A DNA stretch of 64,000 nt from Polyangiales bacterium (GCA_964202905.1 CAXNJO010000007.1:32001-96000); one strand, 5' to 3'; positions 1 through 64,000 are shown, counted from the first letter of the stretch. Translations and numbers: made by a program. Notes: generated by a model from the letters alone, not told the origin.

Positions 1-900
1 CGACGCCGAGCGACTCCGAGTGGAAGGACCACGCCGCGCGCGCGTTCTGGACGGGTGCGAAGCCCTCGTTCGGATAGGCCGTCCATGCGCGCGTGCTCGA
101 ACCGCTGCGATCGAAGACGCCGAGACAGCTCGCGCCGCGCCCGCCTGCGGAGAAGCCCACGCCCACGCGCCCGAGCGGCCCGTGCACGATCCAGCGACGA
201 TGACCGAGGCTCGGCACGCCGCGGTCATCCATGAAGAGATCGATGCCCTCGGCGCCGCTCGCGACGCCGAGGAGCCGCTGCTCGAGCCCGCACCGGCCGC
301 GCCGTCGGCCGTGTAACAGGCCCACGACGTCGGCGGGGAGTGATCGAGGGAGCTGTTCACGCTCATCATGTGCGCGCACTGCTGATCGCGCGCGCGCTGC
401 GCCGCATCCTCGACGACCGGCCCGAGCCCCGAGAGCCAGCGATAGAGGTTCACGCGGCGCACCGTGTCGTCGACGGCGTCGGCGGGGACGGTGCCGGGAT
501 CGCACATCGAGGCGCCGCGCGTCCACGGGCTCGCCGCGCGGTCGACGGAGTCGCTGTTCCAGCGCATGCACATGGCGTCGCGCGTGCGCGTCGCGGGCTC
601 GCCCGGCGCCGCAGCGACGCATGCGCTCCCCGAGTCGACGAAGCCCGGCGCGCACGCGCACGCGCGCGTGGCCGCGTCGCAGCGCGCGCCCGCGCCACAC
701 GTCACGCCCGCGCACGGACCCGCGGGGCCCGCATCCGTTCGCCCCGCGTCTGCGCCGAGGTCGAGCATCACGACGGGCCCCCCGCCGCCCGTCCCCGGCT
801 CCGAATACACCTCACCGACGCAGCCTGCGCCCATCGCTACGAGCGCTGCGGAGAGCGCGAGCGTGGTGGACGTGTGACGACCCTCGCAGCGGTACGGCAT
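1..900 (-). CDS. CAP (SCP/PR-1-like) domain exported lipoprotein with Cys-rich EGF-like segment; runs off the window edge; two apparent frameshifts (~275, ~65)
   Basis: Own translation from ATG 900: hydrophobic leader ending GAGC, Cys-rich CAGVTCGAGARCDAATRACACAPGF, then VNLYRWLSGL...CAHMMSVNSSLDHSPP; after a frame change DLFMDDRGVPSLGHRRWI (CAP motif). Not in the ORF track. Confidence 0.65.
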   Translation of the reverse strand, partial: MPYRCEGRHTSTTLALSAALVAMGAGCVGEVYSEPGTGGGGPVVMLDLGADAGRTDAGPAGPCAGVTCGAGARCDAATRACACAPGFVDSGSACVAAAPGEPATRTRDAMCMRWNSDSVDRAASPWTRGASMCDPGTVPADAVDDTVRRVNLYRWLSGLGPVVEDAAQRARDQQCAHMMSVNSSLDHSPPTSWACYTADGAAGAGSSSGSSASRAAPRASISSWMTAACRASVIVAGSCTGRSGAWAWASPQAGAARAVSASSIAAVRARAHGRPIRTRASHPSRTRARRGPSTRSRSAS

Positions 901-907
901 GCGCACG

Positions 908-913
908 AGGGTA
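908..913 (-). promoter_or_regulatory. Extended -10 box (TGnTACCCT) 7 nt before ATG 900, leaderless-type promoter
   Basis: Minus strand reads TGT-TACCCT-cgtgcgc-ATG; no Shine-Dalgarno between box and start. Confidence 0.5.
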
Positions 914-923
914 ACAGAAGGGG

Positions 924-995
924 AGGCGCCGACCGGATTCGAACCGGTGTATGACGGTTTTGCAAACCGTTGCCTGACCACTTGGCTACGGCGCC
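924..995 (-). tRNA. tRNA-Cys (GCA)
   Basis: Reverse complement GGCGCCGTAGCCAAGTGGTCAGGCAACGGTTTGCAAAACCGTCATACACCGGTTCGAATCCGGTCGGCGCCT: acceptor stem GGCGCCG/CGGCGCC, anticodon loop TT-GCA-AA, T-loop GTTCGAATC, U73 discriminator; CCA not encoded (CCC follows). Confidence 0.97.
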
Positions 996-1205
996 GGAGG
1001 AGCGTGCGGACGCCAGCGCAAGCGCGAGCGAGCCGACCGTGTAGCGCGGCGCCGCGCGCTTGTCGAGATCCGATCGACGGGCGGCTGCGCAGCGGGGGAG
1101 GGCCGGGGGCGGACGCGAGGGGGCCGGGACCGCGGCGCCACGGATGTCAGGCGCGTCGCCGCACGGCTTTGAATCGCGCGGGGTTTCGGGTCAACATCGG
1201 CCGCC

Positions 1206-2075
1206 ATGACGAGCACCCAGCGCGAAATCGAGGTGTCCTACGACGTCTCGAACGAGTTCTTCCGGCTCTGGCTGGACGAGCGGATGCACTACACCTCGGC
1301 CAGCTACCTCACGGGCGACGAGACGCTCGAAGAGGCGCAGCTCCAGAAGTGCCGCATCCTCCACGACTACGCCGAGATGACGCCGGACAAGGCGGTGATG
1401 GACATCGGCTGCGGCTGGGGTTCGAACCTCGAGTACCTCGCCTCGCGCGGCGTGAAGAACGCGCACGGCATCACGCTCTCGACGCAGCAGCACGCCGAGA
1501 TCATGGCGCGCAAGCTGCCCGGCGTTGATGCCATCGTCTGTGACTACAAAGACTTCAAGCCCTCGATGCTCGGCCTCGAGAAGTACGACGCGCTCATCTC
1601 GATCGAGATGATCGACCACCTCTGCTCGCCCGCGCAGGCGAACCAGGGGCTCGCCGTCGAGATCTACCGCGAGTATTTCCGCAAGGTCGCGGGCTGGGTG
1701 AAGCCCGGGAGTTACTTCGGCTTCCAGGCGATCCTGCGCGACCGCGTGCCCCGCACGCGCGCCGACATCGCGGACCTCAAGTTCACCGCGGACGTCATCT
1801 TCCCGGGTGGTCTCAATCCCCGCCTCGAAGAGCTGATCATGGCCGTGCGCCCGTACTGGGAGGTCGTCGAGATGCGCACGCAGCGCACTTGCTACGGCAA
1901 GACGACGGGCGAGTGGCTGCGCCGTCTCCGTCTGCACGAGGCGGAGATTCGCGCGACGTACGGCGACGGCGTGTTCGACGACTACGACCGCTATCTGCGC
2001 ACGTGCGTGAAGGCGTTCGACTCGGAGTGGTCGAGCGACGTGCAGATGAAGCTGCGCTGGTGCCGTGCGGAGTGA
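1206..2075 (+). CDS. cfa: Cyclopropane-fatty-acyl-phospholipid synthase family SAM methyltransferase
   Basis: YDVSNEFFRLWLDERMHYTSA, LEEAQLQK, MDIGCGWG, GITLS, SIEMIDH, IFPGG motifs. Confidence 0.88.
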   Translation: MTSTQREIEVSYDVSNEFFRLWLDERMHYTSASYLTGDETLEEAQLQKCRILHDYAEMTPDKAVMDIGCGWGSNLEYLASRGVKNAHGITLSTQQHAEIMARKLPGVDAIVCDYKDFKPSMLGLEKYDALISIEMIDHLCSPAQANQGLAVEIYREYFRKVAGWVKPGSYFGFQAILRDRVPRTRADIADLKFTADVIFPGGLNPRLEELIMAVRPYWEVVEMRTQRTCYGKTTGEWLRRLRLHEAEIRATYGDGVFDDYDRYLRTCVKAFDSEWSSDVQMKLRWCRAE

Positions 2076-2082
2076 GCGCCCC

Positions 2083-3306
2083 ATGATCGCGCCGGGCGGC
2101 GCGTCGGCGTCCTCGACGGACCGCTTCGACGTGCTCGTGCTCGGCGCGAGCTATCTCGGCGCGGAGCTCGTGTACCTGCTGCGACGGCGCGCGCCGGCGT
2201 TGCGCGTCGCGGTGGTCGATCGGCAGCGCACGCACGGCTACATCCCGCTCGTGCACGAGCGGCTCGTGAGTCGGCTCGGCTGGGGCGCGAGCGTGCTGCG
2301 CACCGCCGACTTCGTCGCGCGCGAGGGGGCGAGCTTCATCTCTGGCGAGATCGCGTCGCTCGATCCGCAGCGCCGCCGAGTGACGCTTGCGGACGGGCGC
2401 GCGTTGTCGGCGCGCTTCGTCGTCGTCGCGCTCGGCTCGGAGACGACACCGCCCGCGTCGCTGCCGGGGCGCGCGCACTTCCTCGGCCACAAGTTCGCGG
2501 CCGAGACGGACGCGGCGCGGGCGCGGATCGCGGCGGTGCTCGGCGCGCAGGGCGCGGGTGGCGCGCAGCCGCGCGTGGTCGTCGTCGGGGGTGGGATCAG
2601 CGGGCTCGAACTCGCGGGGGAGCTCGCGCACCTCGCGCGCACTCGGCCTGCGGGTTGGCGCGCGCCCGCGGTGACGCTGGTGCACGCGGGTGAGCGGCTC
2701 GTGCCGCATTTCGCGCCGCGCGTGAGCGCGCTCGTCGAGCGGCGTTTGCGCGCACAGGGCGTGACGGTGCGCCACGGCGTGCGCGTCGTCGGCGCGGACG
2801 AGCGCGCGGTGTGCGTGCGCGACGGGGAGGGGCGCGAGGCGCAGCTGCCTGGCGAGCTCGCGTTCTGGTGCGGCGGTGTGCGACCGCCCGCGGTGCTCTC
2901 TGCGCTCGGGCTGCCGCGGACGCCGGACGGCTGGCTCGCGGTGCGGCCGACGCTCGCATGCGGCGCGTTCGGGCCCGATGTGTTCGCGGGCGGAGATTGC
3001 GCGCGCGTCGTCGACGAGCGGGGCGGAGTGTGGCCGACGATGCAGCGCGCGATCGAGGCGTTGTGGGCGGCGGACACGATCGCGGCGCAGATCGCGCGGC
3101 TCGCGAAAGAGCGCCCCGACTACCCGCGCGCGGTGCCCGCGCTGCGGCGGCACCCGCTGCGGCCCGATTTCTTCCACGGCCTCTCGATCGGGCGCGACTC
3201 GCTCGTCGTGCACGGCGCGCATGTGCTCGACCTCGGCCCGATCAACGTGCTGTTTCGGCGCTTTTTGATGTGGGGTTATCTGCGGCGCTACGGGCAGTGG
3301 CGCTGA
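2083..3306 (+). CDS. NAD(P)/FAD-dependent oxidoreductase (type II NADH dehydrogenase-like)
   Basis: N-terminal VLVLGASYLG, second Rossmann VVVGGGISGLELAGEL, VFAGGDCA. Confidence 0.8.
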   Translation: MIAPGGASASSTDRFDVLVLGASYLGAELVYLLRRRAPALRVAVVDRQRTHGYIPLVHERLVSRLGWGASVLRTADFVAREGASFISGEIASLDPQRRRVTLADGRALSARFVVVALGSETTPPASLPGRAHFLGHKFAAETDAARARIAAVLGAQGAGGAQPRVVVVGGGISGLELAGELAHLARTRPAGWRAPAVTLVHAGERLVPHFAPRVSALVERRLRAQGVTVRHGVRVVGADERAVCVRDGEGREAQLPGELAFWCGGVRPPAVLSALGLPRTPDGWLAVRPTLACGAFGPDVFAGGDCARVVDERGGVWPTMQRAIEALWAADTIAAQIARLAKERPDYPRAVPALRRHPLRPDFFHGLSIGRDSLVVHGAHVLDLGPINVLFRRFLMWGYLRRYGQWR

Positions 3307-4323
3307 GTGGCGCTTCCGCGTGCGCGAGGCGCGCGCCTTGACGCAGCGGCGCGGAGGGCCGACAACGCGCGCCGCCCGACGTGCCCGACGACCCCTCGAC
3401 CGACGACTGCGACGCGCCCCGCGCCCACGGCTTCTGCAGCGGCGCCGCCCGCGCTCGGTGTGCACCTCGTGCTCGCCGCGGTGCAGGTCGCGTTCGCGTC
3501 GCTCGCCGTCGCGGGCAAGCTCGCGCTCCGCGAGGTGCCGTCGCCGGCGCTCGCGCTCGTGCGGATCGGCGGGGCGTCGCTCGCTTTCCTCGTCTGGCGG
3601 CGCCTGCGCGGGCCGTTTCCGCGGATGTCGGCGCGCGATCTCGGCCTCCTGACGCTCTGCTCGGTGCTCGGCATCGCGGGGAACCAGCTGCTCTTTCTCG
3701 CGGGGCTCGCGCGCACGACGGCCACGAACGCGGCCGTGCTCTCGGCGGCGATCCCCGTACTCACCGTCGCGGCGGCCGTCGTGCTCGGTCGCGAGCGGCT
3801 CGCGCCTCGTCTCGCGGCGGGGCTCGCGGTCGCGTGCGCGGGGATGCTCTGGCTCGTGGGCGCCGATGGCTTCCGCTTGGAGGGCGGCACGCTCGTCGGC
3901 GATCTGCTGATCGTGCTCAACGCGAGCTGCTACGCGACGTACCTCGTGCTCGTGCGCGAGCCCATCGCGCGCCTCGGCGCGGACGTCGTCGTGCCCGTCG
4001 TCTTCGGGATCGGCGCCCTGCTCACGCTGCCCTTCGGGGCCGTGCCGCTCGCCGCGGTCGCGCCCGGGCTCGGCCCGTCGGCGTGGCTGCTCCTGCTCTA
4101 CGTCGTGCTCGTGCCGACCATCTTCACGTATGGCGCCAACGCCTGGGCGCTGGCGCGCGCGCCCTCGTCGCTCGTCGCGGTCTACATCTACGCGCAGCCC
4201 GTCTGCGCCGCCGCGCTCGCGTACGTGTTCCTCGACGAGCGCCCCGCGCCGCGCGCGTTCGCGGCCGCAGGGCTCGTCTTCGTGGGCATCGGGCTCGCGA
4301 CCTCAGGGCGACGCGCGCGTTGA
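3307..4323 (+). CDS. DMT/EamA family transporter (true start may be downstream)
   Basis: About 10 hydrophobic segments, GLARTTATNAAVL, LGRERL, GDLL, YAQPV, FLDE motifs. Confidence 0.85.
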   Translation: MALPRARGARLDAAARRADNARRPTCPTTPRPTTATRPAPTASAAAPPALGVHLVLAAVQVAFASLAVAGKLALREVPSPALALVRIGGASLAFLVWRRLRGPFPRMSARDLGLLTLCSVLGIAGNQLLFLAGLARTTATNAAVLSAAIPVLTVAAAVVLGRERLAPRLAAGLAVACAGMLWLVGADGFRLEGGTLVGDLLIVLNASCYATYLVLVREPIARLGADVVVPVVFGIGALLTLPFGAVPLAAVAPGLGPSAWLLLLYVVLVPTIFTYGANAWALARAPSSLVAVYIYAQPVCAAALAYVFLDERPAPRAFAAAGLVFVGIGLATSGRRAR

Positions 4324-5133
4324 CGCCGCGAGCGTCGGAGCGCGGCGCGCGTTGACGCCGTGCCGCGCCGCGGGCTAGCGTCGTCGCGCTGCGTCCGCCT
4401 TTTGCGGTGTGGCCCAGGAAGCGTGCTCGACGACGATCCCCGCCGCGCTCCCGCGCCGACGTTGCTCCGCGCCACCGGTGGGCGAGCTGGCGGGCCCGCG
4501 GTCGGCGCGGCGCCGGCGTCCGTGCGCGGCTGGTCGCTCGCGCGCGGTGCGCTGCGTGCTCGCCCCGGCGGCTTCGGTCCACCGCGCGTCGAGATGGCGC
4601 TGCGCGAGGACGACGCATCGGCCACGACCGCGCTCCTGTGGATCTCGGCGCGCGGGCTCGGTGGCCTCTTCACGCACGAGCACGTGGCGCCGCGGCCCAC
4701 ACAGCGGGGAGGCCTGCTCGGCTGGTGCCAGCGCCGCATCGACGCATGCCGCGCGTGGCGATTCGTCTTCGTGCTCGGTCGCGCGACGGCCGTCGTTCGC
4801 GTGCCCGCGCGCTGCGAGACGTGGCGCGTGTCGTCGCTCGGGTTCGCGGGCTTCGCGCGGTTCGAGGCGCGCTTCGCGGACGGGGTGCGCGGCTGGCTCG
4901 CGGGTGCCGCCCGCGCGCGCAGCACCCGGGCTCGGGGCGCGGCCGATCGCGCTCGCGCCGCGAGGCTTGGCATCGTTGGGGATGGTCAACGTCCGCCCGC
5001 GCGCGCAGCGCCTCGCGGTCGCCGCATCGTTCTCCCGCGCGCTGTCCGCGTCGCGTCCTTCGATCCTGTCCGTCGCCGTCCCGTCCACGGTCTCTGGCCC
5101 GCTCCTGCGCGCCGCGGACCCGCAGGAGCCCGC

Positions 5134-6471
5134 ATGAGCGCGTCCCCGATTCCGAGCGTCGAGCACCTCTACGACCAGTACCGCGCGCCGCGCGCGGGGT
5201 GGTTCACGCGGATGCTCTGGTGGTGCGCCGGCGCGGACCCGCTGATCCTCGGCGTCTGCCCGAACAGCGATCAGGTGAAGTACCAGGGGCTCGGCGGCAT
5301 CGTGCTCGCGACGGGCGTGCTCGCGTTCCTGAGCGGCACATGCGCCTTCTACATGGTGTTCGGCGCGGAGGTCACCGCGACCGGCGCGCGCGCCGCGGTG
5401 CCTTTTCTCCCTGCGAAGGCGGCCGCCGCGGGCTTCGCCTGGAGCCTCGTGATCTTCAACATCGATCGCTTCATCGTCTCGTCGAGCGGCCACGGCGACG
5501 GTACCGACCGCATCACCTTCCGCGAATTGCTCAACGGCCTCCCGCGCATGCTGATGGCGCTCATCATCGGCTTCGTGCTGTCGAAGCCGCTCGAGGTGCG
5601 CGTCTTTCAGGCCGAGGTCGAGGGCAAGCTCGCCGAAGAGATCTCCGCCGACGCCGAGCGGCGCCGCCTCGCGCGCGTGCACGAGCTCGAGATCGAGCGC
5701 GACAACCGCATCGCCGACGTGCAGCGCCAGCTCCGCGAATCGCAGGCGACGGTGGTGTCGCGACGACAGCAGCTCACGCAGGCCACCGAGACGCGTGACC
5801 GCCAGATCGAGACGGTGAATCGCGAGACGATGGGCGACGCGGGGAGTTCGGGGCGTGCGGGGTACGGGCCGCGCGCGGTGGCGCTCAACGCCGAGCTCGC
5901 GCGGCAAAATCAGGAGGTCGAGCGGCTCACGGCGTCCGTGCAGGAGGGCCTGCAGCAGGGGACGGCGCTCGAGCGCGAGATCGCGACGCTGCGCGACCGC
6001 TTCGCGACGCGCATGGAGGCCGCAGGCGAGGCCGCGAAGGCCGACGCGCGCACCATGGTGCGTGATGGTCTCATCCGTCGCATCGACCTCGCGCACCAAC
6101 TCGCTCCCTGGGGCACCTTCGCGCTGACGGTGCTGCTCTGGATGATCGAGCTCGGGCCGATCCTCTTCAAGATGATGGTGATCAAGGGCCCCTACGACTA
6201 CCTCTCCGACGACCTCAAGCGCGTCATCCTCGCGCGCGCGGGCATCGAGGAGCGCGTCGTGCCGGGCACTGACGACAGGCGGAGCACGGAGGGCAAGGCC
6301 GAGCACGTCACGCTGCATCACCGAGCGCTGCACGAGCTCGGCGTGCGCAAGCGCTCCCTCGAACGCGAAGAAGAGCTCGGGCGGCTCGCCGTGGACGAGC
6401 GCGCACGGCAGCTCGAGGCGTCGATCCGCGAGGCCCCGGAGGACTACGTGGTGACGAAGGAGAAGCCCTGA
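5134..6471 (+). CDS. DUF4407-family membrane coiled-coil protein
   Basis: WWCAGADPLIL...KYQGLGGIVLATG, IFNIDRFIVSS, PRMLMALIIGFVLSKPLE, long coiled coil with SGRAGYGPRA, IELGPILFK; GGAG upstream of ATG 5134. Confidence 0.8.
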   Translation: MSASPIPSVEHLYDQYRAPRAGWFTRMLWWCAGADPLILGVCPNSDQVKYQGLGGIVLATGVLAFLSGTCAFYMVFGAEVTATGARAAVPFLPAKAAAAGFAWSLVIFNIDRFIVSSSGHGDGTDRITFRELLNGLPRMLMALIIGFVLSKPLEVRVFQAEVEGKLAEEISADAERRRLARVHELEIERDNRIADVQRQLRESQATVVSRRQQLTQATETRDRQIETVNRETMGDAGSSGRAGYGPRAVALNAELARQNQEVERLTASVQEGLQQGTALEREIATLRDRFATRMEAAGEAAKADARTMVRDGLIRRIDLAHQLAPWGTFALTVLLWMIELGPILFKMMVIKGPYDYLSDDLKRVILARAGIEERVVPGTDDRRSTEGKAEHVTLHHRALHELGVRKRSLEREEELGRLAVDERARQLEASIREAPEDYVVTKEKP

Positions 6472-6494
6472 CGCGCGTTCGGCAGAGGCGCGCG

Positions 6495-7250
6495 GTGGGC
6501 GGTCCCGCAGGGCACCGCGCGGAGGGCACGCTTGCTGAGCCGCATCGCGGGCGTGCGGCGGCTGGGACCCCGCGATCGTCGCGTCGCTCGCGGCTGCGCG
6601 CGCAAGCGCAGTTCGCGGTCGCGGCGCTCGGCGTGCTCGCGTCGTCCCTGCTCGCCGGTCTCGGCGCGGGGCGCGGCGGCGCGCGCGCGTTCGGCTCGCC
6701 GTGGGTCGGGGCTGCGGTCGGGCTCGGGGCGGCGTTGCTCTGCCTCTCGACTCACCGCTTCGTCGTGGCCGCGGGGGGCGCGTCGCCCGCGGACGATGCC
6801 GCGGAGGTCGTGCGCTGGCGTCGTTCGCCGTGGTCCGCCCTCTACCTCGTCGTGTTCACGACGCTGCTCGCGGGGCCGCTCGCGCTCGGCATGGGCGGGC
6901 TCGCGGACGCCTTCGCGTACATGCGTCTGTTCGGCCTCGTCGCGTTGGTCGTGGTGTGCGCGGTGCCGCGCCACCGGCCCGCGCCGGGCCTCCTCGCGTA
7001 CGAGCACCTGCGCTGGGCGCTGCGGCGCCGCACGATCCTCGCGAACCACGCGCTCGCCCGCGCCCGCGTCGAGGCGCTGCTTTGCGGGCAGTTCGGCGTC
7101 GCGCTGCGCGACCTCGCCGAGCCCTTCGAGGACGCGCCCTTCGATCGTCGGCCACGCGTCAGCACGCTCGCGCCGCGCGGTCCGATCCAGCGTGGTCGCT
7201 CGCTCGCGGACGCGCTGCGGGCGGGGGCACGTCGAGGCGGGGGCGCTTGA
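6495..7250 (+). CDS. Membrane protein, probable degenerate DUF4407 paralogue (start uncertain, probable frameshift near 6600)
   Basis: QFAVAALGVLASSLLAG...LLCLSTHRFVVAAGG parallels KYQGLGGIVLATGVLA...VIFNIDRFIVSSSG of the upstream gene; no coiled coil. Confidence 0.45.
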   Translation: MGGPAGHRAEGTLAEPHRGRAAAGTPRSSRRSRLRAQAQFAVAALGVLASSLLAGLGAGRGGARAFGSPWVGAAVGLGAALLCLSTHRFVVAAGGASPADDAAEVVRWRRSPWSALYLVVFTTLLAGPLALGMGGLADAFAYMRLFGLVALVVVCAVPRHRPAPGLLAYEHLRWALRRRTILANHALARARVEALLCGQFGVALRDLAEPFEDAPFDRRPRVSTLAPRGPIQRGRSLADALRAGARRGGGA

Positions 7251-8945
7251 TCGGCGCGCGCTGGTACCGCGCCGCGTGCACCGCGCACTTCCGCGGTCGC
7301 TCGGCGGGGTTCGTCACGCGTTCGGACGGCGCGGGCCTCGGCGCGGCCGAGCGCTTCGACATCGAGGCGAGTGAAGCGCGACTCGAGTCGGTCGACGCGC
7401 TCGATGCCCCCCCCGCGCTCACGTCGGAGGGCGCGGGCGGGCTCGGGGCGCCCTTCCGCAGCGGTGGCGTCACCGTGTGGATCGGTGCGACGGGCGAGGG
7501 TGGCGACACCGAGTGGCTCGAGGCACGCGTCGAGACGCTCTGGATCGCGGATTGGGAGGTGCTCGACTCGGTCCGCGACGAGGGGCGCATCGCGGGGCGC
7601 CTGCGCGGGACGGCCTACATCGAGGTGACGGACGAGGCGACGCCGCAGGAGCCGCCGCTCGAGCGGCCCGCCGCCGTGCCCGCCGTGGAAAGCCTCCTCG
7701 GTGCGGGATGCAACGGCGCCCGCGCAACCCACGGAAGCGCATGTTCTGCCGCCGACGGCGCCGAGCACGTGGGATGTCGCGCGCGCTGCGCCCGCCGTGA
7801 GCTCCGGCGCTGTCGATCCGTGGCGCGCGATGGAGGGCGTCGACTTCGGGCTCGGGCGCGTGCGTGGGGGGCGTCGCAGCGGCTGCGCGTGGCTCGGCGG
7901 GGGCGCAGGGATGGGGGCGCTCCTGCTCGGCGGCTGCTGCCTGATCGGCCCAATTTTTCAGGCGATCGCCGGTATCGGCGTCGGCGGCGGGACGCTGCTC
8001 GGCGTCGTCGTCGCCGCGCTCGTCGCGCTCGGGTTGTCGGCCCTCGCGTGGCGTCTCTGGCGCCGCGACGCGACGGCCTCGCGCTCGGGTTGCGGCCCGC
8101 GGGTGCTTGCCATCCTGCTGCTCGTTTGGCTGCTCGGGGGCTGTCTCGCGGCCGCGATGATCGGCATGACGTGGTTCGGTCGCGGTGTGCCGCGCGTCGC
8201 CGCGCCGCTCCTCGGCGGGCTCGATCTCGGCTGCTGGCAGACGGGGATTGGCTATCGCGACCGCGCGGGTGAGCGCATCCGCGTGACCTGCCCGGGCTCG
8301 TGCGCGCTGCACCGCGTGTGGGGGACCGACGTCTACACGGACGACTCGTCGATCTGCGCGGCGGCGCAGCACGCGGGCCTCGTGGCGGGGCGGCGCACGG
8401 CGGTGACGATCCGCGTGCGGGAGGGGCGCGACGCGTACGTCGGCTCGTCGCGACACGGCGTCGAATCGAACGCGTGGGCGCGCTGGGGCGGGAGCTTCTC
8501 GTTCTGCGGTGGGCCGACGCCGGAGACACGCTGCGACGACGCGCCGCCCCGGAGCGTGTCTGCGCCGCCGTCGCGCGCGCCGTCGCACCGCACCCGGGTG
8601 TCGCTCTCGGTGTCGGTGGACCCGCACGCCGAGGGCGGCGCGTCGTGGGACGTCGCGAACGGGCTGCCCGACCTCGCGGTCTGCGTGACCACGGACGCGC
8701 GGCGCTGCGTTCCTGCGGACCGACACGATCGGCCGGGCGTCGTCCAGCGCTGTCGCGACGCGCTGCGCTGTCAGGTGCACGTGCCGATCGACCCGAAAGC
8801 GCGGACGCTCCACGTCGAGGTGATCGATCGCGACCCGGCCGAGAACGATCGGGTGGGCGAGGGGGACTGCGAGTTCGGCGGCTCGTGTCGCGTCGGTCGC
8901 GCACTCGTCACAGTCGGGCCCGGGCCCGCCATGGACGTTCCATGA
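7247..8945 (+). CDS. Membrane protein with LCCL domain and C-terminal C2-like domain; one apparent +1 frameshift near 7700
   Basis: TTG 7247 overlaps the upstream stop; span is 3n+1; 3 TM segments, then TCPGSC..VWGTDVYTDDSSICAAAQHAG...YVGSSRHGVES (LCCL), then WDVANGLPD...VEVIDRDPAENDRVG (C2-like). Confidence 0.7.
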
Positions 8946-8988
8946 GCGGGGAGCGCGCGCGACCTAGGACTGCGCGCCCCGCCGCCGA

Positions 8989-10381
8989 TCAGAGCGTGCT
9001 GCTCGCGATGACGCCGCGGAGATCGGCGCCGCGGTAGAAGTCCTGCACGCGGCGCAGGTCGCCGCGGGCGACGGCGTAGAGGATCGCGGCGGAGGCCGAG
9101 GAGGCCGTCTGCGCGGGGGACATGTCGGAGGACTCGCCGGTGGTGGGGTTCCAGCCGCGGACGTCGCCGTTGCGGTCGATGCCGCCGAACCAGCCCGTCT
9201 TGAGGCGGCCGTTGCCGAAGACGTACGTCCAGTTGGCGTTGCCGGGGGTGCCGTCGGGCCAGCCGCCGCGGTCGAGCGGGTTCTTCGGCGTGTCGCCGTG
9301 GATCGACATCACGAGGTTGTCGCCGATCTTCGTGCCCGCGCAGCTCGGGTCGTCGAGCGCCATGCAGTCTTCGTAGAAGGCGTCGAGCGTGCGGCCGAGC
9401 GTGCTCACGGTCATCCGCAGGCTGCCCATGTCCCCGAACGCGCCGTGCGGATCGTCCTGGAAGGCGGGGAGCACGACGCTCGAGGTGAGGCCGCGCGAGA
9501 ACGCGCGTGCCGCGATGATCAGGCCGCGCGCGAGCTCGCGGTTCTGCGCGCGGGAGCCGTCCGTGATGCCGTAGCGCGCGAAGTCGTCGGCCGTCGGCGT
9601 GAGCGCGCCGGCGAGGTTGCGCCCGATGAAGCGGGCCGAGCTCGCGCCCGTCGCGAGCGGCGCGCGCTGCGTCGGCAGGCGCGAGGCCGAGCGCAACGCC
9701 GCGAAGGCGCCGTAACTCGACGCGAAGAGCTCCGCGTCGCCGCTGTCCGCGAGCAGCCCGCCCGCGCGCGAGGCCGCGCTGTCGAAGAGGCGCACGATCT
9801 CGCCGGCCGCGCCGACGCGGGCCACGCGCGGGGCGCCGGGGGCGTTGCGATAGGGCGCGCCGCCGACGGCGATCACGGGGACGAGCGAGGGGTTCGCCGT
9901 TTGGATGGCGGCCGCGGCGCCGAACGAGATCGACGTTCATCGCGACGGTCGACGAGGACGCGGGCGTGCGTGTGTGCGTCTCGTTGTTGCCCGACATGAA
10001 CGCGGTGATCTGCTTCTGGCCGGGCAGCGTCTGGAAGGGCGTCTCGGGCGCGAAGGTGAGCGGCTTGTTCGTGCCGGTCGCCATGCGCGAGGCGCCCGGC
10101 GCGTGGAAGGCGAAGCCGTCGTTGCGGGCCGCGGCGACGTCGTTGTGCGGCCAGAGCAGCTGGAACCACGCGAAACCGCCGTCACCCGCGACGATGTGCA
10201 CGGAGCGGTTCGAGACCGCACAGGCCGCGTCGTCGGCGAGCGCCTTGCCGCCCGTGGCGCCGATCACCTCGAAGATCTTCCACTGCGGCACGGCCAGCGC
10301 GGCGCCGGCAGCGAGCGTCCAGCGAATGAAGGCGCGACGGCCGTGCTCGCGGCGCTCATCCTGCTCTCGTCGGGTCGTCAT
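8989..10381 (-). CDS. Tat-exported protein, DUF1501/DUF1552-like; +1 frameshift near 9925
   Basis: Twin-arginine signal GRRAFIRWTLAAGAALA; C-terminal part with DDPHGAF, HGDTPKNP, W..GTPGNANW, GNGRLKTGWFG; span is 3n+1; AGGAG RBS. Confidence 0.6.
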
Positions 10382-10409
10382 GGTCGTGGCTCCTTGAGGG
10401 GAAGAGGTG

Positions 10410-11111
10410 TCACTCGCAGGTGAAGTTGGCGGCGAGCAGCGAAGCGACGGCGATCTGGCGGCCGCGCTCCGGGGTGCTCGCGCGAGCGACGAAGGTGTCG
10501 CAGAGCGCGACGTGCGTCTCGGTCGCCGGCTCGCCGATCAGACACGAGATGCCGTCCGCGGTGCAGTGCCCGTCGGCGTCGAACATCTCCGTCCCGCGGT
10601 CGCCGATGCGGCACGCGTCGAGCGTGGGCATCGCGGCGATGATCTCGGGGGCGGCCTGTACGAAGAGGTCGAACATGCGCGACGCGGTCGCGACGGTCAC
10701 CTCCGTCGACTCCGCGACGCGCGCGCCGTAGTTGGGCGCGCCGAGCGCTTGATCGGACTCGCGGTAGAGCGCCCCCGCGCCGTCGCCCGAGAGGTTCACG
10801 CCGCGCGACGCGAGCACGCGACCGAGCGTCGCGTAGGGCAGCTTGCGGCACGAATGCACGCGGGTGGTGTAGCCGGGGGGGCCCTCTTCTTCGATGCGCG
10901 CGAGCGCTTCGCGGACGTCGGTGGTCACGTCGCCGAGCGCGGCCGGGTGGTCGAAGGTGCCCTCCGTCCCGCTCGCGGTCCCGCCGCCTGTGGTGACCGG
11001 GGGCTCCGGGAGCGCGCCGACGAGGTCGGGCGGGGTGGTGAAGGAGTTGCCTTCGCCGCAGGCGGCGAGGGCGAGGAGGGCGGTGAGGCAGGCGAGGCGG
11101 CGCTGGATCAT
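10410..11111 (-). CDS. Cys-containing lipoprotein of unknown function
   Basis: Lipobox LAAC; several further Cys; tightly packed in the minus-strand operon. Confidence 0.75.
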   Translation of the reverse strand: MIQRRLACLTALLALAACGEGNSFTTPPDLVGALPEPPVTTGGGTASGTEGTFDHPAALGDVTTDVREALARIEEEGPPGYTTRVHSCRKLPYATLGRVLASRGVNLSGDGAGALYRESDQALGAPNYGARVAESTEVTVATASRMFDLFVQAAPEIIAAMPTLDACRIGDRGTEMFDADGHCTADGISCLIGEPATETHVALCDTFVARASTPERGRQIAVASLLAANFTCE

Positions 11112-11121
11112 GGCGGGCTCC

Positions 11122-12381
11122 TCAGAAGCTCGTGAAGTCGTCGCTCGTGAACACGGCGCGCAGGAGCGCCTTCATGCGGTGGCCGCCGGCCGCGAAGTCC
11201 GCGCGCTCGGTCTCGATCACCGAGGTCGGCACGACGGAGAGCGTCGCGACGATGTCACCCTTGCCGAGCGCGAAGTTCCACGCGCGGGCGACGAAGCAGG
11301 CCTCGACGTCGGGGTCGGCCGCGAGCGCCGCGCCGAGCTCCGGGAGGTTCCGCGCGGCGATGCCGTGGCGCCAGCCCGTCTCCTCGCCCGCCGGGAGCCA
11401 GTCGGCGCGCACCGCGAGCGGCGCGTCGACGAGCGGCAGGCGCACGGCGAAGTCGTCCTGGAAGCGGCCCTCGTCGTCGAAGCGCGCGAAGAGCGGCGCG
11501 AGGTGGTTCATCGTCGCGTGGCAGTTCGCGCACGTCACGCTGCTGACGTCGTGGAAGTCGATGCGACCGCCGTTGTCCGCGCCCGCGATGCTCTCGAAGG
11601 GCCACGGCGCCGTGTAGGGCGAGGCGCCACCGACGTCCATCGGCGCGTCGATCTCCGCGGGGAACGCGGTGCACGCGAAGGTCTCCTGCACCCAGCGCGC
11701 GCGGCGGAAGGCGAGGTTCGAGCGGAAATGCGCCATCACGCCCGGGGTCGAGAGCACACCCGCGTGCGTGGGCACGCCGTTGTCGCAGTCGCCCGGCGAG
11801 ATGGTGCCATCGTCTGCGATGGTGGCGCATGCGCCGCTCTCGGCGGTGAAGAGTTCGGTGAGGGGGCGGTCTTCGAGGACGAGCCAGGTCGCGAACGCCG
11901 GCGCCTGGTCGAGCGCGCCGTTGTCGCCCGCGCGGAAGGTGTTGCGCCAGAACGCGAGCATCTGCCGGCGCAGCGCCGGCTCCTCGAGCCACGCATCGAT
12001 GAGCGACTCGTAGGCGCGCCGCGCGTCGCCGGCGCCGGCGACGAAGCGCGTCTCGACGAGCGTGGGCAGCGTGCCGCGCAGGCGGAGCGACGCGGTGCGG
12101 AGGGCTGCGCCGTAGTCGGGCGTGCGGGCCGCGAGGCGCGCCTGCCACTCGGCGGAGATCGCGCCCGAGGTGTCGGGCGCGTCGGCGTAGCCGTCGTCGA
12201 CGGGCGCGGTGCCTGCGTCGGCGCTGAGGTCGCCGCCGACCTCGCCCGCGTCGGGCGCGCCCGCACCGGCGTCGGCCGCGGGCGGCGTCGGCGCGTCGGG
12301 GTAGTCGTAGCCGCCGCAGCCGGCGGCGAGCAGGGTGACGAGGGCGGAGCAGATCGCGAGCCGAGGCGTGGGTCGGTTCAT
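11122..12381 (-). CDS. Heme-motif lipoprotein, DUF1588/DUF1585 (planctomycete cytochrome c-type)-like
   Basis: Lipobox AAGC; HAGVLSTPG...RRARWVQETFAC; CANCH heme-binding motif; C-terminal MKALLRAVFTSDDF. Confidence 0.7.
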   Translation of the reverse strand: MNRPTPRLAICSALVTLLAAGCGGYDYPDAPTPPAADAGAGAPDAGEVGGDLSADAGTAPVDDGYADAPDTSGAISAEWQARLAARTPDYGAALRTASLRLRGTLPTLVETRFVAGAGDARRAYESLIDAWLEEPALRRQMLAFWRNTFRAGDNGALDQAPAFATWLVLEDRPLTELFTAESGACATIADDGTISPGDCDNGVPTHAGVLSTPGVMAHFRSNLAFRRARWVQETFACTAFPAEIDAPMDVGGASPYTAPWPFESIAGADNGGRIDFHDVSSVTCANCHATMNHLAPLFARFDDEGRFQDDFAVRLPLVDAPLAVRADWLPAGEETGWRHGIAARNLPELGAALAADPDVEACFVARAWNFALGKGDIVATLSVVPTSVIETERADFAAGGHRMKALLRAVFTSDDFTSF

Positions 12382-12386
12382 GGGCG

Positions 12387-13505
12387 TCACTCCGAAGCGA
12401 GCCAGCGGAAGACCGCGAGCTGGAAGGTGTCACGTGCGTCGGTCGAGCCGAACTTGAAGTCGTGACCGACCGAGGACTCCGGGTCGCTCGCGAGCAGCAG
12501 CATGCTGCGCGCGACGTCGGCGCGGTTCACGCGGGTGAGGACCTCGTTGCAGGCGCTGCGCTGCGCGTCGTCGCCCGTGTCGAGCAATGGCCGCATGTCG
12601 ACGGCGGCCGTCGCGCCCGCGTTCCCGCCGCCGTGGCAGCTCGTGCAGCGGTTCATCAGCGCGGGCCGCGCGTGCTCGGTGAAGAGCGGGACTTGCGCGC
12701 AGCCGCTCGTGGGTGAGGGCGTCGGCGTGGGCGCGGGAGGCGCGACGGTCTGCGGGCCGATCGCATCGAAGTGCACCGCGAGCGACGAGCCCTCGGGGAA
12801 GTCGACGAGCACGAGCTCGGCGCCGCCGAGGGGCGCCGTCGTGCCGGGATCGACGTCGAGCTCGACGCCCTCGAAGGTGTCGAAGGCGTCCGCGACCGTG
12901 TCGCCGTCAACGAAGGCGAGGAAGACGGGGTGCACGACCACGGCGCCGTCCTCGCCCGCGACGAGCGTGATGTCCGAGAGCAGCAGGCCGCTCGCCGCAC
13001 GCGTCGCGATGAAGGTGATGCGCGCGCCCGCGAGGCCGAAGCCGGCGAGGTCGATGTCGTTGAAGCCAACGACGGGCGTGACGGGTGGGGTCAGCAGCGC
13101 GGGCTCGGGCGGCGTCGTCGACGCGTGGTCGGCGGCCTCGAGCGCGATCCACTGCTCGACGGTCGCGGCCTCGGTCGCCGTCCACGCGGGCCCGGAGTGC
13201 TCGCCCTTGGTGACGACGCGGCTGTCGTCGGGCGTGTCGAGATCGACGAGCGCGGGCCACGCGAGCAGCGAGGTGCGGAGGTCGGGCTCGGGCACGAGGA
13301 AGCCGGGGCCGGTGCGGTCGGCCGCGTGGCAGCCGAGGCAGCGCGTGCGGAGCAGCGGCTCGACGCGCGCGGCGAAGAAGGCCGCGGCGTCGGTCTCGGC
13401 GACGTCACCGGGCATCGTGAGCGCGACTACACCGGCGTTGCAGCCGGCGGTCGCGAGGGCGAACACGGGGAGCAGGAGGCTGCGGAGCAGGGTGGAGTGG
13501 CGCAC
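12387..13505 (-). CDS. Di-heme c-type cytochrome lipoprotein
   Basis: GTG start, lipobox TAGC; FFAARVEPLLRTRCLGCH and FTEHARPALMNRCTSCHGG, two CxxCH motifs in planctomycete-cytochrome-like contexts. Confidence 0.75.
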   Translation of the reverse strand: MRHSTLLRSLLLPVFALATAGCNAGVVALTMPGDVAETDAAAFFAARVEPLLRTRCLGCHAADRTGPGFLVPEPDLRTSLLAWPALVDLDTPDDSRVVTKGEHSGPAWTATEAATVEQWIALEAADHASTTPPEPALLTPPVTPVVGFNDIDLAGFGLAGARITFIATRAASGLLLSDITLVAGEDGAVVVHPVFLAFVDGDTVADAFDTFEGVELDVDPGTTAPLGGAELVLVDFPEGSSLAVHFDAIGPQTVAPPAPTPTPSPTSGCAQVPLFTEHARPALMNRCTSCHGGGNAGATAAVDMRPLLDTGDDAQRSACNEVLTRVNRADVARSMLLLASDPESSVGHDFKFGSTDARDTFQLAVFRWLASE

Positions 13506-13677
13506 GCCAACCCATTCAGCACACGACGTGCCATGCGCCGTGAGGTCGAAATCCCTCGCAAAGACCGTGGATTGCCGAGGGTGGTGACGCCCGACCCCTC
13601 CCGCCCCGGCGCACGTCTGGAGGCCGGTGGGTTCGGGAGACCCCGCCCCTGCCGCGCCCGGCACGGTGGGCGCCACG

Positions 13678-13899
13678 TCAGTTGCAGCCGCAGCCGCCGC
13701 CGCCGCTGCCGAGCCCGCCGCTGCTGCCCTCGCGGACCTCGGTGGCGTGCTCCTCGCCGGCCGAGCGGTCACGGTTGCCCTCGAACTGCATGTCGGGGCG
13801 CGCGAGCTCTTCGCGCTCCCACGGGCTCACCGTCGCGCAGCCCGCGGTGGACGCGAGCGCGAAGGCGAAGGCGAGCACGGCGGTCGCGGGGCGCGGCAC
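13678..13899 (-). CDS. DUF4266 family small lipoprotein
   Basis: GCATVSPWEREELARPDM...EHATEVREGSSGGLGSGGGGCGCN is the typical DUF4266 signature. Confidence 0.9.
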   Translation of the reverse strand: MPRPATAVLAFAFALASTAGCATVSPWEREELARPDMQFEGNRDRSAGEEHATEVREGSSGGLGSGGGGCGCN

Positions 13900-13958
13900 G
13901 GCGCCGACCGTAACACGCGGGTTGCGGCGCGTGACGCGCGTCCGGTACGGTCACGAGG
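13900..13958. promoter_or_regulatory. Back-to-back leaderless-type promoters (TACGGT on both strands)
   Basis: Minus strand TGT-TACGGT-7 nt-GTG(13899); plus strand TACGGT(13946-13951)-7 nt-ATG(13959). Confidence 0.55.
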
Positions 13959-14489
13959 ATGTCGACGCGCGGCCCGTCTCCCCGTCCCCGCGTCGCGCTG
14001 CGCGTGCCCGACGCGGTGCGCGCCGTGGGCTGCGCGTTTCTCGTCGCCGGCGGCATGGTGATCGGCGCGGGCTGCGCCGCGGAGGACACGCCGGCCGAGC
14101 CGCGTCGCCCCGACCGCGCGGCGTTCGACGCGACCATCTATCCCATCCTGCTGCGTGACTGCGGCTTCGTCGCCTGTCACGGCGATGGCGGGCGCGCGTT
14201 CCGCGTCGTCGGGCCCGGGCGTGCGCGGCTCGATCCGCTCGACGCGCCCGACACGCCGCCGACCGCGGCCGAGCTCGACGCGACGTACGAGCGCAGCGTC
14301 TCGATGCTGGCGACGGCCGAGACGCCGGGCGACACGCTGCTCCTGCGCAAGCCGCTCGACGCGGCCGCCGGTGGCGGCGCGCATCGCGGTGTCGATCGCT
14401 TCGGCCGCAACGTCTACGCCTCGCGCGAGGATCCGTCGTGGCAGGCGCTCGAGGCGTGGGTCGAGACGGCCTGGGAGGCGGCGCCATGA
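13959..14489 (+). CDS. Lipoprotein with atypical CX4CH heme-like motif
   Basis: Lipobox GAGC; FDATIYPILLRDCGFVACHG, LLLRKPL...HRG, W-rich C-terminus resembling planctomycete-type cytochrome domains. Confidence 0.7.
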   Translation: MSTRGPSPRPRVALRVPDAVRAVGCAFLVAGGMVIGAGCAAEDTPAEPRRPDRAAFDATIYPILLRDCGFVACHGDGGRAFRVVGPGRARLDPLDAPDTPPTAAELDATYERSVSMLATAETPGDTLLLRKPLDAAAGGGAHRGVDRFGRNVYASREDPSWQALEAWVETAWEAAP

Positions 14490-15292
14490 GTCGCGCTCGC
14501 GTCGTGCGGCGTGGGCGCATCGGCGCCGTGGCGCTGGGCGGTGCGCTCGTCGCCATGGTGCCCATGGGTGCGCGCGCGTGGTCGGACGGCGCGGACTTCG
14601 AGCGCGCGGCGATCGAGGGGGGCGGGGGCGGGCGGCACTTCACGGGCTCGCCCGCGGATGGCTACACGTGCGCGGTCTGTCACGGCGACGCGCCGACCGC
14701 GCCACCGCGCCTCGAGGGGCTGCCCGCCGAGGGGTACGCGCCAGGCACGACGTACGCGCTCACGGCCGACTGGGGGCCCGACGCGCGGCGTGCGGGGCTC
14801 GCGCTCGAGCTCGTCGATGCGCGGGGCGCCGCGGTCGGCACGCTCGCGCTGCGGGGCGACGGCGACGAAGACGAGCGGTGCCGGGACGATGGGACGGGCG
14901 CGACGCCGCGCGCGGCCCGTCTCGTGACGCCCGCCGCCGGGGAGTCACCCCGCGCCGTGCTCGTCGTCGACGGGTGCGGGGCCTCGGCCACGCGCTGGTC
15001 GTGGACGGCGCCCGCCCGCGCGCAGGGCCCGGTGTTCGTCGAGGCGTCGTTCGTGCGCGCGAACGGCACGGGCGGGCCGGACGGCGACGCGACGGCCCAC
15101 CTCGAGGTGCAGGTGCCGCCGGCGCAGGTCGCGCCCGAGGTGCGCGCGGTGGGCGGCGGATGCGCGGCTGCGGGCGGGTCGCCGTGGCCATCACGCCGCG
15201 TGCCCGCGGCGTTCGGCGCGGCGCTGCTCGTGCTCGTCGCCCGTGCCCGGTCGCGTCGTCGCTGGGTGCGGATCACCCAGCGGGTCGACTGA
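14486..15292 (+). CDS. Exported Reeler-like protein with CxxCH motif and MYXO-CTERM sorting tail
   Basis: Signal peptide ending ARA; FTGSPADGYTCAVCHG; GYAPGTTY; WSWTAP; C-terminal GGGCAA + hydrophobic stretch + RARSRRR. Confidence 0.65.
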   Translation: MSRARVVRRGRIGAVALGGALVAMVPMGARAWSDGADFERAAIEGGGGGRHFTGSPADGYTCAVCHGDAPTAPPRLEGLPAEGYAPGTTYALTADWGPDARRAGLALELVDARGAAVGTLALRGDGDEDERCRDDGTGATPRAARLVTPAAGESPRAVLVVDGCGASATRWSWTAPARAQGPVFVEASFVRANGTGGPDGDATAHLEVQVPPAQVAPEVRAVGGGCAAAGGSPWPSRRVPAAFGAALLVLVARARSRRRWVRITQRVD

Positions 15293-15307
15293 CGCGGTGG
15301 TTGGCGC

Positions 15308-16645
15308 TCAGCGGCGGTACACGGCCGAGAGCGTGACCCACCGCTCGACGTCGACCGCGTCGCCGCGCGGGCCGGTCGACACGAGGGCGTGCGCCTCGCG
15401 GTACATCGCCTCGAGCGCGAACGCGTCGAAGAGGCCGAGCGTCGCGCCGCCCTCGAAGCCGAGCGTCACGCCGCCCGCGCCCGCCCCGAGGCCCTGCAGC
15501 GCGCTCGACACGATCGCGAGCCACTGGACGTCCGCGCCGAGCGTGAAGGCGAAGCGCGCGCCGAGGGGGAGCGTCGCGCCGAGCCGCGCGTGCGGTCCGG
15601 CGAGCCCGTAGTCGGGCAGGGCCACGAGCGCGTTCGACGAGAAGGCGCGCGTCGAGAAGCCGAGCGCGGCCTCGATCGACGCGGCGTGCGGGGACGCGCC
15701 GAGCCGGTAGCCGAGCCCGACGTCGACGCTCACCGATTGCGCGCGGGAGGCGGTGATGCGCGTGGTGCCGTCGAGGCGCCGATCCGTCGTGCGGAGGCCG
15801 GCGGAGGTCAGGTAGCGCACGCGCCCGCGGACCGTGAGGCGCGCGCCCGCCTCGGGCTCGACGGCGACCCCGAGCGCGAGGCCGACGGCGGGGAAGGGAT
15901 CCGTCGCGAGCCGCACGGCCGCGCCCGACGCGCCCGCAGGCCCGTCGAACGCGCGCATCCCGAGGCCGCCACCGACGCCGAGCGTGAAGCGCACGCGGCT
16001 GCTCGACCCCTCCGCGCGGGCTTCGCCAGCGTCGGCCTCCGCGTCGGCCTCCGCGTCGGCCTCCGCGTCCGCATCGGGCGGTCCGCCACGCTCGCCGGGG
16101 CGCGTGAGCGCTGCGACCGCGAGGCGCGTCTCGGCGAGCACCGTGCGCACCGTCGGCAGATCGAGTCGACCGCCCGCGCCGACCGGGTGGCGCTCCTCGA
16201 GCATCACGAGGCCGGTGCGCCCCTCGCGGTACGTGATCCGCGCGAGCCGCGCGCGCGCGGTCGCCGAGACGACGACGACGAGCACGACGTCGGCCTCGGG
16301 GAGAAAGCGCTCGAACGCCTCGTCGGACACGGGCGCGAGCCCGGCGTCGCGCGCCGAGATGACGTAGTCGCCCGCGTCGACCACGTCGCCGGCCTCGATG
16401 AGCACGTCGCGCAGCGCCTGCACGACGTAGGCGGGCGTGCCGCGCTCGCCGAGCACGAGGATGCGCGGCTGCGTCCACGCGCCGGGGTCGGGCGTCAGTG
16501 CTCCGTCATCGCCGGAATCTTCTGTGATGTCAGTATCATACGGCTCTTGCGCGCGCAGCGGCGCGGGCGCGCAGAGCGCGGCTGCGAGCGCGCCGAGGAG
16601 CGCGGCGGAGAGCACCGCGCGCGCCGTGTCGCGCGATTTGTTCAC
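15308..16645 (-). CDS. Exported protein with predicted C-terminal outer-membrane beta-barrel
   Basis: GTG overlaps the DUF3570 stop; signal peptide ending LRA-Q; C-terminal alternating beta-strand pattern ending VTLSAVYRR. Confidence 0.6.
   Translation of the reverse strand: MNKSRDTARAVLSAALLGALAAALCAPAPLRAQEPYDTDITEDSGDDGALTPDPGAWTQPRILVLGERGTPAYVVQALRDVLIEAGDVVDAGDYVISARDAGLAPVSDEAFERFLPEADVVLVVVVSATARARLARITYREGRTGLVMLEERHPVGAGGRLDLPTVRTVLAETRLAVAALTRPGERGGPPDADAEADAEADAEADAGEARAEGSSSRVRFTLGVGGGLGMRAFDGPAGASGAAVRLATDPFPAVGLALGVAVEPEAGARLTVRGRVRYLTSAGLRTTDRRLDGTTRITASRAQSVSVDVGLGYRLGASPHAASIEAALGFSTRAFSSNALVALPDYGLAGPHARLGATLPLGARFAFTLGADVQWLAIVSSALQGLGAGAGGVTLGFEGGATLGLFDAFALEAMYREAHALVSTGPRGDAVDVERWVTLSAVYRR
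16029..16069. repeat. 12-nt tandem repeat GCGTCGGCCTCC x3.4 (EADA linker in the minus-strand CDS)
   Basis: Exact copies at 16029, 16041 and 16053. Confidence 0.85.
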
Positions 16646-17784
16646 AGCGTCACCTCGGCGGAGAGGGTCACGTCGAGCGCGAGCACGCGGTCGAGCCCGA
16701 CGAAGTCGTCGTAGGTGAGCAGCGCGCCGCCGACGACGAGCGTCGTCCGCAGCTCGGGGCCGGCGTCGGTGAGGTCGATGCGCTGCTCCCACGAGAGCTC
16801 GGCGCGGTGGTGGAACATCGCCGAGAGCTCCTTGTCCCGCGTGACGTAGAGGATCTGCGCGCTCGGCACGCCATAGCGCGGCCGGTAGAACGTAGCCGCG
16901 GACTGCCGGTAGAAGCGGTAGCCGAGTGAGAGGGTCGTGCGCTCGAAGGGGAGCCACGCGGCGCTCGCGAGCGCGGTGTGCGAGACGAGGCCCCAGTCGT
17001 CGAGGTAGAGGCGGTACGTCGCGCCGAGCGAGCCCGACGCGCCGAGCGAGCGACGGAAGCGCGCCGCGACCGCGTGCCGCGTGCGCAACCCCGGGTGGCT
17101 CTCCGGCAGGCAGAGCACCGCGCTGCCGGCGCAGAGGCCGTCGCCGCCGACGCCGACGAAGCGGTACGGGCTCGCGAGGTAGCCTTCGCGGCGGCCGAAC
17201 TCGTAGCTGCCCTGCAGGATCGTGTGCGGGTCGAGGATCTGCGTGTAGGTCGCGCGGCCGCCGACGGTCGCGAGCCCCCGCGCGAAGCCCTGATCGCCCG
17301 AGCGCCCGACCACGTCGTAACTCGCGTTCAGCGCGGCCTCGAGCGTCGCGGCGCCCTCGCCGAGCTCCTGGGCGAGGCGCAGCGAGCCGCCGTGCGAGAC
17401 GTAGTCGGGCTCGACCGAGACGCGGTAGCCGCCGCCGATCGTCGTCTCGTCGAGCTCGCGCGAGACGGAGACGGAGAGCTCGTCGCGCTGCTCGTGCACC
17501 GCGCGTGTCGCGGCCGTGCGAATGTCGATCGACGCGCTCGTCCAGACGTCCGCGGTGTACGCGGCTTCGACGCGTGTGCGGTCCTCGTCGAGCAGCACGG
17601 CGGCGCGCACGCGGGGCGCGTAGACGGTCGTGCCGTCGCTGTCCGTGCGCACGAAGCCGCCCGCGGCGAGCTCGTCCGCGGCGCCGCGCCCTGGGAGCGC
17701 GAGCGCGCCGATGAGCAACAGCGCCCAGCCGCGCGCGGAGGGCAGCGCGGTCGCGGGGACGAGGCGGGGCAGGCGGGCGCGCAC
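16642..17784 (-). CDS. DUF3570 family outer-membrane beta-barrel protein
   Basis: YTADVWTSASIDIRTAAT, EPDYVSH, GYLASPYR, ESHPGLRTRHA, YRLYLDDWGLVSHT, YRFYRQSAATFY, TRDKELS motifs. Confidence 0.88.
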   Translation of the reverse strand: MRARLPRLVPATALPSARGWALLLIGALALPGRGAADELAAGGFVRTDSDGTTVYAPRVRAAVLLDEDRTRVEAAYTADVWTSASIDIRTAATRAVHEQRDELSVSVSRELDETTIGGGYRVSVEPDYVSHGGSLRLAQELGEGAATLEAALNASYDVVGRSGDQGFARGLATVGGRATYTQILDPHTILQGSYEFGRREGYLASPYRFVGVGGDGLCAGSAVLCLPESHPGLRTRHAVAARFRRSLGASGSLGATYRLYLDDWGLVSHTALASAAWLPFERTTLSLGYRFYRQSAATFYRPRYGVPSAQILYVTRDKELSAMFHHRAELSWEQRIDLTDAGPELRTTLVVGGALLTYDDFVGLDRVLALDVTLSAEVTL

Positions 17785-17985
17785 GGCGGGCTGCAGGGTA
17801 ACAGCCCCGGGGCGTTCGCGGGCTCGAAGTTGGCGACCGGGCGCTGCGCCGCTCGGGAAGGTCCTGTGCCTGCCGCGGGCCGCGACTCGCGCGTCCGTCG
17901 GGGGGGCGCCACGGCGTCTGCGCGCACTTGTACGTCGCTGCGCGGTGCCTACCTGCGGCGCGTCCCCCGGGGCGGGGCGGAGCCG

Positions 17986-19215
17986 ATGGCAGCGCGCAAA
18001 CGATGGACGAAGAGGCGGGCGTTCGCCCTCGCGGCGGGCTTGCTGCTCGTCGTCGGCGTCGCCGTGGTCGGCGTGCGTCTCGCGTTCGGGCCGCGCGTGT
18101 CGATCGTCCGGGTCGCGTCGCGCGAGGTCGTGCAGACGGTGGTCGCGACGGGTCGGGTCGCGCCCGCGGCGCGCGGCGCGCTCGGCCTCGCGGCGGCCGG
18201 CGTGGTGCGGGCGGTGTACGTGGTGCAGGGGGCGCGCGTCGAGGCCGGTCAGGTGCTGCTCGCGCTCGACGACGCCGAGTCGCAGGCGCAGCTGGCGCAG
18301 GCGCGGGCCAGGCTCGCGGCGGCGCAGGCCGGGGTGCTGTCGTCGCGCGGCGTGCGCGCGCCGCTCGCGGCGCAGGGCGCGTTGCAGGCGGCGATCGCGG
18401 TCGAGCGCGCCACGGCGGAGCTCGCGCGTCGCGTCCGCCTGCACGCGGCGGGCGCGGTGTCCGAGGTGGACGTCGACGAGGCACGGCGCGCGCTCGCGCT
18501 CGTCGAGAGTCAGGCGCGCGGGGCCGCGGTGCAGCGCGCGGCGCTCGGCGCAGGCGGGGCAGAGTCGCGCGCCGCGTCCGCGCAGCTCGCGGAGGCGACG
18601 GCGGCGGTCGCGGCGGCCGAGCAACGCCTCGCGCAGATGCAGCTCGTCGCGCGCGCGCCGGGCGTCGTCGCGGCGCGACACGTCGAGCCGGGCGACGTCG
18701 CGCAGCCCGGGCGCGTGCTGCTCGAGGTGCCGTTCGACGGGCCGCTCGAGCTGGTCATCACGCCCGACGAGCAGAACCTCGCGCTCCTGCGCCCCGGGCA
18801 GCCCGCGCTCGCGAGCGCCGACGCCTTCCCCGACGCGCGTTTCGCGGCGCGGGTCGCGCGGATCGCGCCCTCGGTCGATGCGCGGCGCGGCACGATCGAG
18901 GTGCACCTCGCCGTCCCGTCGACGCCGCGCGTGCTGCGTCCCGAGATGACGGTGAGCGTCGAGATCGAGGCTGCGCGCCGCGCGCGCGCCGTCGCGCTCC
19001 CTGCGCGGCTCGTCCGCGACGCGGGCACGCCGCGGCCGTGGGTGCTGGTCGTCGAGGGCACGCGCGCCGTGCGCCGCGCCGTGCGGCTCGGGCTGCGCGG
19101 CGACGACACGCTGGAGATCGCCGGCGGCCTCCGCGTCGGCGAGTTCGTGATCGACGACGTTGCGCGCGCGCCCGGCGACCGCGTGCGCCCCGAGCCCGCT
19201 GCGGGAGCGCGCTGA
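17986..19215 (+). CDS. Efflux membrane-fusion (periplasmic adaptor) protein, MacA/HlyD-like
   Basis: N-terminal TM, VVATGRV, lipoyl-like GVVRAVYVVQGARVEAGQVL, alpha-hairpin, APGVV...GDVAQPG, LRPEMTVSVEI. Confidence 0.9.
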   Translation: MAARKRWTKRRAFALAAGLLLVVGVAVVGVRLAFGPRVSIVRVASREVVQTVVATGRVAPAARGALGLAAAGVVRAVYVVQGARVEAGQVLLALDDAESQAQLAQARARLAAAQAGVLSSRGVRAPLAAQGALQAAIAVERATAELARRVRLHAAGAVSEVDVDEARRALALVESQARGAAVQRAALGAGGAESRAASAQLAEATAAVAAAEQRLAQMQLVARAPGVVAARHVEPGDVAQPGRVLLEVPFDGPLELVITPDEQNLALLRPGQPALASADAFPDARFAARVARIAPSVDARRGTIEVHLAVPSTPRVLRPEMTVSVEIEAARRARAVALPARLVRDAGTPRPWVLVVEGTRAVRRAVRLGLRGDDTLEIAGGLRVGEFVIDDVARAPGDRVRPEPAAGAR

Positions 19216-19217
19216 GC

Positions 19218-20439
19218 ATGCCGCTCGAGTGGTACGTCGCGTTTCGCTTCCTGCGCGAGGGGCGCGTGCAGACCCTCCTCATCGTCGCGGGCGCAGCGAT
19301 CGGGGTCACCGTCATGGTCTTCCTCTCCGCGCTGATGAGCGGCCTGCAGACGAGCCTCGTCGCGCAGACGCTCGGCACGCAGCCGCACATCGTCGTGCGT
19401 CCCCCCGACGAGGCCGCGCGGCCGCAACGCGCCTCGACGGAAGGCACCGCGGTCCTCGCGCGGGTCGGCCGCACGGCGCAGCGCGCGCAGAGCCTCGTCG
19501 CCTGGCAGCAGGTCACGCGCGAGGTCTCCCGCGCCGCGGGCGTCCGCGCCGTCTCGCCCACGGCGTCGGGGCCGATCTTCGCGCAGCGGGGCGAGGCCTC
19601 GCGCGCGGCGGTGATCTTCGGCGTCGACCCGGCCCGCTTCTCGGCGATCTATCCGATCGCGGTCGCGCCTCCGCGCAGGCGCCTTCCGGCCCGTCGGCGA
19701 CGCCTGCGTCGTCGGCAGTGAGCTCGCGCGCGAACTCGGCGTCGGCGTCGGTGGCACGCTGCGCCTCACCGCGAGCGATGGCGCGAGCGAGGCCTTCACC
19801 GTGAGCGGCGTCTTCGACCTCGGCAACCGCGAGGTCAACCGCCGCTGGGTCATCGTCTCGCTCCGCGCGGCGCAGACGCTCCTCGCGCTCGAGGGCGGTG
19901 TCACGAGCCTCGAGGTCACCGTGGACGACGTCTTCGCGGCGACGCGGATCGCCGACGCCGTCGCCGCGCGCACGGGTCTCGTGGCCGACAGCTGGATGGT
20001 GACGAACGCGCAGCTGATGGTCGGGCTGCGCTCGCAGGACAGCTCCTCGACGCTCATCCAGGTCTTCGTCGTGCTCGCCGTCGCGATGGGCATCGCGAGC
20101 GTCCTCATCGTCTCGGTCGTCCAGAAACAGAAAGAAATCGGGATCTTGCGCGCGATGGGGGCGACCCGTCGCAGCGTCCTGATCGTCTTCCTGTTGCAGG
20201 GCGCGCTCGTCGGGCTCGCGGGCTCGCTCCTCGGCGCGGGGCTCGGCGCGTCGCTCGGCGAACTCTTCGTGTCGGTCGCGCGCGCGGCCGATGGATCGCC
20301 GCTCTTCCCCGTCTCGGTGACGCCAGCGCTCCTCGCGCGCTCGACGTTCGTGGCCGTCGCGACGGGCGTCTTCGCGGCGGTGCTGCCCGCGCGCCGCGCG
20401 GCACGCCTCGATCCCGCGGTGGCGATCCGCCATGGCTGA
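19218..20439 (+). CDS. ABC transporter permease, MacB/FtsX/LolCE family; +1 frameshift near 19665
   Basis: [24 protein letters not shown]...; C-terminal [16 protein letters not shown]...[10 protein letters not shown]; span is 3n+1. Confidence 0.88.
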
Positions 20440-21157
20440 CGCGACGGACGCGGAGCTGCGCGCGCCCGTCCTCGCGCTCGACGGCGTCCGCAAGCACTTC
20501 GGGACGAAGGTCGTCACCGAGGTGCTGCGCGGGATCGACCTGCGCATCGTCGCGGGCGAGCTCATCGCGCTCACCGGCCCGTCGGGCTCGGGCAAGAGCA
20601 CGCTGCTCAACCTCATCGGGCTGCTCGATCGGCCGAGCGCAGGGCGCGTGCGCGTCGCGGGTGAGGACACGGGCGCGCTCGACGATGCCGGCCTCACGCG
20701 GCTGCGCGGCACGAAGCTCGGCTTCGTCTTCCAGTTCCACCACCTGCTGCCCGGCTTCAGCGCCGTCGAGAACGTGATGATGCCGATGGTCATCGCGCGC
20801 GGGCGGCCACGGCCGGAGATGCGCGGGAAGGCGGTCGCGCTGCTCGATCGCGTCGGTCTCGCGGACCGCGCCGACGCGCGCCCGCTCGAGCTCTCCGGCG
20901 GCCAGCAGCAGCGCGTCGCGATCGCCCGCGCGCTCGCGCTCGATGCGCCGCTCATCCTCGCCGACGAGCCCACGGGCAACCTCGACACCGAGAGCGCGTC
21001 GCGCGTCTTCGCGCTCATGCGTGAGTTGAACCGCACGACGCGGCAGGCCTTCCTCGTGGTCACCCACGACCCGCGGCTCGCGGCGCAGTGCGAGCGCGTC
21101 GTGAACCTCGTCGATGGGCGGATCGTCGCCGACGGCCCGCCCCCCGCGGCGTCGTAG
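20432..21157 (+). CDS. ABC transporter ATP-binding protein (LolD/MacB-type)
   Basis: [49 protein letters not shown]. Confidence 0.95.
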
Positions 21158-21236
21158 GGCCGACCTGCGGGGCCCGGCGGCGCGCCTCACGCGGCCCCTG
21201 CCCACCCGGGGCGCGGCGTGGTAGATCGGCGCCGCC

Positions 21237-23960
<2,724 letters not shown>

Positions 23961-23976
23961 TCCCGCTCCAAATCAA

Positions 23977-24018
23977 GCGCGCCCGCCGCCTCCCGGGGCA
24001 GCGGGCGCGTCTCGTTTT
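23977..24018 (+). terminator. Putative intrinsic terminator hairpin between convergent genes
   Basis: GCGCGCCCGCCGCC...GGCAGCGGGCGCGT stem followed by CTCGTTTT, 16 nt after the acnA stop. Confidence 0.5.
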
Positions 24019-24037
24019 CAGAGGCGTCGCGCGCGCG

Positions 24038-24687
24038 TCAGAGGAAGCGCGCCAGGTTCTCGACGCAGGTTGCCGCCGTACCTTCAGCGCGAGGCCGACG
24101 ATCAAGAGGACCGCGTCGAGCAGCAGCGAGGCGCCGCTGAGTCCGAGTCCGACGAGCGCGACGGTCTTGCTCGTCGGGTGTGCGCCGGGCTGGTTGGCGC
24201 GCGTGATGGCGTAGGCGCCCAGTGCTGCGCCCGCGAACGCGATCGGCAGCCCGATGTAGCAGCACCAGCAAAGGACGAACGAGAGCGCCCCGAGCGCGAC
24301 GGACGCGATCGCAACGGGATCGACCGGCTGCGGCGGCCCGCTCCCATCCGGGCCACCGCCTCCCGGCGGCGCGCCAAACCCGCCTCCCGGCGGCGCGCCA
24401 AACCCCCCGCCCGGTGGCGGGCCGAATCCCCCGCTCGGCAATGAACCGAATCCCCCGCCCGGTGGTGGGCCGAATCCCCCGCCCGGTGACGGCTCACCAA
24501 ATCCCCCGCTCGGCGGTGGGCCAAATCCCCCGCTCGGCGGCGCACCAAAACCACTGCTGGGCGGCGCACCAAATCCCCCGCTCGGTGGCGGCGCACCGAA
24601 TCCCCCGCTCGACGGCGGCGCACCAAACCCACTGCTCGGCGGCTTGCCGAATCCGCCTCCCGGCGGGTCGTCCTGATCTCCCTGCAT
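24038..24687 (-). CDS. Gly/Pro-repeat membrane protein, DUF4190-like C-terminus; two apparent +1 insertions near the 3' end
   Basis: MQGDQDDPP, about 11 GGFG(A/P)PP(S/G) repeats, then VAIASVALGALSFVLCWCCYIGLP..., ALVGLGL; corrected end KYGGNLVENLARFL. Confidence 0.7.
24355..24665. repeat. Imperfect 24-27-nt coding tandem repeats (GGFGxPPx)
   Basis: Recurring CC(A/G)AATCCCCCGC(T/C)CGG and CCAAACCC units. Confidence 0.85.
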
Positions 24688-24787
24688 TCCGCGTCTCCTC
24701 GCTCCGCCCCGGTGTGGAGCGTGTCTCGTCGACCCCGCCGTGCCCGTGCGTCGGCCGATGCCTGCGCGCCGGCAGGACACCATGCGG

Positions 24788-25789
24788 CTACTCGCGCAGC
24801 AACACGTCGCAGTAATACCGGACCTTCTGGATGAGTTTGCCGTGCGGACGTGTGTGGATGTCCTTCTTCAGCGCGAGCATCACCTTGCGCTGCACGGTGT
24901 ACGTGTTGAGGACGCGCTGCGGCGGCGCCGCAGCCCCGACGTCGCGGAGTGCGTCGAACACGGACTCCTTCGGATAGCCCCACACCGCGAGATCGGCCGG
25001 GTCCAGGCGCTCGACGATGCGCTCGGCGAGCGCGCGCTTCGTCGCGTCGCCCGCCAGCTCCGCGGCCCACTTGTGCACGCTGTCGGTGACGGGGCGCGAG
25101 TGCTGGTTGACGGTGATCGGGTCGCCCATGCCCTTCTTCGCGTCGAAGCGCTTGCCGTACTCGACGGCCTCCGGCTCGTGCGCCAGCCCGAGGAAGGCGA
25201 AGATCCGCTCGAGCTGCGCCTCGGGCGCCGCGACGAGGTCCTCGTAGCCCACCTGCACCATCGGCACCGGCCGCTCGCGGAGGAAGCGCGCCATCGCGGG
25301 CACGTAGCGCTCGGCCACGGGGTTGAAGTCGTGTGCGCGCGCCCAGTCGCCGTCGAAGAAGCTGTTGGCGAAACTCGACATCACCGCGAGCGGGTGCCGC
25401 GTCAGCACCACGTACTTGGCGTGCGGATAGAGCTTCGCGAGGAAGGGCAGCACGAGCCCGTAGGCGGGCGTCTTGTCGAGGAACATCGACTTGCCGGGCG
25501 CGGTCGCGAGCATGCGGTCATACATCGTGTCGGCATACGCGCGCACGGCGTCGAGGTAGTCTTCTTCGCCGCGCGGGAGGCCCTGCACGAAGAGGCGAAT
25601 CGCCTCCGCGGCGTTGATGTGGTCGTAGGGCGCCTTGTCGACCGTGTCGTGGTAGCCGAGGTACGCGAGCGGCGTGACCAGGTGCGGCTCGGGATGCGTG
25701 AAGATCTCGGTGTGCGAGCCGAGCAGCCGTTGCAGCAGCGTCGAGCCCGAGCGCGGCGGCGAGATGATGAAGAGCAGCTTTTCCTGCAC
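24788..25789 (-). CDS. PAPS-dependent sulfotransferase
   Basis: 5'-PSB motif SPPRSGSTLLQRLL, HPEPH, FLDKTPAY, 3'-PB YVVLTRHPLAVMSS, GYEDLV; GGAGG RBS before GTG. Confidence 0.9.
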   Translation of the reverse strand: MQEKLLFIISPPRSGSTLLQRLLGSHTEIFTHPEPHLVTPLAYLGYHDTVDKAPYDHINAAEAIRLFVQGLPRGEEDYLDAVRAYADTMYDRMLATAPGKSMFLDKTPAYGLVLPFLAKLYPHAKYVVLTRHPLAVMSSFANSFFDGDWARAHDFNPVAERYVPAMARFLRERPVPMVQVGYEDLVAAPEAQLERIFAFLGLAHEPEAVEYGKRFDAKKGMGDPITVNQHSRPVTDSVHKWAAELAGDATKRALAERIVERLDPADLAVWGYPKESVFDALRDVGAAAPPQRVLNTYTVQRKVMLALKKDIHTRPHGKLIQKVRYYCDVLLRE

Positions 25790-25954
25790 GGCGTCCTCCG
25801 CCTGCCCGCGTAACCCGCGCGTGCTATCTCCGCAACCTTCTCGCTCGCCCCGGTCGGCCGCTCCGGTCTTCGCGGCCTCCGGCAGCCCGCTCGCTGCGGT
25901 CACGCAGCGCGTCCCCTCCCCGCCTCCCGAGAGGCGCACCGAGTCGAGGTCCAC

Positions 25955-27361
25955 GTGTCGATTCAGCTCAACGTGCTCTCCAGCGATTCGTCCCCGTCGT
26001 CCCCCAGCGTCGTGCCGGCGCTCAAGCCCGCCGTCCCCGCGAGCGCGCTCGCGCACCGCGATCTGCTCGGCGGTGACTTCTGGCGGCGCATCCCCGCCTA
26101 CAAGGACGTCACCGAGGCGCAGTTCCTCGATCACCACTGGCAGGCGAAGAACTCGATCCTCAAGCCGGAGAAGCTCCTCGCGACGCTTCAGGGCCTCGTT
26201 AGCGAGACCTTCGTCGCCGACGTCCAGGACGGCTTCGCGCGCGCACCCATGGCGCTGCGCGTCTCGCCGTATCTCCTGTCGATCATCGATTGGCAGAATC
26301 CCTACTCCGACCCGCTGCGTCGGCAGTTCATCCCGATGGGCTCGACGCGCCTGCCCGATCACCCGAAGCTCGGTCTCGACTCGCTCGGCGAGCAGGCGGA
26401 CGCCCCGGTCGCGGGCCTCACGCACCGCTACCGTGACAAGGCGCTCTTCCTCGCGCTCGACACCTGCCCCGTCTACTGCCGCTTCTGCACGCGCAGCTAC
26501 GCCGTCGGCACCGACACCGGCGAGGTCGAGAAGGTGCAGCTCAAGGCCAACCCCGAGCGCTGGCGCGCGGCCTTCGACTACATCCGCTCGCGCCCGGAGC
26601 TCGAGGACATCGTCATCTCCGGCGGCGACGCGTGGAGTCTGCGCGCCGACCAGATCCGCGCCCTCGGGGACACGCTCCTCGACATCCCTCACGTGCGCCG
26701 CATGCGCTTCGCGACGAAGGGCCCCGCGGTCATGCCGCAGAAGCTCCTCACCGACGACCCGTGGTTCGAGTCGCTCATCCACGTCGTCAAGCGTGGCCGC
26801 GCGCTCGGCAAGGACGTCGTGCTGCACACGCACTTCAACCACGCGAACGAGATCACCGAGATCACGCAGCGTGCCCTCGCGCGCGTGCACGCCGAGGGCG
26901 TGATGGTGCGCAACCAGAGCGTCCTGCAGCGCGGCGTGAACGACACCGTCGAGGCGATGACGCTGCTCGTGCGGCGCCTCGGCTTCGTGAACGTGCACCC
27001 CTACTACGTGTACCAGCACGATCTCGTGCAGGGCACCGAGGAGCTGCGCACCACGGTGCAGACGGCCATCGACCTCGAGAAGCACGTGCGCGGCTCGACG
27101 GCCGGCTTCAACACGCCGACCTTCGTCGTCGACGCGCCGCAGGGAGGCGGCAAGCGCGACGCGCACTCCTTCGAGTACTACGACCGCACCACCGGCATCA
27201 GCGTCTACACCGCGCCGAGCGTGAAGCCGGGCGTGTTGTTCTACTACTTCGATCCCGTCGATTTGCTCCCCGAGGAGGGGCGCCGTCGCTGGGCGGATCC
27301 GGCCGAGCACCCGCGCATGGTCGAGGATGCGCTCGCCATGGCGGCGGCCCGGGCGCGCTGA
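25955..27361 (+). CDS. kamA: KamA family radical-SAM/PLP 2,3-aminomutase
   Basis: DPLRRQF, THRYRDKAL, CPVYCRFC, ISGGD, HFNHANE, NQSVLQRGVND, PYYVYQHD, PTFVVDAPQGGGK. Confidence 0.9.
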   Translation: MSIQLNVLSSDSSPSSPSVVPALKPAVPASALAHRDLLGGDFWRRIPAYKDVTEAQFLDHHWQAKNSILKPEKLLATLQGLVSETFVADVQDGFARAPMALRVSPYLLSIIDWQNPYSDPLRRQFIPMGSTRLPDHPKLGLDSLGEQADAPVAGLTHRYRDKALFLALDTCPVYCRFCTRSYAVGTDTGEVEKVQLKANPERWRAAFDYIRSRPELEDIVISGGDAWSLRADQIRALGDTLLDIPHVRRMRFATKGPAVMPQKLLTDDPWFESLIHVVKRGRALGKDVVLHTHFNHANEITEITQRALARVHAEGVMVRNQSVLQRGVNDTVEAMTLLVRRLGFVNVHPYYVYQHDLVQGTEELRTTVQTAIDLEKHVRGSTAGFNTPTFVVDAPQGGGKRDAHSFEYYDRTTGISVYTAPSVKPGVLFYYFDPVDLLPEEGRRRWADPAEHPRMVEDALAMAAARAR

Positions 27362-27426
27362 GCCCCGTCCAGGCGCGCCGCGCTGGCGCCGGGTCCGCAG
27401 CGAGTGGCCCGGCGTGCGCAGCGCGC

Positions 27427-28056
27427 TCAGCCGCACCAGCCGGGCGACTCGTCGACGCCGGGGGCGCAGAAGTCCTCCGGCGCGCGTGCGTAGTGCGCAT
27501 CGACGAAGGCCCGCAACGATGCCTCGTCGAGGCACGTCGCGCGGTAGATCTCGCCCCACGCGGCGGCGGCGATCGGCACGTCGAGGTCCGGTGACGGCAC
27601 GACGATCAAGCGGTGCGGGACGCTGGTCGTCGTGCACCGCGGATCAGGCGTGTAGGTGTCGTAGAAGGCGCGCAGCCGCGCGGGCACGTCGGCGCAGTCG
27701 GCCCCGCACGCGTACGCGATGACGACCCCGCCGTGCTCGAGCGAGTGCACGAGGTGGCCCCACGGCACGGGCGCGTCGTACACGCCGAAGGCGGCCCAGG
27801 TCGCGTAATGCGGGCCCTCGCTCGGCGGGGTCGTGTCGAACGTGGTGTCGGTGCACGGTGTGAGGTGCGTCGCCGCCTCCCGCGTGGCGGCGGACGCGGT
27901 GAGGACGCGGCACTCGGTGGCGGGCGGGATCGGCGCAGCATCGGGGCGCGTCTCGACGATGTTGTCGAGGCCACCATCTCTCAGGATGGTCGCCGGCGTC
28001 TCCGCACACGCCGCGACGAGGAGCGTGAGCGCCGCCGCGAGCACACGCCGGTTCAA
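27427..28056 (-). CDS. DUF3105 family lipoprotein
   Basis: Lipobox VAAC; PPSEGPHY, W...GVY, LVHSLEHGGVVIAY, IAAAAWG. Confidence 0.85.
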   Translation of the reverse strand: MNRRVLAAALTLLVAACAETPATILRDGGLDNIVETRPDAAPIPPATECRVLTASAATREAATHLTPCTDTTFDTTPPSEGPHYATWAAFGVYDAPVPWGHLVHSLEHGGVVIAYACGADCADVPARLRAFYDTYTPDPRCTTTSVPHRLIVVPSPDLDVPIAAAAWGEIYRATCLDEASLRAFVDAHYARAPEDFCAPGVDESPGWCG

Positions 28057-28877
28057 CGCGACCTCGCGCGTACGACGTAGATCTGAGACTCGCTCTCGGG
28101 CTGCAGCGGGCCGCGGTCGAAGTCGCCGTAACAGGCCTCGATCGCGAAGCCGTTGTAGTGCAGCAGCGCCTCCAGCTCGGCGGGGAAGAACTGCCGATGC
28201 GCGAGCGGGACTACGAAGGTGTTCTCGTCGTCCGCCGGGTCTTCGAAGATCATGGTGACCAACTGGACCTGCTTCACGGGGTCGTAGTGGAACGTCTCGC
28301 CGTAGCGGTAGCGCTTGCCGTCGCTCGGCCAGCGCACGGCGGGCGCGCGGAACACGCGGCTCGGATCGCGCGCGAGCGCGCCTGCGTCCGGCACCAGCAC
28401 GTCGAACACGAACCGGCCGCGCGGCGCGAGGTGGGCCTTCACCGTCGCGAGCGCGCGCTCGAGGTCACGCCGATCGTAAAGGTGCATGAACGTGTTGAAG
28501 GGCGCGATGACGAGCGGGAAGCGGCGCCGCAGCCGCACGCTGCGCATGTCGCCCTGCCGGAAGCTGAGGCGCTCGCGGACCGCGCGCGGCTCCTTTGCCA
28601 CCTGCGCCGCCGCGCGCTCGAGCATGGCCGGGACGAGGTCCACGCATATCACCTCGGTGCCCGCGCGGGCCATCGCGAGCGCGACGCGGCCCGTCCCCGC
28701 GCCGAGCTCCAGCACCCCACCGCCTCCGCGCGCGTCCGCCTCTGCGACGTAGAACGCGACGTCTTCGCGGCGGCGACGGTAGGCCTGGTCGTAGTAGGCG
28801 CCGTCCTCGTAGAGGGCGCGCGTCCCCGCCTCGAGGATGGCGTGGCGGGCTTCTTTCGGCGTGAGGGGCTGGCTCAT
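28053..28877 (-). CDS. Class I SAM-dependent methyltransferase
   Basis: VLELGAGTGRVA, VDLVPAML, GDMR, PFNTFMHL, HLAPRGRFVFD. Confidence 0.9.
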   Translation of the reverse strand: MSQPLTPKEARHAILEAGTRALYEDGAYYDQAYRRRREDVAFYVAEADARGGGGVLELGAGTGRVALAMARAGTEVICVDLVPAMLERAAAQVAKEPRAVRERLSFRQGDMRSVRLRRRFPLVIAPFNTFMHLYDRRDLERALATVKAHLAPRGRFVFDVLVPDAGALARDPSRVFRAPAVRWPSDGKRYRYGETFHYDPVKQVQLVTMIFEDPADDENTFVVPLAHRQFFPAELEALLHYNGFAIEACYGDFDRGPLQPESESQIYVVRARSR

Positions 28878-28884
28878 CGGCGTC

Positions 28885-29541
28885 TCATGAGGCGGCGTCC
28901 TCCTCGCTGAAGTCGGGCGGGGGCGGGCGCATCGGGACGTGGCCCGGTGTGCGGGGGTCTTCGCCGCCGTCGGGGAGCATGCCGGGCGTCGCGGCCGGGC
29001 CCGCGAGATCCGGCTCGTTCTCGATGAAGCGGTACGCGGCGACGAACCACGCCGCGCCGCGCTTCTCCATCACGAACTCCATGCGGCGCACGTACGGGCG
29101 GCCCATCCACTCGCCGACGCCGTGGCCGCGCAGCGCGATCCGGCCGCCCTCGAGGTTCTCGCTCTCGTTGATCTGCAGACGCAGCCGCGTGTCCGCGAGC
29201 TGCTTCCACACCGCCTCGCCGAGCGCGCGATCCTCGGGGCTCATCTCCACTTCGCGTTGCTGCCGCTGCGCGATCTTCTCCCGCGCGACGCCGACGCTGA
29301 GCCGCAACCCGACGTCGTGCGCGCGCGTCCGCCACGCGTCGAGCCACGACTCCGCGGCGCGCTCGGGCGTGCCCTGATCGACCGCGACCTCCCGCGGCAC
29401 GACGGGGGGCATCGGCCCGCCGGGCTCGGGTTCGCCCCGCTGTGTCGACAGCACGGAGACGACGCCCACCGAGATCATCACGCTCGCGGCCGCGAGCACG
29501 AGGGGCGTCGAGACGCGCCGTGGGATTGCACGCTCAGCCAT
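28885..29541 (-). CDS. Hypothetical single-TM protein
   Basis: ATG overlaps the upstream stop, GGAGG RBS, N-terminal hydrophobic anchor. Confidence 0.65.
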   Translation of the reverse strand: MAERAIPRRVSTPLVLAAASVMISVGVVSVLSTQRGEPEPGGPMPPVVPREVAVDQGTPERAAESWLDAWRTRAHDVGLRLSVGVAREKIAQRQQREVEMSPEDRALGEAVWKQLADTRLRLQINESENLEGGRIALRGHGVGEWMGRPYVRRMEFVMEKRGAAWFVAAYRFIENEPDLAGPAATPGMLPDGGEDPRTPGHVPMRPPPPDFSEEDAAS

Positions 29542-30343
29542 GGGCCCTCCGCGCGAGCAGCGTTCGCGCGATCTCGGCGAACCCCGCGCCGTGCTCCGCC
29601 TCGGCCACGTAGCGTGGCGCCGTCGGCAGCGCGTCGAGCCAGCGCAGCACGTTGCGCGGCCCCGCGCTCGCGCGGAACGCCGCGAAGGCCGCTGCATCGT
29701 TGCCGCTGTCGCCGACGAAGAGCACGGCGTCGTCGGGCACGGCGTGTCCCGTCGCGGCGGCGAGCGCCGCGCGGATGCCCGTCGCCTTGTCGTGATCGCC
29801 GAAGAACGCGTGCGCATGCACGCTCGACACGATCGCGCGCGCGCCCTCGGCCTCGATGAGCGCGCGGAGCGCCTCGCGCTCGCTCTCGGAGAGATGCGCG
29901 TGCTCGCCGACGTCGAACGCCAGATCGACGCGGCGCGCGCGCTGATCGTCCGTCACGCGCACGGTGGGCAGCGCCCGCGCGACACGCTCGCGGAGGGAAT
30001 CGAGGCGCCGCAGGCCCGCCGTGCGCGTCGCCGCGTCGTCGGCGTAGTCCTCGCGCAGGGCGCCAGTCGCCGCGTCGCGCCACACCCAGCCGCCGCCGTT
30101 CTCGCCGACGGCCGCGTGCACCGGCCACTGCCGCGCGACGACGTCGCAGAGCCCGAGCGGACGGCCCGTCGCCGCGACGAGCACGAGGCCCGCGTCGGCG
30201 AGCGCCCAGAGCGCGTCGTAGGCGTCTCGCTCGAGACGGCCATCCCGCGTGATGGTGTCGTCGATGTCGAACGCGACCGCCGTGATCGCGCGGGCCTCGG
30301 CGGCGGTGAGCGCGGCGATCGGCGCGGGCGCGGCGGGGCTCAC
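29534..30343 (-). CDS. HAD-superfamily IIB hydrolase
   Basis: FDIDDTIT motif [24 protein letters not shown]. Confidence 0.88.
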
Positions 30344-31530
30344 GACGCGCGCAGGAAGGCGCACTTCAGGTAGCGGCCTTCGGGGAAGGAGGCAGGCACC
30401 GGGTGATCGGGGCCCTGCTCGCCGAGGTGTACCAGCGTGACGTCGCGGCCCGCGTCGCGTGCCGCCATCCCGACGACGCGCAGGAACTCGCCCGGGCGGA
30501 TCGCCGCCGAGCACGAGCACGAGACGAGCAGACCGCCCGGCTCGAGGAGCTTGATCGCCGTCGCGTTGAGGCGGCGGTAAGCCTTGCGGCCCTGGTCGAG
30601 GTGGCGTGCGGTCGGCGCGAGCTTGGGCGGATCGACGAGGACCACGTCGAATTTCTCGCCGCGCTGCACGAGCTCGGGGAGGGCGCGCTTGACGTCCGCG
30701 CGGACGAAGTCGATCCGGTCGCTGAGCCGCGCGTGCTGCGCGATCACCGCGCCTGCGCCGATCGCGGCGGCCGACGCGTCGATCGCCGTCACCTTCGCCG
30801 CCCCGCCGCGCGCGGCCGCGAGCGAGAACGCCCCGACGTACGAGAAGGCGTCGAGCACGCGCTTGCCGCGCACGAGTCCCTCGAATCGCCCGCGGTTCTC
30901 GCGCTGATCGAAGTAGAAGCCCGTCTTCTGCGACGCGCTCAGCGGCAACTCGAAGTCGAAGCCGCGCTCGCGGAAGCGCAGCGTGTCGATCGACGGACCT
31001 CGCACGATCTGCGTCTGCGCTTCGAATCCCTCGAGCCGCTGCGTGCGCTCGCTCGCGACCTCGATGATGGTCTTCGCGCCCGTGACGCGGGCGACCTCCG
31101 CGAAGACGTCCGCCTCGCGCCGCTTCATCCCGAGCGTGAGCAGCTGCACGGACGCGGCCGAGCCGAAGACATCGACGATGAGCCCCGCGAGCCCGTCGCC
31201 CTCCGCGTGGACGAGCCGGTATCCCGTCGTCTCGTCGCCGGGCAGCCCGAGCCAGGCCTTGCGCCAGGCCGCGGCCTCTTCGAGCCGACGCCCGAGGAAG
31301 GCCGTGTCGAGCGCCTCGTCCGAATCGCGCGAGAGGATGCGCACCGGAATCGCCGAGTCCGGGGACCAGTATCCCCGGCCGAGCACGTTGCCCCGTGCAT
31401 CGACGACGGACACGACGTCGCCCGCGGCGGGCGCGCCTTCGACGCGCTCGATCGCTTGCGCGAAGACCCATGGATGCCCCGCCCAGACGGGTTGGACGTG
31501 ACCGGAACGCAGGCGGATCTTCGCGGACAT
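30340..31530 (-). CDS. rlmI: RlmI-like SAM-dependent rRNA methyltransferase (PUA domain)
   Basis: [57 protein letters not shown]...FPEGRYLK. Confidence 0.9.
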
Positions 31531-31537
31531 CGGCGCG

Positions 31538-31543
31538 ATGCTA
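31538..31543 (-). promoter_or_regulatory. -10 box TAGCAT 7 nt before the rlmI start (leaderless-type)
   Basis: Minus strand TGC-TAGCAT-cgcgccg-ATG. Confidence 0.5.
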
Positions 31544-31662
31544 GCAGCACGTCGATCGAAGCGCGCGCGTGCGGTGCCCTGCGTGCCTTGCCGGTGCCGG
31601 ATGCGCGGCGTAGGCTCGCCGCACCCACCGCGGCCGCGACGGGCGCGTGGAGCCGGAGTGTC

Positions 31663-31917
31663 ATGCCGAACATCGGAATGGGTGAGCTGGTCGTCGTGCT
31701 GCTGATCGTCCTGCTCGTCTTCGGGGCGAGCCGTCTGCCGCAGATCGGCGAGGGCGTCGGCAAGGCGATCAAGAACTTCAAGCGCGGCATCCAATCCGAC
31801 GACGACATCGAGGTCACGCCGAAGGTCGCCAAGCGCGTCGCCGCGGGCGCGAGCGGGAGCAAACTCGCGCTCGACGAGACGGAAGACGCCGAGGTGGTCG
31901 AGCGCAAGAACGGCTGA
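31663..31917 (+). CDS. tatA: Twin-arginine translocase TatA/TatE subunit
   Basis: [44 protein letters not shown]. Confidence 0.95.
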
Positions 31918-31926
31918 GCCGCGCGC

Positions 31927-32676
31927 ATGGCGTGGCTCGACGACGACGCGGCCATCCTCGCGCGCCGCGTCGCTTCGCTGAAGGACCCGCAGCTCCGCGT
32001 CGCGTACGTCCGGTCGAGGCTGCTCGAGGCGAGCCCCGCGGAGGTCCGGTCGTTGGTCGCCGAGGTGGCCGCCCGCGCCACGGTGGGCGACATCGCGCAC
32101 GGCGACCTCTGGGTGTCCATGGCGGTCGCCCTCGCGGATCCGCTGTGCAGTGTGTTGCGCGCGGCGGCCGCCGAGCAAGCGCGCGCGGAGGGCGATTTGG
32201 ACGCCGCCGCGCTGCTCGAGTCTGCGCCGCCGGGCGAGATCGACGAGGCCGCGCGACGGGTGCCCACGCACGCGGCGCGAGAGGGGCGTCCGCTGTCGCT
32301 CGGGGAACGCAAGGCGCTCGCGCGTCGCCCCGGCCGCGACCTCCTCGCGCGGGTGCTGCGCGATCCGCACCCTGACGTCGTCCGCATCCTGCTCGGCCAT
32401 CCGCGGCTCACGGAGGACGACCTCGTGCGCCTCTGCGCGCGCCGGCCCATCGCGCCCGAGGTCCTCCGCGAGGTCGTCCTCTCGGCGCGGTGGATCGTGC
32501 GCTACCGCGTGCGCGCCGCGATCCTGCGCAACCCGCACACCCCGCTCGAGCTCGCGCTGCCGCTCGTCGCCGGCCTCCACGCGCAGGATGCGCGCGCCGT
32601 CGCTGCGTCCGAGGAACTCCCGCGGGCGGTCCGCGAGGCCTGCGCCCGGCTCGGGCCGCCAAAGACCGTTCACTGA
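31927..32676 (+). CDS. Conserved hypothetical alpha-helical repeat protein
   Basis: LSLGERKALAR, LLGHPRLTEDD, AILRNPHTP repeats (LRV/HEAT-like). Confidence 0.7.
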   Translation: MAWLDDDAAILARRVASLKDPQLRVAYVRSRLLEASPAEVRSLVAEVAARATVGDIAHGDLWVSMAVALADPLCSVLRAAAAEQARAEGDLDAAALLESAPPGEIDEAARRVPTHAAREGRPLSLGERKALARRPGRDLLARVLRDPHPDVVRILLGHPRLTEDDLVRLCARRPIAPEVLREVVLSARWIVRYRVRAAILRNPHTPLELALPLVAGLHAQDARAVAASEELPRAVREACARLGPPKTVH

Positions 32677-32764
32677 AGGGGCCATGCACCGTTGGACGCG
32701 GCGATCCTGTGCTTGACGCAGCGCGTCGCCCGCTGTAATCGGAGTCGGATAGGGGAGCGAACCC

Positions 32765-33388
32765 GTGGAACCCATCGAGTCGCAGACGAAGAAGCCCGCA
32801 GGTCGCCGCGTCGTCAAGCGCTACGCCAACCGCAAGCTCTACGACACGCGGGACAGCCGCTACGTGACGCTCGTGCAGATCGCCGAGTACGTGCGCAACG
32901 GCGAGGATGTGCAGATCATCGACAACACGTCGAAGGAGGATCTCACGCACGTCACCCTCGCGCAGATCATCTACGAGGAAGAGAAAAAGGCTGAGAGCGA
33001 CGCGCGTCAGGGCTCCATCGGCACGCTGCGGCAGTTCATCCAGACGGGCTCGCAGCGCCTCGTCGAGACCCTCCGCGAGAGCCCCATCAGCCGCGTCTTC
33101 CATCGCGGCGGCGAGTCCGCGGAGCCGCGCCCCGAGCCGGCGTCCGCCGACGACTCGCGCCGCAACGCGCTCCTCGACAAGTCGCGGGAGGCGCTCGACG
33201 AGCTGCAGCGGATCGCCGACGACCGCCTGCGCCTGCTCGTCACGAGCGCCATCGCCCCTGTCCACCACCTCCAGTCCGAGGTGAAGCGCCTGCAGGGGCG
33301 CATCGACGAGCTCGAGGCGCGCCTCGTCAAGGCTGCGCAGCCGAAGGGCCGGTCGCGCACCGGTCGCGACGGCGACGGGCAGGCCTGA
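32765..33388 (+). CDS. PHA synthesis regulator (PhaR-type) DNA-binding domain protein
   Basis: VKRYANRKLYDTRDSRYVTL...DVQIIDNTSKEDLTHVTLAQII; C-terminal coiled coil. Confidence 0.88.
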   Translation: MEPIESQTKKPAGRRVVKRYANRKLYDTRDSRYVTLVQIAEYVRNGEDVQIIDNTSKEDLTHVTLAQIIYEEEKKAESDARQGSIGTLRQFIQTGSQRLVETLRESPISRVFHRGGESAEPRPEPASADDSRRNALLDKSREALDELQRIADDRLRLLVTSAIAPVHHLQSEVKRLQGRIDELEARLVKAAQPKGRSRTGRDGDGQA

Positions 33389-33588
33389 GCGCGGCGGGTC
33401 GGGCCGCTTGCCCCTTGGAGCGGCGGCGGCCGTGCCCTCGCGCGGAAACTGGAGTCGCGCACCGGCAGGCGAGGGCGCGCGCGGCCGCTGGTGCGGGAGC
33501 GGTCGATCGGCGGGTTCGGCTGGAACTCGCGGCGCCGTTGAAATAGACACGACGCGTCGGCGGTTGGGCCCGCCAAGGGAATCCAACG

Positions 33589-34287
33589 ATGCGCCTCTTC
33601 GGACTCGGCAAGCCCCCCATGCCCGCCGCCCCGCCTGCGGCGCAGCGCGCAACGCTGCGTCGCGGCCGCGATGACTTCGAGCGCGACGCGCTCGCGCATC
33701 TCGACGCGCTCTACGCGACGGCGCTCCGGCTCACCCGCTCGCCGGCCGACGCCGACGACCTGGTGCAGGACACTTACCTGAAGGCGCACCGCTTCAGCCA
33801 TCATTTCGAGGCGGGCACCAACCTCAAGGCCTGGCTCTTCAAGATCCTCACGAACACGTTCATCAACAAATACCGCCGCGCGACGCGTGAGCGCGAGGTC
33901 CTCGACGACGCAGGGCACGGGCCGGTCGGCGAGGGCGTCATGAGTCACGCGGCGATGCGCGCGCTCGTCGATCCGCAGGGCGCGGCCCTCGAGCCGCTCG
34001 TCGCTGCGGAGATCGGCCGGGCGCTCGACGCGCTGCCCGACGATTACCGCACCATGATCCTCCTCGCGGACGTCGAAGAGCTCTCCTACAAGGAGATCGC
34101 GGACGTCGTCGGTTGCCCGATCGGCACCGTGATGTCGAGGCTCCACCGCGCGCGGAAGCAGCTGCAGCGGCACCTCTACGAGCACGCGGTCGGCGCCGGG
34201 ATCGTCTCCGAGGCGGCCGCCGGGGCGATGGACGAGCCGCCGGTCGCGCTCGAGGCGTACCGCGCGCGTCGGGCGCGCGGGGCGTGA
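33589..34287 (+). CDS. rpoE: ECF sigma-70 factor (SigR/SigH-like; possible M. xanthus RpoE1 counterpart)
   Basis: [49 protein letters not shown]...[13 protein letters not shown]. Confidence 0.92.
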
Positions 34288-34306
34288 GGAAGAGCGGGGT
34301 CGCGCC

Positions 34307-35164
34307 ATGAACTGCAGCCTCTTCCGTCGGCACGTCGATGCCTTCCTCGACGCCGAGGTCGACCCGACGACACAGATCGAGTTCGAGCGGCACGTGGCCG
34401 CGTGCGCGGGTTGTCAGGAAGTGCTCGCCTTCGAGCGCGCCACGCGACGCTCGACGCGCGCCGCGCTCGCGGGCCCCGGCGCCCCAGACGCGCTCCGTGC
34501 GCGGATCGCGGAGCGGCTCCAGGGCGCGCCCGAGCCGCTGGATGCGTCGCTTTCGGGAAGCGGTGAGGGGCGCCCGTGGCTGCGCGTCTACGCCCTCCCG
34601 CGGCGCTATGCGATCCCCCTGAGCCTCGCTGCGGCGGCGGCGCTCGCGGTGCTCGCGGCGGGCCGCGGTCCCGGAGTCGGCGGCGAGCCGGTGGCCGCCG
34701 AGGCGGGCGCGCTCCCGCTGTTCGAGGAGGTCGCGCGCCTTCACTCGACGCCGCTCCCCTCGGATGTGCGCGATCCGCAAGACGAGCAGGTACTCAGTTA
34801 CTTCCGCGGGAAGGTCGAGTTCCCGGTGCGTCCGGCGGCCTTTCCGAACGGCCACGCGCGGCTCGTCGGGGTGCGCGTGTCGAACGTGCGCGAGCGTCGT
34901 GCGGCGGCGCTCTATTACGACGTGAAGGGGCGTCGGATGACCGTCGTCGTCTACGCTGAGCCTCGGCCGGGTGCGGCGTGGCAGGTCTTCCCCGCGGGGC
35001 GGGGCCTGCTGGTCGAGCGCGTGAACGGCCGACCGGTCGCACACCGGCGCGTCGGCGGCTACACGGTCTCGGCCACGTACCACGACGGCCTGACCTACGC
35101 GCTGACCGGCGACATGGACGAGCGCACGCTCGTGCGGCTCGCCGCGACCGCGCAGATCCGCTGA
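34307..35164 (+). CDS. Zinc-finger (zf-HC2/ZAS) transmembrane anti-sigma factor
   Basis: MNC...HVAACAGC (HxxxCxxC), single TM, periplasmic domain; directly after the ECF gene. Confidence 0.88.
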   Translation: MNCSLFRRHVDAFLDAEVDPTTQIEFERHVAACAGCQEVLAFERATRRSTRAALAGPGAPDALRARIAERLQGAPEPLDASLSGSGEGRPWLRVYALPRRYAIPLSLAAAAALAVLAAGRGPGVGGEPVAAEAGALPLFEEVARLHSTPLPSDVRDPQDEQVLSYFRGKVEFPVRPAAFPNGHARLVGVRVSNVRERRAAALYYDVKGRRMTVVVYAEPRPGAAWQVFPAGRGLLVERVNGRPVAHRRVGGYTVSATYHDGLTYALTGDMDERTLVRLAATAQIR

Positions 35165-35256
35165 CGCGGCGCGCACGCAGCCTCCGCGCAGGTCTCCGAG
35201 CGCCTGTCGAATGATGTGTAAACGCGCGAAACAACGGCGCTTCACGCGGGTTGGCG

Positions 35257-35286
35257 TTGACACTCCAGAGTGCGCCTGACTATCCT
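35257..35286 (+). promoter_or_regulatory. Sigma-70-type promoter TTGACA-18-TATCCT, 8 nt before ATG 35295
   Basis: Perfect -35 at 35257-35262, TATCCT at 35281-35286, no Shine-Dalgarno. Confidence 0.7.
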
Positions 35287-35294
35287 CCGGCCCC

Positions 35295-37523
35295 ATGTCC
35301 CAGCGGATCCTCGTGGTCGACGGCGACGCCGTCTTTGCCGGCGCGATCAAGGCCGGTTTCGAGTCCCTCGGCGTGAGCGTCGAGGTCGTGGACGACGGCG
35401 ACACGGGCATCGCGCGCGCGCTGGCGCAGCGGCCGGATCTCATCCTCCTGGCGATCGAGCTGCGCGGCGTCAACGGTTTCCTGATCTGCAAGAAGCTGAA
35501 GAAATCGCCGGAACTCAAGGACATCCCGCTCGTGATCCTCTCGAGCGAAGCGACCGACGAAATCTTCGAGCAGCACAAGAAACTCCGCACCCGCGCGGAG
35601 GACTACATCCGCAAGCCCATCGGTTTCGACGCCCTCGCCGAGCACGTGCAGGCGATCTTGCCGATCGGCCTCGGCGACGGGATGCCCGTCTCTGAGGAGT
35701 CGGTCGACGTCGACGCGGGGATGATGGACGTCGAGGTCGACGAGCCCTCGGCACGCACGCGCGGCGCGGTCGACGCCGAGATTGAGGAGTTTGCCGACGC
35801 GGCCTTCGGAAGTCTGCTGCTGGAGGATGAGGCGACGAGCATCGGCGCCATCCCGGACCAGGTCCTCGCCGACCTCGCTGCGCGTCAGGCTGCCGCTGCC
35901 GCTGCGCCCCCGCCTGCGTCGCGCTCCGTCGCACCGCCGCGCCCGGCCACGCAGCCGCCGCCGCCGCCGCCGCCGCCGGCGATGGTGCCCGGGGCAGTTC
36001 CGGCGGTGAGCGCGTCGCCGGCGCAGCTTGCCGAGCTTGCAGCGCTGCGGGACGAGGCCGCCGGGCTCCGGCGGCGGGTCGAGGCTGCGGAGGAGGACGC
36101 GCAGGCCGCGCGGCGTGAGGCAGCCGAGCACGAAGGCCTCTCGCGCGAGCTCGCCGACCTCAAGGCGCGCGCGGCGAAGGGTGGCGGAGGCGTGTCGAGC
36201 CGCGAGTTCCTCGACCTCCGTGAGGCCCTGAATCGCAAGGACAAGGAGATCCTCGAGTTGCGCGATCAGGTGTCGACGCGCGACCGGCGCCTGCTCGACG
36301 CCAACGACAAGGGCCTCGTGCTCGAGCGAAAGATCGCGGACCTCGAGGACAAAGCCGTCTCGCTCGAGCGCGAGCACGACGACGCGACGACGAAGATCCA
36401 CGCGCTCTCGGCCGACAAGGAGCAGCTGCAGAAGCGCGCCGACGACGTGAAGTCGCGCCTCGAACGCATCGAGCAGAAGGCCAAGAAGCTCGAGGAGGAG
36501 ATCGACGGCGAGCGTGGCGTTCACGCCAAGGCGCTCGACGATTTGAGGCTTGCCGCCGCCGCGGAGCTCGCCGCTGCGCGGGAGTTGGGCGAGAACGCGC
36601 TCGCTGCGGCGCGCGCGGCCGCGGCGGCGGAGCTCGCGTCGCGCGAGGAGACCGCTGCGGTTGCTGCGGCGCGGGCGCGGGCCGCTTCGGAGGCCGCGCT
36701 CGACGCGGCGCGTGAGGCGGCTGCCGATGAACTCGCTGCGGCCCGCGTGCTCGCGGCGTCGGAGTCGGCCGACGAGCGCGCCGCACGTGCGGCGGCCGAG
36801 CAGGCGATGCTGGCGGCGCACGAGGAGGCCCTCGCCGCTGCCGAGAACGCGCGTTCCGCGTCGCTCGCGCGCGCGGCGTCCGAGTCCGAGGCGAGCCGCG
36901 ACGCCGCCCTCGCCGCGCTGCGCGCCGAGCTCGAGGCTTCGCGCGACGCGGCCCTGGCGGCGGCTGCCGCAACGAGCGCCGCGACGCTCGCGGCGGCGGG
37001 GGAGGCCCACGCGACCGTGATGGCCGAGGCCGCGGCTGCACACGCCGCAGCGATGAGCGAGGCCGCGGTCGCGCATGCGGCAGCGGTCGACGCGTCTCGC
37101 GCCGCGCACGAGGCGGCCGAGCGCGCGCTCCGCGAGCAGCATGGGCGTGAGCTCGCGATCCTCGGGCGGAAGCTCGCGGAGACCGAGTCCAGCCTCGCCA
37201 CGACGCAGCAGTCGCTCGAGGAGTCGGTCGAGTCGGGGCTCGCGCTGCGCCAATCGCTCGACGCGAGCACCGCGGAACTCGCCTCGACGAGCGCCGTGCT
37301 CGGCGCCACGCGCGCCGTCCGCGACGAGCTCGAGGCGACGTCCGCGGCGCAGGCCGGACGGATCCGCGAACTCGAGTCGACTTCGGCGTCCCTCGACGCG
37401 CGGCTCACCCGTGCCCTGGCGAAACTCGCCGCCGATGGGCTGCTCCTCGAGCGCGCGCGCAAGGCGCTCGACATCGGGGCCGCGCTCCTCGCGGAGCAGC
37501 ACGCCACCCCGCTCGAGGACTAG
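35295..37523 (+). CDS. frzS: FrzS/AglZ-like pseudo-receiver plus long coiled-coil motility protein
   Basis: Receiver with Ala at the phospho-Asp position (PDLILLAIEL), NGFLICKKLKK...FEQHKKLRTRAEDY, Pro-rich linker, ~450 aa coiled coil; follows an ECF/anti-sigma pair as frzS does in M. xanthus (from memory). Confidence 0.6.
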   Translation: MSQRILVVDGDAVFAGAIKAGFESLGVSVEVVDDGDTGIARALAQRPDLILLAIELRGVNGFLICKKLKKSPELKDIPLVILSSEATDEIFEQHKKLRTRAEDYIRKPIGFDALAEHVQAILPIGLGDGMPVSEESVDVDAGMMDVEVDEPSARTRGAVDAEIEEFADAAFGSLLLEDEATSIGAIPDQVLADLAARQAAAAAAPPPASRSVAPPRPATQPPPPPPPPAMVPGAVPAVSASPAQLAELAALRDEAAGLRRRVEAAEEDAQAARREAAEHEGLSRELADLKARAAKGGGGVSSREFLDLREALNRKDKEILELRDQVSTRDRRLLDANDKGLVLERKIADLEDKAVSLEREHDDATTKIHALSADKEQLQKRADDVKSRLERIEQKAKKLEEEIDGERGVHAKALDDLRLAAAAELAAARELGENALAAARAAAAAELASREETAAVAAARARAASEAALDAAREAAADELAAARVLAASESADERAARAAAEQAMLAAHEEALAAAENARSASLARAASESEASRDAALAALRAELEASRDAALAAAAATSAATLAAAGEAHATVMAEAAAAHAAAMSEAAVAHAAAVDASRAAHEAAERALREQHGRELAILGRKLAETESSLATTQQSLEESVESGLALRQSLDASTAELASTSAVLGATRAVRDELEATSAAQAGRIRELESTSASLDARLTRALAKLAADGLLLERARKALDIGAALLAEQHATPLED

Positions 37524-37620
37524 CCGCGCCGGCGTGTCTGGCAGGCGCGTCCCCGGGACACGTGTCGCCGACGCATGTCGTTGGCGCGCCACGAGGGTGC
37601 GCCGCCTCGCGTATCTGCGG

Positions 37621-40549
37621 TCAGGTCCCGTCGACGAGCACGTGGCGGAGCACGACGCCGCCAGTCCCCGCGACGTACACGTAGCGGTCGGCGCGCACGA
37701 CCGCGCGCAGGCTCTGGCCGGAGACCTCGAGCGGGAGCGTGCGCCAGAGGCCGTCCTCGCCCCGCTCGAGCGCGGTCCCGTCGTCCCCGACCGCGAGAGG
37801 GAGGCCCCGCGGTCCGAGGCCGATGGCGTGCAACGTCGGGCCCGCGTCGTGTTCGACGCGGCAATCGGCGGGCGATATCGCGACGATGAGCCCACCGTCG
37901 CCCGCGGCCCAGGCCTCCTGCCCCGCGCCTCGCACGACCCCGCGCAGCATGCGGCCGGATGCGGGTTCGCACGGTTGACGGGTGGTCCGCTCCGCGCCGA
38001 CGCGAAGCACGGCGCCGTTCGCGCCGACGACGAGCGCATCCTTGGGCGTGCCGGCGATCGCAGCGAGGTCGCCGGTGTCGGGCACGCGCGTCGCCTGCAA
38101 CGCGGCGAGCGGACCGCGGAGCAGCGTCCCTTCGCCCCCGACGACGAGGACGCCGTCTTCGTCCGCGACGACGTCGCGCCACGGCTGACGTAACGGTGAT
38201 GCGCGCAGGGTGGCACGGTCCGCGACGATTTCCACGAGCGCGCCGTCGTCGCCGACCGCGAGCAGGGCGTCGGGCCCGAGCGCCACGAGCCCCCCGAGGC
38301 CGGAGCGCGTGGGGGACACGCTCTCGGAAAACCCCGCCTCGCCTTCGCGGGCGATGCGCCCGTATTCGCCGACCGCCACGAGCGCGCCGCCGAGAGACGC
38401 GAGGTCGCGGATCGCACCGGTCGGTCCGGCGGTGAGCAGGCGGACGTGGTCGTCGGCGAGCGAGGCCACCCGTCCGCCCGCGCCGACCAGCCAGGTGCGC
38501 TCTCCCTGCGCGCCGGACAGCGCGTACCACGGGCGATCCGCGCCGCTCTCGAGTCGTACTCCGCGGTCGCCCTGCACGAGCAGGACCTCGCCGTGCGTCC
38601 CCGCGATCGCGATGCGATCACCATCACAGTCGATGGCGGTCCATGCAGAGGTTCCCGTGTCGCGGAGCGCGCGCCAGACGTCCGGTCCGACGCGCCGCAG
38701 CACGACGCCCCCGTCGCCCGCAGCGTAGAGCGGACCGCCGGGGCAGCCCCCGAGCCCACGGAGGGTCGCGCGGGTCCCGCTGCGCTCGCGGATGGCGCCG
38801 CGCGGTCCGACGCGCACGATGGTGCCGGCCTCACCCGCGGCGAAGACCTCCGCGCCGACGACCGCGAGCGCGCGCAGCGCAGCGCCGCCCGTCGCGCGCG
38901 CGGCGTCGAGCGCGGAGACGTGGCGGTCGACGACGCGGAGGAGCGTGCCCGCGTCGCCGGCGACGAACGCCTCCGTCGGCGACACGGCGGCGACGGCGTG
39001 CAGCGCGCGGTCGGTGCCTGCGTCGAGGCGAATCGGCGCCGCGTCGCTCAGCCGCACGAGGGTGCCGTGCGCGCCCGCGGCGAGCGCGTCGCGCGTGCCG
39101 GTGAAGGCGACGGCCTCGAGGTCCTCCGTCGTGCCCGTATCCCACGTGGCGAGGCCCTGCGGCATCAGTCGCGCCGCCGCGCCGCGTCGTCCGACCATCG
39201 CGACGAGCCCGCGGCCGCCGACGTCGAGGCCGAGGTAGGTTGGAAGCGCGCGGGGGAGCGGGTTCAGCCAGCGCCAGCCTTCGCCTCCGCCGCGGTCCGG
39301 TCCGGCGAGCGGCGCGGCCCGCGGGGCCGCCGGCGTCGGCAGCGCGCTCTGCTCGACGGGCTTCGGGCGGCGCTCGCCGAGCAGCGCGGTCGCGACCGTC
39401 GCGCTTGCGAGCAGCAGCAGCGCGAGCCCTGCGATGGGGAGCCAGCGTGACGACGGCGACACGACGGGGGGCACCGCGTCCGCCGCGCCGTCCGCATCGT
39501 CGTCGCCCGCCCGCGCCGGCGCGCGCTCGGCCCACGCACCGCCTGGCGACCTGGTCCGATCGCACCCACGCATCGCCCGCGGCCTGCGTCGCCGCGAGAC
39601 CAACCTGCTCGAGCGCGTCGAGCGCCGAGGGCGCGAGCGAGGCGGTCGGCGGCGCCTCGAGGATGACGGGCGCGCCGTCGAACGCGCGGAAGGGCGCGAG
39701 CGCCTCGCGGACCTCGCGCGCTGACGCGTGACGCTGGGCGCGATCCTTCGCGAGGAGCCGCTCGATCACCGCGCCGAGGGCCTCGGGGACGTCGCCACGG
39801 TAGCGGCGCACCGGGGGCGGCGGCTCGGTGCAGATCTTCACGATCAACATCGGGAACGAGCTGTCGTCGAAGGGATGTTGACCCGTGAGCGCGCGGAAGA
39901 GGATGACGCCGAGCGCGTAGAGGTCGACCCGGTGATCGACGTCCCGCGCGCCGCGCGCCTGCTCGGGCGCCATGTAGTAGGGCGTGCCGAGGGCCGTCCC
40001 CGTGCGCGTCGCCGCGTCCTGCGGCGTGCCGAGCGCGGCCTTCACCTTGCTGATGCCGAAATCGAGCACCTTCACGAAGCGCGGCTCGCCCTCGCGTCGC
40101 GTGAGAAAGACGTTCTCCGGCTTGAGATCGCGGTGCACGATCTCCTTCGCGTGGACGGCTTCGAGCGCCTCGCAGACCTGCGACACCACGTCGATGACGT
40201 CGGCGATCGGCAGCGGACCGCGCGCGCGGATCTCCGCGGCGAGGTCGTGCCCCTCGAGCAGCTCGAGCACCATGAAGACCGAGCCGTCCTCGGCCTCGCC
40301 GAGCTCGAGCACCTCGATGACGTGCGGGTTCCCGATCGCCGTCGCCGCGAATGCCTCGCGTCGGAAGCGCGCGACGATGTCCGGGTCGGCGGCGTATTGC
40401 GCGTGCAGCAGCTTGACCGCGACGCGCCCGCCGACGCGGATGTTCTCGGCTTCGTAGATCGTGCCCATCCCGCCGGCAGCGATCGCGCGGAGCAAACGGT
40501 AGCGACCGCCGAGGAGGGCGCCCACGCGCAAATCGCGAGCCTGCGTCAC
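37621..40549 (-). CDS. Membrane Ser/Thr protein kinase with extracellular beta-propeller (WD40/YVTN/BNR-like) domain; +1 frameshift near 39560
   Basis: AAGGMG, VAVK, HRDLKPEN, DFG, GTPYYMAPE; TM WLPIAGLALLLL; W.WLNPLP then many 'L.AV...AVG..G.LL' repeats; span is 3n+1. Confidence 0.88.
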
Positions 40550-40555
40550 GGCGCG

Positions 40556-40561
40556 AGTGTA
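40556..40561 (-). promoter_or_regulatory. -10 box TACACT 6 nt before the kinase GTG start (leaderless-type)
   Basis: Minus strand TACACT-cgcgcc-GTG. Confidence 0.5.
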
Positions 40562-40691
40562 TCCGCGTGTCCCGGCGACGGGTGCGCCAATCCGCCCGCG
40601 GAGCCCGTCCTCGATGCGCCGCCGGCGTCGCGCGCAAATCGTGGCCCGTCCATTGCTCTTCCGGAGCGCGTCGGCTTACTCTCGGAGACTC

Positions 40692-40952
40692 ATGACCCCA
40701 TCCGCGCTCCCCACCCTGGCCATCGCACGCTCCCTCCGGGCGGTCGTGCGTGCGCGTTTGGAGCGTGCGCGGTCCGCGTCCGCGGCAGGCGAGGGCCTCG
40801 CCGAGAACGAGCGCGGCGTCGCGATGGTGGAGTACGTGACGCTGCTCTGTCTCGTCACCCTCAGCGGTGCGGCGACCGTCGTCGCGCTCGGCGTGCCGCT
40901 CATGCAGCTCTTCCGCTACGTCCAGATGGTCATCGCGATGCCCATCCCCTGA
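40692..40952 (+). CDS. Flp-type prepilin 1
   Basis: ENERG|VAMVEY class III signal with E+5/Y+6 and a hydrophobic helix; GGAG RBS. Confidence 0.75.
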   Translation: MTPSALPTLAIARSLRAVVRARLERARSASAAGEGLAENERGVAMVEYVTLLCLVTLSGAATVVALGVPLMQLFRYVQMVIAMPIP

Positions 40953-41043
40953 GGGCGTCGGGCGCGACGTCTGCGTCCCGCGTCTCGAGCCACCGATTCT
41001 CCCCGCAACCCCGAACGAACGCGTCAACCCCGAGGAGTGCCCC

Positions 41044-41279
41044 ATGGCGAAGAAGACCCCGTCGAAGTCCATCGTGCTCGAGACCCCGAAGAAGGACCTC
41101 CCGTCGCTGCTCCGCGATCAGCGCGGTCTGACCACGGTCGAGTACATCATCATCCTCTGCCTGATTGCGGTCGTGGGCTTCGGCGTCTGGAAGAAGTTCG
41201 GCGCGACGGTCAAGGACGCGCGTCGGCGAGGCGAACGACACGCTCGGCGCGTATGTCCGGCGAAGCCACCACCGAGTAG
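41044..41279 (+). CDS. flp: Flp major prepilin; two apparent +1 insertions
   Basis: RDQRG|LTTVEYIIILCLIAVV; GAGGAG RBS; corrected end TRVGEANDTLGAMSGEATTE. Confidence 0.85.
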
Positions 41280-41292
41280 TCCGCGACCCGGC

Positions 41293-41847
41293 ATGCTGCC
41301 TCAGTGGGCCACGGACGGCGCGCGCATCGCCGCGCTCGGGGTCGTCGCAATCGCGGCGTTCACCGACGCGCGGCGTGAGCGAATCCCGAACTGGCTCACG
41401 CTCCCCGCGATCGCGTTCGGGCCTTTGTTCTGGCTGTTCGCGGACTTCTACTGGGGCGGGATCCGCTCGCTCCTCGGCCTCGTCCTCTGCGCCGCGGTCC
41501 CGTACTGGCTGTTCCGGCGCGGGGCGTGGGCAGGGGGCGACGTCAAACTCTTCGCGGCGATCGGCGCCCTCGTGGGCGGTGACTACGGCGGCGTCGGCCT
41601 CGGCATCGAGGCGCTGCTCTTCACGACGATGGCGGCGGCTGCGTACGCCCTCGTGCGGCTCGCCTGGGAGGGCAAGCTGCTGCGCACGCTCGCGAATGCG
41701 TTCTTCCTGCCGCTCAACCCGGTGCTCCCGAAGGCCTGGCGTCGGGAGATCACCCCGGAGCTGATGTCCCGGGTGAGGCTTGGCGTACCCGCGCTGGTGG
41801 GGACTGCGGTCGCCGTCGGGCTCCGTTACCCGACGCTGTGGATGTGA
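41293..41847 (+). CDS. cpaA: A24 prepilin peptidase (TadV/CpaA)
   Basis: AAFTDARRERIPNWLT and GGDVKL catalytic Asp motifs; multiple TM segments. Confidence 0.92.
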   Translation: MLPQWATDGARIAALGVVAIAAFTDARRERIPNWLTLPAIAFGPLFWLFADFYWGGIRSLLGLVLCAAVPYWLFRRGAWAGGDVKLFAAIGALVGGDYGGVGLGIEALLFTTMAAAAYALVRLAWEGKLLRTLANAFFLPLNPVLPKAWRREITPELMSRVRLGVPALVGTAVAVGLRYPTLWM

Positions 41848-41942
41848 TGTTCGCGTGCGCGCGTGTGCCGGGCGCCCGAACGGGCGCGGCAGCGCCGGAG
41901 CGCGGGAGGGGCGCCGGTGAGCGGCGCCAAAGGAGGCTCGCG

Positions 41943-42950
41943 ATGACGTTCGCTTCGAGGCGCGACGCCGACCCCCGTGATGACGCCGACCCCCGTGATG
42001 ACGCCGACCCCCGTGATGCAGCGGCGACACGCACTGCGCCGTGGGGGCTCGCGCGCGACGAGCGCGGCGCGGCCTATGTCGAGTTCCTGATCGTCTTCAT
42101 CCCGATCTTCATGATGTTCCTGGGGATGATCCAGGCCGCGATGATGTACGCGGCGAACCTCGTGGTGACGCACGCGGCGAACACCGCCTCGCGCGCAGCG
42201 ATCGTCGTGCTCGACGACGCCGAGTCCGCCTACGGCGACGAGGACCGGAACGACCTCAGCGGGGGCGGCGGCGGCGAGTCCCCCCTCGACAAGGTCGACG
42301 GTTTCCTCGAATGGGCGGGCTTGGGCTCCGCCGCCGCTGCGCCGGCCCGCGAGGCGGGCTCGACCTCGGGCGCGCGGATGAACGCCATCCGCAGCGCGGC
42401 TTCGATCCCACTCCTCGCCGTCTCGCCGTCGATGAGCCAGCTGGTCGGGTCGGAGAGCGTCTACGCCGCGATCGGCGGCAACCCCGCCGAGCGCGGGCTG
42501 ACGGGCGCCGCCGTCTACAACCGCACGGCGGTCGCCGTGACGTTCCCGACCGCGCGCGCCGGCACGAACTACAAGGCGCAGTTCGCCACCAACGAGGACG
42601 TCACCGTCCGCGTGACCTACCTCTTCCACTGCGCCGTGCCGCTCGTGAACCGCATCATGTGCGACGATATTATCGCCCTGAAGACGGGCGTGCCGCTCGC
42701 CGCCGTGCGCGCCCTCGCGGAGCGCACCGCCAGCGGAGACGCCTCACCGGCCGAGATCGCGGCGCTCATCGAGCGTGTGCGTGACGGGCGCGCCCGATTG
42801 CAGCGCGCGAACCCCGGCGTCGCCGAGCTGGACGGTGCCGAGTCGCCCTGGCTCGCCTCCCTCACGGCCGTGACGGGCGCGCGCTTCCTCGTGCTGCGTG
42901 CCGAGGCGACGATGCCCAACCACGGGGCCGCTTACAGCTATGTGGAGTGA
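41943..42950 (+). CDS. tadE: TadE-family minor pilin
   Basis: RDERG|AAYVEFLIVFIP...VVTHAANTASRAAIV; AAGGAGG RBS. Confidence 0.85.
   Translation: MTFASRRDADPRDDADPRDDADPRDAAATRTAPWGLARDERGAAYVEFLIVFIPIFMMFLGMIQAAMMYAANLVVTHAANTASRAAIVVLDDAESAYGDEDRNDLSGGGGGESPLDKVDGFLEWAGLGSAAAAPAREAGSTSGARMNAIRSAASIPLLAVSPSMSQLVGSESVYAAIGGNPAERGLTGAAVYNRTAVAVTFPTARAGTNYKAQFATNEDVTVRVTYLFHCAVPLVNRIMCDDIIALKTGVPLAAVRALAERTASGDASPAEIAALIERVRDGRARLQRANPGVAELDGAESPWLASLTAVTGARFLVLRAEATMPNHGAAYSYVE
41964..42017 (+). repeat. 18-nt perfect tandem repeat GACGCCGACCCCCGTGAT x3
   Basis: Three exact copies encoding DADPRD in the TadE leader. Confidence 0.95.
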
Positions 42951-42954
42951 CGCG

Positions 42955-44314
42955 ATGAGCACCCGACCCGCGCCGACGTCCGCTCCCGAATCCGCCGCCG
43001 CCGGCCGCCCCGGTCTCGTCGCCGACGAGGGCGGCGCGATCATGGTCATCGGCGTGTTCATGGCCGTCCTGCTGGTCGGCTTCATGTACTACCTGATCGG
43101 CGTCGGCGAGACGATCTTCTACCGCGAGCGCATGGCCGACGCGGCCGACGCGGGCGCGTGGGCGGCAGCCGTGATGCATGCGCGCGGGATGAACGCGATC
43201 GTGCTCATCAACATGATCATGGCTGCCATCGCTGCGGTCGTGCTCGCGATCGGCGCGGTGCTCTTCATCATCGACGTGGGCATCGCGATCGCGACGGCGC
43301 TCGTGGCCTCGGTGGTCACCGCGCCCATCGGGGCGCCGGTGCTCAGCTGCGCTCACCCCGATCCGGCCGGTCGTGAACACCATCCATCAGGCCGCGCAGC
43401 GCTTCGCGAATGCCGTCCTGCCCGTGCTCAACAAGGCCGCGACCGGCGTGAAATACGCGACGCCCTGGATCGCGCAGGTGAAAGTGCTGAACGTCGGCGA
43501 GTCGTACAAGCCGCCCGTCGACGTGGGCATCTTCGTGTCGAAGACGCTCGTCGACGGGCTGCCCGTCGAGGACGACGAGTGCAAGGTCCTCGAGGATCGC
43601 GGCATCAAGTACATCGAGGTCCTGATCGGCAACGCGCTCGGCAACATCCCGATCCTGAGCACCGTGATGGGGTGGGTGGGCGGCCTCGCGGCGAAGGCCG
43701 GCAGCGCGGTCTACGGCGGCGTCTGCGGGAGCGGCGGAGGAACCGCCGGCGCCGACGTGGTCTCGGACGCCGTCGGGGCTGCGACGGACGCGGCCATGGA
43801 AGAGGCGGGCTGCAACGACGACCCGCCCCCGGACCCGATGCCCGAGGGCTGCGACGCGGAGCTCCCCGAGACGAGCGGCGTGACCGCGCCCGCGAGCACC
43901 TCGACCGGCTCCGACGGCAAGGGCCCGAAGAAGGTCAAGGACGACTGCAACCTCGGCGACGAGTGCTTCCAACTCCGCGCCATCATGGTCGGCACGCCCG
44001 GCTATGAGAAGACGATGCGCGGCGTGCAGATCGCGAACTGGGGCCACGAGAACGAGACCGGCTCCATGTACACCCAGATGGCGAACCTCGGCCGCGGCTC
44101 GCTCGCGCAGGCGGAGTTCTACTGGGACAAGGGCGACGAGGACGCGCAGGAGATGCGCGACGACTGGATGTGGGAGATGAACTGGCGCGCGCGTCTGCGT
44201 CGGTTCCGCGTCCCGGCTGACTCGCTGCTCGGTGACGCCTGCACCGCGGGGGGCGGCTTCTGCGACGCCATCCTCGGGAGCGCGGACATGATCAACGCGG
44301 TTATCGTGCACTGA
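42955..44314 (+). CDS. tadG: TadG-like minor pilin; +1 frameshift near 43350
   Basis: ADEGG|AIMVIGVFMAV...MADAADAGAWAAAVMHARGMN; C-terminal AQAEFY...W.MNWRARLRR; span is 3n+1. Confidence 0.78.
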
Positions 44315-44898
44315 TGGAGCGCCCGATGAACGCCACGGCCCGCGTCTCCACTCCCCACCCTGCGACGGCCCCGGGTCGCCGCGCGCTGCGTGCGCTGTTG
44401 CCCCGCCCGCTCCGCGCGCTCCTCCGAGACGAGCGCGGCAGCGTCATGACCGAGGCCGTCGTGATGCTCCCGTTCTTCGTGCTCGTGTGGGGCTGCATCA
44501 TCTACGTCTCGCAGCTCTACGAGAAGGGCATCGAGACGCAGGCCGTCGCGCGCGAGTGCGCATGGCGCCACGCCAAGGACAACTGCGAGGGCGATTCGCG
44601 CTGCGCGATCGCCGCCGGCCTCGACCCGAGCCGGGATTACGGCAGCGGCGACGACGCCGCCATCGAGTCGGCCGAGGGCTCCGGCGGCCCGGGCTTCCTC
44701 GGCGACGGCTTCCTCACCAACATCCTCTTCGGGGCCGACGTCACGGCGACGGCCGAGGACACGACGCGCAAGCCCGAGCTGATTGGCGGCGGCGACGCGC
44801 AGCTGACGGGCAAGGTCGGCCTCGCCTGCAACGAGAAGCCACGGGGCAACCTGGGCGAGGTCATCAGCAGCGCGTGGAGCGCGCTGTGGACGTTCTGA
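44314..44898 (+). CDS. TadE/TadF-like minor pilin
   Basis: RDERG|SVMTEAVVMLPFF, ARECAW, CNE. Confidence 0.75.
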   Translation: MERPMNATARVSTPHPATAPGRRALRALLPRPLRALLRDERGSVMTEAVVMLPFFVLVWGCIIYVSQLYEKGIETQAVARECAWRHAKDNCEGDSRCAIAAGLDPSRDYGSGDDAAIESAEGSGGPGFLGDGFLTNILFGADVTATAEDTTRKPELIGGGDAQLTGKVGLACNEKPRGNLGEVISSAWSALWTF

Positions 44899-44911
44899 TG
44901 CGGGGGGCCCG

Positions 44912-45910
44912 ATGAGCGTGCGTCGACCATCGTCCATGTCGCTCGGCGCGCTCGTCTGGGCGCGCATGAAGAGCAACGCCATTGAGTACGTGCCACGGTT
45001 CGCGCGGGTCGGGGCGCTGCTCGCGGCCCTCTTCGCGATCGCCATCGTCGTCGTTGGGCACCGCGCGAAGGCCGACCTGCACGAGGTGATGATGGGCTTC
45101 GGCGCGCAGATGATGCGCTACGAGGGCGCGCAGCGGCAGGGCGCGCCGCGCCAGCTCTATCTGAACGGCGAGCGGATGCTGCTCGCGACGGCCTCGACGA
45201 CGCACAGCCTCGACGCCGTGCTCGACTACTACGAGCGCCGCTGCATGGCCCGCGACGGCGCGCTCGAGCAGGAGCTCATGCGCGTGAGCGGCGCGGAGGC
45301 GTCGCGACTCCCCGTCGACGAGCGCCTCATCGACGCGACGATCCGCCACGACACGGGCGGTCGGGGTTATGTCGCGTGCCTCGACATGGGCGAGGACGCG
45401 ATCGGACTCACCGAACTCAGCGCGCGCCTCAAGTCCTTCTCCGACACGGGCAACCTCGGGGACGTCGGCCACCTCCGTTACGTCTACGTGACCGACGAGA
45501 CCACCTCGCGGCACGTCGTCACCTTCTGGACCGAGGGGCGCTTCGAGCTGCGCAAGGTCGTGCCCGAGACGGGCGATGCGCCGGGCCGCGACGTGGACGC
45601 GTTGCCACGCCCTGCGGGGTCGCGGCGGATGCTCTCCGCGTGGGAAGACGGCCAGCCGCAGTCGCTCACGGTCTACGCCTTCGCCCCGCAGGGCGAGGAG
45701 GCGCTCGAGCGCTTCTACCGTACGGAGCTCCCCCGACGCGGCTGGCGCGTGCACTCGCCGCGCGATCTCGCCGAGGGCTCGCTGCAGCGCCCCCCCGAGC
45801 TCGACGATGTGCGCGTGCTCGGCGCCGAGCGCGCGGGCCGCAGCGCCTTCCTCGTGCTCGGCGAGGACGCCGAAGGACACGGCACGCTCACCGTCCTGAC
45901 GGCGCGCTGA
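44912..45910 (+). CDS. Tad-associated single-TM hypothetical protein
   Basis: N-terminal TM, LNG...YERRC, GYVACL, LRYVY, DAPGRDV; located between the minor pilins and cpaB. Confidence 0.7.
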   Translation: MSVRRPSSMSLGALVWARMKSNAIEYVPRFARVGALLAALFAIAIVVVGHRAKADLHEVMMGFGAQMMRYEGAQRQGAPRQLYLNGERMLLATASTTHSLDAVLDYYERRCMARDGALEQELMRVSGAEASRLPVDERLIDATIRHDTGGRGYVACLDMGEDAIGLTELSARLKSFSDTGNLGDVGHLRYVYVTDETTSRHVVTFWTEGRFELRKVVPETGDAPGRDVDALPRPAGSRRMLSAWEDGQPQSLTVYAFAPQGEEALERFYRTELPRRGWRVHSPRDLAEGSLQRPPELDDVRVLGAERAGRSAFLVLGEDAEGHGTLTVLTAR

Positions 45911-46004
45911 CGCCGGTCGCCGCGCATCCGCGCAGGGCGCCGAGGTCGCACCTCTGCGCTTCTATTCCTCCGCGATCCGGTCTAGGGTCGCGCCCGAGGA
46001 ATCG

Positions 46005-46829
46005 ATGAATCGCAAGGCGCTGATCGCGGCGGGCGTCGCGGCCCTCGCGGGGCTGGGGATGCTTTATCTGTACATGAAGCGCTTCGAGGCCGAGGCCTCA
46101 GGCGGCGCGCCGGTCATGGTGCTCATGGCCACGCAGGACATCCCGCTCGGCACCGCGATCACGCGGCAGATGGTGGGCGCGCGGCCGCTGCCGAGCGCGT
46201 ACCTCGAAGAGCGACACATCCGCGCGTCGGACGCCGAGCGCGTCTACGGCGTGCGCGTCTCGATGGGCGTGAAGTCGAACGAATCCGTGCTTTGGACGGA
46301 CCTCGCGACGACGAGCGAGCAGCGGCGTGACCTCTCGGCGCTCGTGCGGAACGGCCAGCGCGCGATCACGGTGCGCGCCGGGTTGACCTCCTCCTTCGGC
46401 GGACTGCTCCGGCCGGGCGACCGCGTCGACGTGCTGCTCACCGCGGACCGGCCCGGCTCCGCGCTCGCGGGCGTGGGCGATCTCTCCTCGGCGCGCGTGA
46501 CGATCCCGCTGCTGCAGAATCTCCTCGTGCTCGCGGTCGGCCGCGACACCGGTGGCGAGCAGGCGCAGGGCGCGGCGCGCACGGGCGCCCGCGCGAACGG
46601 CCAGCCCAACCAGGTCACGCTGAGCGCGACGGTCGCGCAGTCGCAGACGCTGACCTACGCCGGTGATCGCGGTGAGCTGACGCTCATCCTCCGCAACCCC
46701 GACGACATCGCCATCCTCGACGGGCTGCCCGAGACGAGCGCCCGCGACATCCTCGAGCCCGAGCGCCGCGCGACCCTGCTGCGTCGCGAGCGCCCCGAGA
46801 CCGCCCCGGAGATCGAGCGTGTCCAATAG
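46005..46829 (+). CDS. cpaB: Flp pilus assembly protein CpaB/RcpC
   Basis: SAF domain VLMATQDIPLGTAIT; RAITV...LRPGDRVDVL, LQNLLVLAVG, LTLILRN. Confidence 0.93.
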   Translation: MNRKALIAAGVAALAGLGMLYLYMKRFEAEASGGAPVMVLMATQDIPLGTAITRQMVGARPLPSAYLEERHIRASDAERVYGVRVSMGVKSNESVLWTDLATTSEQRRDLSALVRNGQRAITVRAGLTSSFGGLLRPGDRVDVLLTADRPGSALAGVGDLSSARVTIPLLQNLLVLAVGRDTGGEQAQGAARTGARANGQPNQVTLSATVAQSQTLTYAGDRGELTLILRNPDDIAILDGLPETSARDILEPERRATLLRRERPETAPEIERVQ

Positions 46830-46833
46830 CCCC

Positions 46834-48090
46834 ATGCGCCGCGTCCTCAGCCACCTCCACCTCCTCGTGCTCGCGCTCGCGCTCGCCGGCCTCGCGGCGG
46901 CACCCTTCGCCGCGCCGCGCGCCGCGTCCGCGCAGCAGATGCAGCGCCGTGAGCTCGAGCTGCAGATCGGCGAGCAGACGAGCCTCCCGGCCGACGGCGT
47001 CCGCAGCTACTCGGAAGGCGTACCCGGCATCGCGGACGTCCGCGTCTCGCGTGAGACGGGGCAGTTCATCGTGCTCGGCCAGCGGGCCGGCGCGACCTCG
47101 CTCCTCCTCATCATGGAGGATGGCAGTCAGGTCCAGTACCGCATCGTCGTCAAGGGCGCCGACGCGGCGGCGACGGGGATCTCGGAGCGCGACAACGTCC
47201 GCCTCGACTTCTACTTCGTGCAGGTCTCGGACGCGTACTCCCACCGCATCGGCATCGGCTGGCCGGCGTTCATCGGAGGGCAGGGCGTCGCGCGGTTCGC
47301 GGGTGACTTCGATCTCACGACGGCGTCGCTGACGAGCGCGCAGCTGCTCGTGACGAACCAACCCCTGCCGCGGCTCGACCTGCTGCAGGAGTCCGGTTGG
47401 GCGCGCATCTCGCGGCAGGCCGCGGTCATCACCGCGAACGGCAACGAGGCCATCTTCAACAGCGGCGGCGAAGTGAACGTGCAGGCGACGCGCGGCATCG
47501 CCGGCGCGGTGCAGGCGATCAGCTTCGGCAGCCAACTCACCGTGCTCCCCAACTACGACAAGCAGTCGGGGCGCGTCGAACTGAAGATCGTCTCGGACGT
47601 CAGCGACCTCACGGATGACCGCGGCACCGGGATCCCCGGTCGCACCGTCGCGCACCTCGAGACGCTCGTGAACCTCGAGATGGGCCAGGCGATCATGCTC
47701 GCGGGCGTGCAGGCCGACTCCGAGGGCAGCTCGCGCACCGGGCTGCCGGGGCTCTCGCAGATCCCGATCCTCGGCGTGCTCTTCGGCACGCACGCGGCGC
47801 GGCGCGAGCAGACGCGGAACGTGCTCTTCATCGTGCCGACGGTCGTCGACTCCGTGAGCGCGCGCTCGCGCGACGCCATCGCAGACGCGATGCAGGTGTA
47901 TCAGGATTTCAGTGGCGGCGCGGAGGACGTGCTCCTCTTCGAGCCCATCCACAGCGGGGGGAGCCGCGCGCCGATGGACGTCGGTGGCGGCGACGAGGGC
48001 AGCCGGGAGCAGCCGCCATCCGGACGCGACGCGTCTCCGCCCGGGCGTCCTGCAGGCGGGCGTCGCGGGGCCACGCGCCCCGGCGGCTGA
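46834..48090 (+). CDS. cpaC: Tad secretin CpaC/RcpA (compact form)
   Basis: Signal peptide, Ig-like N domain (IADV...GATSLL), secretin core NGNEAIFNSGGE, GLPGLSQIPILGVLF, FIVP. Confidence 0.85.
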   Translation: MRRVLSHLHLLVLALALAGLAAAPFAAPRAASAQQMQRRELELQIGEQTSLPADGVRSYSEGVPGIADVRVSRETGQFIVLGQRAGATSLLLIMEDGSQVQYRIVVKGADAAATGISERDNVRLDFYFVQVSDAYSHRIGIGWPAFIGGQGVARFAGDFDLTTASLTSAQLLVTNQPLPRLDLLQESGWARISRQAAVITANGNEAIFNSGGEVNVQATRGIAGAVQAISFGSQLTVLPNYDKQSGRVELKIVSDVSDLTDDRGTGIPGRTVAHLETLVNLEMGQAIMLAGVQADSEGSSRTGLPGLSQIPILGVLFGTHAARREQTRNVLFIVPTVVDSVSARSRDAIADAMQVYQDFSGGAEDVLLFEPIHSGGSRAPMDVGGGDEGSREQPPSGRDASPPGRPAGGRRGATRPGG

Positions 48091-48094
48091 GACG

Positions 48095-49804
48095 ATGCTG
48101 CTGTCGATCGAGATCTCGGACGGCACGGTCGAGAACCTCGCGATCCACGACACCCCGCAGGTCGTGATCGGGCGCGACGCGGGCTGTCACGTCGTGCTCC
48201 CCTCGCCGGAGGTGTCGCGTCGGCACTGCCGCCTCGACGTCACGCCGCAGGGCGTGACGATCACCGACACCTCCGCCAACGGCACGATCGTCGGGAACGA
48301 GCGCGTCGTGCAGTCGACGGTGCTGCTGCAGCCCGAGGTCCCGTTCCGCGTCGGGCCCTACGTCGTGCGCCTTCGCGGCGGTCAGGCGCGTCGGCCGACG
48401 CCGCCGCAGGCGCCCGCGCCGCCCCCCGTCGCGCCCGCGCACGGCCTCCCCACCGCGCCCGCCGCGCCTTTTCGGGCGCCGCAAGCCCCGGCCCCGAGCG
48501 CGGACGATCCGCCTTGGCGCCACCGGAACGGCACGAAGGGCGTCTCCGTCGAGGTGCGCCGGCGCCTGCACCGGATGCTCCTCGACCACCTCGATCTCGC
48601 GACGCTCGATCGCACCAAGATGGACGAGCGGGTCATGCGCCCGAAGGTGCTCGACGCCCTCAAGCGCATCATCCAGACGATCGCGCGCGACCTGCCGCCG
48701 GGGACGGACCTCGCGCAGCTGATCGAGGAGATGAGCGACGAGGCGCTCGGGCTCGGTCCGCTCGAGCTGCTCCTCGCCGACGACTCCGTGAACGAGATCA
48801 TGGTCGTCGACCCGTCGACCATCTTCGTCGAGCGCGGCGGCCGCATCGAGCACACGCCGCTCCGTTTCACCGACGACGAGAGCGTGCGCGCCGTCATCGA
48901 GCGCATCGTGACGCCGCTCGGCCGCCGCATCGACGAGTCGACTCCCCTCGTCGATGCGCGCCTCAAGGACGGCTCGCGCGTCAACGCGGTCATCAAGCCG
49001 CTCGCGCTGCGCGGCGCGTGCATCACGATCCGCAAGTTCGCGCGCTCCGCGCTGAACCTCGAGGACCTCGTCCGCTTCGGCGCGCTCACCGAGCAGATGG
49101 GGCGCTTCCTCGTGCGCGCGGTGACGGCCCGCAAGAACATCGTCATCTCCGGCGGTACCGGCTCGGGCAAGACCACGCTGCTCAACGTCCTGTCGGGCGC
49201 GATCCCCGCCGAGGAGCGCGTCGTCACGATCGAGGACGCCGCTGAGCTGCGGCTCGTGCAGCCGCACGTCGTGTCGCTCGAGTCGCGCCCGGCGAACATG
49301 GAAGGCAAGGGCGAGATCACGATCCGCGACCTCGTGAAGAACGCCCTCCGCATGCGCCCCGACCGCATCCTCGTCGGCGAGTGCCGCGGCGGTGAGGCGC
49401 TCGACATGTTGCAGGCGATGAACACGGGCCACGACGGCTCCATGACGACGACGCACTCGAACAGCCCGCGCGAGGCCATCGCGCGGCTCGAGACGCTCGT
49501 GATGATGAGCGGGCTCGACCTCCCGTCGCGCGCGATCCGCGAGCAGATCTCGCAATCGGTGCACGTCGTGCTCCAGCAGGCGCGGCTCTCGGACGGCTCC
49601 CGCAAGATCACGAGCATCGCGGAGGTGACGGGGATCGACCCGGACAGCGGCGAGGTCATCGTGTCCGAGATCTTCCGCTTCGAGCGCACCGGGACGGGCA
49701 AGGGCGGCAAGGTGCTCGGCGAGTTCCGCGCGACGGGCTTCCTGCCCTCGTTCCTCGACGAGTTCATCAAGCGGGGCCTCGTGCGGGAGGGCGACTACCT
49801 GTGA
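48095..49804 (+). CDS. cpaF: FHA-domain CpaF/TadA ATPase (KilF-like architecture)
   Basis: FHA IGRD...VSRRH...SANGT; GLGPLE, DARLKDGSRVN, GGTGSGKTT, LRMRPDRILVGECRG, MNTGHDG. Confidence 0.93.
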   Translation: MLLSIEISDGTVENLAIHDTPQVVIGRDAGCHVVLPSPEVSRRHCRLDVTPQGVTITDTSANGTIVGNERVVQSTVLLQPEVPFRVGPYVVRLRGGQARRPTPPQAPAPPPVAPAHGLPTAPAAPFRAPQAPAPSADDPPWRHRNGTKGVSVEVRRRLHRMLLDHLDLATLDRTKMDERVMRPKVLDALKRIIQTIARDLPPGTDLAQLIEEMSDEALGLGPLELLLADDSVNEIMVVDPSTIFVERGGRIEHTPLRFTDDESVRAVIERIVTPLGRRIDESTPLVDARLKDGSRVNAVIKPLALRGACITIRKFARSALNLEDLVRFGALTEQMGRFLVRAVTARKNIVISGGTGSGKTTLLNVLSGAIPAEERVVTIEDAAELRLVQPHVVSLESRPANMEGKGEITIRDLVKNALRMRPDRILVGECRGGEALDMLQAMNTGHDGSMTTTHSNSPREAIARLETLVMMSGLDLPSRAIREQISQSVHVVLQQARLSDGSRKITSIAEVTGIDPDSGEVIVSEIFRFERTGTGKGGKVLGEFRATGFLPSFLDEFIKRGLVREGDYL

Positions 49805-50667
49805 ACGTCTCGCGCGCCACGGATTGGCTCGGCTATGGCGGCATCGCGCTGCTCGTCCTCGGCCTGACGGTCGGTGTGACGCTCGTGCTGTTCAACCCGC
49901 AGAGCGGGCCGCGCCGGGCGTATCGCGATTACGAGGCGACGCTCGAGCGGGAGGTGCGTTTCCTGCTCTACCGCACGACGGGCGCGCGCATCGCGCGGAC
50001 GCAGCTCGCCGCATCGGTCAGCCTGCTCGTCGCCGCCGCGTTCCTCGAGGATTTGCTGCTCGCGCTGCTCGCGCTGCCGGTCGCGCTCCTGCCGCTCGCG
50101 TGGCTGCAGTCGAAGCACGCGCGGCGCGTGCTGGTGATCGAGCTGCAGCTCGACTCGTGGCTGCAGCTGCTCGCGAACAGCCTCAAGGCCACGCCGTCGC
50201 TCGGCGAGGGCATCGCGTCGAGCGCGAAACTGATACGCGCGCCGCTCGGCGAAGAGCTCGACCTCGTGCTGAAGGAGATCGCGCTCGGCACGCCGCTCGA
50301 TCAGGCGGTGATGAACATGAGCGTGCGGATCGGCTCGCGCCCCGTGTCGGGCGCGCTCGCGATCATCCTCGTCGGGCGTCAGACGGGCGGTGATCTCACA
50401 CGCATCCTCGAGGAGGGCGCCGCGACGCTGCGCGAGATGTCGCGCCTCGAGGGCGTCGTGCGGACGAAGACGGCCGAGGGCAAGTCTCAGGCGTACGTCC
50501 TCGGCGGGATCCCCTTCGTGCTGCTCGGCGCGCTCTACATGGTCGACCCGTACTGGCTGCAGCCGCTCGCGGAGACGACCCTCGGCTACATCATCATCGC
50601 GGTCGCGACCTCGCTCTGGCTCGCGGCGATCGTCCTCGCGCGCAAGATCCTCGCGGTCGACGTCTAG
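49801..50667 (+). CDS. tadB: Tad inner-membrane platform TadB
   Basis: T2SF-like LLANSLKA..SL, PLGEEL, GRQTGGDL, TKTAEGK; follows cpaF. Confidence 0.88.
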   Translation: MNVSRATDWLGYGGIALLVLGLTVGVTLVLFNPQSGPRRAYRDYEATLEREVRFLLYRTTGARIARTQLAASVSLLVAAAFLEDLLLALLALPVALLPLAWLQSKHARRVLVIELQLDSWLQLLANSLKATPSLGEGIASSAKLIRAPLGEELDLVLKEIALGTPLDQAVMNMSVRIGSRPVSGALAIILVGRQTGGDLTRILEEGAATLREMSRLEGVVRTKTAEGKSQAYVLGGIPFVLLGALYMVDPYWLQPLAETTLGYIIIAVATSLWLAAIVLARKILAVDV

Positions 50668-50681
50668 CCTCGCGGAGACCC

Positions 50682-51599
50682 ATGCTGTTTCAGCCCTCCA
50701 CGCTCACCGTCCTCGTCGGCCTCGTCTCGCTCGGCCTGTTCGCGCTCGGCGTGGCGTCCGCGGTCTTCGTGCTCGCGCGGAACCCGCCTGCTGTCCCGCC
50801 GCGCCTCGGCGCGCGGGGCTTGCGGCGCGCGCAGGCGCTCGCGGACGGCGGTCTCTTCGCGGTCGTCGAGCCCGTGATGCGCGTGACCGCGGGTTGGATC
50901 TCGCACCTGCCGATCGCGCCTCGGCGTCACGCGATCGACGAGCAGCTCGTGCACGCGGGCGATTGGCTCGGTCTCACGGCGGACGAGTACATCGCGCTCA
51001 CGAGCCTCTCGGGCGTGTTCTTCTCCATCCTGGGGCTCTCGATCATCACGATGCTCGAGCTGCCCGCGATGCTCGCGTTCTTCTTCGCGGGGCTCGGGCT
51101 CGTCCTCCCGTACATGCGGCTCACCGGTGAGATCGCGCGGCGTTTCAAGGAGGTCAACCGCTCGCTCCCGGCGGCCATCGATCTCGCGGCGCTGTGCATG
51201 AACGCGGGCCTCGATTTCCCGGGCGCGCTGCGGCAGTTCGTCGACAAGTCGGCCTCACGGCAGGACACGCTCGTCCTCGAGTTCGGCCGCATCCTGCAGG
51301 AGCTCGAGCTCGGGCGGACGCGGCGTCAGGCGCTCGAGAACTTCGCCGAGCGCTGCCCGACGGACGCCGTGCGTGATTTCGTCGGCTCGGTGGTGCAGGC
51401 CGAGGAGAAGGGCAACCCGTTGGCGCAGGTGCTGCGAATCCAGGCGGGCATGCTGCGCATGCGGCGCAGCATCATGGCCGAGGAGAACGCGGCGCGTGCG
51501 GCCGTCATGATGATGGGGCCGCTCATGCTGATTTTCTGCGCGATCATCATCATCCTGCTCGGCCCATTCATCGTGAACTCGATGGGCAAGGGGGTCTGA
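50682..51599 (+). CDS. tadC: Tad inner-membrane platform TadC
   Basis: LPAAIDLAALCMNAGLDF, GRTRRQAL, QAEEKGNPLAQVLR, AEENAAR, PLMLIF. Confidence 0.9.
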   Translation: MLFQPSTLTVLVGLVSLGLFALGVASAVFVLARNPPAVPPRLGARGLRRAQALADGGLFAVVEPVMRVTAGWISHLPIAPRRHAIDEQLVHAGDWLGLTADEYIALTSLSGVFFSILGLSIITMLELPAMLAFFFAGLGLVLPYMRLTGEIARRFKEVNRSLPAAIDLAALCMNAGLDFPGALRQFVDKSASRQDTLVLEFGRILQELELGRTRRQALENFAERCPTDAVRDFVGSVVQAEEKGNPLAQVLRIQAGMLRMRRSIMAEENAARAAVMMMGPLMLIFCAIIIILLGPFIVNSMGKGV

Positions 51600-51605
51600 A
51601 CGAAC

Positions 51606-52472
51606 ATGGACACCTACGTCGAGGTCCTGCGCGCAGACGGAAGCTCCGAGCGTCACCGCATCGAGGGCGAGCAGATGACGCTCGGCCGCTCGCCGGCGGC
51701 CGGCATCACGGTCACCGGCGTCGACGAGCTCGAGCCCGAGCACCTGCTCGTCGCCCCGCGCTCGGACGGCTGCTGGGTGGCGATCGCGAAGGGCGCGCGG
51801 GTCGGCGCCGTCGTGCGGGGCGCGCCGTTCGAGCACGGGCTGCTCGCGTGGGGCTCGGAGATCGAGATCGGCTCCATGCGCTTGCGTGTGAGTGACGTCG
51901 TCCCGGGCGCGAAGAAGGAGCAGAAGGTCAGCACGCCGGTCGCGCTCGCCGCCCTCGTCGGGATCGGGCTCGTCGGGTGGATGCTGCTGTCGGACAATGG
52001 GGGCGAGCTGCCGGAGACCGCGGCGACGGCGCCTCCGCTCTTCGGCGCGCTGCCGACGTGTGGCTCCGACGGGCCCGCGGCGTTGCACGGCGCGCGCGAG
52101 GCCGCCGAGGCCGCGGCCGCGAAGAGCGAGCGCTACGTGTTCAGCGCACAGGACGGCGTGACGGCGGTCTCGCTCTACGGGCGCGCGCAGGTGTGCTTCG
52201 GACAGGCGGGAGCCGCGGCCGCCGCGCGCCGGATGTCGACCGAGCGTGAGGCGATGACGCGTCGGATCGACGAGGACTACAAGACGCACCGCCTGCGCCT
52301 CGAGCGCTCGCTGCACCACGCGCGCTTCCCCGAGGCGCTCGTCGAGGCGCACGCGCTGCGGGCACTCACGCGGCACCTCGAGGGGCCGTACGTCGACTGG
52401 CTCATGCTGCTCGAGCGGCGCCTGCAGATGCTCGTGGACACCGCGAACCTGCGGGCCTCGAGCGGGCAGTGA
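51606..52472 (+). CDS. Bitopic protein with degenerate FHA-like N-domain and helical periplasmic domain
   Basis: MTLGRSPAAG...EPEH...EIEIGSMRL; TM ALAALVGIGLVGWML. Confidence 0.65.
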   Translation: MDTYVEVLRADGSSERHRIEGEQMTLGRSPAAGITVTGVDELEPEHLLVAPRSDGCWVAIAKGARVGAVVRGAPFEHGLLAWGSEIEIGSMRLRVSDVVPGAKKEQKVSTPVALAALVGIGLVGWMLLSDNGGELPETAATAPPLFGALPTCGSDGPAALHGAREAAEAAAAKSERYVFSAQDGVTAVSLYGRAQVCFGQAGAAAAARRMSTEREAMTRRIDEDYKTHRLRLERSLHHARFPEALVEAHALRALTRHLEGPYVDWLMLLERRLQMLVDTANLRASSGQ

Positions 52473-53320
52473 CGGCGCCGGGCGCGATGGCCTCCCGACC
52501 GCGCCGTCTGTTCGCGCCGTGCGTCGCGGCCGTGCTGACCGTCGCGGCGTGCGGGGGCGCGGGCGCGGGCGCGCCGGAGGGCCCGCCGCCGACGGATCCG
52601 GTCGCGGAGGTGGGGGCGCAGCGCCTCTTCGACACGGGGATCGCGGCGGCCGCGCAAGGGGACTACGTGCGCGCGGAGCAGTACCTCGCTGCCGCGGGCG
52701 CGCGCGGGTACGAGGAGGCGGCGGTCATCGGGCCGCTCGTGCGCGTGTGCGTCGCGGCCTCGCGGCTCCGGCAGGCGCTCGTCTACGCGCAGCCCTACCT
52801 CCGGCGGCACGCGACGGACTGGCGGCTGCGCTTCGTCGTCGCGGCGGTGCTGCTCGGGCTCGAGCGGGTCGACGATGCGCGCGCGGAGCTCGAGCGCGTG
52901 ATCGCCACCGCGCCGGAGGCCCCGGAGCCGTACTTCGTGCTCGGTGCGCTGCTGCGCGACCGGCTCCGCGACGACGCCGCTGCGCGGCCGCGCTTCGAGC
53001 GCTACCTCGCGCTCGTGCCGGAGGGTGCGCACTCGGACGAAGCGCGCGTCGCGCTCGCGTCGCCGCTGCCCGCGCAAGGGCCCCCGCAAGTGACCCCGCA
53101 GGACCCGACGCTCCAGCCCGCGCCGACCCCGGTGGCTCTGCCGGCGCCAGCGGCGCAGCCGGTTCAGGCGCCAGCGGCGCAGCCGGTTCAGGCGCCAGCG
53201 GCGCAGCCGGTTCAGGCGCCAGCGGTGCGGGCCGCCGTGCCCCCCGCCGCGCCGCCGGGACCGGTGCGGCTCCCCGCGCGCACGCGCCCGACGCCTCCCA
53301 CCGAGACAGGTACGCCGTGA
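52469..53320 (+). CDS. TPR lipoprotein (TadD/pilotin-like) with Pro/Ala-rich tail
   Basis: Lipobox VAAC; TPR patterns GDYVRAEQYL, ARAELERVIATAPEAPEPYFVLG, FERYLALVPEG. Confidence 0.75.
   Translation: MTAPGAMASRPRRLFAPCVAAVLTVAACGGAGAGAPEGPPPTDPVAEVGAQRLFDTGIAAAAQGDYVRAEQYLAAAGARGYEEAAVIGPLVRVCVAASRLRQALVYAQPYLRRHATDWRLRFVVAAVLLGLERVDDARAELERVIATAPEAPEPYFVLGALLRDRLRDDAAARPRFERYLALVPEGAHSDEARVALASPLPAQGPPQVTPQDPTLQPAPTPVALPAPAAQPVQAPAAQPVQAPAAQPVQAPAVRAAVPPAAPPGPVRLPARTRPTPPTETGTP
53143..53225 (+). repeat. 24-nt perfect tandem repeat GGCGCCAGCGGCGCAGCCGGTTCA x3.5
   Basis: Exact copies at 53143, 53167 and 53191; encodes APAAQPVQ. Confidence 0.95.
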
Positions 53321-54441
53321 TCCCGAAAGAAGTCTTCGAGCAGACGCTGCTCTCGTTCCTCGAGCCGATCCGGCCCTTTCTCGACGACGCGTCCGTCAGC
53401 GAGATCATGATCAACGGGCCCTTCGAAATCTACATCGAGAAGAAGGGCCGGCTCCACAAGACCGACGCGAAGTTCGCGTCGCAGCACGCGCTCGAGGCCG
53501 CGCTGCGGAACCTCGCGCAGTACGTCGGGCGGCACATCGACGAAGAGCGCCCGATCCTCGAGGCGCGCCTCCCCGACGGCTCCCGTGTCGAGGCGGTGCT
53601 GCCGCCGGCCGCGCCCGACGGGCCGAGCGTCGCGATCCGCCGCTTCTTCAAGGAGACGCTCACCGTGAAGCGGCTCCTCGAGTTCGGCTCGTTCACGCAG
53701 GACGCGGCCGACTGCATGCACGCGATCGTCGCCTGCAAACAGAACGTCATCGTCGCGGGCGGCACCGGCTCGGGCAAGACGTCGCTCCTCAACGTGCTGT
53801 CGTCCTTCGCCGCCGAGGACGAGCGCGTCGTGGTGATCGAGGACTCGCGCGAGTTGCAGCTGCAGCGGCCACACGTCGTGCAGCTCGAGGCGCGCCCGCC
53901 GAACGCGCGGGGGCGCGGCGCGGTGTCGATCCGCGATCTCTTCAAGGCGACGCTGCGCATGCGCCCCGACCGCATCGTCGTCGGCGAGATCCGCGGCGCC
54001 GAGGCGCTCGACCTGATCCAGGCGATGACCTCGGGCCACGGCGGCTGCCTTTCGACCGTGCACGCGAGCTACCCGATCGACACGTGCAACCGCCTCGAGA
54101 CGATGGCGCTCATGGCCGACGTGGGCCTGCCGCTCTTCGCGCTGCGCGCGCAGCTCGCGAGCGCGGTCGACGTGATTGTGCAGACCTCGCGCCTCGCGGA
54201 TGGCTCGCGCTGCGTGACGCACCTGACCGAGGTGCGAGGCTACGATCCGCAAGGCGGTTATCGGCTCGCGGATCTGTTCGTCCGCGAGTACGATGGCAAG
54301 GACGCGACGGGCAAAGTGCTCTCGCGCTTCGTGCCGACGGGCGAGCTCCCGAAGAGCCTCGAGATGATCCGCGCGCACGGCCACGAACTGCCGCAGTCGA
54401 TGTACGACGCGGCCGAGCGGCGCGGCGCGCACCGCGACTGA
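53317..54441 (+). CDS. cpaF: Second CpaF/TadA-family ATPase (no FHA, short N-terminus)
   Basis: GTG overlaps the upstream stop; VSEIMING, EARLPDGSRV, GGTGSGKTS, LRMRPDRIVVGEIRG, MTSGHGG..STVH. Confidence 0.92.
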   Translation: MIPKEVFEQTLLSFLEPIRPFLDDASVSEIMINGPFEIYIEKKGRLHKTDAKFASQHALEAALRNLAQYVGRHIDEERPILEARLPDGSRVEAVLPPAAPDGPSVAIRRFFKETLTVKRLLEFGSFTQDAADCMHAIVACKQNVIVAGGTGSGKTSLLNVLSSFAAEDERVVVIEDSRELQLQRPHVVQLEARPPNARGRGAVSIRDLFKATLRMRPDRIVVGEIRGAEALDLIQAMTSGHGGCLSTVHASYPIDTCNRLETMALMADVGLPLFALRAQLASAVDVIVQTSRLADGSRCVTHLTEVRGYDPQGGYRLADLFVREYDGKDATGKVLSRFVPTGELPKSLEMIRAHGHELPQSMYDAAERRGAHRD

Positions 54442-54496
54442 CGGTCGCTCCGCAATCCGACGCATCGCGCGCGAACTTGGCTAAGATGCGGGCCGC

Positions 54497-56014
54497 ATGG
54501 TCGACCCGCGCCACGGTCCCCAGGTCCGGCCCGCTCCGACGTCCTGGGCGCGCGTGCGCCTGCTGAAGGGCGACTCCGCGGGCGGGCTGTGGGACGTCTC
54601 GAGCGACATCCCCGAGGCCCGCATCGCCATCGGCAGCGATGCGGGCTGCGGTTGGCTGGTGCGTGGCAGCGGCGTCGCGCCATTCCACTTCGAAGTCTAT
54701 TGGGACGGCACCGTGCTCTGGGTCGGCAACAGCGCGGGCGCGCCGGACGTGCGCCTCGATGGTGAGCCGCTCGGCGATTGGCGTCCGATCAGCGGCCGCG
54801 CGCGGATCGAGTTCGGGCGGGCGGCCATGCTGGTCGAGGCGTCCGACGCGGTGGCGCGCGCGTCGGTCGTGCCGCAGCCGCGGGACTCTCAAGCCCCGTT
54901 CGAGAGCGAGAACACACGCATCGCGGCGCCGCGGGACGAGCGGCGCGAGGTGTACGCCTCCGGGAACAGCGCCCTGCAGGAGGTGCCGCCGCTCAGCGAG
55001 CTCGAGGCGAAGCCCTCGCGTGGAGTGCATGCGGCGTTGGGGGCGTCCGGCGACGGGGGCGCGACGCGCGTCGTCTCGTTGGCCGAGGCCGAGGCGGGCC
55101 GTGCGGCGCCGGTCGCGGCCCCGCGGGTCGGCGTGGGGGCGGGCGTGCGGCGCGTCGAGGAGCCCCCGCCGATCTCGGAGGAGGCGACGCGCCTCGGCGT
55201 CTTCGCCGGCGCGGGGCAGGCGAGCGCGCTCCCGCCGGGCGTCTCTGCGGCCTCGCGAGCGGGGGGCGGTCCGGGGGGCGGCGCGGTGGGCGTGGCGTTG
55301 GGGGCGCCGAGCGGGGCGCCTTCGCCTTTCGGCCCGTCGGTCGCGGCGCCGTCCGCTTTCGACGCGCCGGGCGCGGGGGCAGGGCTGCGCGGGCCTGTCG
55401 CGGGCGCGGCGAGCCCGTTCGCGGCGCCGCCGCCGGTGGCGGCTGATCCGTCGTCGATCGCGTTCGCGCGGGTCGGCGAGAAGCTGAAGGGCGGGCTCGG
55501 CAGGCCCAAGCTGTCGCAGCCGCCGCGTACGTGGCTGCTGCTCGCGCTGGTCGTGGCCGTGCTCGTGGTGTTCGTGCTCGACGCCTTCGACCCGACGCCG
55601 GAGCCTCCGGCCGGGTCTCCCGCGGTGGCCACGCAGCCCGCGGCCTCTCCGCCCGGGACGGCGGACGCCGGGTTGGCGGCGGTCCCCGCTTTGGCGCGGA
55701 TCGGGGCAGGCCTCGCCGTGGGACCGGGCGGGCTGGTCGCGGGCGGCATGCCGCTCGCGGTGGCCGACGCGGGGGTCGCCGCGCCGTCCGGGGACACGCC
55801 GCCCGGTGCGCCGGTGCCCGCGACGCCGGAGCGCCAGGCCGCGGACGCGCTGATCGCCGGTCGCTACCGCGAGGCGCTCCCGCTCTATCAGGCGCTCGCT
55901 GCGGCGAACCCGCAGAACCCCACCTTCTCCCAGATCGTCGTCGTGCTCGAGCGGCGCGTGCGGGCCGCGTGTCGCGACGGGCTCACCCCGGAGGGCACGC
56001 AGTGCGAGCCGTGA
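54497..56014 (+). CDS. Bitopic protein: degenerate FHA-like domain, long Pro/Ala/Gly linker, TM, C-terminal TPR-like helix pair
   Basis: IAIGSDAGCGWLV...VAPFH...IEFG; TM WLLLALVVAVLVVFV; AADALIAGRYREALPLYQAL. Confidence 0.7.
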   Translation: MVDPRHGPQVRPAPTSWARVRLLKGDSAGGLWDVSSDIPEARIAIGSDAGCGWLVRGSGVAPFHFEVYWDGTVLWVGNSAGAPDVRLDGEPLGDWRPISGRARIEFGRAAMLVEASDAVARASVVPQPRDSQAPFESENTRIAAPRDERREVYASGNSALQEVPPLSELEAKPSRGVHAALGASGDGGATRVVSLAEAEAGRAAPVAAPRVGVGAGVRRVEEPPPISEEATRLGVFAGAGQASALPPGVSAASRAGGGPGGGAVGVALGAPSGAPSPFGPSVAAPSAFDAPGAGAGLRGPVAGAASPFAAPPPVAADPSSIAFARVGEKLKGGLGRPKLSQPPRTWLLLALVVAVLVVFVLDAFDPTPEPPAGSPAVATQPAASPPGTADAGLAAVPALARIGAGLAVGPGGLVAGGMPLAVADAGVAAPSGDTPPGAPVPATPERQAADALIAGRYREALPLYQALAAANPQNPTFSQIVVVLERRVRAACRDGLTPEGTQCEP

Positions 56015-56739
56015 ACCCGCCGCTGGGCGCGCCGCTCCTCACGCACTTCGCCGTGCTGCTCGGCGTCGCGTCCGTTCTCGTGGTCGGCGCCGCGTGCGAC
56101 GACCCGCCTCCGCCGCCCGAGTACCGCGTCTCCTTCACCGCGCTCGCCGATGCGGCGGCCCTCGGCGGCGTCGAGATCGCCGTCGCCGGGCGCCCGCTGG
56201 GGGTGACCGGGCCGGACGGGACGCTGCGCGCGAACCTGCGCGGGCGCGAGGGAGCGGTCGTGGCGTACCGCGTCAAGTGTCCGGAAGGATTCAGGGAACC
56301 GGAGCAGTCGCCGCCTCTGACCTTGCGTCGCTTCCGCGGCCTCGACCCGGCCGCGGCCGCGCGGGGCATCGAGCTCAACATCCAGTGCCGGCCGGCCGAG
56401 CGCCTCGCGGCGGTCGTCGTGCGGGCGGGCGGCATCCCCAACCTGCCGGTGCTGATGCAGGGGCAGCCCGTCGCGGTCACCGACGCGAGCGGCGTCGCGC
56501 ACCTGCTGCTGAAGCTGCCGCCGAACACCAGCTTCACGATGACGGTCGACACGCGCGCCAACCCGCGCCTCGTGCCGGCGAGCCCGACGCAGCCCTTCGT
56601 CGTGCCGGACGCAGACGACGTCCTCGTCTTCGACGCCCCGCTCGCCGAGCAGCAGGCGCCCACGAAGCGGCGCCGGGCCGTGCGCCGCGCGCCCGTGTTC
56701 ACCGGGCCGGTGCGGATCCCCTCGTCCGGTCGGCGCTGA
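56011..56739 (+). CDS. Lipoprotein with tandem Ig-like beta-sandwich repeats
   Basis: Lipobox GAAC; repeated G.P...T...G motifs (GRPLGVTGPDG and GQPVAVTDASG). Confidence 0.7.
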   Translation: MNPPLGAPLLTHFAVLLGVASVLVVGAACDDPPPPPEYRVSFTALADAAALGGVEIAVAGRPLGVTGPDGTLRANLRGREGAVVAYRVKCPEGFREPEQSPPLTLRRFRGLDPAAAARGIELNIQCRPAERLAAVVVRAGGIPNLPVLMQGQPVAVTDASGVAHLLLKLPPNTSFTMTVDTRANPRLVPASPTQPFVVPDADDVLVFDAPLAEQQAPTKRRRAVRRAPVFTGPVRIPSSGRR

Positions 56740-56819
56740 GCGCCTCGGCCCGGGGCGTGCGCCGCCGGCGGGCCGCGCCGAGAACTTGGAGCGACGGCGG
56801 TCGCGTAGTACGCGGGGCC

Positions 56820-57836
56820 ATGCTTCGCTCGCGTTTCTTCGCGTCCGCCGCGCTCGGCCTGGCGCTGCTCGCCACGATGGTCCCGTCGCGCGCGCGCGCG
56901 GACGGCGCAGCGGTGCTCGCGGTGCGCGAATCGGCGCGCGTCGCCGACCGCGTACGGCGGGAGGGCGAGGCCGCGCTGGTCGCTGCGCTGGCCGCCGACG
57001 GTGTGCGCGTGCGGACCGCCGCCGACACGGAGGCCGTGCTGGTCGGCGATCCGCTCGCCGAGTGCGGCGCGGTCGACTGCGCGGTGGCCGTCGCGCGGCG
57101 GCTCGGCGTCGATTTCGTCGTCGTGCTTTCGGTGTTCGGCACCGACGCGCAGGCGGACAGTGTCGCCGTCGCGCTCGCGACCGCCGACGGGCTGAGCTTC
57201 GGCGGGGAGGCCGACGTCGACGCCGCACGCCCGCTCGCGCGCGCGGTCGCCGACGCGCTCGCCGAGGCGCGGATCCGGCAGGGCGCCGGAACGCGCGGCA
57301 CGCTCCGCGTCGAGACGACGCCGTCGGGTGCCACCGTGCACGTCGACGGCGAGTTTCGCGGGGAGACCCCGCTTTTCCGCGCGGTCGAGCCGGGCGCGCA
57401 CCGCGTCGTGGTCAGCCAGTCGGGCCGTGTGACCGAGTCGCGCGACGTCGTCGTGCAGCTGCACGAGGAGACGACGCTGCAGCTCGCGCTCGCGCCGGTC
57501 GCGCCCTCTGCGCCGCGGGTCGCCGCGGTCCGGCGCCCGCTGCTCGGGCCGTTGGTGCTCGGTGGTGCCGGCGCTGCGCTGCTCGCGTTCGATCTCGGCT
57601 CGCTCGCGGCGCTCGGGTGCAGCGAGGAGGCGCCGGGGGGCGCGTGCCGCCGCCGCGTCGTCGTCGATCCGCTGCCCTTCGGGCTCTACGCCGGAGTCGG
57701 TGCCGGCGCCGTGGTCGGCGCGCTGCTCTGGTGGCTGCTCGGGGCCCGCGAGGTCGAGACGGCGCAGGCCGCGGGCGCCGCGTCGCTGCGCCTCGACGTC
57801 GGCCTGCGCGAGGTCTCGCTCCGCGGCCGTTTCTGA
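56820..57836 (+). CDS. PEGA domain exported protein
   Basis: Signal peptide; GTLRVETTPSGATVHVDGEFRGETP...PGAHRVVV; C-terminal SLRGRF. Confidence 0.88.
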   Translation: MLRSRFFASAALGLALLATMVPSRARADGAAVLAVRESARVADRVRREGEAALVAALAADGVRVRTAADTEAVLVGDPLAECGAVDCAVAVARRLGVDFVVVLSVFGTDAQADSVAVALATADGLSFGGEADVDAARPLARAVADALAEARIRQGAGTRGTLRVETTPSGATVHVDGEFRGETPLFRAVEPGAHRVVVSQSGRVTESRDVVVQLHEETTLQLALAPVAPSAPRVAAVRRPLLGPLVLGGAGAALLAFDLGSLAALGCSEEAPGGACRRRVVVDPLPFGLYAGVGAGAVVGALLWWLLGAREVETAQAAGAASLRLDVGLREVSLRGRF

Positions 57837-57885
57837 TGGCGGCGCGCCCGGCGCACCGGGCGCACGACCCGAAGCGTCCGGCGCG

Positions 57886-60150
57886 TCAGGTGCGGGAGTC
57901 GAAGCGCTCGGCGTCCTGCACGCGTCCGAGCGCGCGGTAGCAGCGGGCGAGCGTCCGCAGCGCGGCCTCTTCGCCGCTCGCGTCGTGGCGCCTTCGGGTG
58001 CTCGCGAGCGCGGCCACGGCAGCACGCACGGCGCCGACCGGGTCGCCCGACCCGGCGAGGACGAGCGCGAGCGCGAGCATCGCGCGGCTCGAATCGGCAT
58101 CGCTCGTCGGGCCTGCACCCTGCTGCCGTCGCAGGGTGCGGAGCGCGCGCCCGGCGTCTCCGCGGGCGAGCTGCGCGACGGCGCGGATGCGCTCGGCGGC
58201 TGCGGGGGCGCCACCGGCGGCGAGGGCGGCCTCGACCACGCGATCGACGGCATCGAAGTCGCGCGCGATGATCGCGCGCACCGCGCGGTGCGCCGTGTCG
58301 GTCGCCTCGGGGCGGTCGGAATCGGCAGGTTGCGGGGTGGGCGTCGTTGCGTCGTCGTCGGCCGCCTGCTCGCTCGTCAGCGCGGCGGCCGCGCGCCGCG
58401 TCCCGTCACGCGGATCGACCCGCACGGCGGCTGCGGCCAGCCGCACCGCCGCGCGCTCGAACCCCGCCTCCCGCGCGTGGTGCGCGGCCTCGAGCAGCGT
58501 CGCGCCCGCATCCTCCGGCATGCCGCCCTCGGCGAGGTGGCTCGCGAGGGTACCGAGCCGGAAGGCGCGCGTCTCCGCGTCGGGACCGGTGCGCAGGGCA
58601 CGCGCTGCGAAGCGGTGCAGCTTCGCCGTTCGCGCGGGGTGCATCGCCTCGAGCACCACCGTGCGCACGAGGAAGGTGGGCAGCGCGGGTGACGCCGACG
58701 GCGCCCAGAGGCCCTCGGCCCGGAGGGACGTGAGGCCACGCGTGAAGCGCTCGGTGTCGAGGCCGTCCTGCTCGGCGAGGATGCGCGCGACGTCGAGCGG
58801 GGCCGCCTCCGCGAGCACGCAGAGCGCCTCGAGCACGCGGTGAGCGGTCTCGTCGAGGAGGCCGAGCCGCTCGGTCACGAGCGATTTCAGGGGCGCAGGG
58901 CCGCTCGCTGCGCGGGGGGCCTGCCGCCACGCGAGCCGCTCGCCCTGGCGTACGATGTCGCCCGTCGCGACGAGCGCGTGCGCCGCCTCCACGATGCCCA
59001 TCGTCGTGTCGCCGCCGATCAGCGCGAGCTTGCGGGCCACGGAGGGCTCCGCGTCGGCCCCGAGCACGCCGCACGCGACGGCGAGCGCGTCGACGGGGCC
59101 GAGGGGCGGCAGCGTGTACTCGAGCGTGGGCGCGCCCTCGAGGAGCACCTGTGGCGGCGCCGCGCCCTCGGGCAGGCGCGCGAACACGAGCGCCGCCGCG
59201 CCGGCGTGCGCGGTGGACTCGGCGACGAGCTCGACCGAGGCCGGATCGAGGGCGCTCACCGGATCGAGGAGAAACCACACGGCGCGGCCGTCCCGCGCAT
59301 GGCGCGCGAGGAGCGCATCGAGCGCTGCGCGCGCGTCGGTGCGGGGCGTGGCGCGACCCGCGGCGAGGGCGCGGATCGCTTCCGCCGCCGCGGGCGGGAT
59401 CCCCTCGAGCGGAGGGTCCGCGAGCCGCAGCGCAGCGCCGAGGCTGCCGAGCGGATCGAGTCCGCCGGGCACCCCGGGCAGGTCGAGCACGAGCGCGGGA
59501 CGCAGCGTGCGGGCGAGCGCGGTGACGAGCGCGCGGGAGCCCGCGGCGAACGACCCGCGAAGCAGCACGCGTGTCGCAGCCTGGCCTGCGGCCGCGCGCG
59601 CGATGGCCGAGGCCAGCGCCTCTTGCGCCGGCGCGATCGGCGGCGGAGCGAGCCCGGCGAGCGCCTCCCGACACGCCTCGCGCCGCGGGTGGGCCCGGTC
59701 CACGGCAAAGCCCCGCGGCCCCGCCGGTCCCGCGGTCACCTCGCGCGTGAAGAGCAGCGCGTGCGCGCTCCGATCCCGCGCCTCGCGCTCGAGCACCACC
59801 TCACCGTCCCGTGCGCGCGCGGCGAGCCCCTGCGCGTGGTCGACGGCGGAGCCGACGAGGACGCCGCCTTCGACCTCGACGAGGCCGAGCGCGACCCCGA
59901 ACGCCGGGCGCACGGGAGACTCGCCGCGGTCGACCTCGTCGCAGAGGTCGAGCAGCGCCTCGACCGCGTCGATGGCGTCTTCGGGATCGAAGGTCGCCAC
60001 CACCGTGCCCGAGAGCAGCGCCCGCACCTCCCCGCCCACGGCCACGAGCCGCGCGGCGACGGCGCGGGCCTGCGCGGCCGCGGCGCGCGCCTCGTCCAGG
60101 CCGTCGTGCGCGGCGGCGATCCAGCGCAGCCAGACGACGAGGTGCTCCAC
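57886..60150 (-). CDS. Large protein with degenerate nucleotide-cyclase-like N-domain, degenerate AAA/STAND-like domain and C-terminal TPR-like helices
   Basis: VVATF...AFGVALG.V....LVGSAVDHAQGL.ARARDGEVVL (cyclase-like); Walker A position reads LRGSFAAGS; LDPASVELV; LPPL; ERLGLL. Confidence 0.6.
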   Translation of the reverse strand: MEHLVVWLRWIAAAHDGLDEARAAAAQARAVAARLVAVGGEVRALLSGTVVATFDPEDAIDAVEALLDLCDEVDRGESPVRPAFGVALGLVEVEGGVLVGSAVDHAQGLAARARDGEVVLEREARDRSAHALLFTREVTAGPAGPRGFAVDRAHPRREACREALAGLAPPPIAPAQEALASAIARAAAGQAATRVLLRGSFAAGSRALVTALARTLRPALVLDLPGVPGGLDPLGSLGAALRLADPPLEGIPPAAAEAIRALAAGRATPRTDARAALDALLARHARDGRAVWFLLDPVSALDPASVELVAESTAHAGAAALVFARLPEGAAPPQVLLEGAPTLEYTLPPLGPVDALAVACGVLGADAEPSVARKLALIGGDTTMGIVEAAHALVATGDIVRQGERLAWRQAPRAASGPAPLKSLVTERLGLLDETAHRVLEALCVLAEAAPLDVARILAEQDGLDTERFTRGLTSLRAEGLWAPSASPALPTFLVRTVVLEAMHPARTAKLHRFAARALRTGPDAETRAFRLGTLASHLAEGGMPEDAGATLLEAAHHAREAGFERAAVRLAAAAVRVDPRDGTRRAAAALTSEQAADDDATTPTPQPADSDRPEATDTAHRAVRAIIARDFDAVDRVVEAALAAGGAPAAAERIRAVAQLARGDAGRALRTLRRQQGAGPTSDADSSRAMLALALVLAGSGDPVGAVRAAVAALASTRRRHDASGEEAALRTLARCYRALGRVQDAERFDSRT

Positions 60151-60161
60151 GGGGACCGGGC

Positions 60162-60839
60162 CTACAGCCCTTCGAGCTTGCGCTTGAGGGCAGAGAGCTC
60201 GTCGTCGACCTTCGCGCCCCCTGCCTCGCGCTCGAGCCTCCGGAAGCGCGCGTCGACGTCGGCGCGCGCCGGATCCTCGAGCACTTCGTGCGCCTCGACC
60301 TCGGACTCGAGCGTCTCGATGCGCCCGCCCATGCGCTCGAGCTCTCCGAAGGCCGACCCTTCGCCGAAGCGCTGGCCGCCCTCGAGCGGGCGCGTGTCGC
60401 GGGCGCGGCGGACCTGCGCGGCGAGCGACGTCTTGCGGCTCTCGATCTCGTCGATCTTGCGCTCGACGTTCTCGAGCGTCGCCTTCATCTCGTCGGCCGC
60501 GCTCGCGGCGCCCGCGGACTGCCGCTCGGCGTCGGCCGCATCCCGTTCGGCGCGGCCCTTGCGCTTGAGCGCCTCGCGCGCGAGCGAATCGTCGCCGTTG
60601 CGCAGCGCGAGCACGGCCTTCTCCTCCCACGCGCGCGCCTCGGCGTTCAACTCGGCCGTCTTCTTCTCGAGGCGCTTCGCCGTGCCGAGCGTCGTGATCA
60701 GCTCCTGACGGGCGCGCTTCACTTCGTCCTTCATGTCGAGGACGGTCTGGCCGATCAACTTCTCCGGGTCCTCCGCCTTCTCGACCAGCGCGTTGAGGTT
60801 CGACTTGATGACGTTGTTGAGGCGGCTGAACATGCCCAT
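60162..60839 (-). CDS. pspA: PspA/IM30 (ESCRT-III-like) family protein
   Basis: MGMFSRLNNVIKSNLNALVEKAEDPEKLI, WEEKAVLAL...LAREAL, VDDELSALK. Confidence 0.95.
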   Translation of the reverse strand: MGMFSRLNNVIKSNLNALVEKAEDPEKLIGQTVLDMKDEVKRARQELITTLGTAKRLEKKTAELNAEARAWEEKAVLALRNGDDSLAREALKRKGRAERDAADAERQSAGAASAADEMKATLENVERKIDEIESRKTSLAAQVRRARDTRPLEGGQRFGEGSAFGELERMGGRIETLESEVEAHEVLEDPARADVDARFRRLEREAGGAKVDDELSALKRKLEGL

Positions 60840-60847
60840 GTCCGCCA

Positions 60848-60853
60848 AGCCTA
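60848..60853 (-). promoter_or_regulatory. -10 box TAGGCT 8 nt before the pspA ATG
   Basis: Minus strand TAGGCT-tggcggac-ATG. Confidence 0.45.
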
Positions 60854-60925
60854 CACCCGGTCCGGGGTCGATCAACCGCGCGTCCGTGCGCCGGGCCGGA
60901 GCGCGGCGGGGCCCGTGGGGCTCCG

Positions 60926-61507
60926 TCAGGGCGTGGCGCCGCGTCGCAGCGCGTCGCGCAGTTCCGTGACGACCGCGGCCGAGGCGCGCGCGTTCTCGGA
61001 CTCGCGCCACTCGTCGAACCAGAGCGTCACGGCGCAGCGGGCGCCCGGGAGCGACACCTCCAGGGTCGGGCGGCTCTCGTGCGTGCGCCCGGTCCGGCGC
61101 GTCGAGGCGAGCTCGCAAGGGCGCGCGGCGAGCAGACGGCGCTCGAGCTCCGCGACGTCCTCGGGCGGCAGGCTCAGCTCCGCGCGGGTCGGCGCGCCGC
61201 CGCCCTGCGGCGGATCGAGCAGGTAGCGCGCGCGCCCGTCCCGGCGCACGAGCACCGCCTCCGTGCCCCAGTGCGGGTGCGCGACGCTCCAGGCGACCAG
61301 GATCTCGGCGTCGTCGCCCCCGAGCTGCCGGGCCGCAGCGTGTCCGGCCGTGCGCGGGGGCGGCGCGTCGAGGCCCCGTGCGAGCGTCACCGCGAGCGCG
61401 GTCGCGAGCCCCGCGGCGGCCATGCCGGCGAGCGTGGCGCGCGCGCCTCCGCTGCGGGTGGCGCCCGGTCCGCCACGGGTGCGGGCGTCGTCGTTCGGTG
61501 CATGCAT
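60926..61507 (-). CDS. Hypothetical single-TM/exported protein
   Basis: Hydrophobic segment LAGMAAAGLATALAVTL followed by a plausible globular domain. Confidence 0.55.
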   Translation of the reverse strand: MHAPNDDARTRGGPGATRSGGARATLAGMAAAGLATALAVTLARGLDAPPPRTAGHAAARQLGGDDAEILVAWSVAHPHWGTEAVLVRRDGRARYLLDPPQGGGAPTRAELSLPPEDVAELERRLLAARPCELASTRRTGRTHESRPTLEVSLPGARCAVTLWFDEWRESENARASAAVVTELRDALRRGATP

Positions 61508-61538
61508 TTCTCGCGTCTCCGGGTCAGGCTTGCGCCCC

Positions 61539-62840
61539 ATGTCGCGCTCCAAGGTCGCCATCGTTCGTACGAAGCCGTCGACGGTCCTCGAGGACTACCA
61601 CCGGGTGATGAACCTGGCGGACTACCAGCAGACGATTGACCGCAGCGCGGACACCGCGCTGAAGGTGAACATCTCCTGGCACTTCTTCTACCCGGCCTCG
61701 TCGACGACCCCGTGGCAGCTCGAGGGCGTCATCCGCGCGATGCAGCGCGACGGCTACGACAAGGACCTCATCCACGCGTGCCACAACCGCACCGTGGTGA
61801 TCGACGCGCACCTCGGGGAGCGCGAGAACAAGCAGATCGACGTCGTCGAGGCGCACGGCCTGCGCAACGTGCACCTCTACGAGGGCGGCGAGGAGTGGAT
61901 CGACGTCCGCGACGCCGTCGGCGATCTCGCGAAGAAGTTCCTCGTCCTCAACGACGTGTATCCGAAGGGCTTCTCGATCCCGAAGCGCTTCATCGGCGAG
62001 AACATCATCCATCTACCGACCGTGAAGACGCACATCTTCACGACGACGACCGGCGCGATGAAGAACGCGTTCGGCGGCCTCCTCAACGAGCACCGTCACT
62101 GGACGCACCCCGTCATCCACGAGACGCTCGTCGACCTGTTGATGATCCAGAAAAAGATCCACCGCGGCGTCTTCGCCGTGATGGACGGGACCTTCGCAGG
62201 TGATGGTCCCGGTCCGCGCTGCATGATCCCGCACGTCAAGAACGTGCTGCTCGCGAGCTCCGATCAGGTCGCGATCGATGCGGTCGCGGCGAAGCTGATG
62301 GGCTTCGACCCGCTGCGCGACACGAAGTTCGTCCGCCTCGCGCACGAGCTCGGGCTCGGCTGCGGCGACGTGCGCGACATCGAGATCGTCGGCGACGTCG
62401 ACGCCCTCGACGAGAAGTGGAACTTCGAGGGGCCGTTCAAGAACATGACGTTCGCCTCGAAGAACCAGCACCGCATCTACTGGGGCCCGCTCAAGAAGCC
62501 CATCGAGTGGTCGCTGAAGACGTGGCTCGCGCCGTGGGCGTACGTCGCCTCGGTCACGTACCACGACGTCTTCTGGTATCCGGTGCACGGGCAGAAGCAC
62601 ATCCAGAAGGCGCTCGGCTCCGAGTGGGGCAAGCTCTTCGCGAACTGGGGGAAGGTGCACCCCGACGCCGCGGGGCGCGGCTACCCGGACGTCGGGCAGG
62701 CGAGCCCGGAGCTCGTGCGGCTCGGCATGAAGCACTTCGTCGAGGGCGCGCGCCTCATCGGGATGGCCGTCGCCGAGTCCCCCGAGGTGCAGGCCCGCGC
62801 ACGGCGCCGCAGCGCGCAGCAGCAGATCGTGGGCGGGTGA
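61539..62840 (+). CDS. DUF362 family protein
   Basis: LKVNIS..., TTPWQLEGVI, IHLPTVKTH...TGAMKNAFG, VMDG..AGDGPGP, SSDQVAIDAV...MGFDP. Confidence 0.85.
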   Translation: MSRSKVAIVRTKPSTVLEDYHRVMNLADYQQTIDRSADTALKVNISWHFFYPASSTTPWQLEGVIRAMQRDGYDKDLIHACHNRTVVIDAHLGERENKQIDVVEAHGLRNVHLYEGGEEWIDVRDAVGDLAKKFLVLNDVYPKGFSIPKRFIGENIIHLPTVKTHIFTTTTGAMKNAFGGLLNEHRHWTHPVIHETLVDLLMIQKKIHRGVFAVMDGTFAGDGPGPRCMIPHVKNVLLASSDQVAIDAVAAKLMGFDPLRDTKFVRLAHELGLGCGDVRDIEIVGDVDALDEKWNFEGPFKNMTFASKNQHRIYWGPLKKPIEWSLKTWLAPWAYVASVTYHDVFWYPVHGQKHIQKALGSEWGKLFANWGKVHPDAAGRGYPDVGQASPELVRLGMKHFVEGARLIGMAVAESPEVQARARRRSAQQQIVGG

Positions 62841-62925
62841 GCGCGGCGCGGGCCGCGACGATCGGACGCGCCGACCGCCGCGTCTGCGCGTCCCGTTCGC
62901 GCGGCGTACTGCTAGGATGCGCGCC

Positions 62926-64000
62926 GTGAGCGACGCCCGACGCGCCATCGATCTCGGTTCCGTGCGCGCCGACGGCTGGTTCTCCCGCCTCGGCGACGAC
63001 GCGCGCGAGTACCGCCAGCTCTGCCAGGTCGTGGGTGAGCGCTTCGTCGCCTTCAGCGTGATCGCCGGCGTGAACATCCGCGCGCTCACGCTCGATCGAC
63101 GCTCGCCCGACGCCTCGCTCATCGACTTCAGCGTCGGCGAGAGTTCCGTCGAGCAGCGCCTCCCGCTCGGCGAGTACCGCCGCCGCGTCGCGACCGCCAT
63201 GCTCGCCGAGGAGGACACGACCGCCGCCCTCCCGGACGATCCGCAACCCGAGGATCTGCAAGCGTTTCTGGGCTTGCGGACGCTGATGCTCGCGGGGCTC
63301 TACGGCGTCGAGGTGCGCGCGCTCCGCGTCGGCGGTGGGCGTCCGATCGGTGTGAGCGTCGGCGCGGGCGCGTCGGAGGCGGAGATCACGCCCGAGGATT
63401 TGCGTGAGTCGCTCCGCGACTGCGTGCGCGACGAGCTCGCGCGGGTGCGTCCGCAGTCGCCGTTTGCGATCGATCTCTCGCGCGTGCCGGAGGCCTCCGA
63501 GGCCCTCGCCGCGGGACACGACGAGCGCGTCATCGAGCTGCTCGGCGCGTGGCCGGGGCCGCTCTCGATGCTGCTGCGCACGGCCGAGGGGATGGCCCTC
63601 GGGGCCGAGTCGCGGTCCACGCTCGGGGACGCGCTCGGCATGCTCGGCGCCGCGTACACGCGGACGGCGCGCTACGACTGGGCGGACGAGGTTCTCCGCC
63701 TCGGCATCCAGTGGGCGCAGGACGGCGCCGCGGGGGCACGGCTCTTCCGGCGGCTCGCGGAGGCGCACGTCGCGCGCGACCGGCACGGCGAGGCGATCGG
63801 GCTGTTGCGGCGCGCGCTCGCGCTCGGGGCGCCCGTCGCGGAGGTGCTGCCGACGCTCGCGCGCTGTTACGCCGCGCGCGAGCGCTGGGTCGCCGCGCTG
63901 CTCTGCGTCGAGCAGGGCGAGGCCGCGGGGGTCCCGGTGGAGGTGATGGCCGACGTCCGCGCGGCGGCCGAGGGCGTGCTCGGCGAGGGGTGGAACCGAC
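62926..64000 (+). CDS. Conserved hypothetical protein with C-terminal TPR-like helices (runs off the window edge)
   Basis: Open frame from GTG 62926 (TAGGAT 7 nt upstream): DGWFSRLG...LCQVVGERFVAFS...WADEVLRLGIQW...EAIGLLRRALALGA. Confidence 0.7.
   Translation, partial: MSDARRAIDLGSVRADGWFSRLGDDAREYRQLCQVVGERFVAFSVIAGVNIRALTLDRRSPDASLIDFSVGESSVEQRLPLGEYRRRVATAMLAEEDTTAALPDDPQPEDLQAFLGLRTLMLAGLYGVEVRALRVGGGRPIGVSVGAGASEAEITPEDLRESLRDCVRDELARVRPQSPFAIDLSRVPEASEALAAGHDERVIELLGAWPGPLSMLLRTAEGMALGAESRSTLGDALGMLGAAYTRTARYDWADEVLRLGIQWAQDGAAGARLFRRLAEAHVARDRHGEAIGLLRRALALGAPVAEVLPTLARCYAARERWVAALLCVEQGEAAGVPVEVMADVRAAAEGVLGEGWNR

Follow-up and report, generated by a model that had tools for sequence, protein, structure and literature searches.

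A putative Kil-like Tad pilus locus with two differently built CpaF ATPases in a Polyangiales bacterium

The Kil machine of Myxococcus xanthus builds pili that both extend and retract, and KilF is its sole described ATPase (PMC8460266; PMC12075869, in the part available). The way in which a single CpaF can drive extension as well as retraction of a Tad pilus is described as an unsettled question (PMC12019362, available part). Published CpaFs have been divided into classes I-III, which consist of a three-helix bundle, an NTD and an ATPase domain (Yen et al.). In Caulobacter crescentus, mutants of the pore loop (E331 region) and of the hinge lose pilus function (PMC11300603, section 12), and deletion of the bundle abolishes CpaF expression (PMC12019362, in the same available part). 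In type IVa pili, by comparison, two paralogous ATPases (PilB/PilT/PilU) serve each platform. The predator Bdellovibrio bacteriovorus likewise has more than one tadA gene, although the available part of the preprint (bioRxiv 10.64898/2026.07.08.737194) places the extra copies in separate loci and describes rcpA2-tadA2 as dispensable.

Here, we report the computational analysis of a Tad locus in a window of 64,000 nucleotides (the whole stretch of DNA that was analysed). Canonical Tad systems have a single bifunctional motor, whereas a second motor, CpaF2, is present here besides a KilF-type CpaF1. No description of a two-ATPase Kil-like locus with a bundle-less CpaF was found in the literature. 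Such a natural pair of a full-length and an intact bundle-less motor on one platform could help to separate, by experiment, the surfaces that set direction. The locus also widens the known range of Kil-like machines, adding Polyangiales and further myxobacteria that are abundant yet for the most part uncultured.

The locus and its likeness to Kil

All 18 genes listed by the first-pass annotation were found, co-oriented and in the order claimed, on the plus strand at 40692-57836 (Table 1). The span had been drawn from 37621, and this part did not stand: 37621-40549 is a divergent, minus-strand Ser/Thr kinase-repeat gene unrelated to the Tad genes. This gene was considered as a conserved regulator and rejected, as it adjoins the locus in L185 and not in L186. 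A promoter and terminator scan gave no signal above shuffles. The Tad components TadV/CpaA, RcpC/CpaB, RcpA/CpaC, TadB and TadC have Pfam and NCBIfam matches over cut-off; TadZ/CpaE, a ParA-like protein that is usual in Tad systems without being core, is absent among the 18 genes by Pfam. Both flp genes encode the prepilin cleavage motif, and the flp1 product is possibly an adaptor pilin. Atlas matches of the family-less membrane-anchored protein are unnamed clusters. The PEGA gene probably lies outside the pilus system, because no homologue was found across loci L031-L110, whose flanks are limited.

Table 1. Genes of the Tad locus, with window coordinates and the matches on which each assignment is based
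Feature	Position	Strand	Evidence
flp1, Flp-type prepilin	40692..40952	+	G|xxxxEY prepilin motif; no Pfam match
flp2, likely major Flp pilin, frame-broken in present assembly	41044..41279	+	Flp_Fap 24.1 bits (E 3e-5), under cut-off 32.2
cpaA/TadV prepilin peptidase	41293..41847	+	Peptidase_A24 E 2e-13
Minor pilin 1, TadE-like	41943..42950	+	TadE E 2e-8
Minor pilin 2, TadG-like, 1-base frameshift near 43345	42955..44314	+	Tad PF13400 E 0.004, under cut-off
Minor pilin 3, TadE-like	44314..44898	+	TadE E 0.016, under cut-off
Conserved membrane-anchored protein, no known family	44912..45910	+	No Pfam/NCBIfam match; syntenic in many loci
cpaB/RcpC, KilB-like	46005..46829	+	TIGR03177 over cut-off
cpaC secretin	46834..48090	+	Secretin E 3e-26, T2SS-T3SS_pil_N
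CpaF1, KilF-type motor: FHA, Pro-rich linker, three-helix bundle, ATPase	48095..49804	+	Pfam, structure alignment, tree
tadB platform protein	49801..50667	+	T2SSF E 4e-11
tadC platform protein	50682..51599	+	T2SSF E 2e-14
Degenerate FHA (YscD-like), membrane segment, periplasmic domain	51606..52472	+	Yop-YscD_cpl E 0.003, under cut-off; synteny conserved
TPR lipoprotein	52469..53320	+	TPR_19 at cut-off
CpaF2, 374-aa ATPase without FHA	53317..54441	+	Catalytic residues intact; no three-helix bundle, no hinge glycines
Degenerate FHA, low-complexity linker with Thr motifs, membrane segment, TPR-like domain	54497..56014	+	Weak YscD and TPR matches
Lipoprotein, no known family, moves with cpaF2	56011..56739	+	No Pfam/NCBIfam match
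PEGA-domain protein, co-oriented	56820..57836	+	PEGA E 3e-12

The frame breaks in flp2 and minor pilin 2 are probably assembly errors, because the public contigs differ at these places and both genes are whole in the same-genus locus L185 (73 and 446 aa, respectively). The flp2 base at 41214 is absent from public contigs in three of four runs, in which additional small gap differences fall at 41252-41266, and the minor pilin 2 base at 43345 is absent in one of four, at depth 3.

As had been noted from the sequence, Walker A (GGTGSGKT), Walker B (VGE) and the His box are intact in both ATPases, which match Pfam T2SSE with E-values of 1e-64 (CpaF1) and 2e-57 (CpaF2) and of which only CpaF1 has an FHA domain. 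CpaF1 can be aligned to Caulobacter CpaF with the bundle included, and the phosphothreonine-binding residues of its FHA domain are present in 35/35 aligned rows. In a tree of the kind that the first-pass annotation had proposed as a check, CpaF1 falls in a clade with KilF-like proteins (support 88/96), separate from canonical Tad ATPases; KilF is represented here by five of 13 metagenomic KilF-like proteins, which were located with a motif taken from the published alignment. A KilF motif matched 0/401 genomes of the phylum; therefore, either Myxococcaceae are apparently outside the sample or the pattern is too strict.

Taken with this placement, gene content and order support reading the locus as a Kil-like Tad machine, as originally suggested. 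It shares with Kil (PMC8460266; PMC12075869, available part) an FHA-fused CpaF of the same clade, the succession of CpaB, TadB and TadC followed by an FHA gene that characterizes kil cluster II, the lack of TadZ, multiple FHA, TPR and lipoprotein genes, and two Flp-type pilins with a three-gene minor pilin set, which here reads TadE, TadG-like and TadE by Pfam. The published profiles of the three-pilin Tip complex of Kil are almost confined to Myxococcales. Type III export genes also occur in the genome, as scattered SctJ/N/R/U/V-like genes that lie outside the flagellar cluster; of these, SctV and SctR score over cut-off and the other three just under. Nevertheless, there are differences between the two systems. 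The first is the arrangement: the locus here is one cluster, whereas Kil occupies two, and the type III genes are scattered rather than clustered. The second is the second ATPase itself, Kil being stated to have a single one. In addition, the secretin here has no BON match.

Build, age and neighbours of CpaF2

CpaF2 is 45% identical to CpaF1, and the best solved-structure match of both is CpaF. Its predicted model (pLDDT 90.9) shares the Caulobacter CpaF fold (Z 39, rmsd 3.8 over 359 residues, 45% identity; VIA-align), and the nine catalytic residues of the Caulobacter protein (R217, R223, K287, E312, R347, E357, R359, H382 and R431) are conserved in 110-111 of the 111 alignment rows, which are related and partly redundant, so that this and the following row counts are not independent. 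The main peculiarity of CpaF2 is its missing N-terminal three-helix bundle (G147 in 0/111 rows), which is lost together with the hinge glycines and belongs to the published minimum architecture; CpaF2 thus fits none of the three published CpaF classes. All 114 measurable proteins among 120 database homologues have the same short N-terminus, with 26-33 residues ahead of the first conserved motif. The model aligns from residue 8 with residue 141-142 of CpaF, and from residue 12-13 with residue 1 of PilT chains (VIA-align), so that it begins at the structural start of PilT. Nevertheless, CpaF2 is no PilT homologue: identity to PilT is 17-21% (Z 24, below the Z 30 and 31% identity to VirB11 HP0525), and the PilT profile TIGR01420 gives 45 bits against a cut-off of 319.

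The platform-facing helix and pore loop of CpaF2 are remodelled yet conserved, and the helix has an invariant motif of its own. The platform-contact residue R206 is lost, Q201 is newly present in 111/111 rows, and the likewise platform-contacting E331 is charge-reversed to K/R in 103/111 rows; the loop-8 residues G204/D208 and the pore-loop residues G332/G334 are largely kept, with G204 and G334 retained.

In a tree of 55 rows, the CpaF2 clade (support 100/100) is separate from both the CpaF1/KilF-like and the canonical (99/95) clades, and its attachment point varied between trees. A sister relationship of the CpaF1 and CpaF2 clades was neither shown nor rejected (p-AU 0.25). A single CpaF1 plus CpaF2 clade from six Polyangia loci was rejected (p-AU 3e-40), which rules out the recent duplication that had been named as a refuting case. 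The dN/dS of CpaF2 against L031 (0.051/0.358, about 0.14) indicates purifying selection similar to that on the CpaF1 core (0.043/0.344). Judged from sequence comparison, CpaF2 is ancient and conserved and no recent duplicate. The idea of CpaF2 as a recent, redundant or decaying copy is hardly credible: its N-terminal truncation would suit decay, but this truncation recurs throughout the measurable homologues, and the divergence from CpaF1, the rejected recent duplication and the dN/dS all speak against it.

The proposed synteny search bore out the two-ATPase arrangement beyond this genome: CpaF2 occurs in 32/40 relatives and adjoins CpaF1 in 26. Cultured carriers are Chondromyces apiculatus (L065), Labilithrix luteola (L069) and Sandaracinus amylolyticus (P0094). 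The flanks of 16 KilF-like loci contain no further ATPase. Among loci with sufficient flank, CpaF1, tadB and tadC lie upstream of cpaF2 in 56/62, and the TPR lipoprotein gene is immediately upstream in 72/75; an FHA-like gene comes next after cpaF2 in 66/73. CpaF2 is found apart from the core genes in L056, L070, L073, L079 and L104, and far from cpaF1 in G050, which fits a separate sub-module; the homologue of the 56011..56739 lipoprotein stays two genes from cpaF2 even in core-detached modules (L121, L123).

Two motors per platform are the rule for the lineage, because 29/37 CpaF2-bearing genomes, including several assembled in 1-6 contigs, have a single tadC. The earlier claim of only one TadB/TadC platform therefore holds for the lineage and fails for this genome (G000), whose intact CpaFs and platforms both number exactly two: contig C5 carries another module, cpaB-tadB-tadC-FHA-pilin, that has neither ATPase nor secretin, with homologues of the FHA proteins, of the lipoprotein and, beside a pilin trimer, of flp1. 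Where the whole locus is doubled (G010, G030, G040, Labilithrix), both ATPases are doubled with it.

Possible roles of CpaF2

With a confidence that falls just short of even, we favour one Kil-like machine with two differently built ATPases, in which CpaF1 would extend the pilus and CpaF2, as an accessory motor, would retract it or take it apart. As an extension motor of KilF type, CpaF1 would be recruited by its FHA domain, which binds phosphothreonine and perhaps docks on Thr motifs of the FHA-membrane proteins. CpaF2 would form its own hexamer, exchanging on the same TadB/TadC platform as PilT does with PilB, and would be positioned by its TPR, FHA and lipoprotein partners, whose genes move with cpaF2. 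The structural start that CpaF2 shares with PilT speaks for this reading; a fold closer to VirB11 than to PilT, and the genomes in which CpaF2 is apart from the core genes, speak against it. The pilus may act at prey contact alongside the scattered, needle-less type III export genes; by analogy with Kil, we infer prey killing. The PilB/PilT split arose through a similar duplication (PMC6668835, available part), and a retraction role of CpaF2 would be convergent with that of PilT. A dedicated retraction motor is not required, because M. xanthus Kil pili retract with KilF as the sole ATPase described, and since the Caulobacter pore-loop and hinge mutants lose function, the changes in CpaF2 are just as consistent with a protein that makes no contact with the platform.

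A rather unlikely explanation is that CpaF2 acts only via CpaF1, either sharing a mixed hexamer with it or, as a partner in the manner of PilU, altering direction, force or timing, and does not drive the platform by itself. CpaF2 is almost always found alongside CpaF1 (a clear CpaF1 in 31/32 relatives), lacks the bundle on which Caulobacter CpaF expression depends (PMC12019362, available part) and is altered at R206 and E331; within-family identities of the two ATPases also correlate (r=0.95, 70 loci), though any co-inherited genes would do so. However, the cis and trans catalytic arginines kept in CpaF2 are sufficient for a ring of its own, CpaF2 departs from CpaF1 and canonical CpaF at many positions that are invariant in those two (27 listed), and cpaF2 can be distant from cpaF1, as in G050. 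The anatomy of CpaF2 favours a separate accessory motor over a hetero-hexamer.

We also consider it doubtful that CpaF2 works as a traffic ATPase in the manner of VirB11/DotB, forming an add-on module with the TPR lipoprotein, the FHA membrane protein and the lipoprotein and serving cargo loading or export or the dismantling of the contact-site machine rather than pilin movement. Like VirB11, CpaF2 has two domains, a single N-terminal helix and no bundle; the FHA-like and lipoprotein genes remain with cpaF2 when it is detached from the core, and the platform-facing helix has its own motif. Nevertheless, CpaF2 is far nearer to CpaF than to VirB11, stays under the VirB11/TrbB cut-offs (TIGR02788, 222 versus 250; TIGR02782, 213 versus 305) and largely keeps the loop-8 and pore-loop residues; the locus has no type IV secretion genes, and the orphan C5 module has FHA and lipoprotein homologues but no ATPase.

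It is quite improbable that CpaF2 drives the ATPase-less C5 platform, each platform having its own bifunctional motor. The equal numbers of CpaFs and platforms in this genome suit such a division, as does an orphan module in Labilithrix (L209), but that genome has two complete two-ATPase loci besides it, and with the single tadC of most CpaF2-bearing genomes this reading is largely refuted as a general reason for CpaF2.

Returning to CpaF2 as an accessory retraction motor, we suggest with somewhat more reserve that the Kil-type pili of most sampled Myxococcota lineages evolved such a dedicated motor, a bundle-less fourth CpaF class, independently of PilT. If this is true, the single-motor Kil of M. 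xanthus would have arisen by reduction, and the one-motor rule for Tad pili would not be strict.

Two homologue searches from basal CpaF2-like proteins returned no protein named from Myxococcus or Bdellovibrio among the best 120, and nine supplementary files of the Bradymonas transcriptome contained no CpaF/TadA rows. Of 17 runs, none was listed with RNA, which speaks neither for nor against expression. Family f32 was rejected as Anaeromyxobacter-like, its CpaF1 motifs fitting the Bradymonadales rows of the published alignment. With a motif picked after the sequences had been viewed, and so as a lead only, Thr motifs in the gene after cpaF2 number 42 versus 7.2 in shuffles, in 28/56 ORFs.

Conservation of the two-ATPase locus

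The window occupies positions 32001-96000 of contig C7. The genome of the Polyangiales bacterium (5.68 Mb, 73% GC, 94.5% complete) has Sandaracinaceae MAGs as its closest named relatives by CpaF2 (92% and 80%). All 18 Tad-locus genes named in the first-pass annotation were found, all on the + strand between 40692 and 57836, and the GGTGSGKT, VGE and His-box motifs are present in both the FHA-fused ATPase CpaF1 and the shorter second ATPase CpaF2. The proposed start of the locus at 37621 has to be moved, since the stretch up to 40549 is a divergent kinase gene, frame-broken in the window, a single 964-aa gene in locus L185 and not adjacent in locus L186. The reading frames of flp2 and minor pilin 2 are broken in this assembly and whole in L185; an extra base at 41214 is missing from public contigs in three of four runs, and one at 43345 in one of four.

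The two-ATPase variant of the known Tad/Kil machine is real, conserved and new, and its putative mechanism is directly testable. The CpaF1/CpaF2 pair is old and widespread: among 40 relatives searched, 32 have a CpaF2-type match (none in 8), and in 26 it shares contig and strand with CpaF1, which lies 3.4-7 kb upstream. Of 80 named CpaF2 loci most are from Polyangiales, and Chondromyces apiculatus and Labilithrix luteola are among the carriers; Sandaracinus amylolyticus has the orthologue P0094. In 56 of the 62 named loci with sufficient flank, cpaF1, tadB and tadC lie upstream of cpaF2. The TPR lipoprotein gene directly precedes cpaF2 (72/75 loci) and an FHA-like gene lies downstream (66/73); these neighbours and the lipoprotein gene stay together even in loci where they lie away from the core. 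Across the phylum, some CpaF was found in 79 of 141 sampled genomes, and CpaF2-type genes occur in several further families, including all nine genomes of family-level group f32, whose CpaF1 motifs resemble Bradymonadales rows of a published alignment.

Locus L075, from a Labilithrix MAG, has both ATPases with no tadB/tadC between them. Three loci of Myxococcota groups f37 and f50 (L136, L143, L146) encode ATPases fused as TadZ-TadA, a type already known from Bdellovibrio, and genomes G131 and G051 have a bundle-less CpaF2-clade gene besides such fusions.

Our literature searches turned up no report of a second CpaF, or of one without the bundle, in Tad/Kil loci, although published supplements or synteny figures could still show the gene. 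The available portions of PMC11821767, PMC11509652 and bioRxiv 10.64898/2026.08.20.745974 do not address one, and the excerpt of PMC10196010, which already records Tad homologues in Chondromyces, Labilithrix and Sandaracinus, does not mention it. In Bdellovibrio, extra tadA genes lie in separate loci and one is dispensable (bioRxiv 10.64898/2026.07.08.737194, in part).

Coordinates of features in the window, elsewhere in the genome (contigs C1-C9) and in a compared locus
Feature	Location	Strand	Remarks
Ser/Thr kinase gene	window 37621-40549	-	divergent from Tad locus; likely fused to membrane segment and repeat (propeller-like) domain
cpaF1	window 48095-49804	+	
cpaF2	window 53317-54441	+	
gene after cpaF2	window 54497-56014		
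second Tad module (L188)	C5:18951-30450		cpaB, tadB, tadC, FHA-like genes, lipoprotein, flp, cpaA, three minor pilins
third FHA-CpaF	C5:355375-357495 (L187:76-2196)		Walker A GPGGVT without lysine; Walker B DD
SctV-like	C6:7356-9443		
SctN-like	C1:469626-470927		
SctU-like	C3:443347-444420		
SctR-like	C5:176351-177154		
SctJ-like	C9:60381-61172		
flagellar gene cluster	C3:757000-787000		full, large
basal CpaF2-like ATPase	L141:8654-11107	-	fused to FHA domain

Architecture and ancestry of CpaF2

CpaF1 (569 aa) and CpaF2 (374 aa) are 45% identical over 327 residues. CpaF1 consists of an FHA domain, a Pro-rich linker and a core whose alignment to Caulobacter CpaF begins within the three-helix bundle of the latter; its FHA residues G-R, S-x-x-H and N are kept in 35/35 aligned rows. 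The sequence alignment of CpaF2 starts only at CpaF residue 149. On superposition of its predicted structure (pLDDT 90.9), residue 8 falls on CpaF 141-142, with Z 39.1 and rmsd 3.8 for 359 aligned residues. Against PilT chains the match starts with residue 12-13 opposite their residue 1 (Z 24); VirB11 HP0525 gives Z 30. The minimum architecture of Yen et al. is bundle, NTD and ATPase domain, and the bundle is present in all three of their classes (PMC12019362, excerpt), whereas CpaF2 lacks it.

In a careful tree of 55 rows, CpaF2 forms its own clade (100/100), canonical CpaFs group at 99/95, and CpaF1 joins KilF-like proteins at 88/96, in keeping with the Kil-like character first proposed; a quick 92-row tree agrees. 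The AU test rejects local duplication as the origin of the pair (p-AU 3e-40); for the CpaF1 and CpaF2 clades as sisters it gave p 0.25. The CpaF2 clade also takes in bundle-less relatives labelled as Planctomycetota and Thermotomaculum, and no three-helix bundle was found among the best 120 basal-CpaF2 homologues listed. The basal ATPase of locus L141 is also fused to what appear by eye to be cyclic-nucleotide-binding and GspE-N-type domains.

Residues were compared in 111 CpaF2, 74 CpaF1 and 20 canonical rows, which are related and partly redundant, with three basal CpaF2-like rows excluded. Hohl et al. (PMC11300603, excerpt) name nine catalytic positions, each of which is kept in 110-111 of the 111 CpaF2 rows; judged from sequence, CpaF2 is catalytically complete. 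Hinge G147 is found in 0/111, and at pore-loop position E331, 103/111 carry K or R. The region predicted to contact the platform (helix 5/loop 8) is remodelled but conserved, with Q201 (111/111), N198 (105/111) and G204 (111/111) and loss of R206. In comparison with locus L031, cpaF2 has a dN/dS of about 0.14 and the cpaF1 core one of about 0.13.

Relation to Kil and type III genes

The Kil system of M. xanthus has a single ATPase, the FHA-fused KilF, whereas the window locus has two; Kil cluster II comprises kilB-kilG-kilH plus FHA genes (Seef et al., PMC8460266, in part). No Polyangiales row occurs in the first of seven parts of that paper's Fig. 7 alignment. Sixteen metagenomic KilF-like loci have the order FHA-cpaA-cpaC-KilF-FHA, and no second ATPase was found within flanks of up to 7 kb. 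An FHA fusion by itself is not diagnostic of Kil, because the FHA-fused class is mostly betaproteobacterial according to the accessible part of PMC12019362. We infer killing by the window machine.

The SctJ/N/R/U/V-like genes are stand-alone, scattered over five contigs and distinct from the flagellar set; they could make up a needle-less type III apparatus whose genes are dispersed. In Bradymonas, type III export genes rise during predation and, judged by locus tags, are also scattered (PMC7460792, excerpt).

Platforms and possible function of CpaF2

The first-pass annotation assumed only one TadB/TadC platform, which fails for this genome because the second Tad module has tadB and tadC. This orphan module, in which no ATPase or secretin was found, could provide a different tip and platform. 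Among 37 CpaF2-bearing genomes selected for quality, tadC is present once in 29, two or three times in 7 and not at all in one fragmented genome. Genomes with more than one copy owe the surplus to duplicated two-ATPase loci (G010, G030, G040, Labilithrix), to canonical Tad loci (G039, G046, G061) or to an orphan module (Labilithrix L209, similar to that on C5). Given these origins and the prevalence of a single tadC, a second platform does not account for CpaF2 as a rule.

CpaF1 and CpaF2 would share one platform. Our tentative reading, held at slightly less than even chances, is that CpaF2 is a dedicated retraction or disassembly motor, because it is catalytically complete, nearly always accompanies CpaF1 and would act on a common platform. 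In addition, its modelled start is that of PilT, its platform face is rewired, and the nearest parallel is the split between PilB and PilT; the ATPase duplications listed in the available part of Denise et al. are PilB/PilT and PilT/PilU only (PMC6668835). Several points stand against retraction. Kil pili of M. xanthus retract with KilF as the sole motor described in the excerpt of PMC12075869, residues changed in CpaF2 are essential in Caulobacter, and the modelled fold is nearer to VirB11 than to PilT. CpaF2 could instead be a CpaF1-dependent partner or the traffic ATPase of an add-on module, two less likely but serious alternatives of equal weight.

The gene after cpaF2 carries repeated acidic-Thr-basic/hydrophobic motifs in a cytoplasmic linker, about sixfold over shuffles for a motif chosen post hoc; the CpaF1 FHA domain might dock at these motifs through phosphothreonine. 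The third FHA-CpaF of the genome is, from its Walker motifs, likely a dead pseudo-ATPase. Similar degenerate genes occur in G002, G003, G010, G030, G038 and G040, and the third FHA-CpaF could regulate the active motors.
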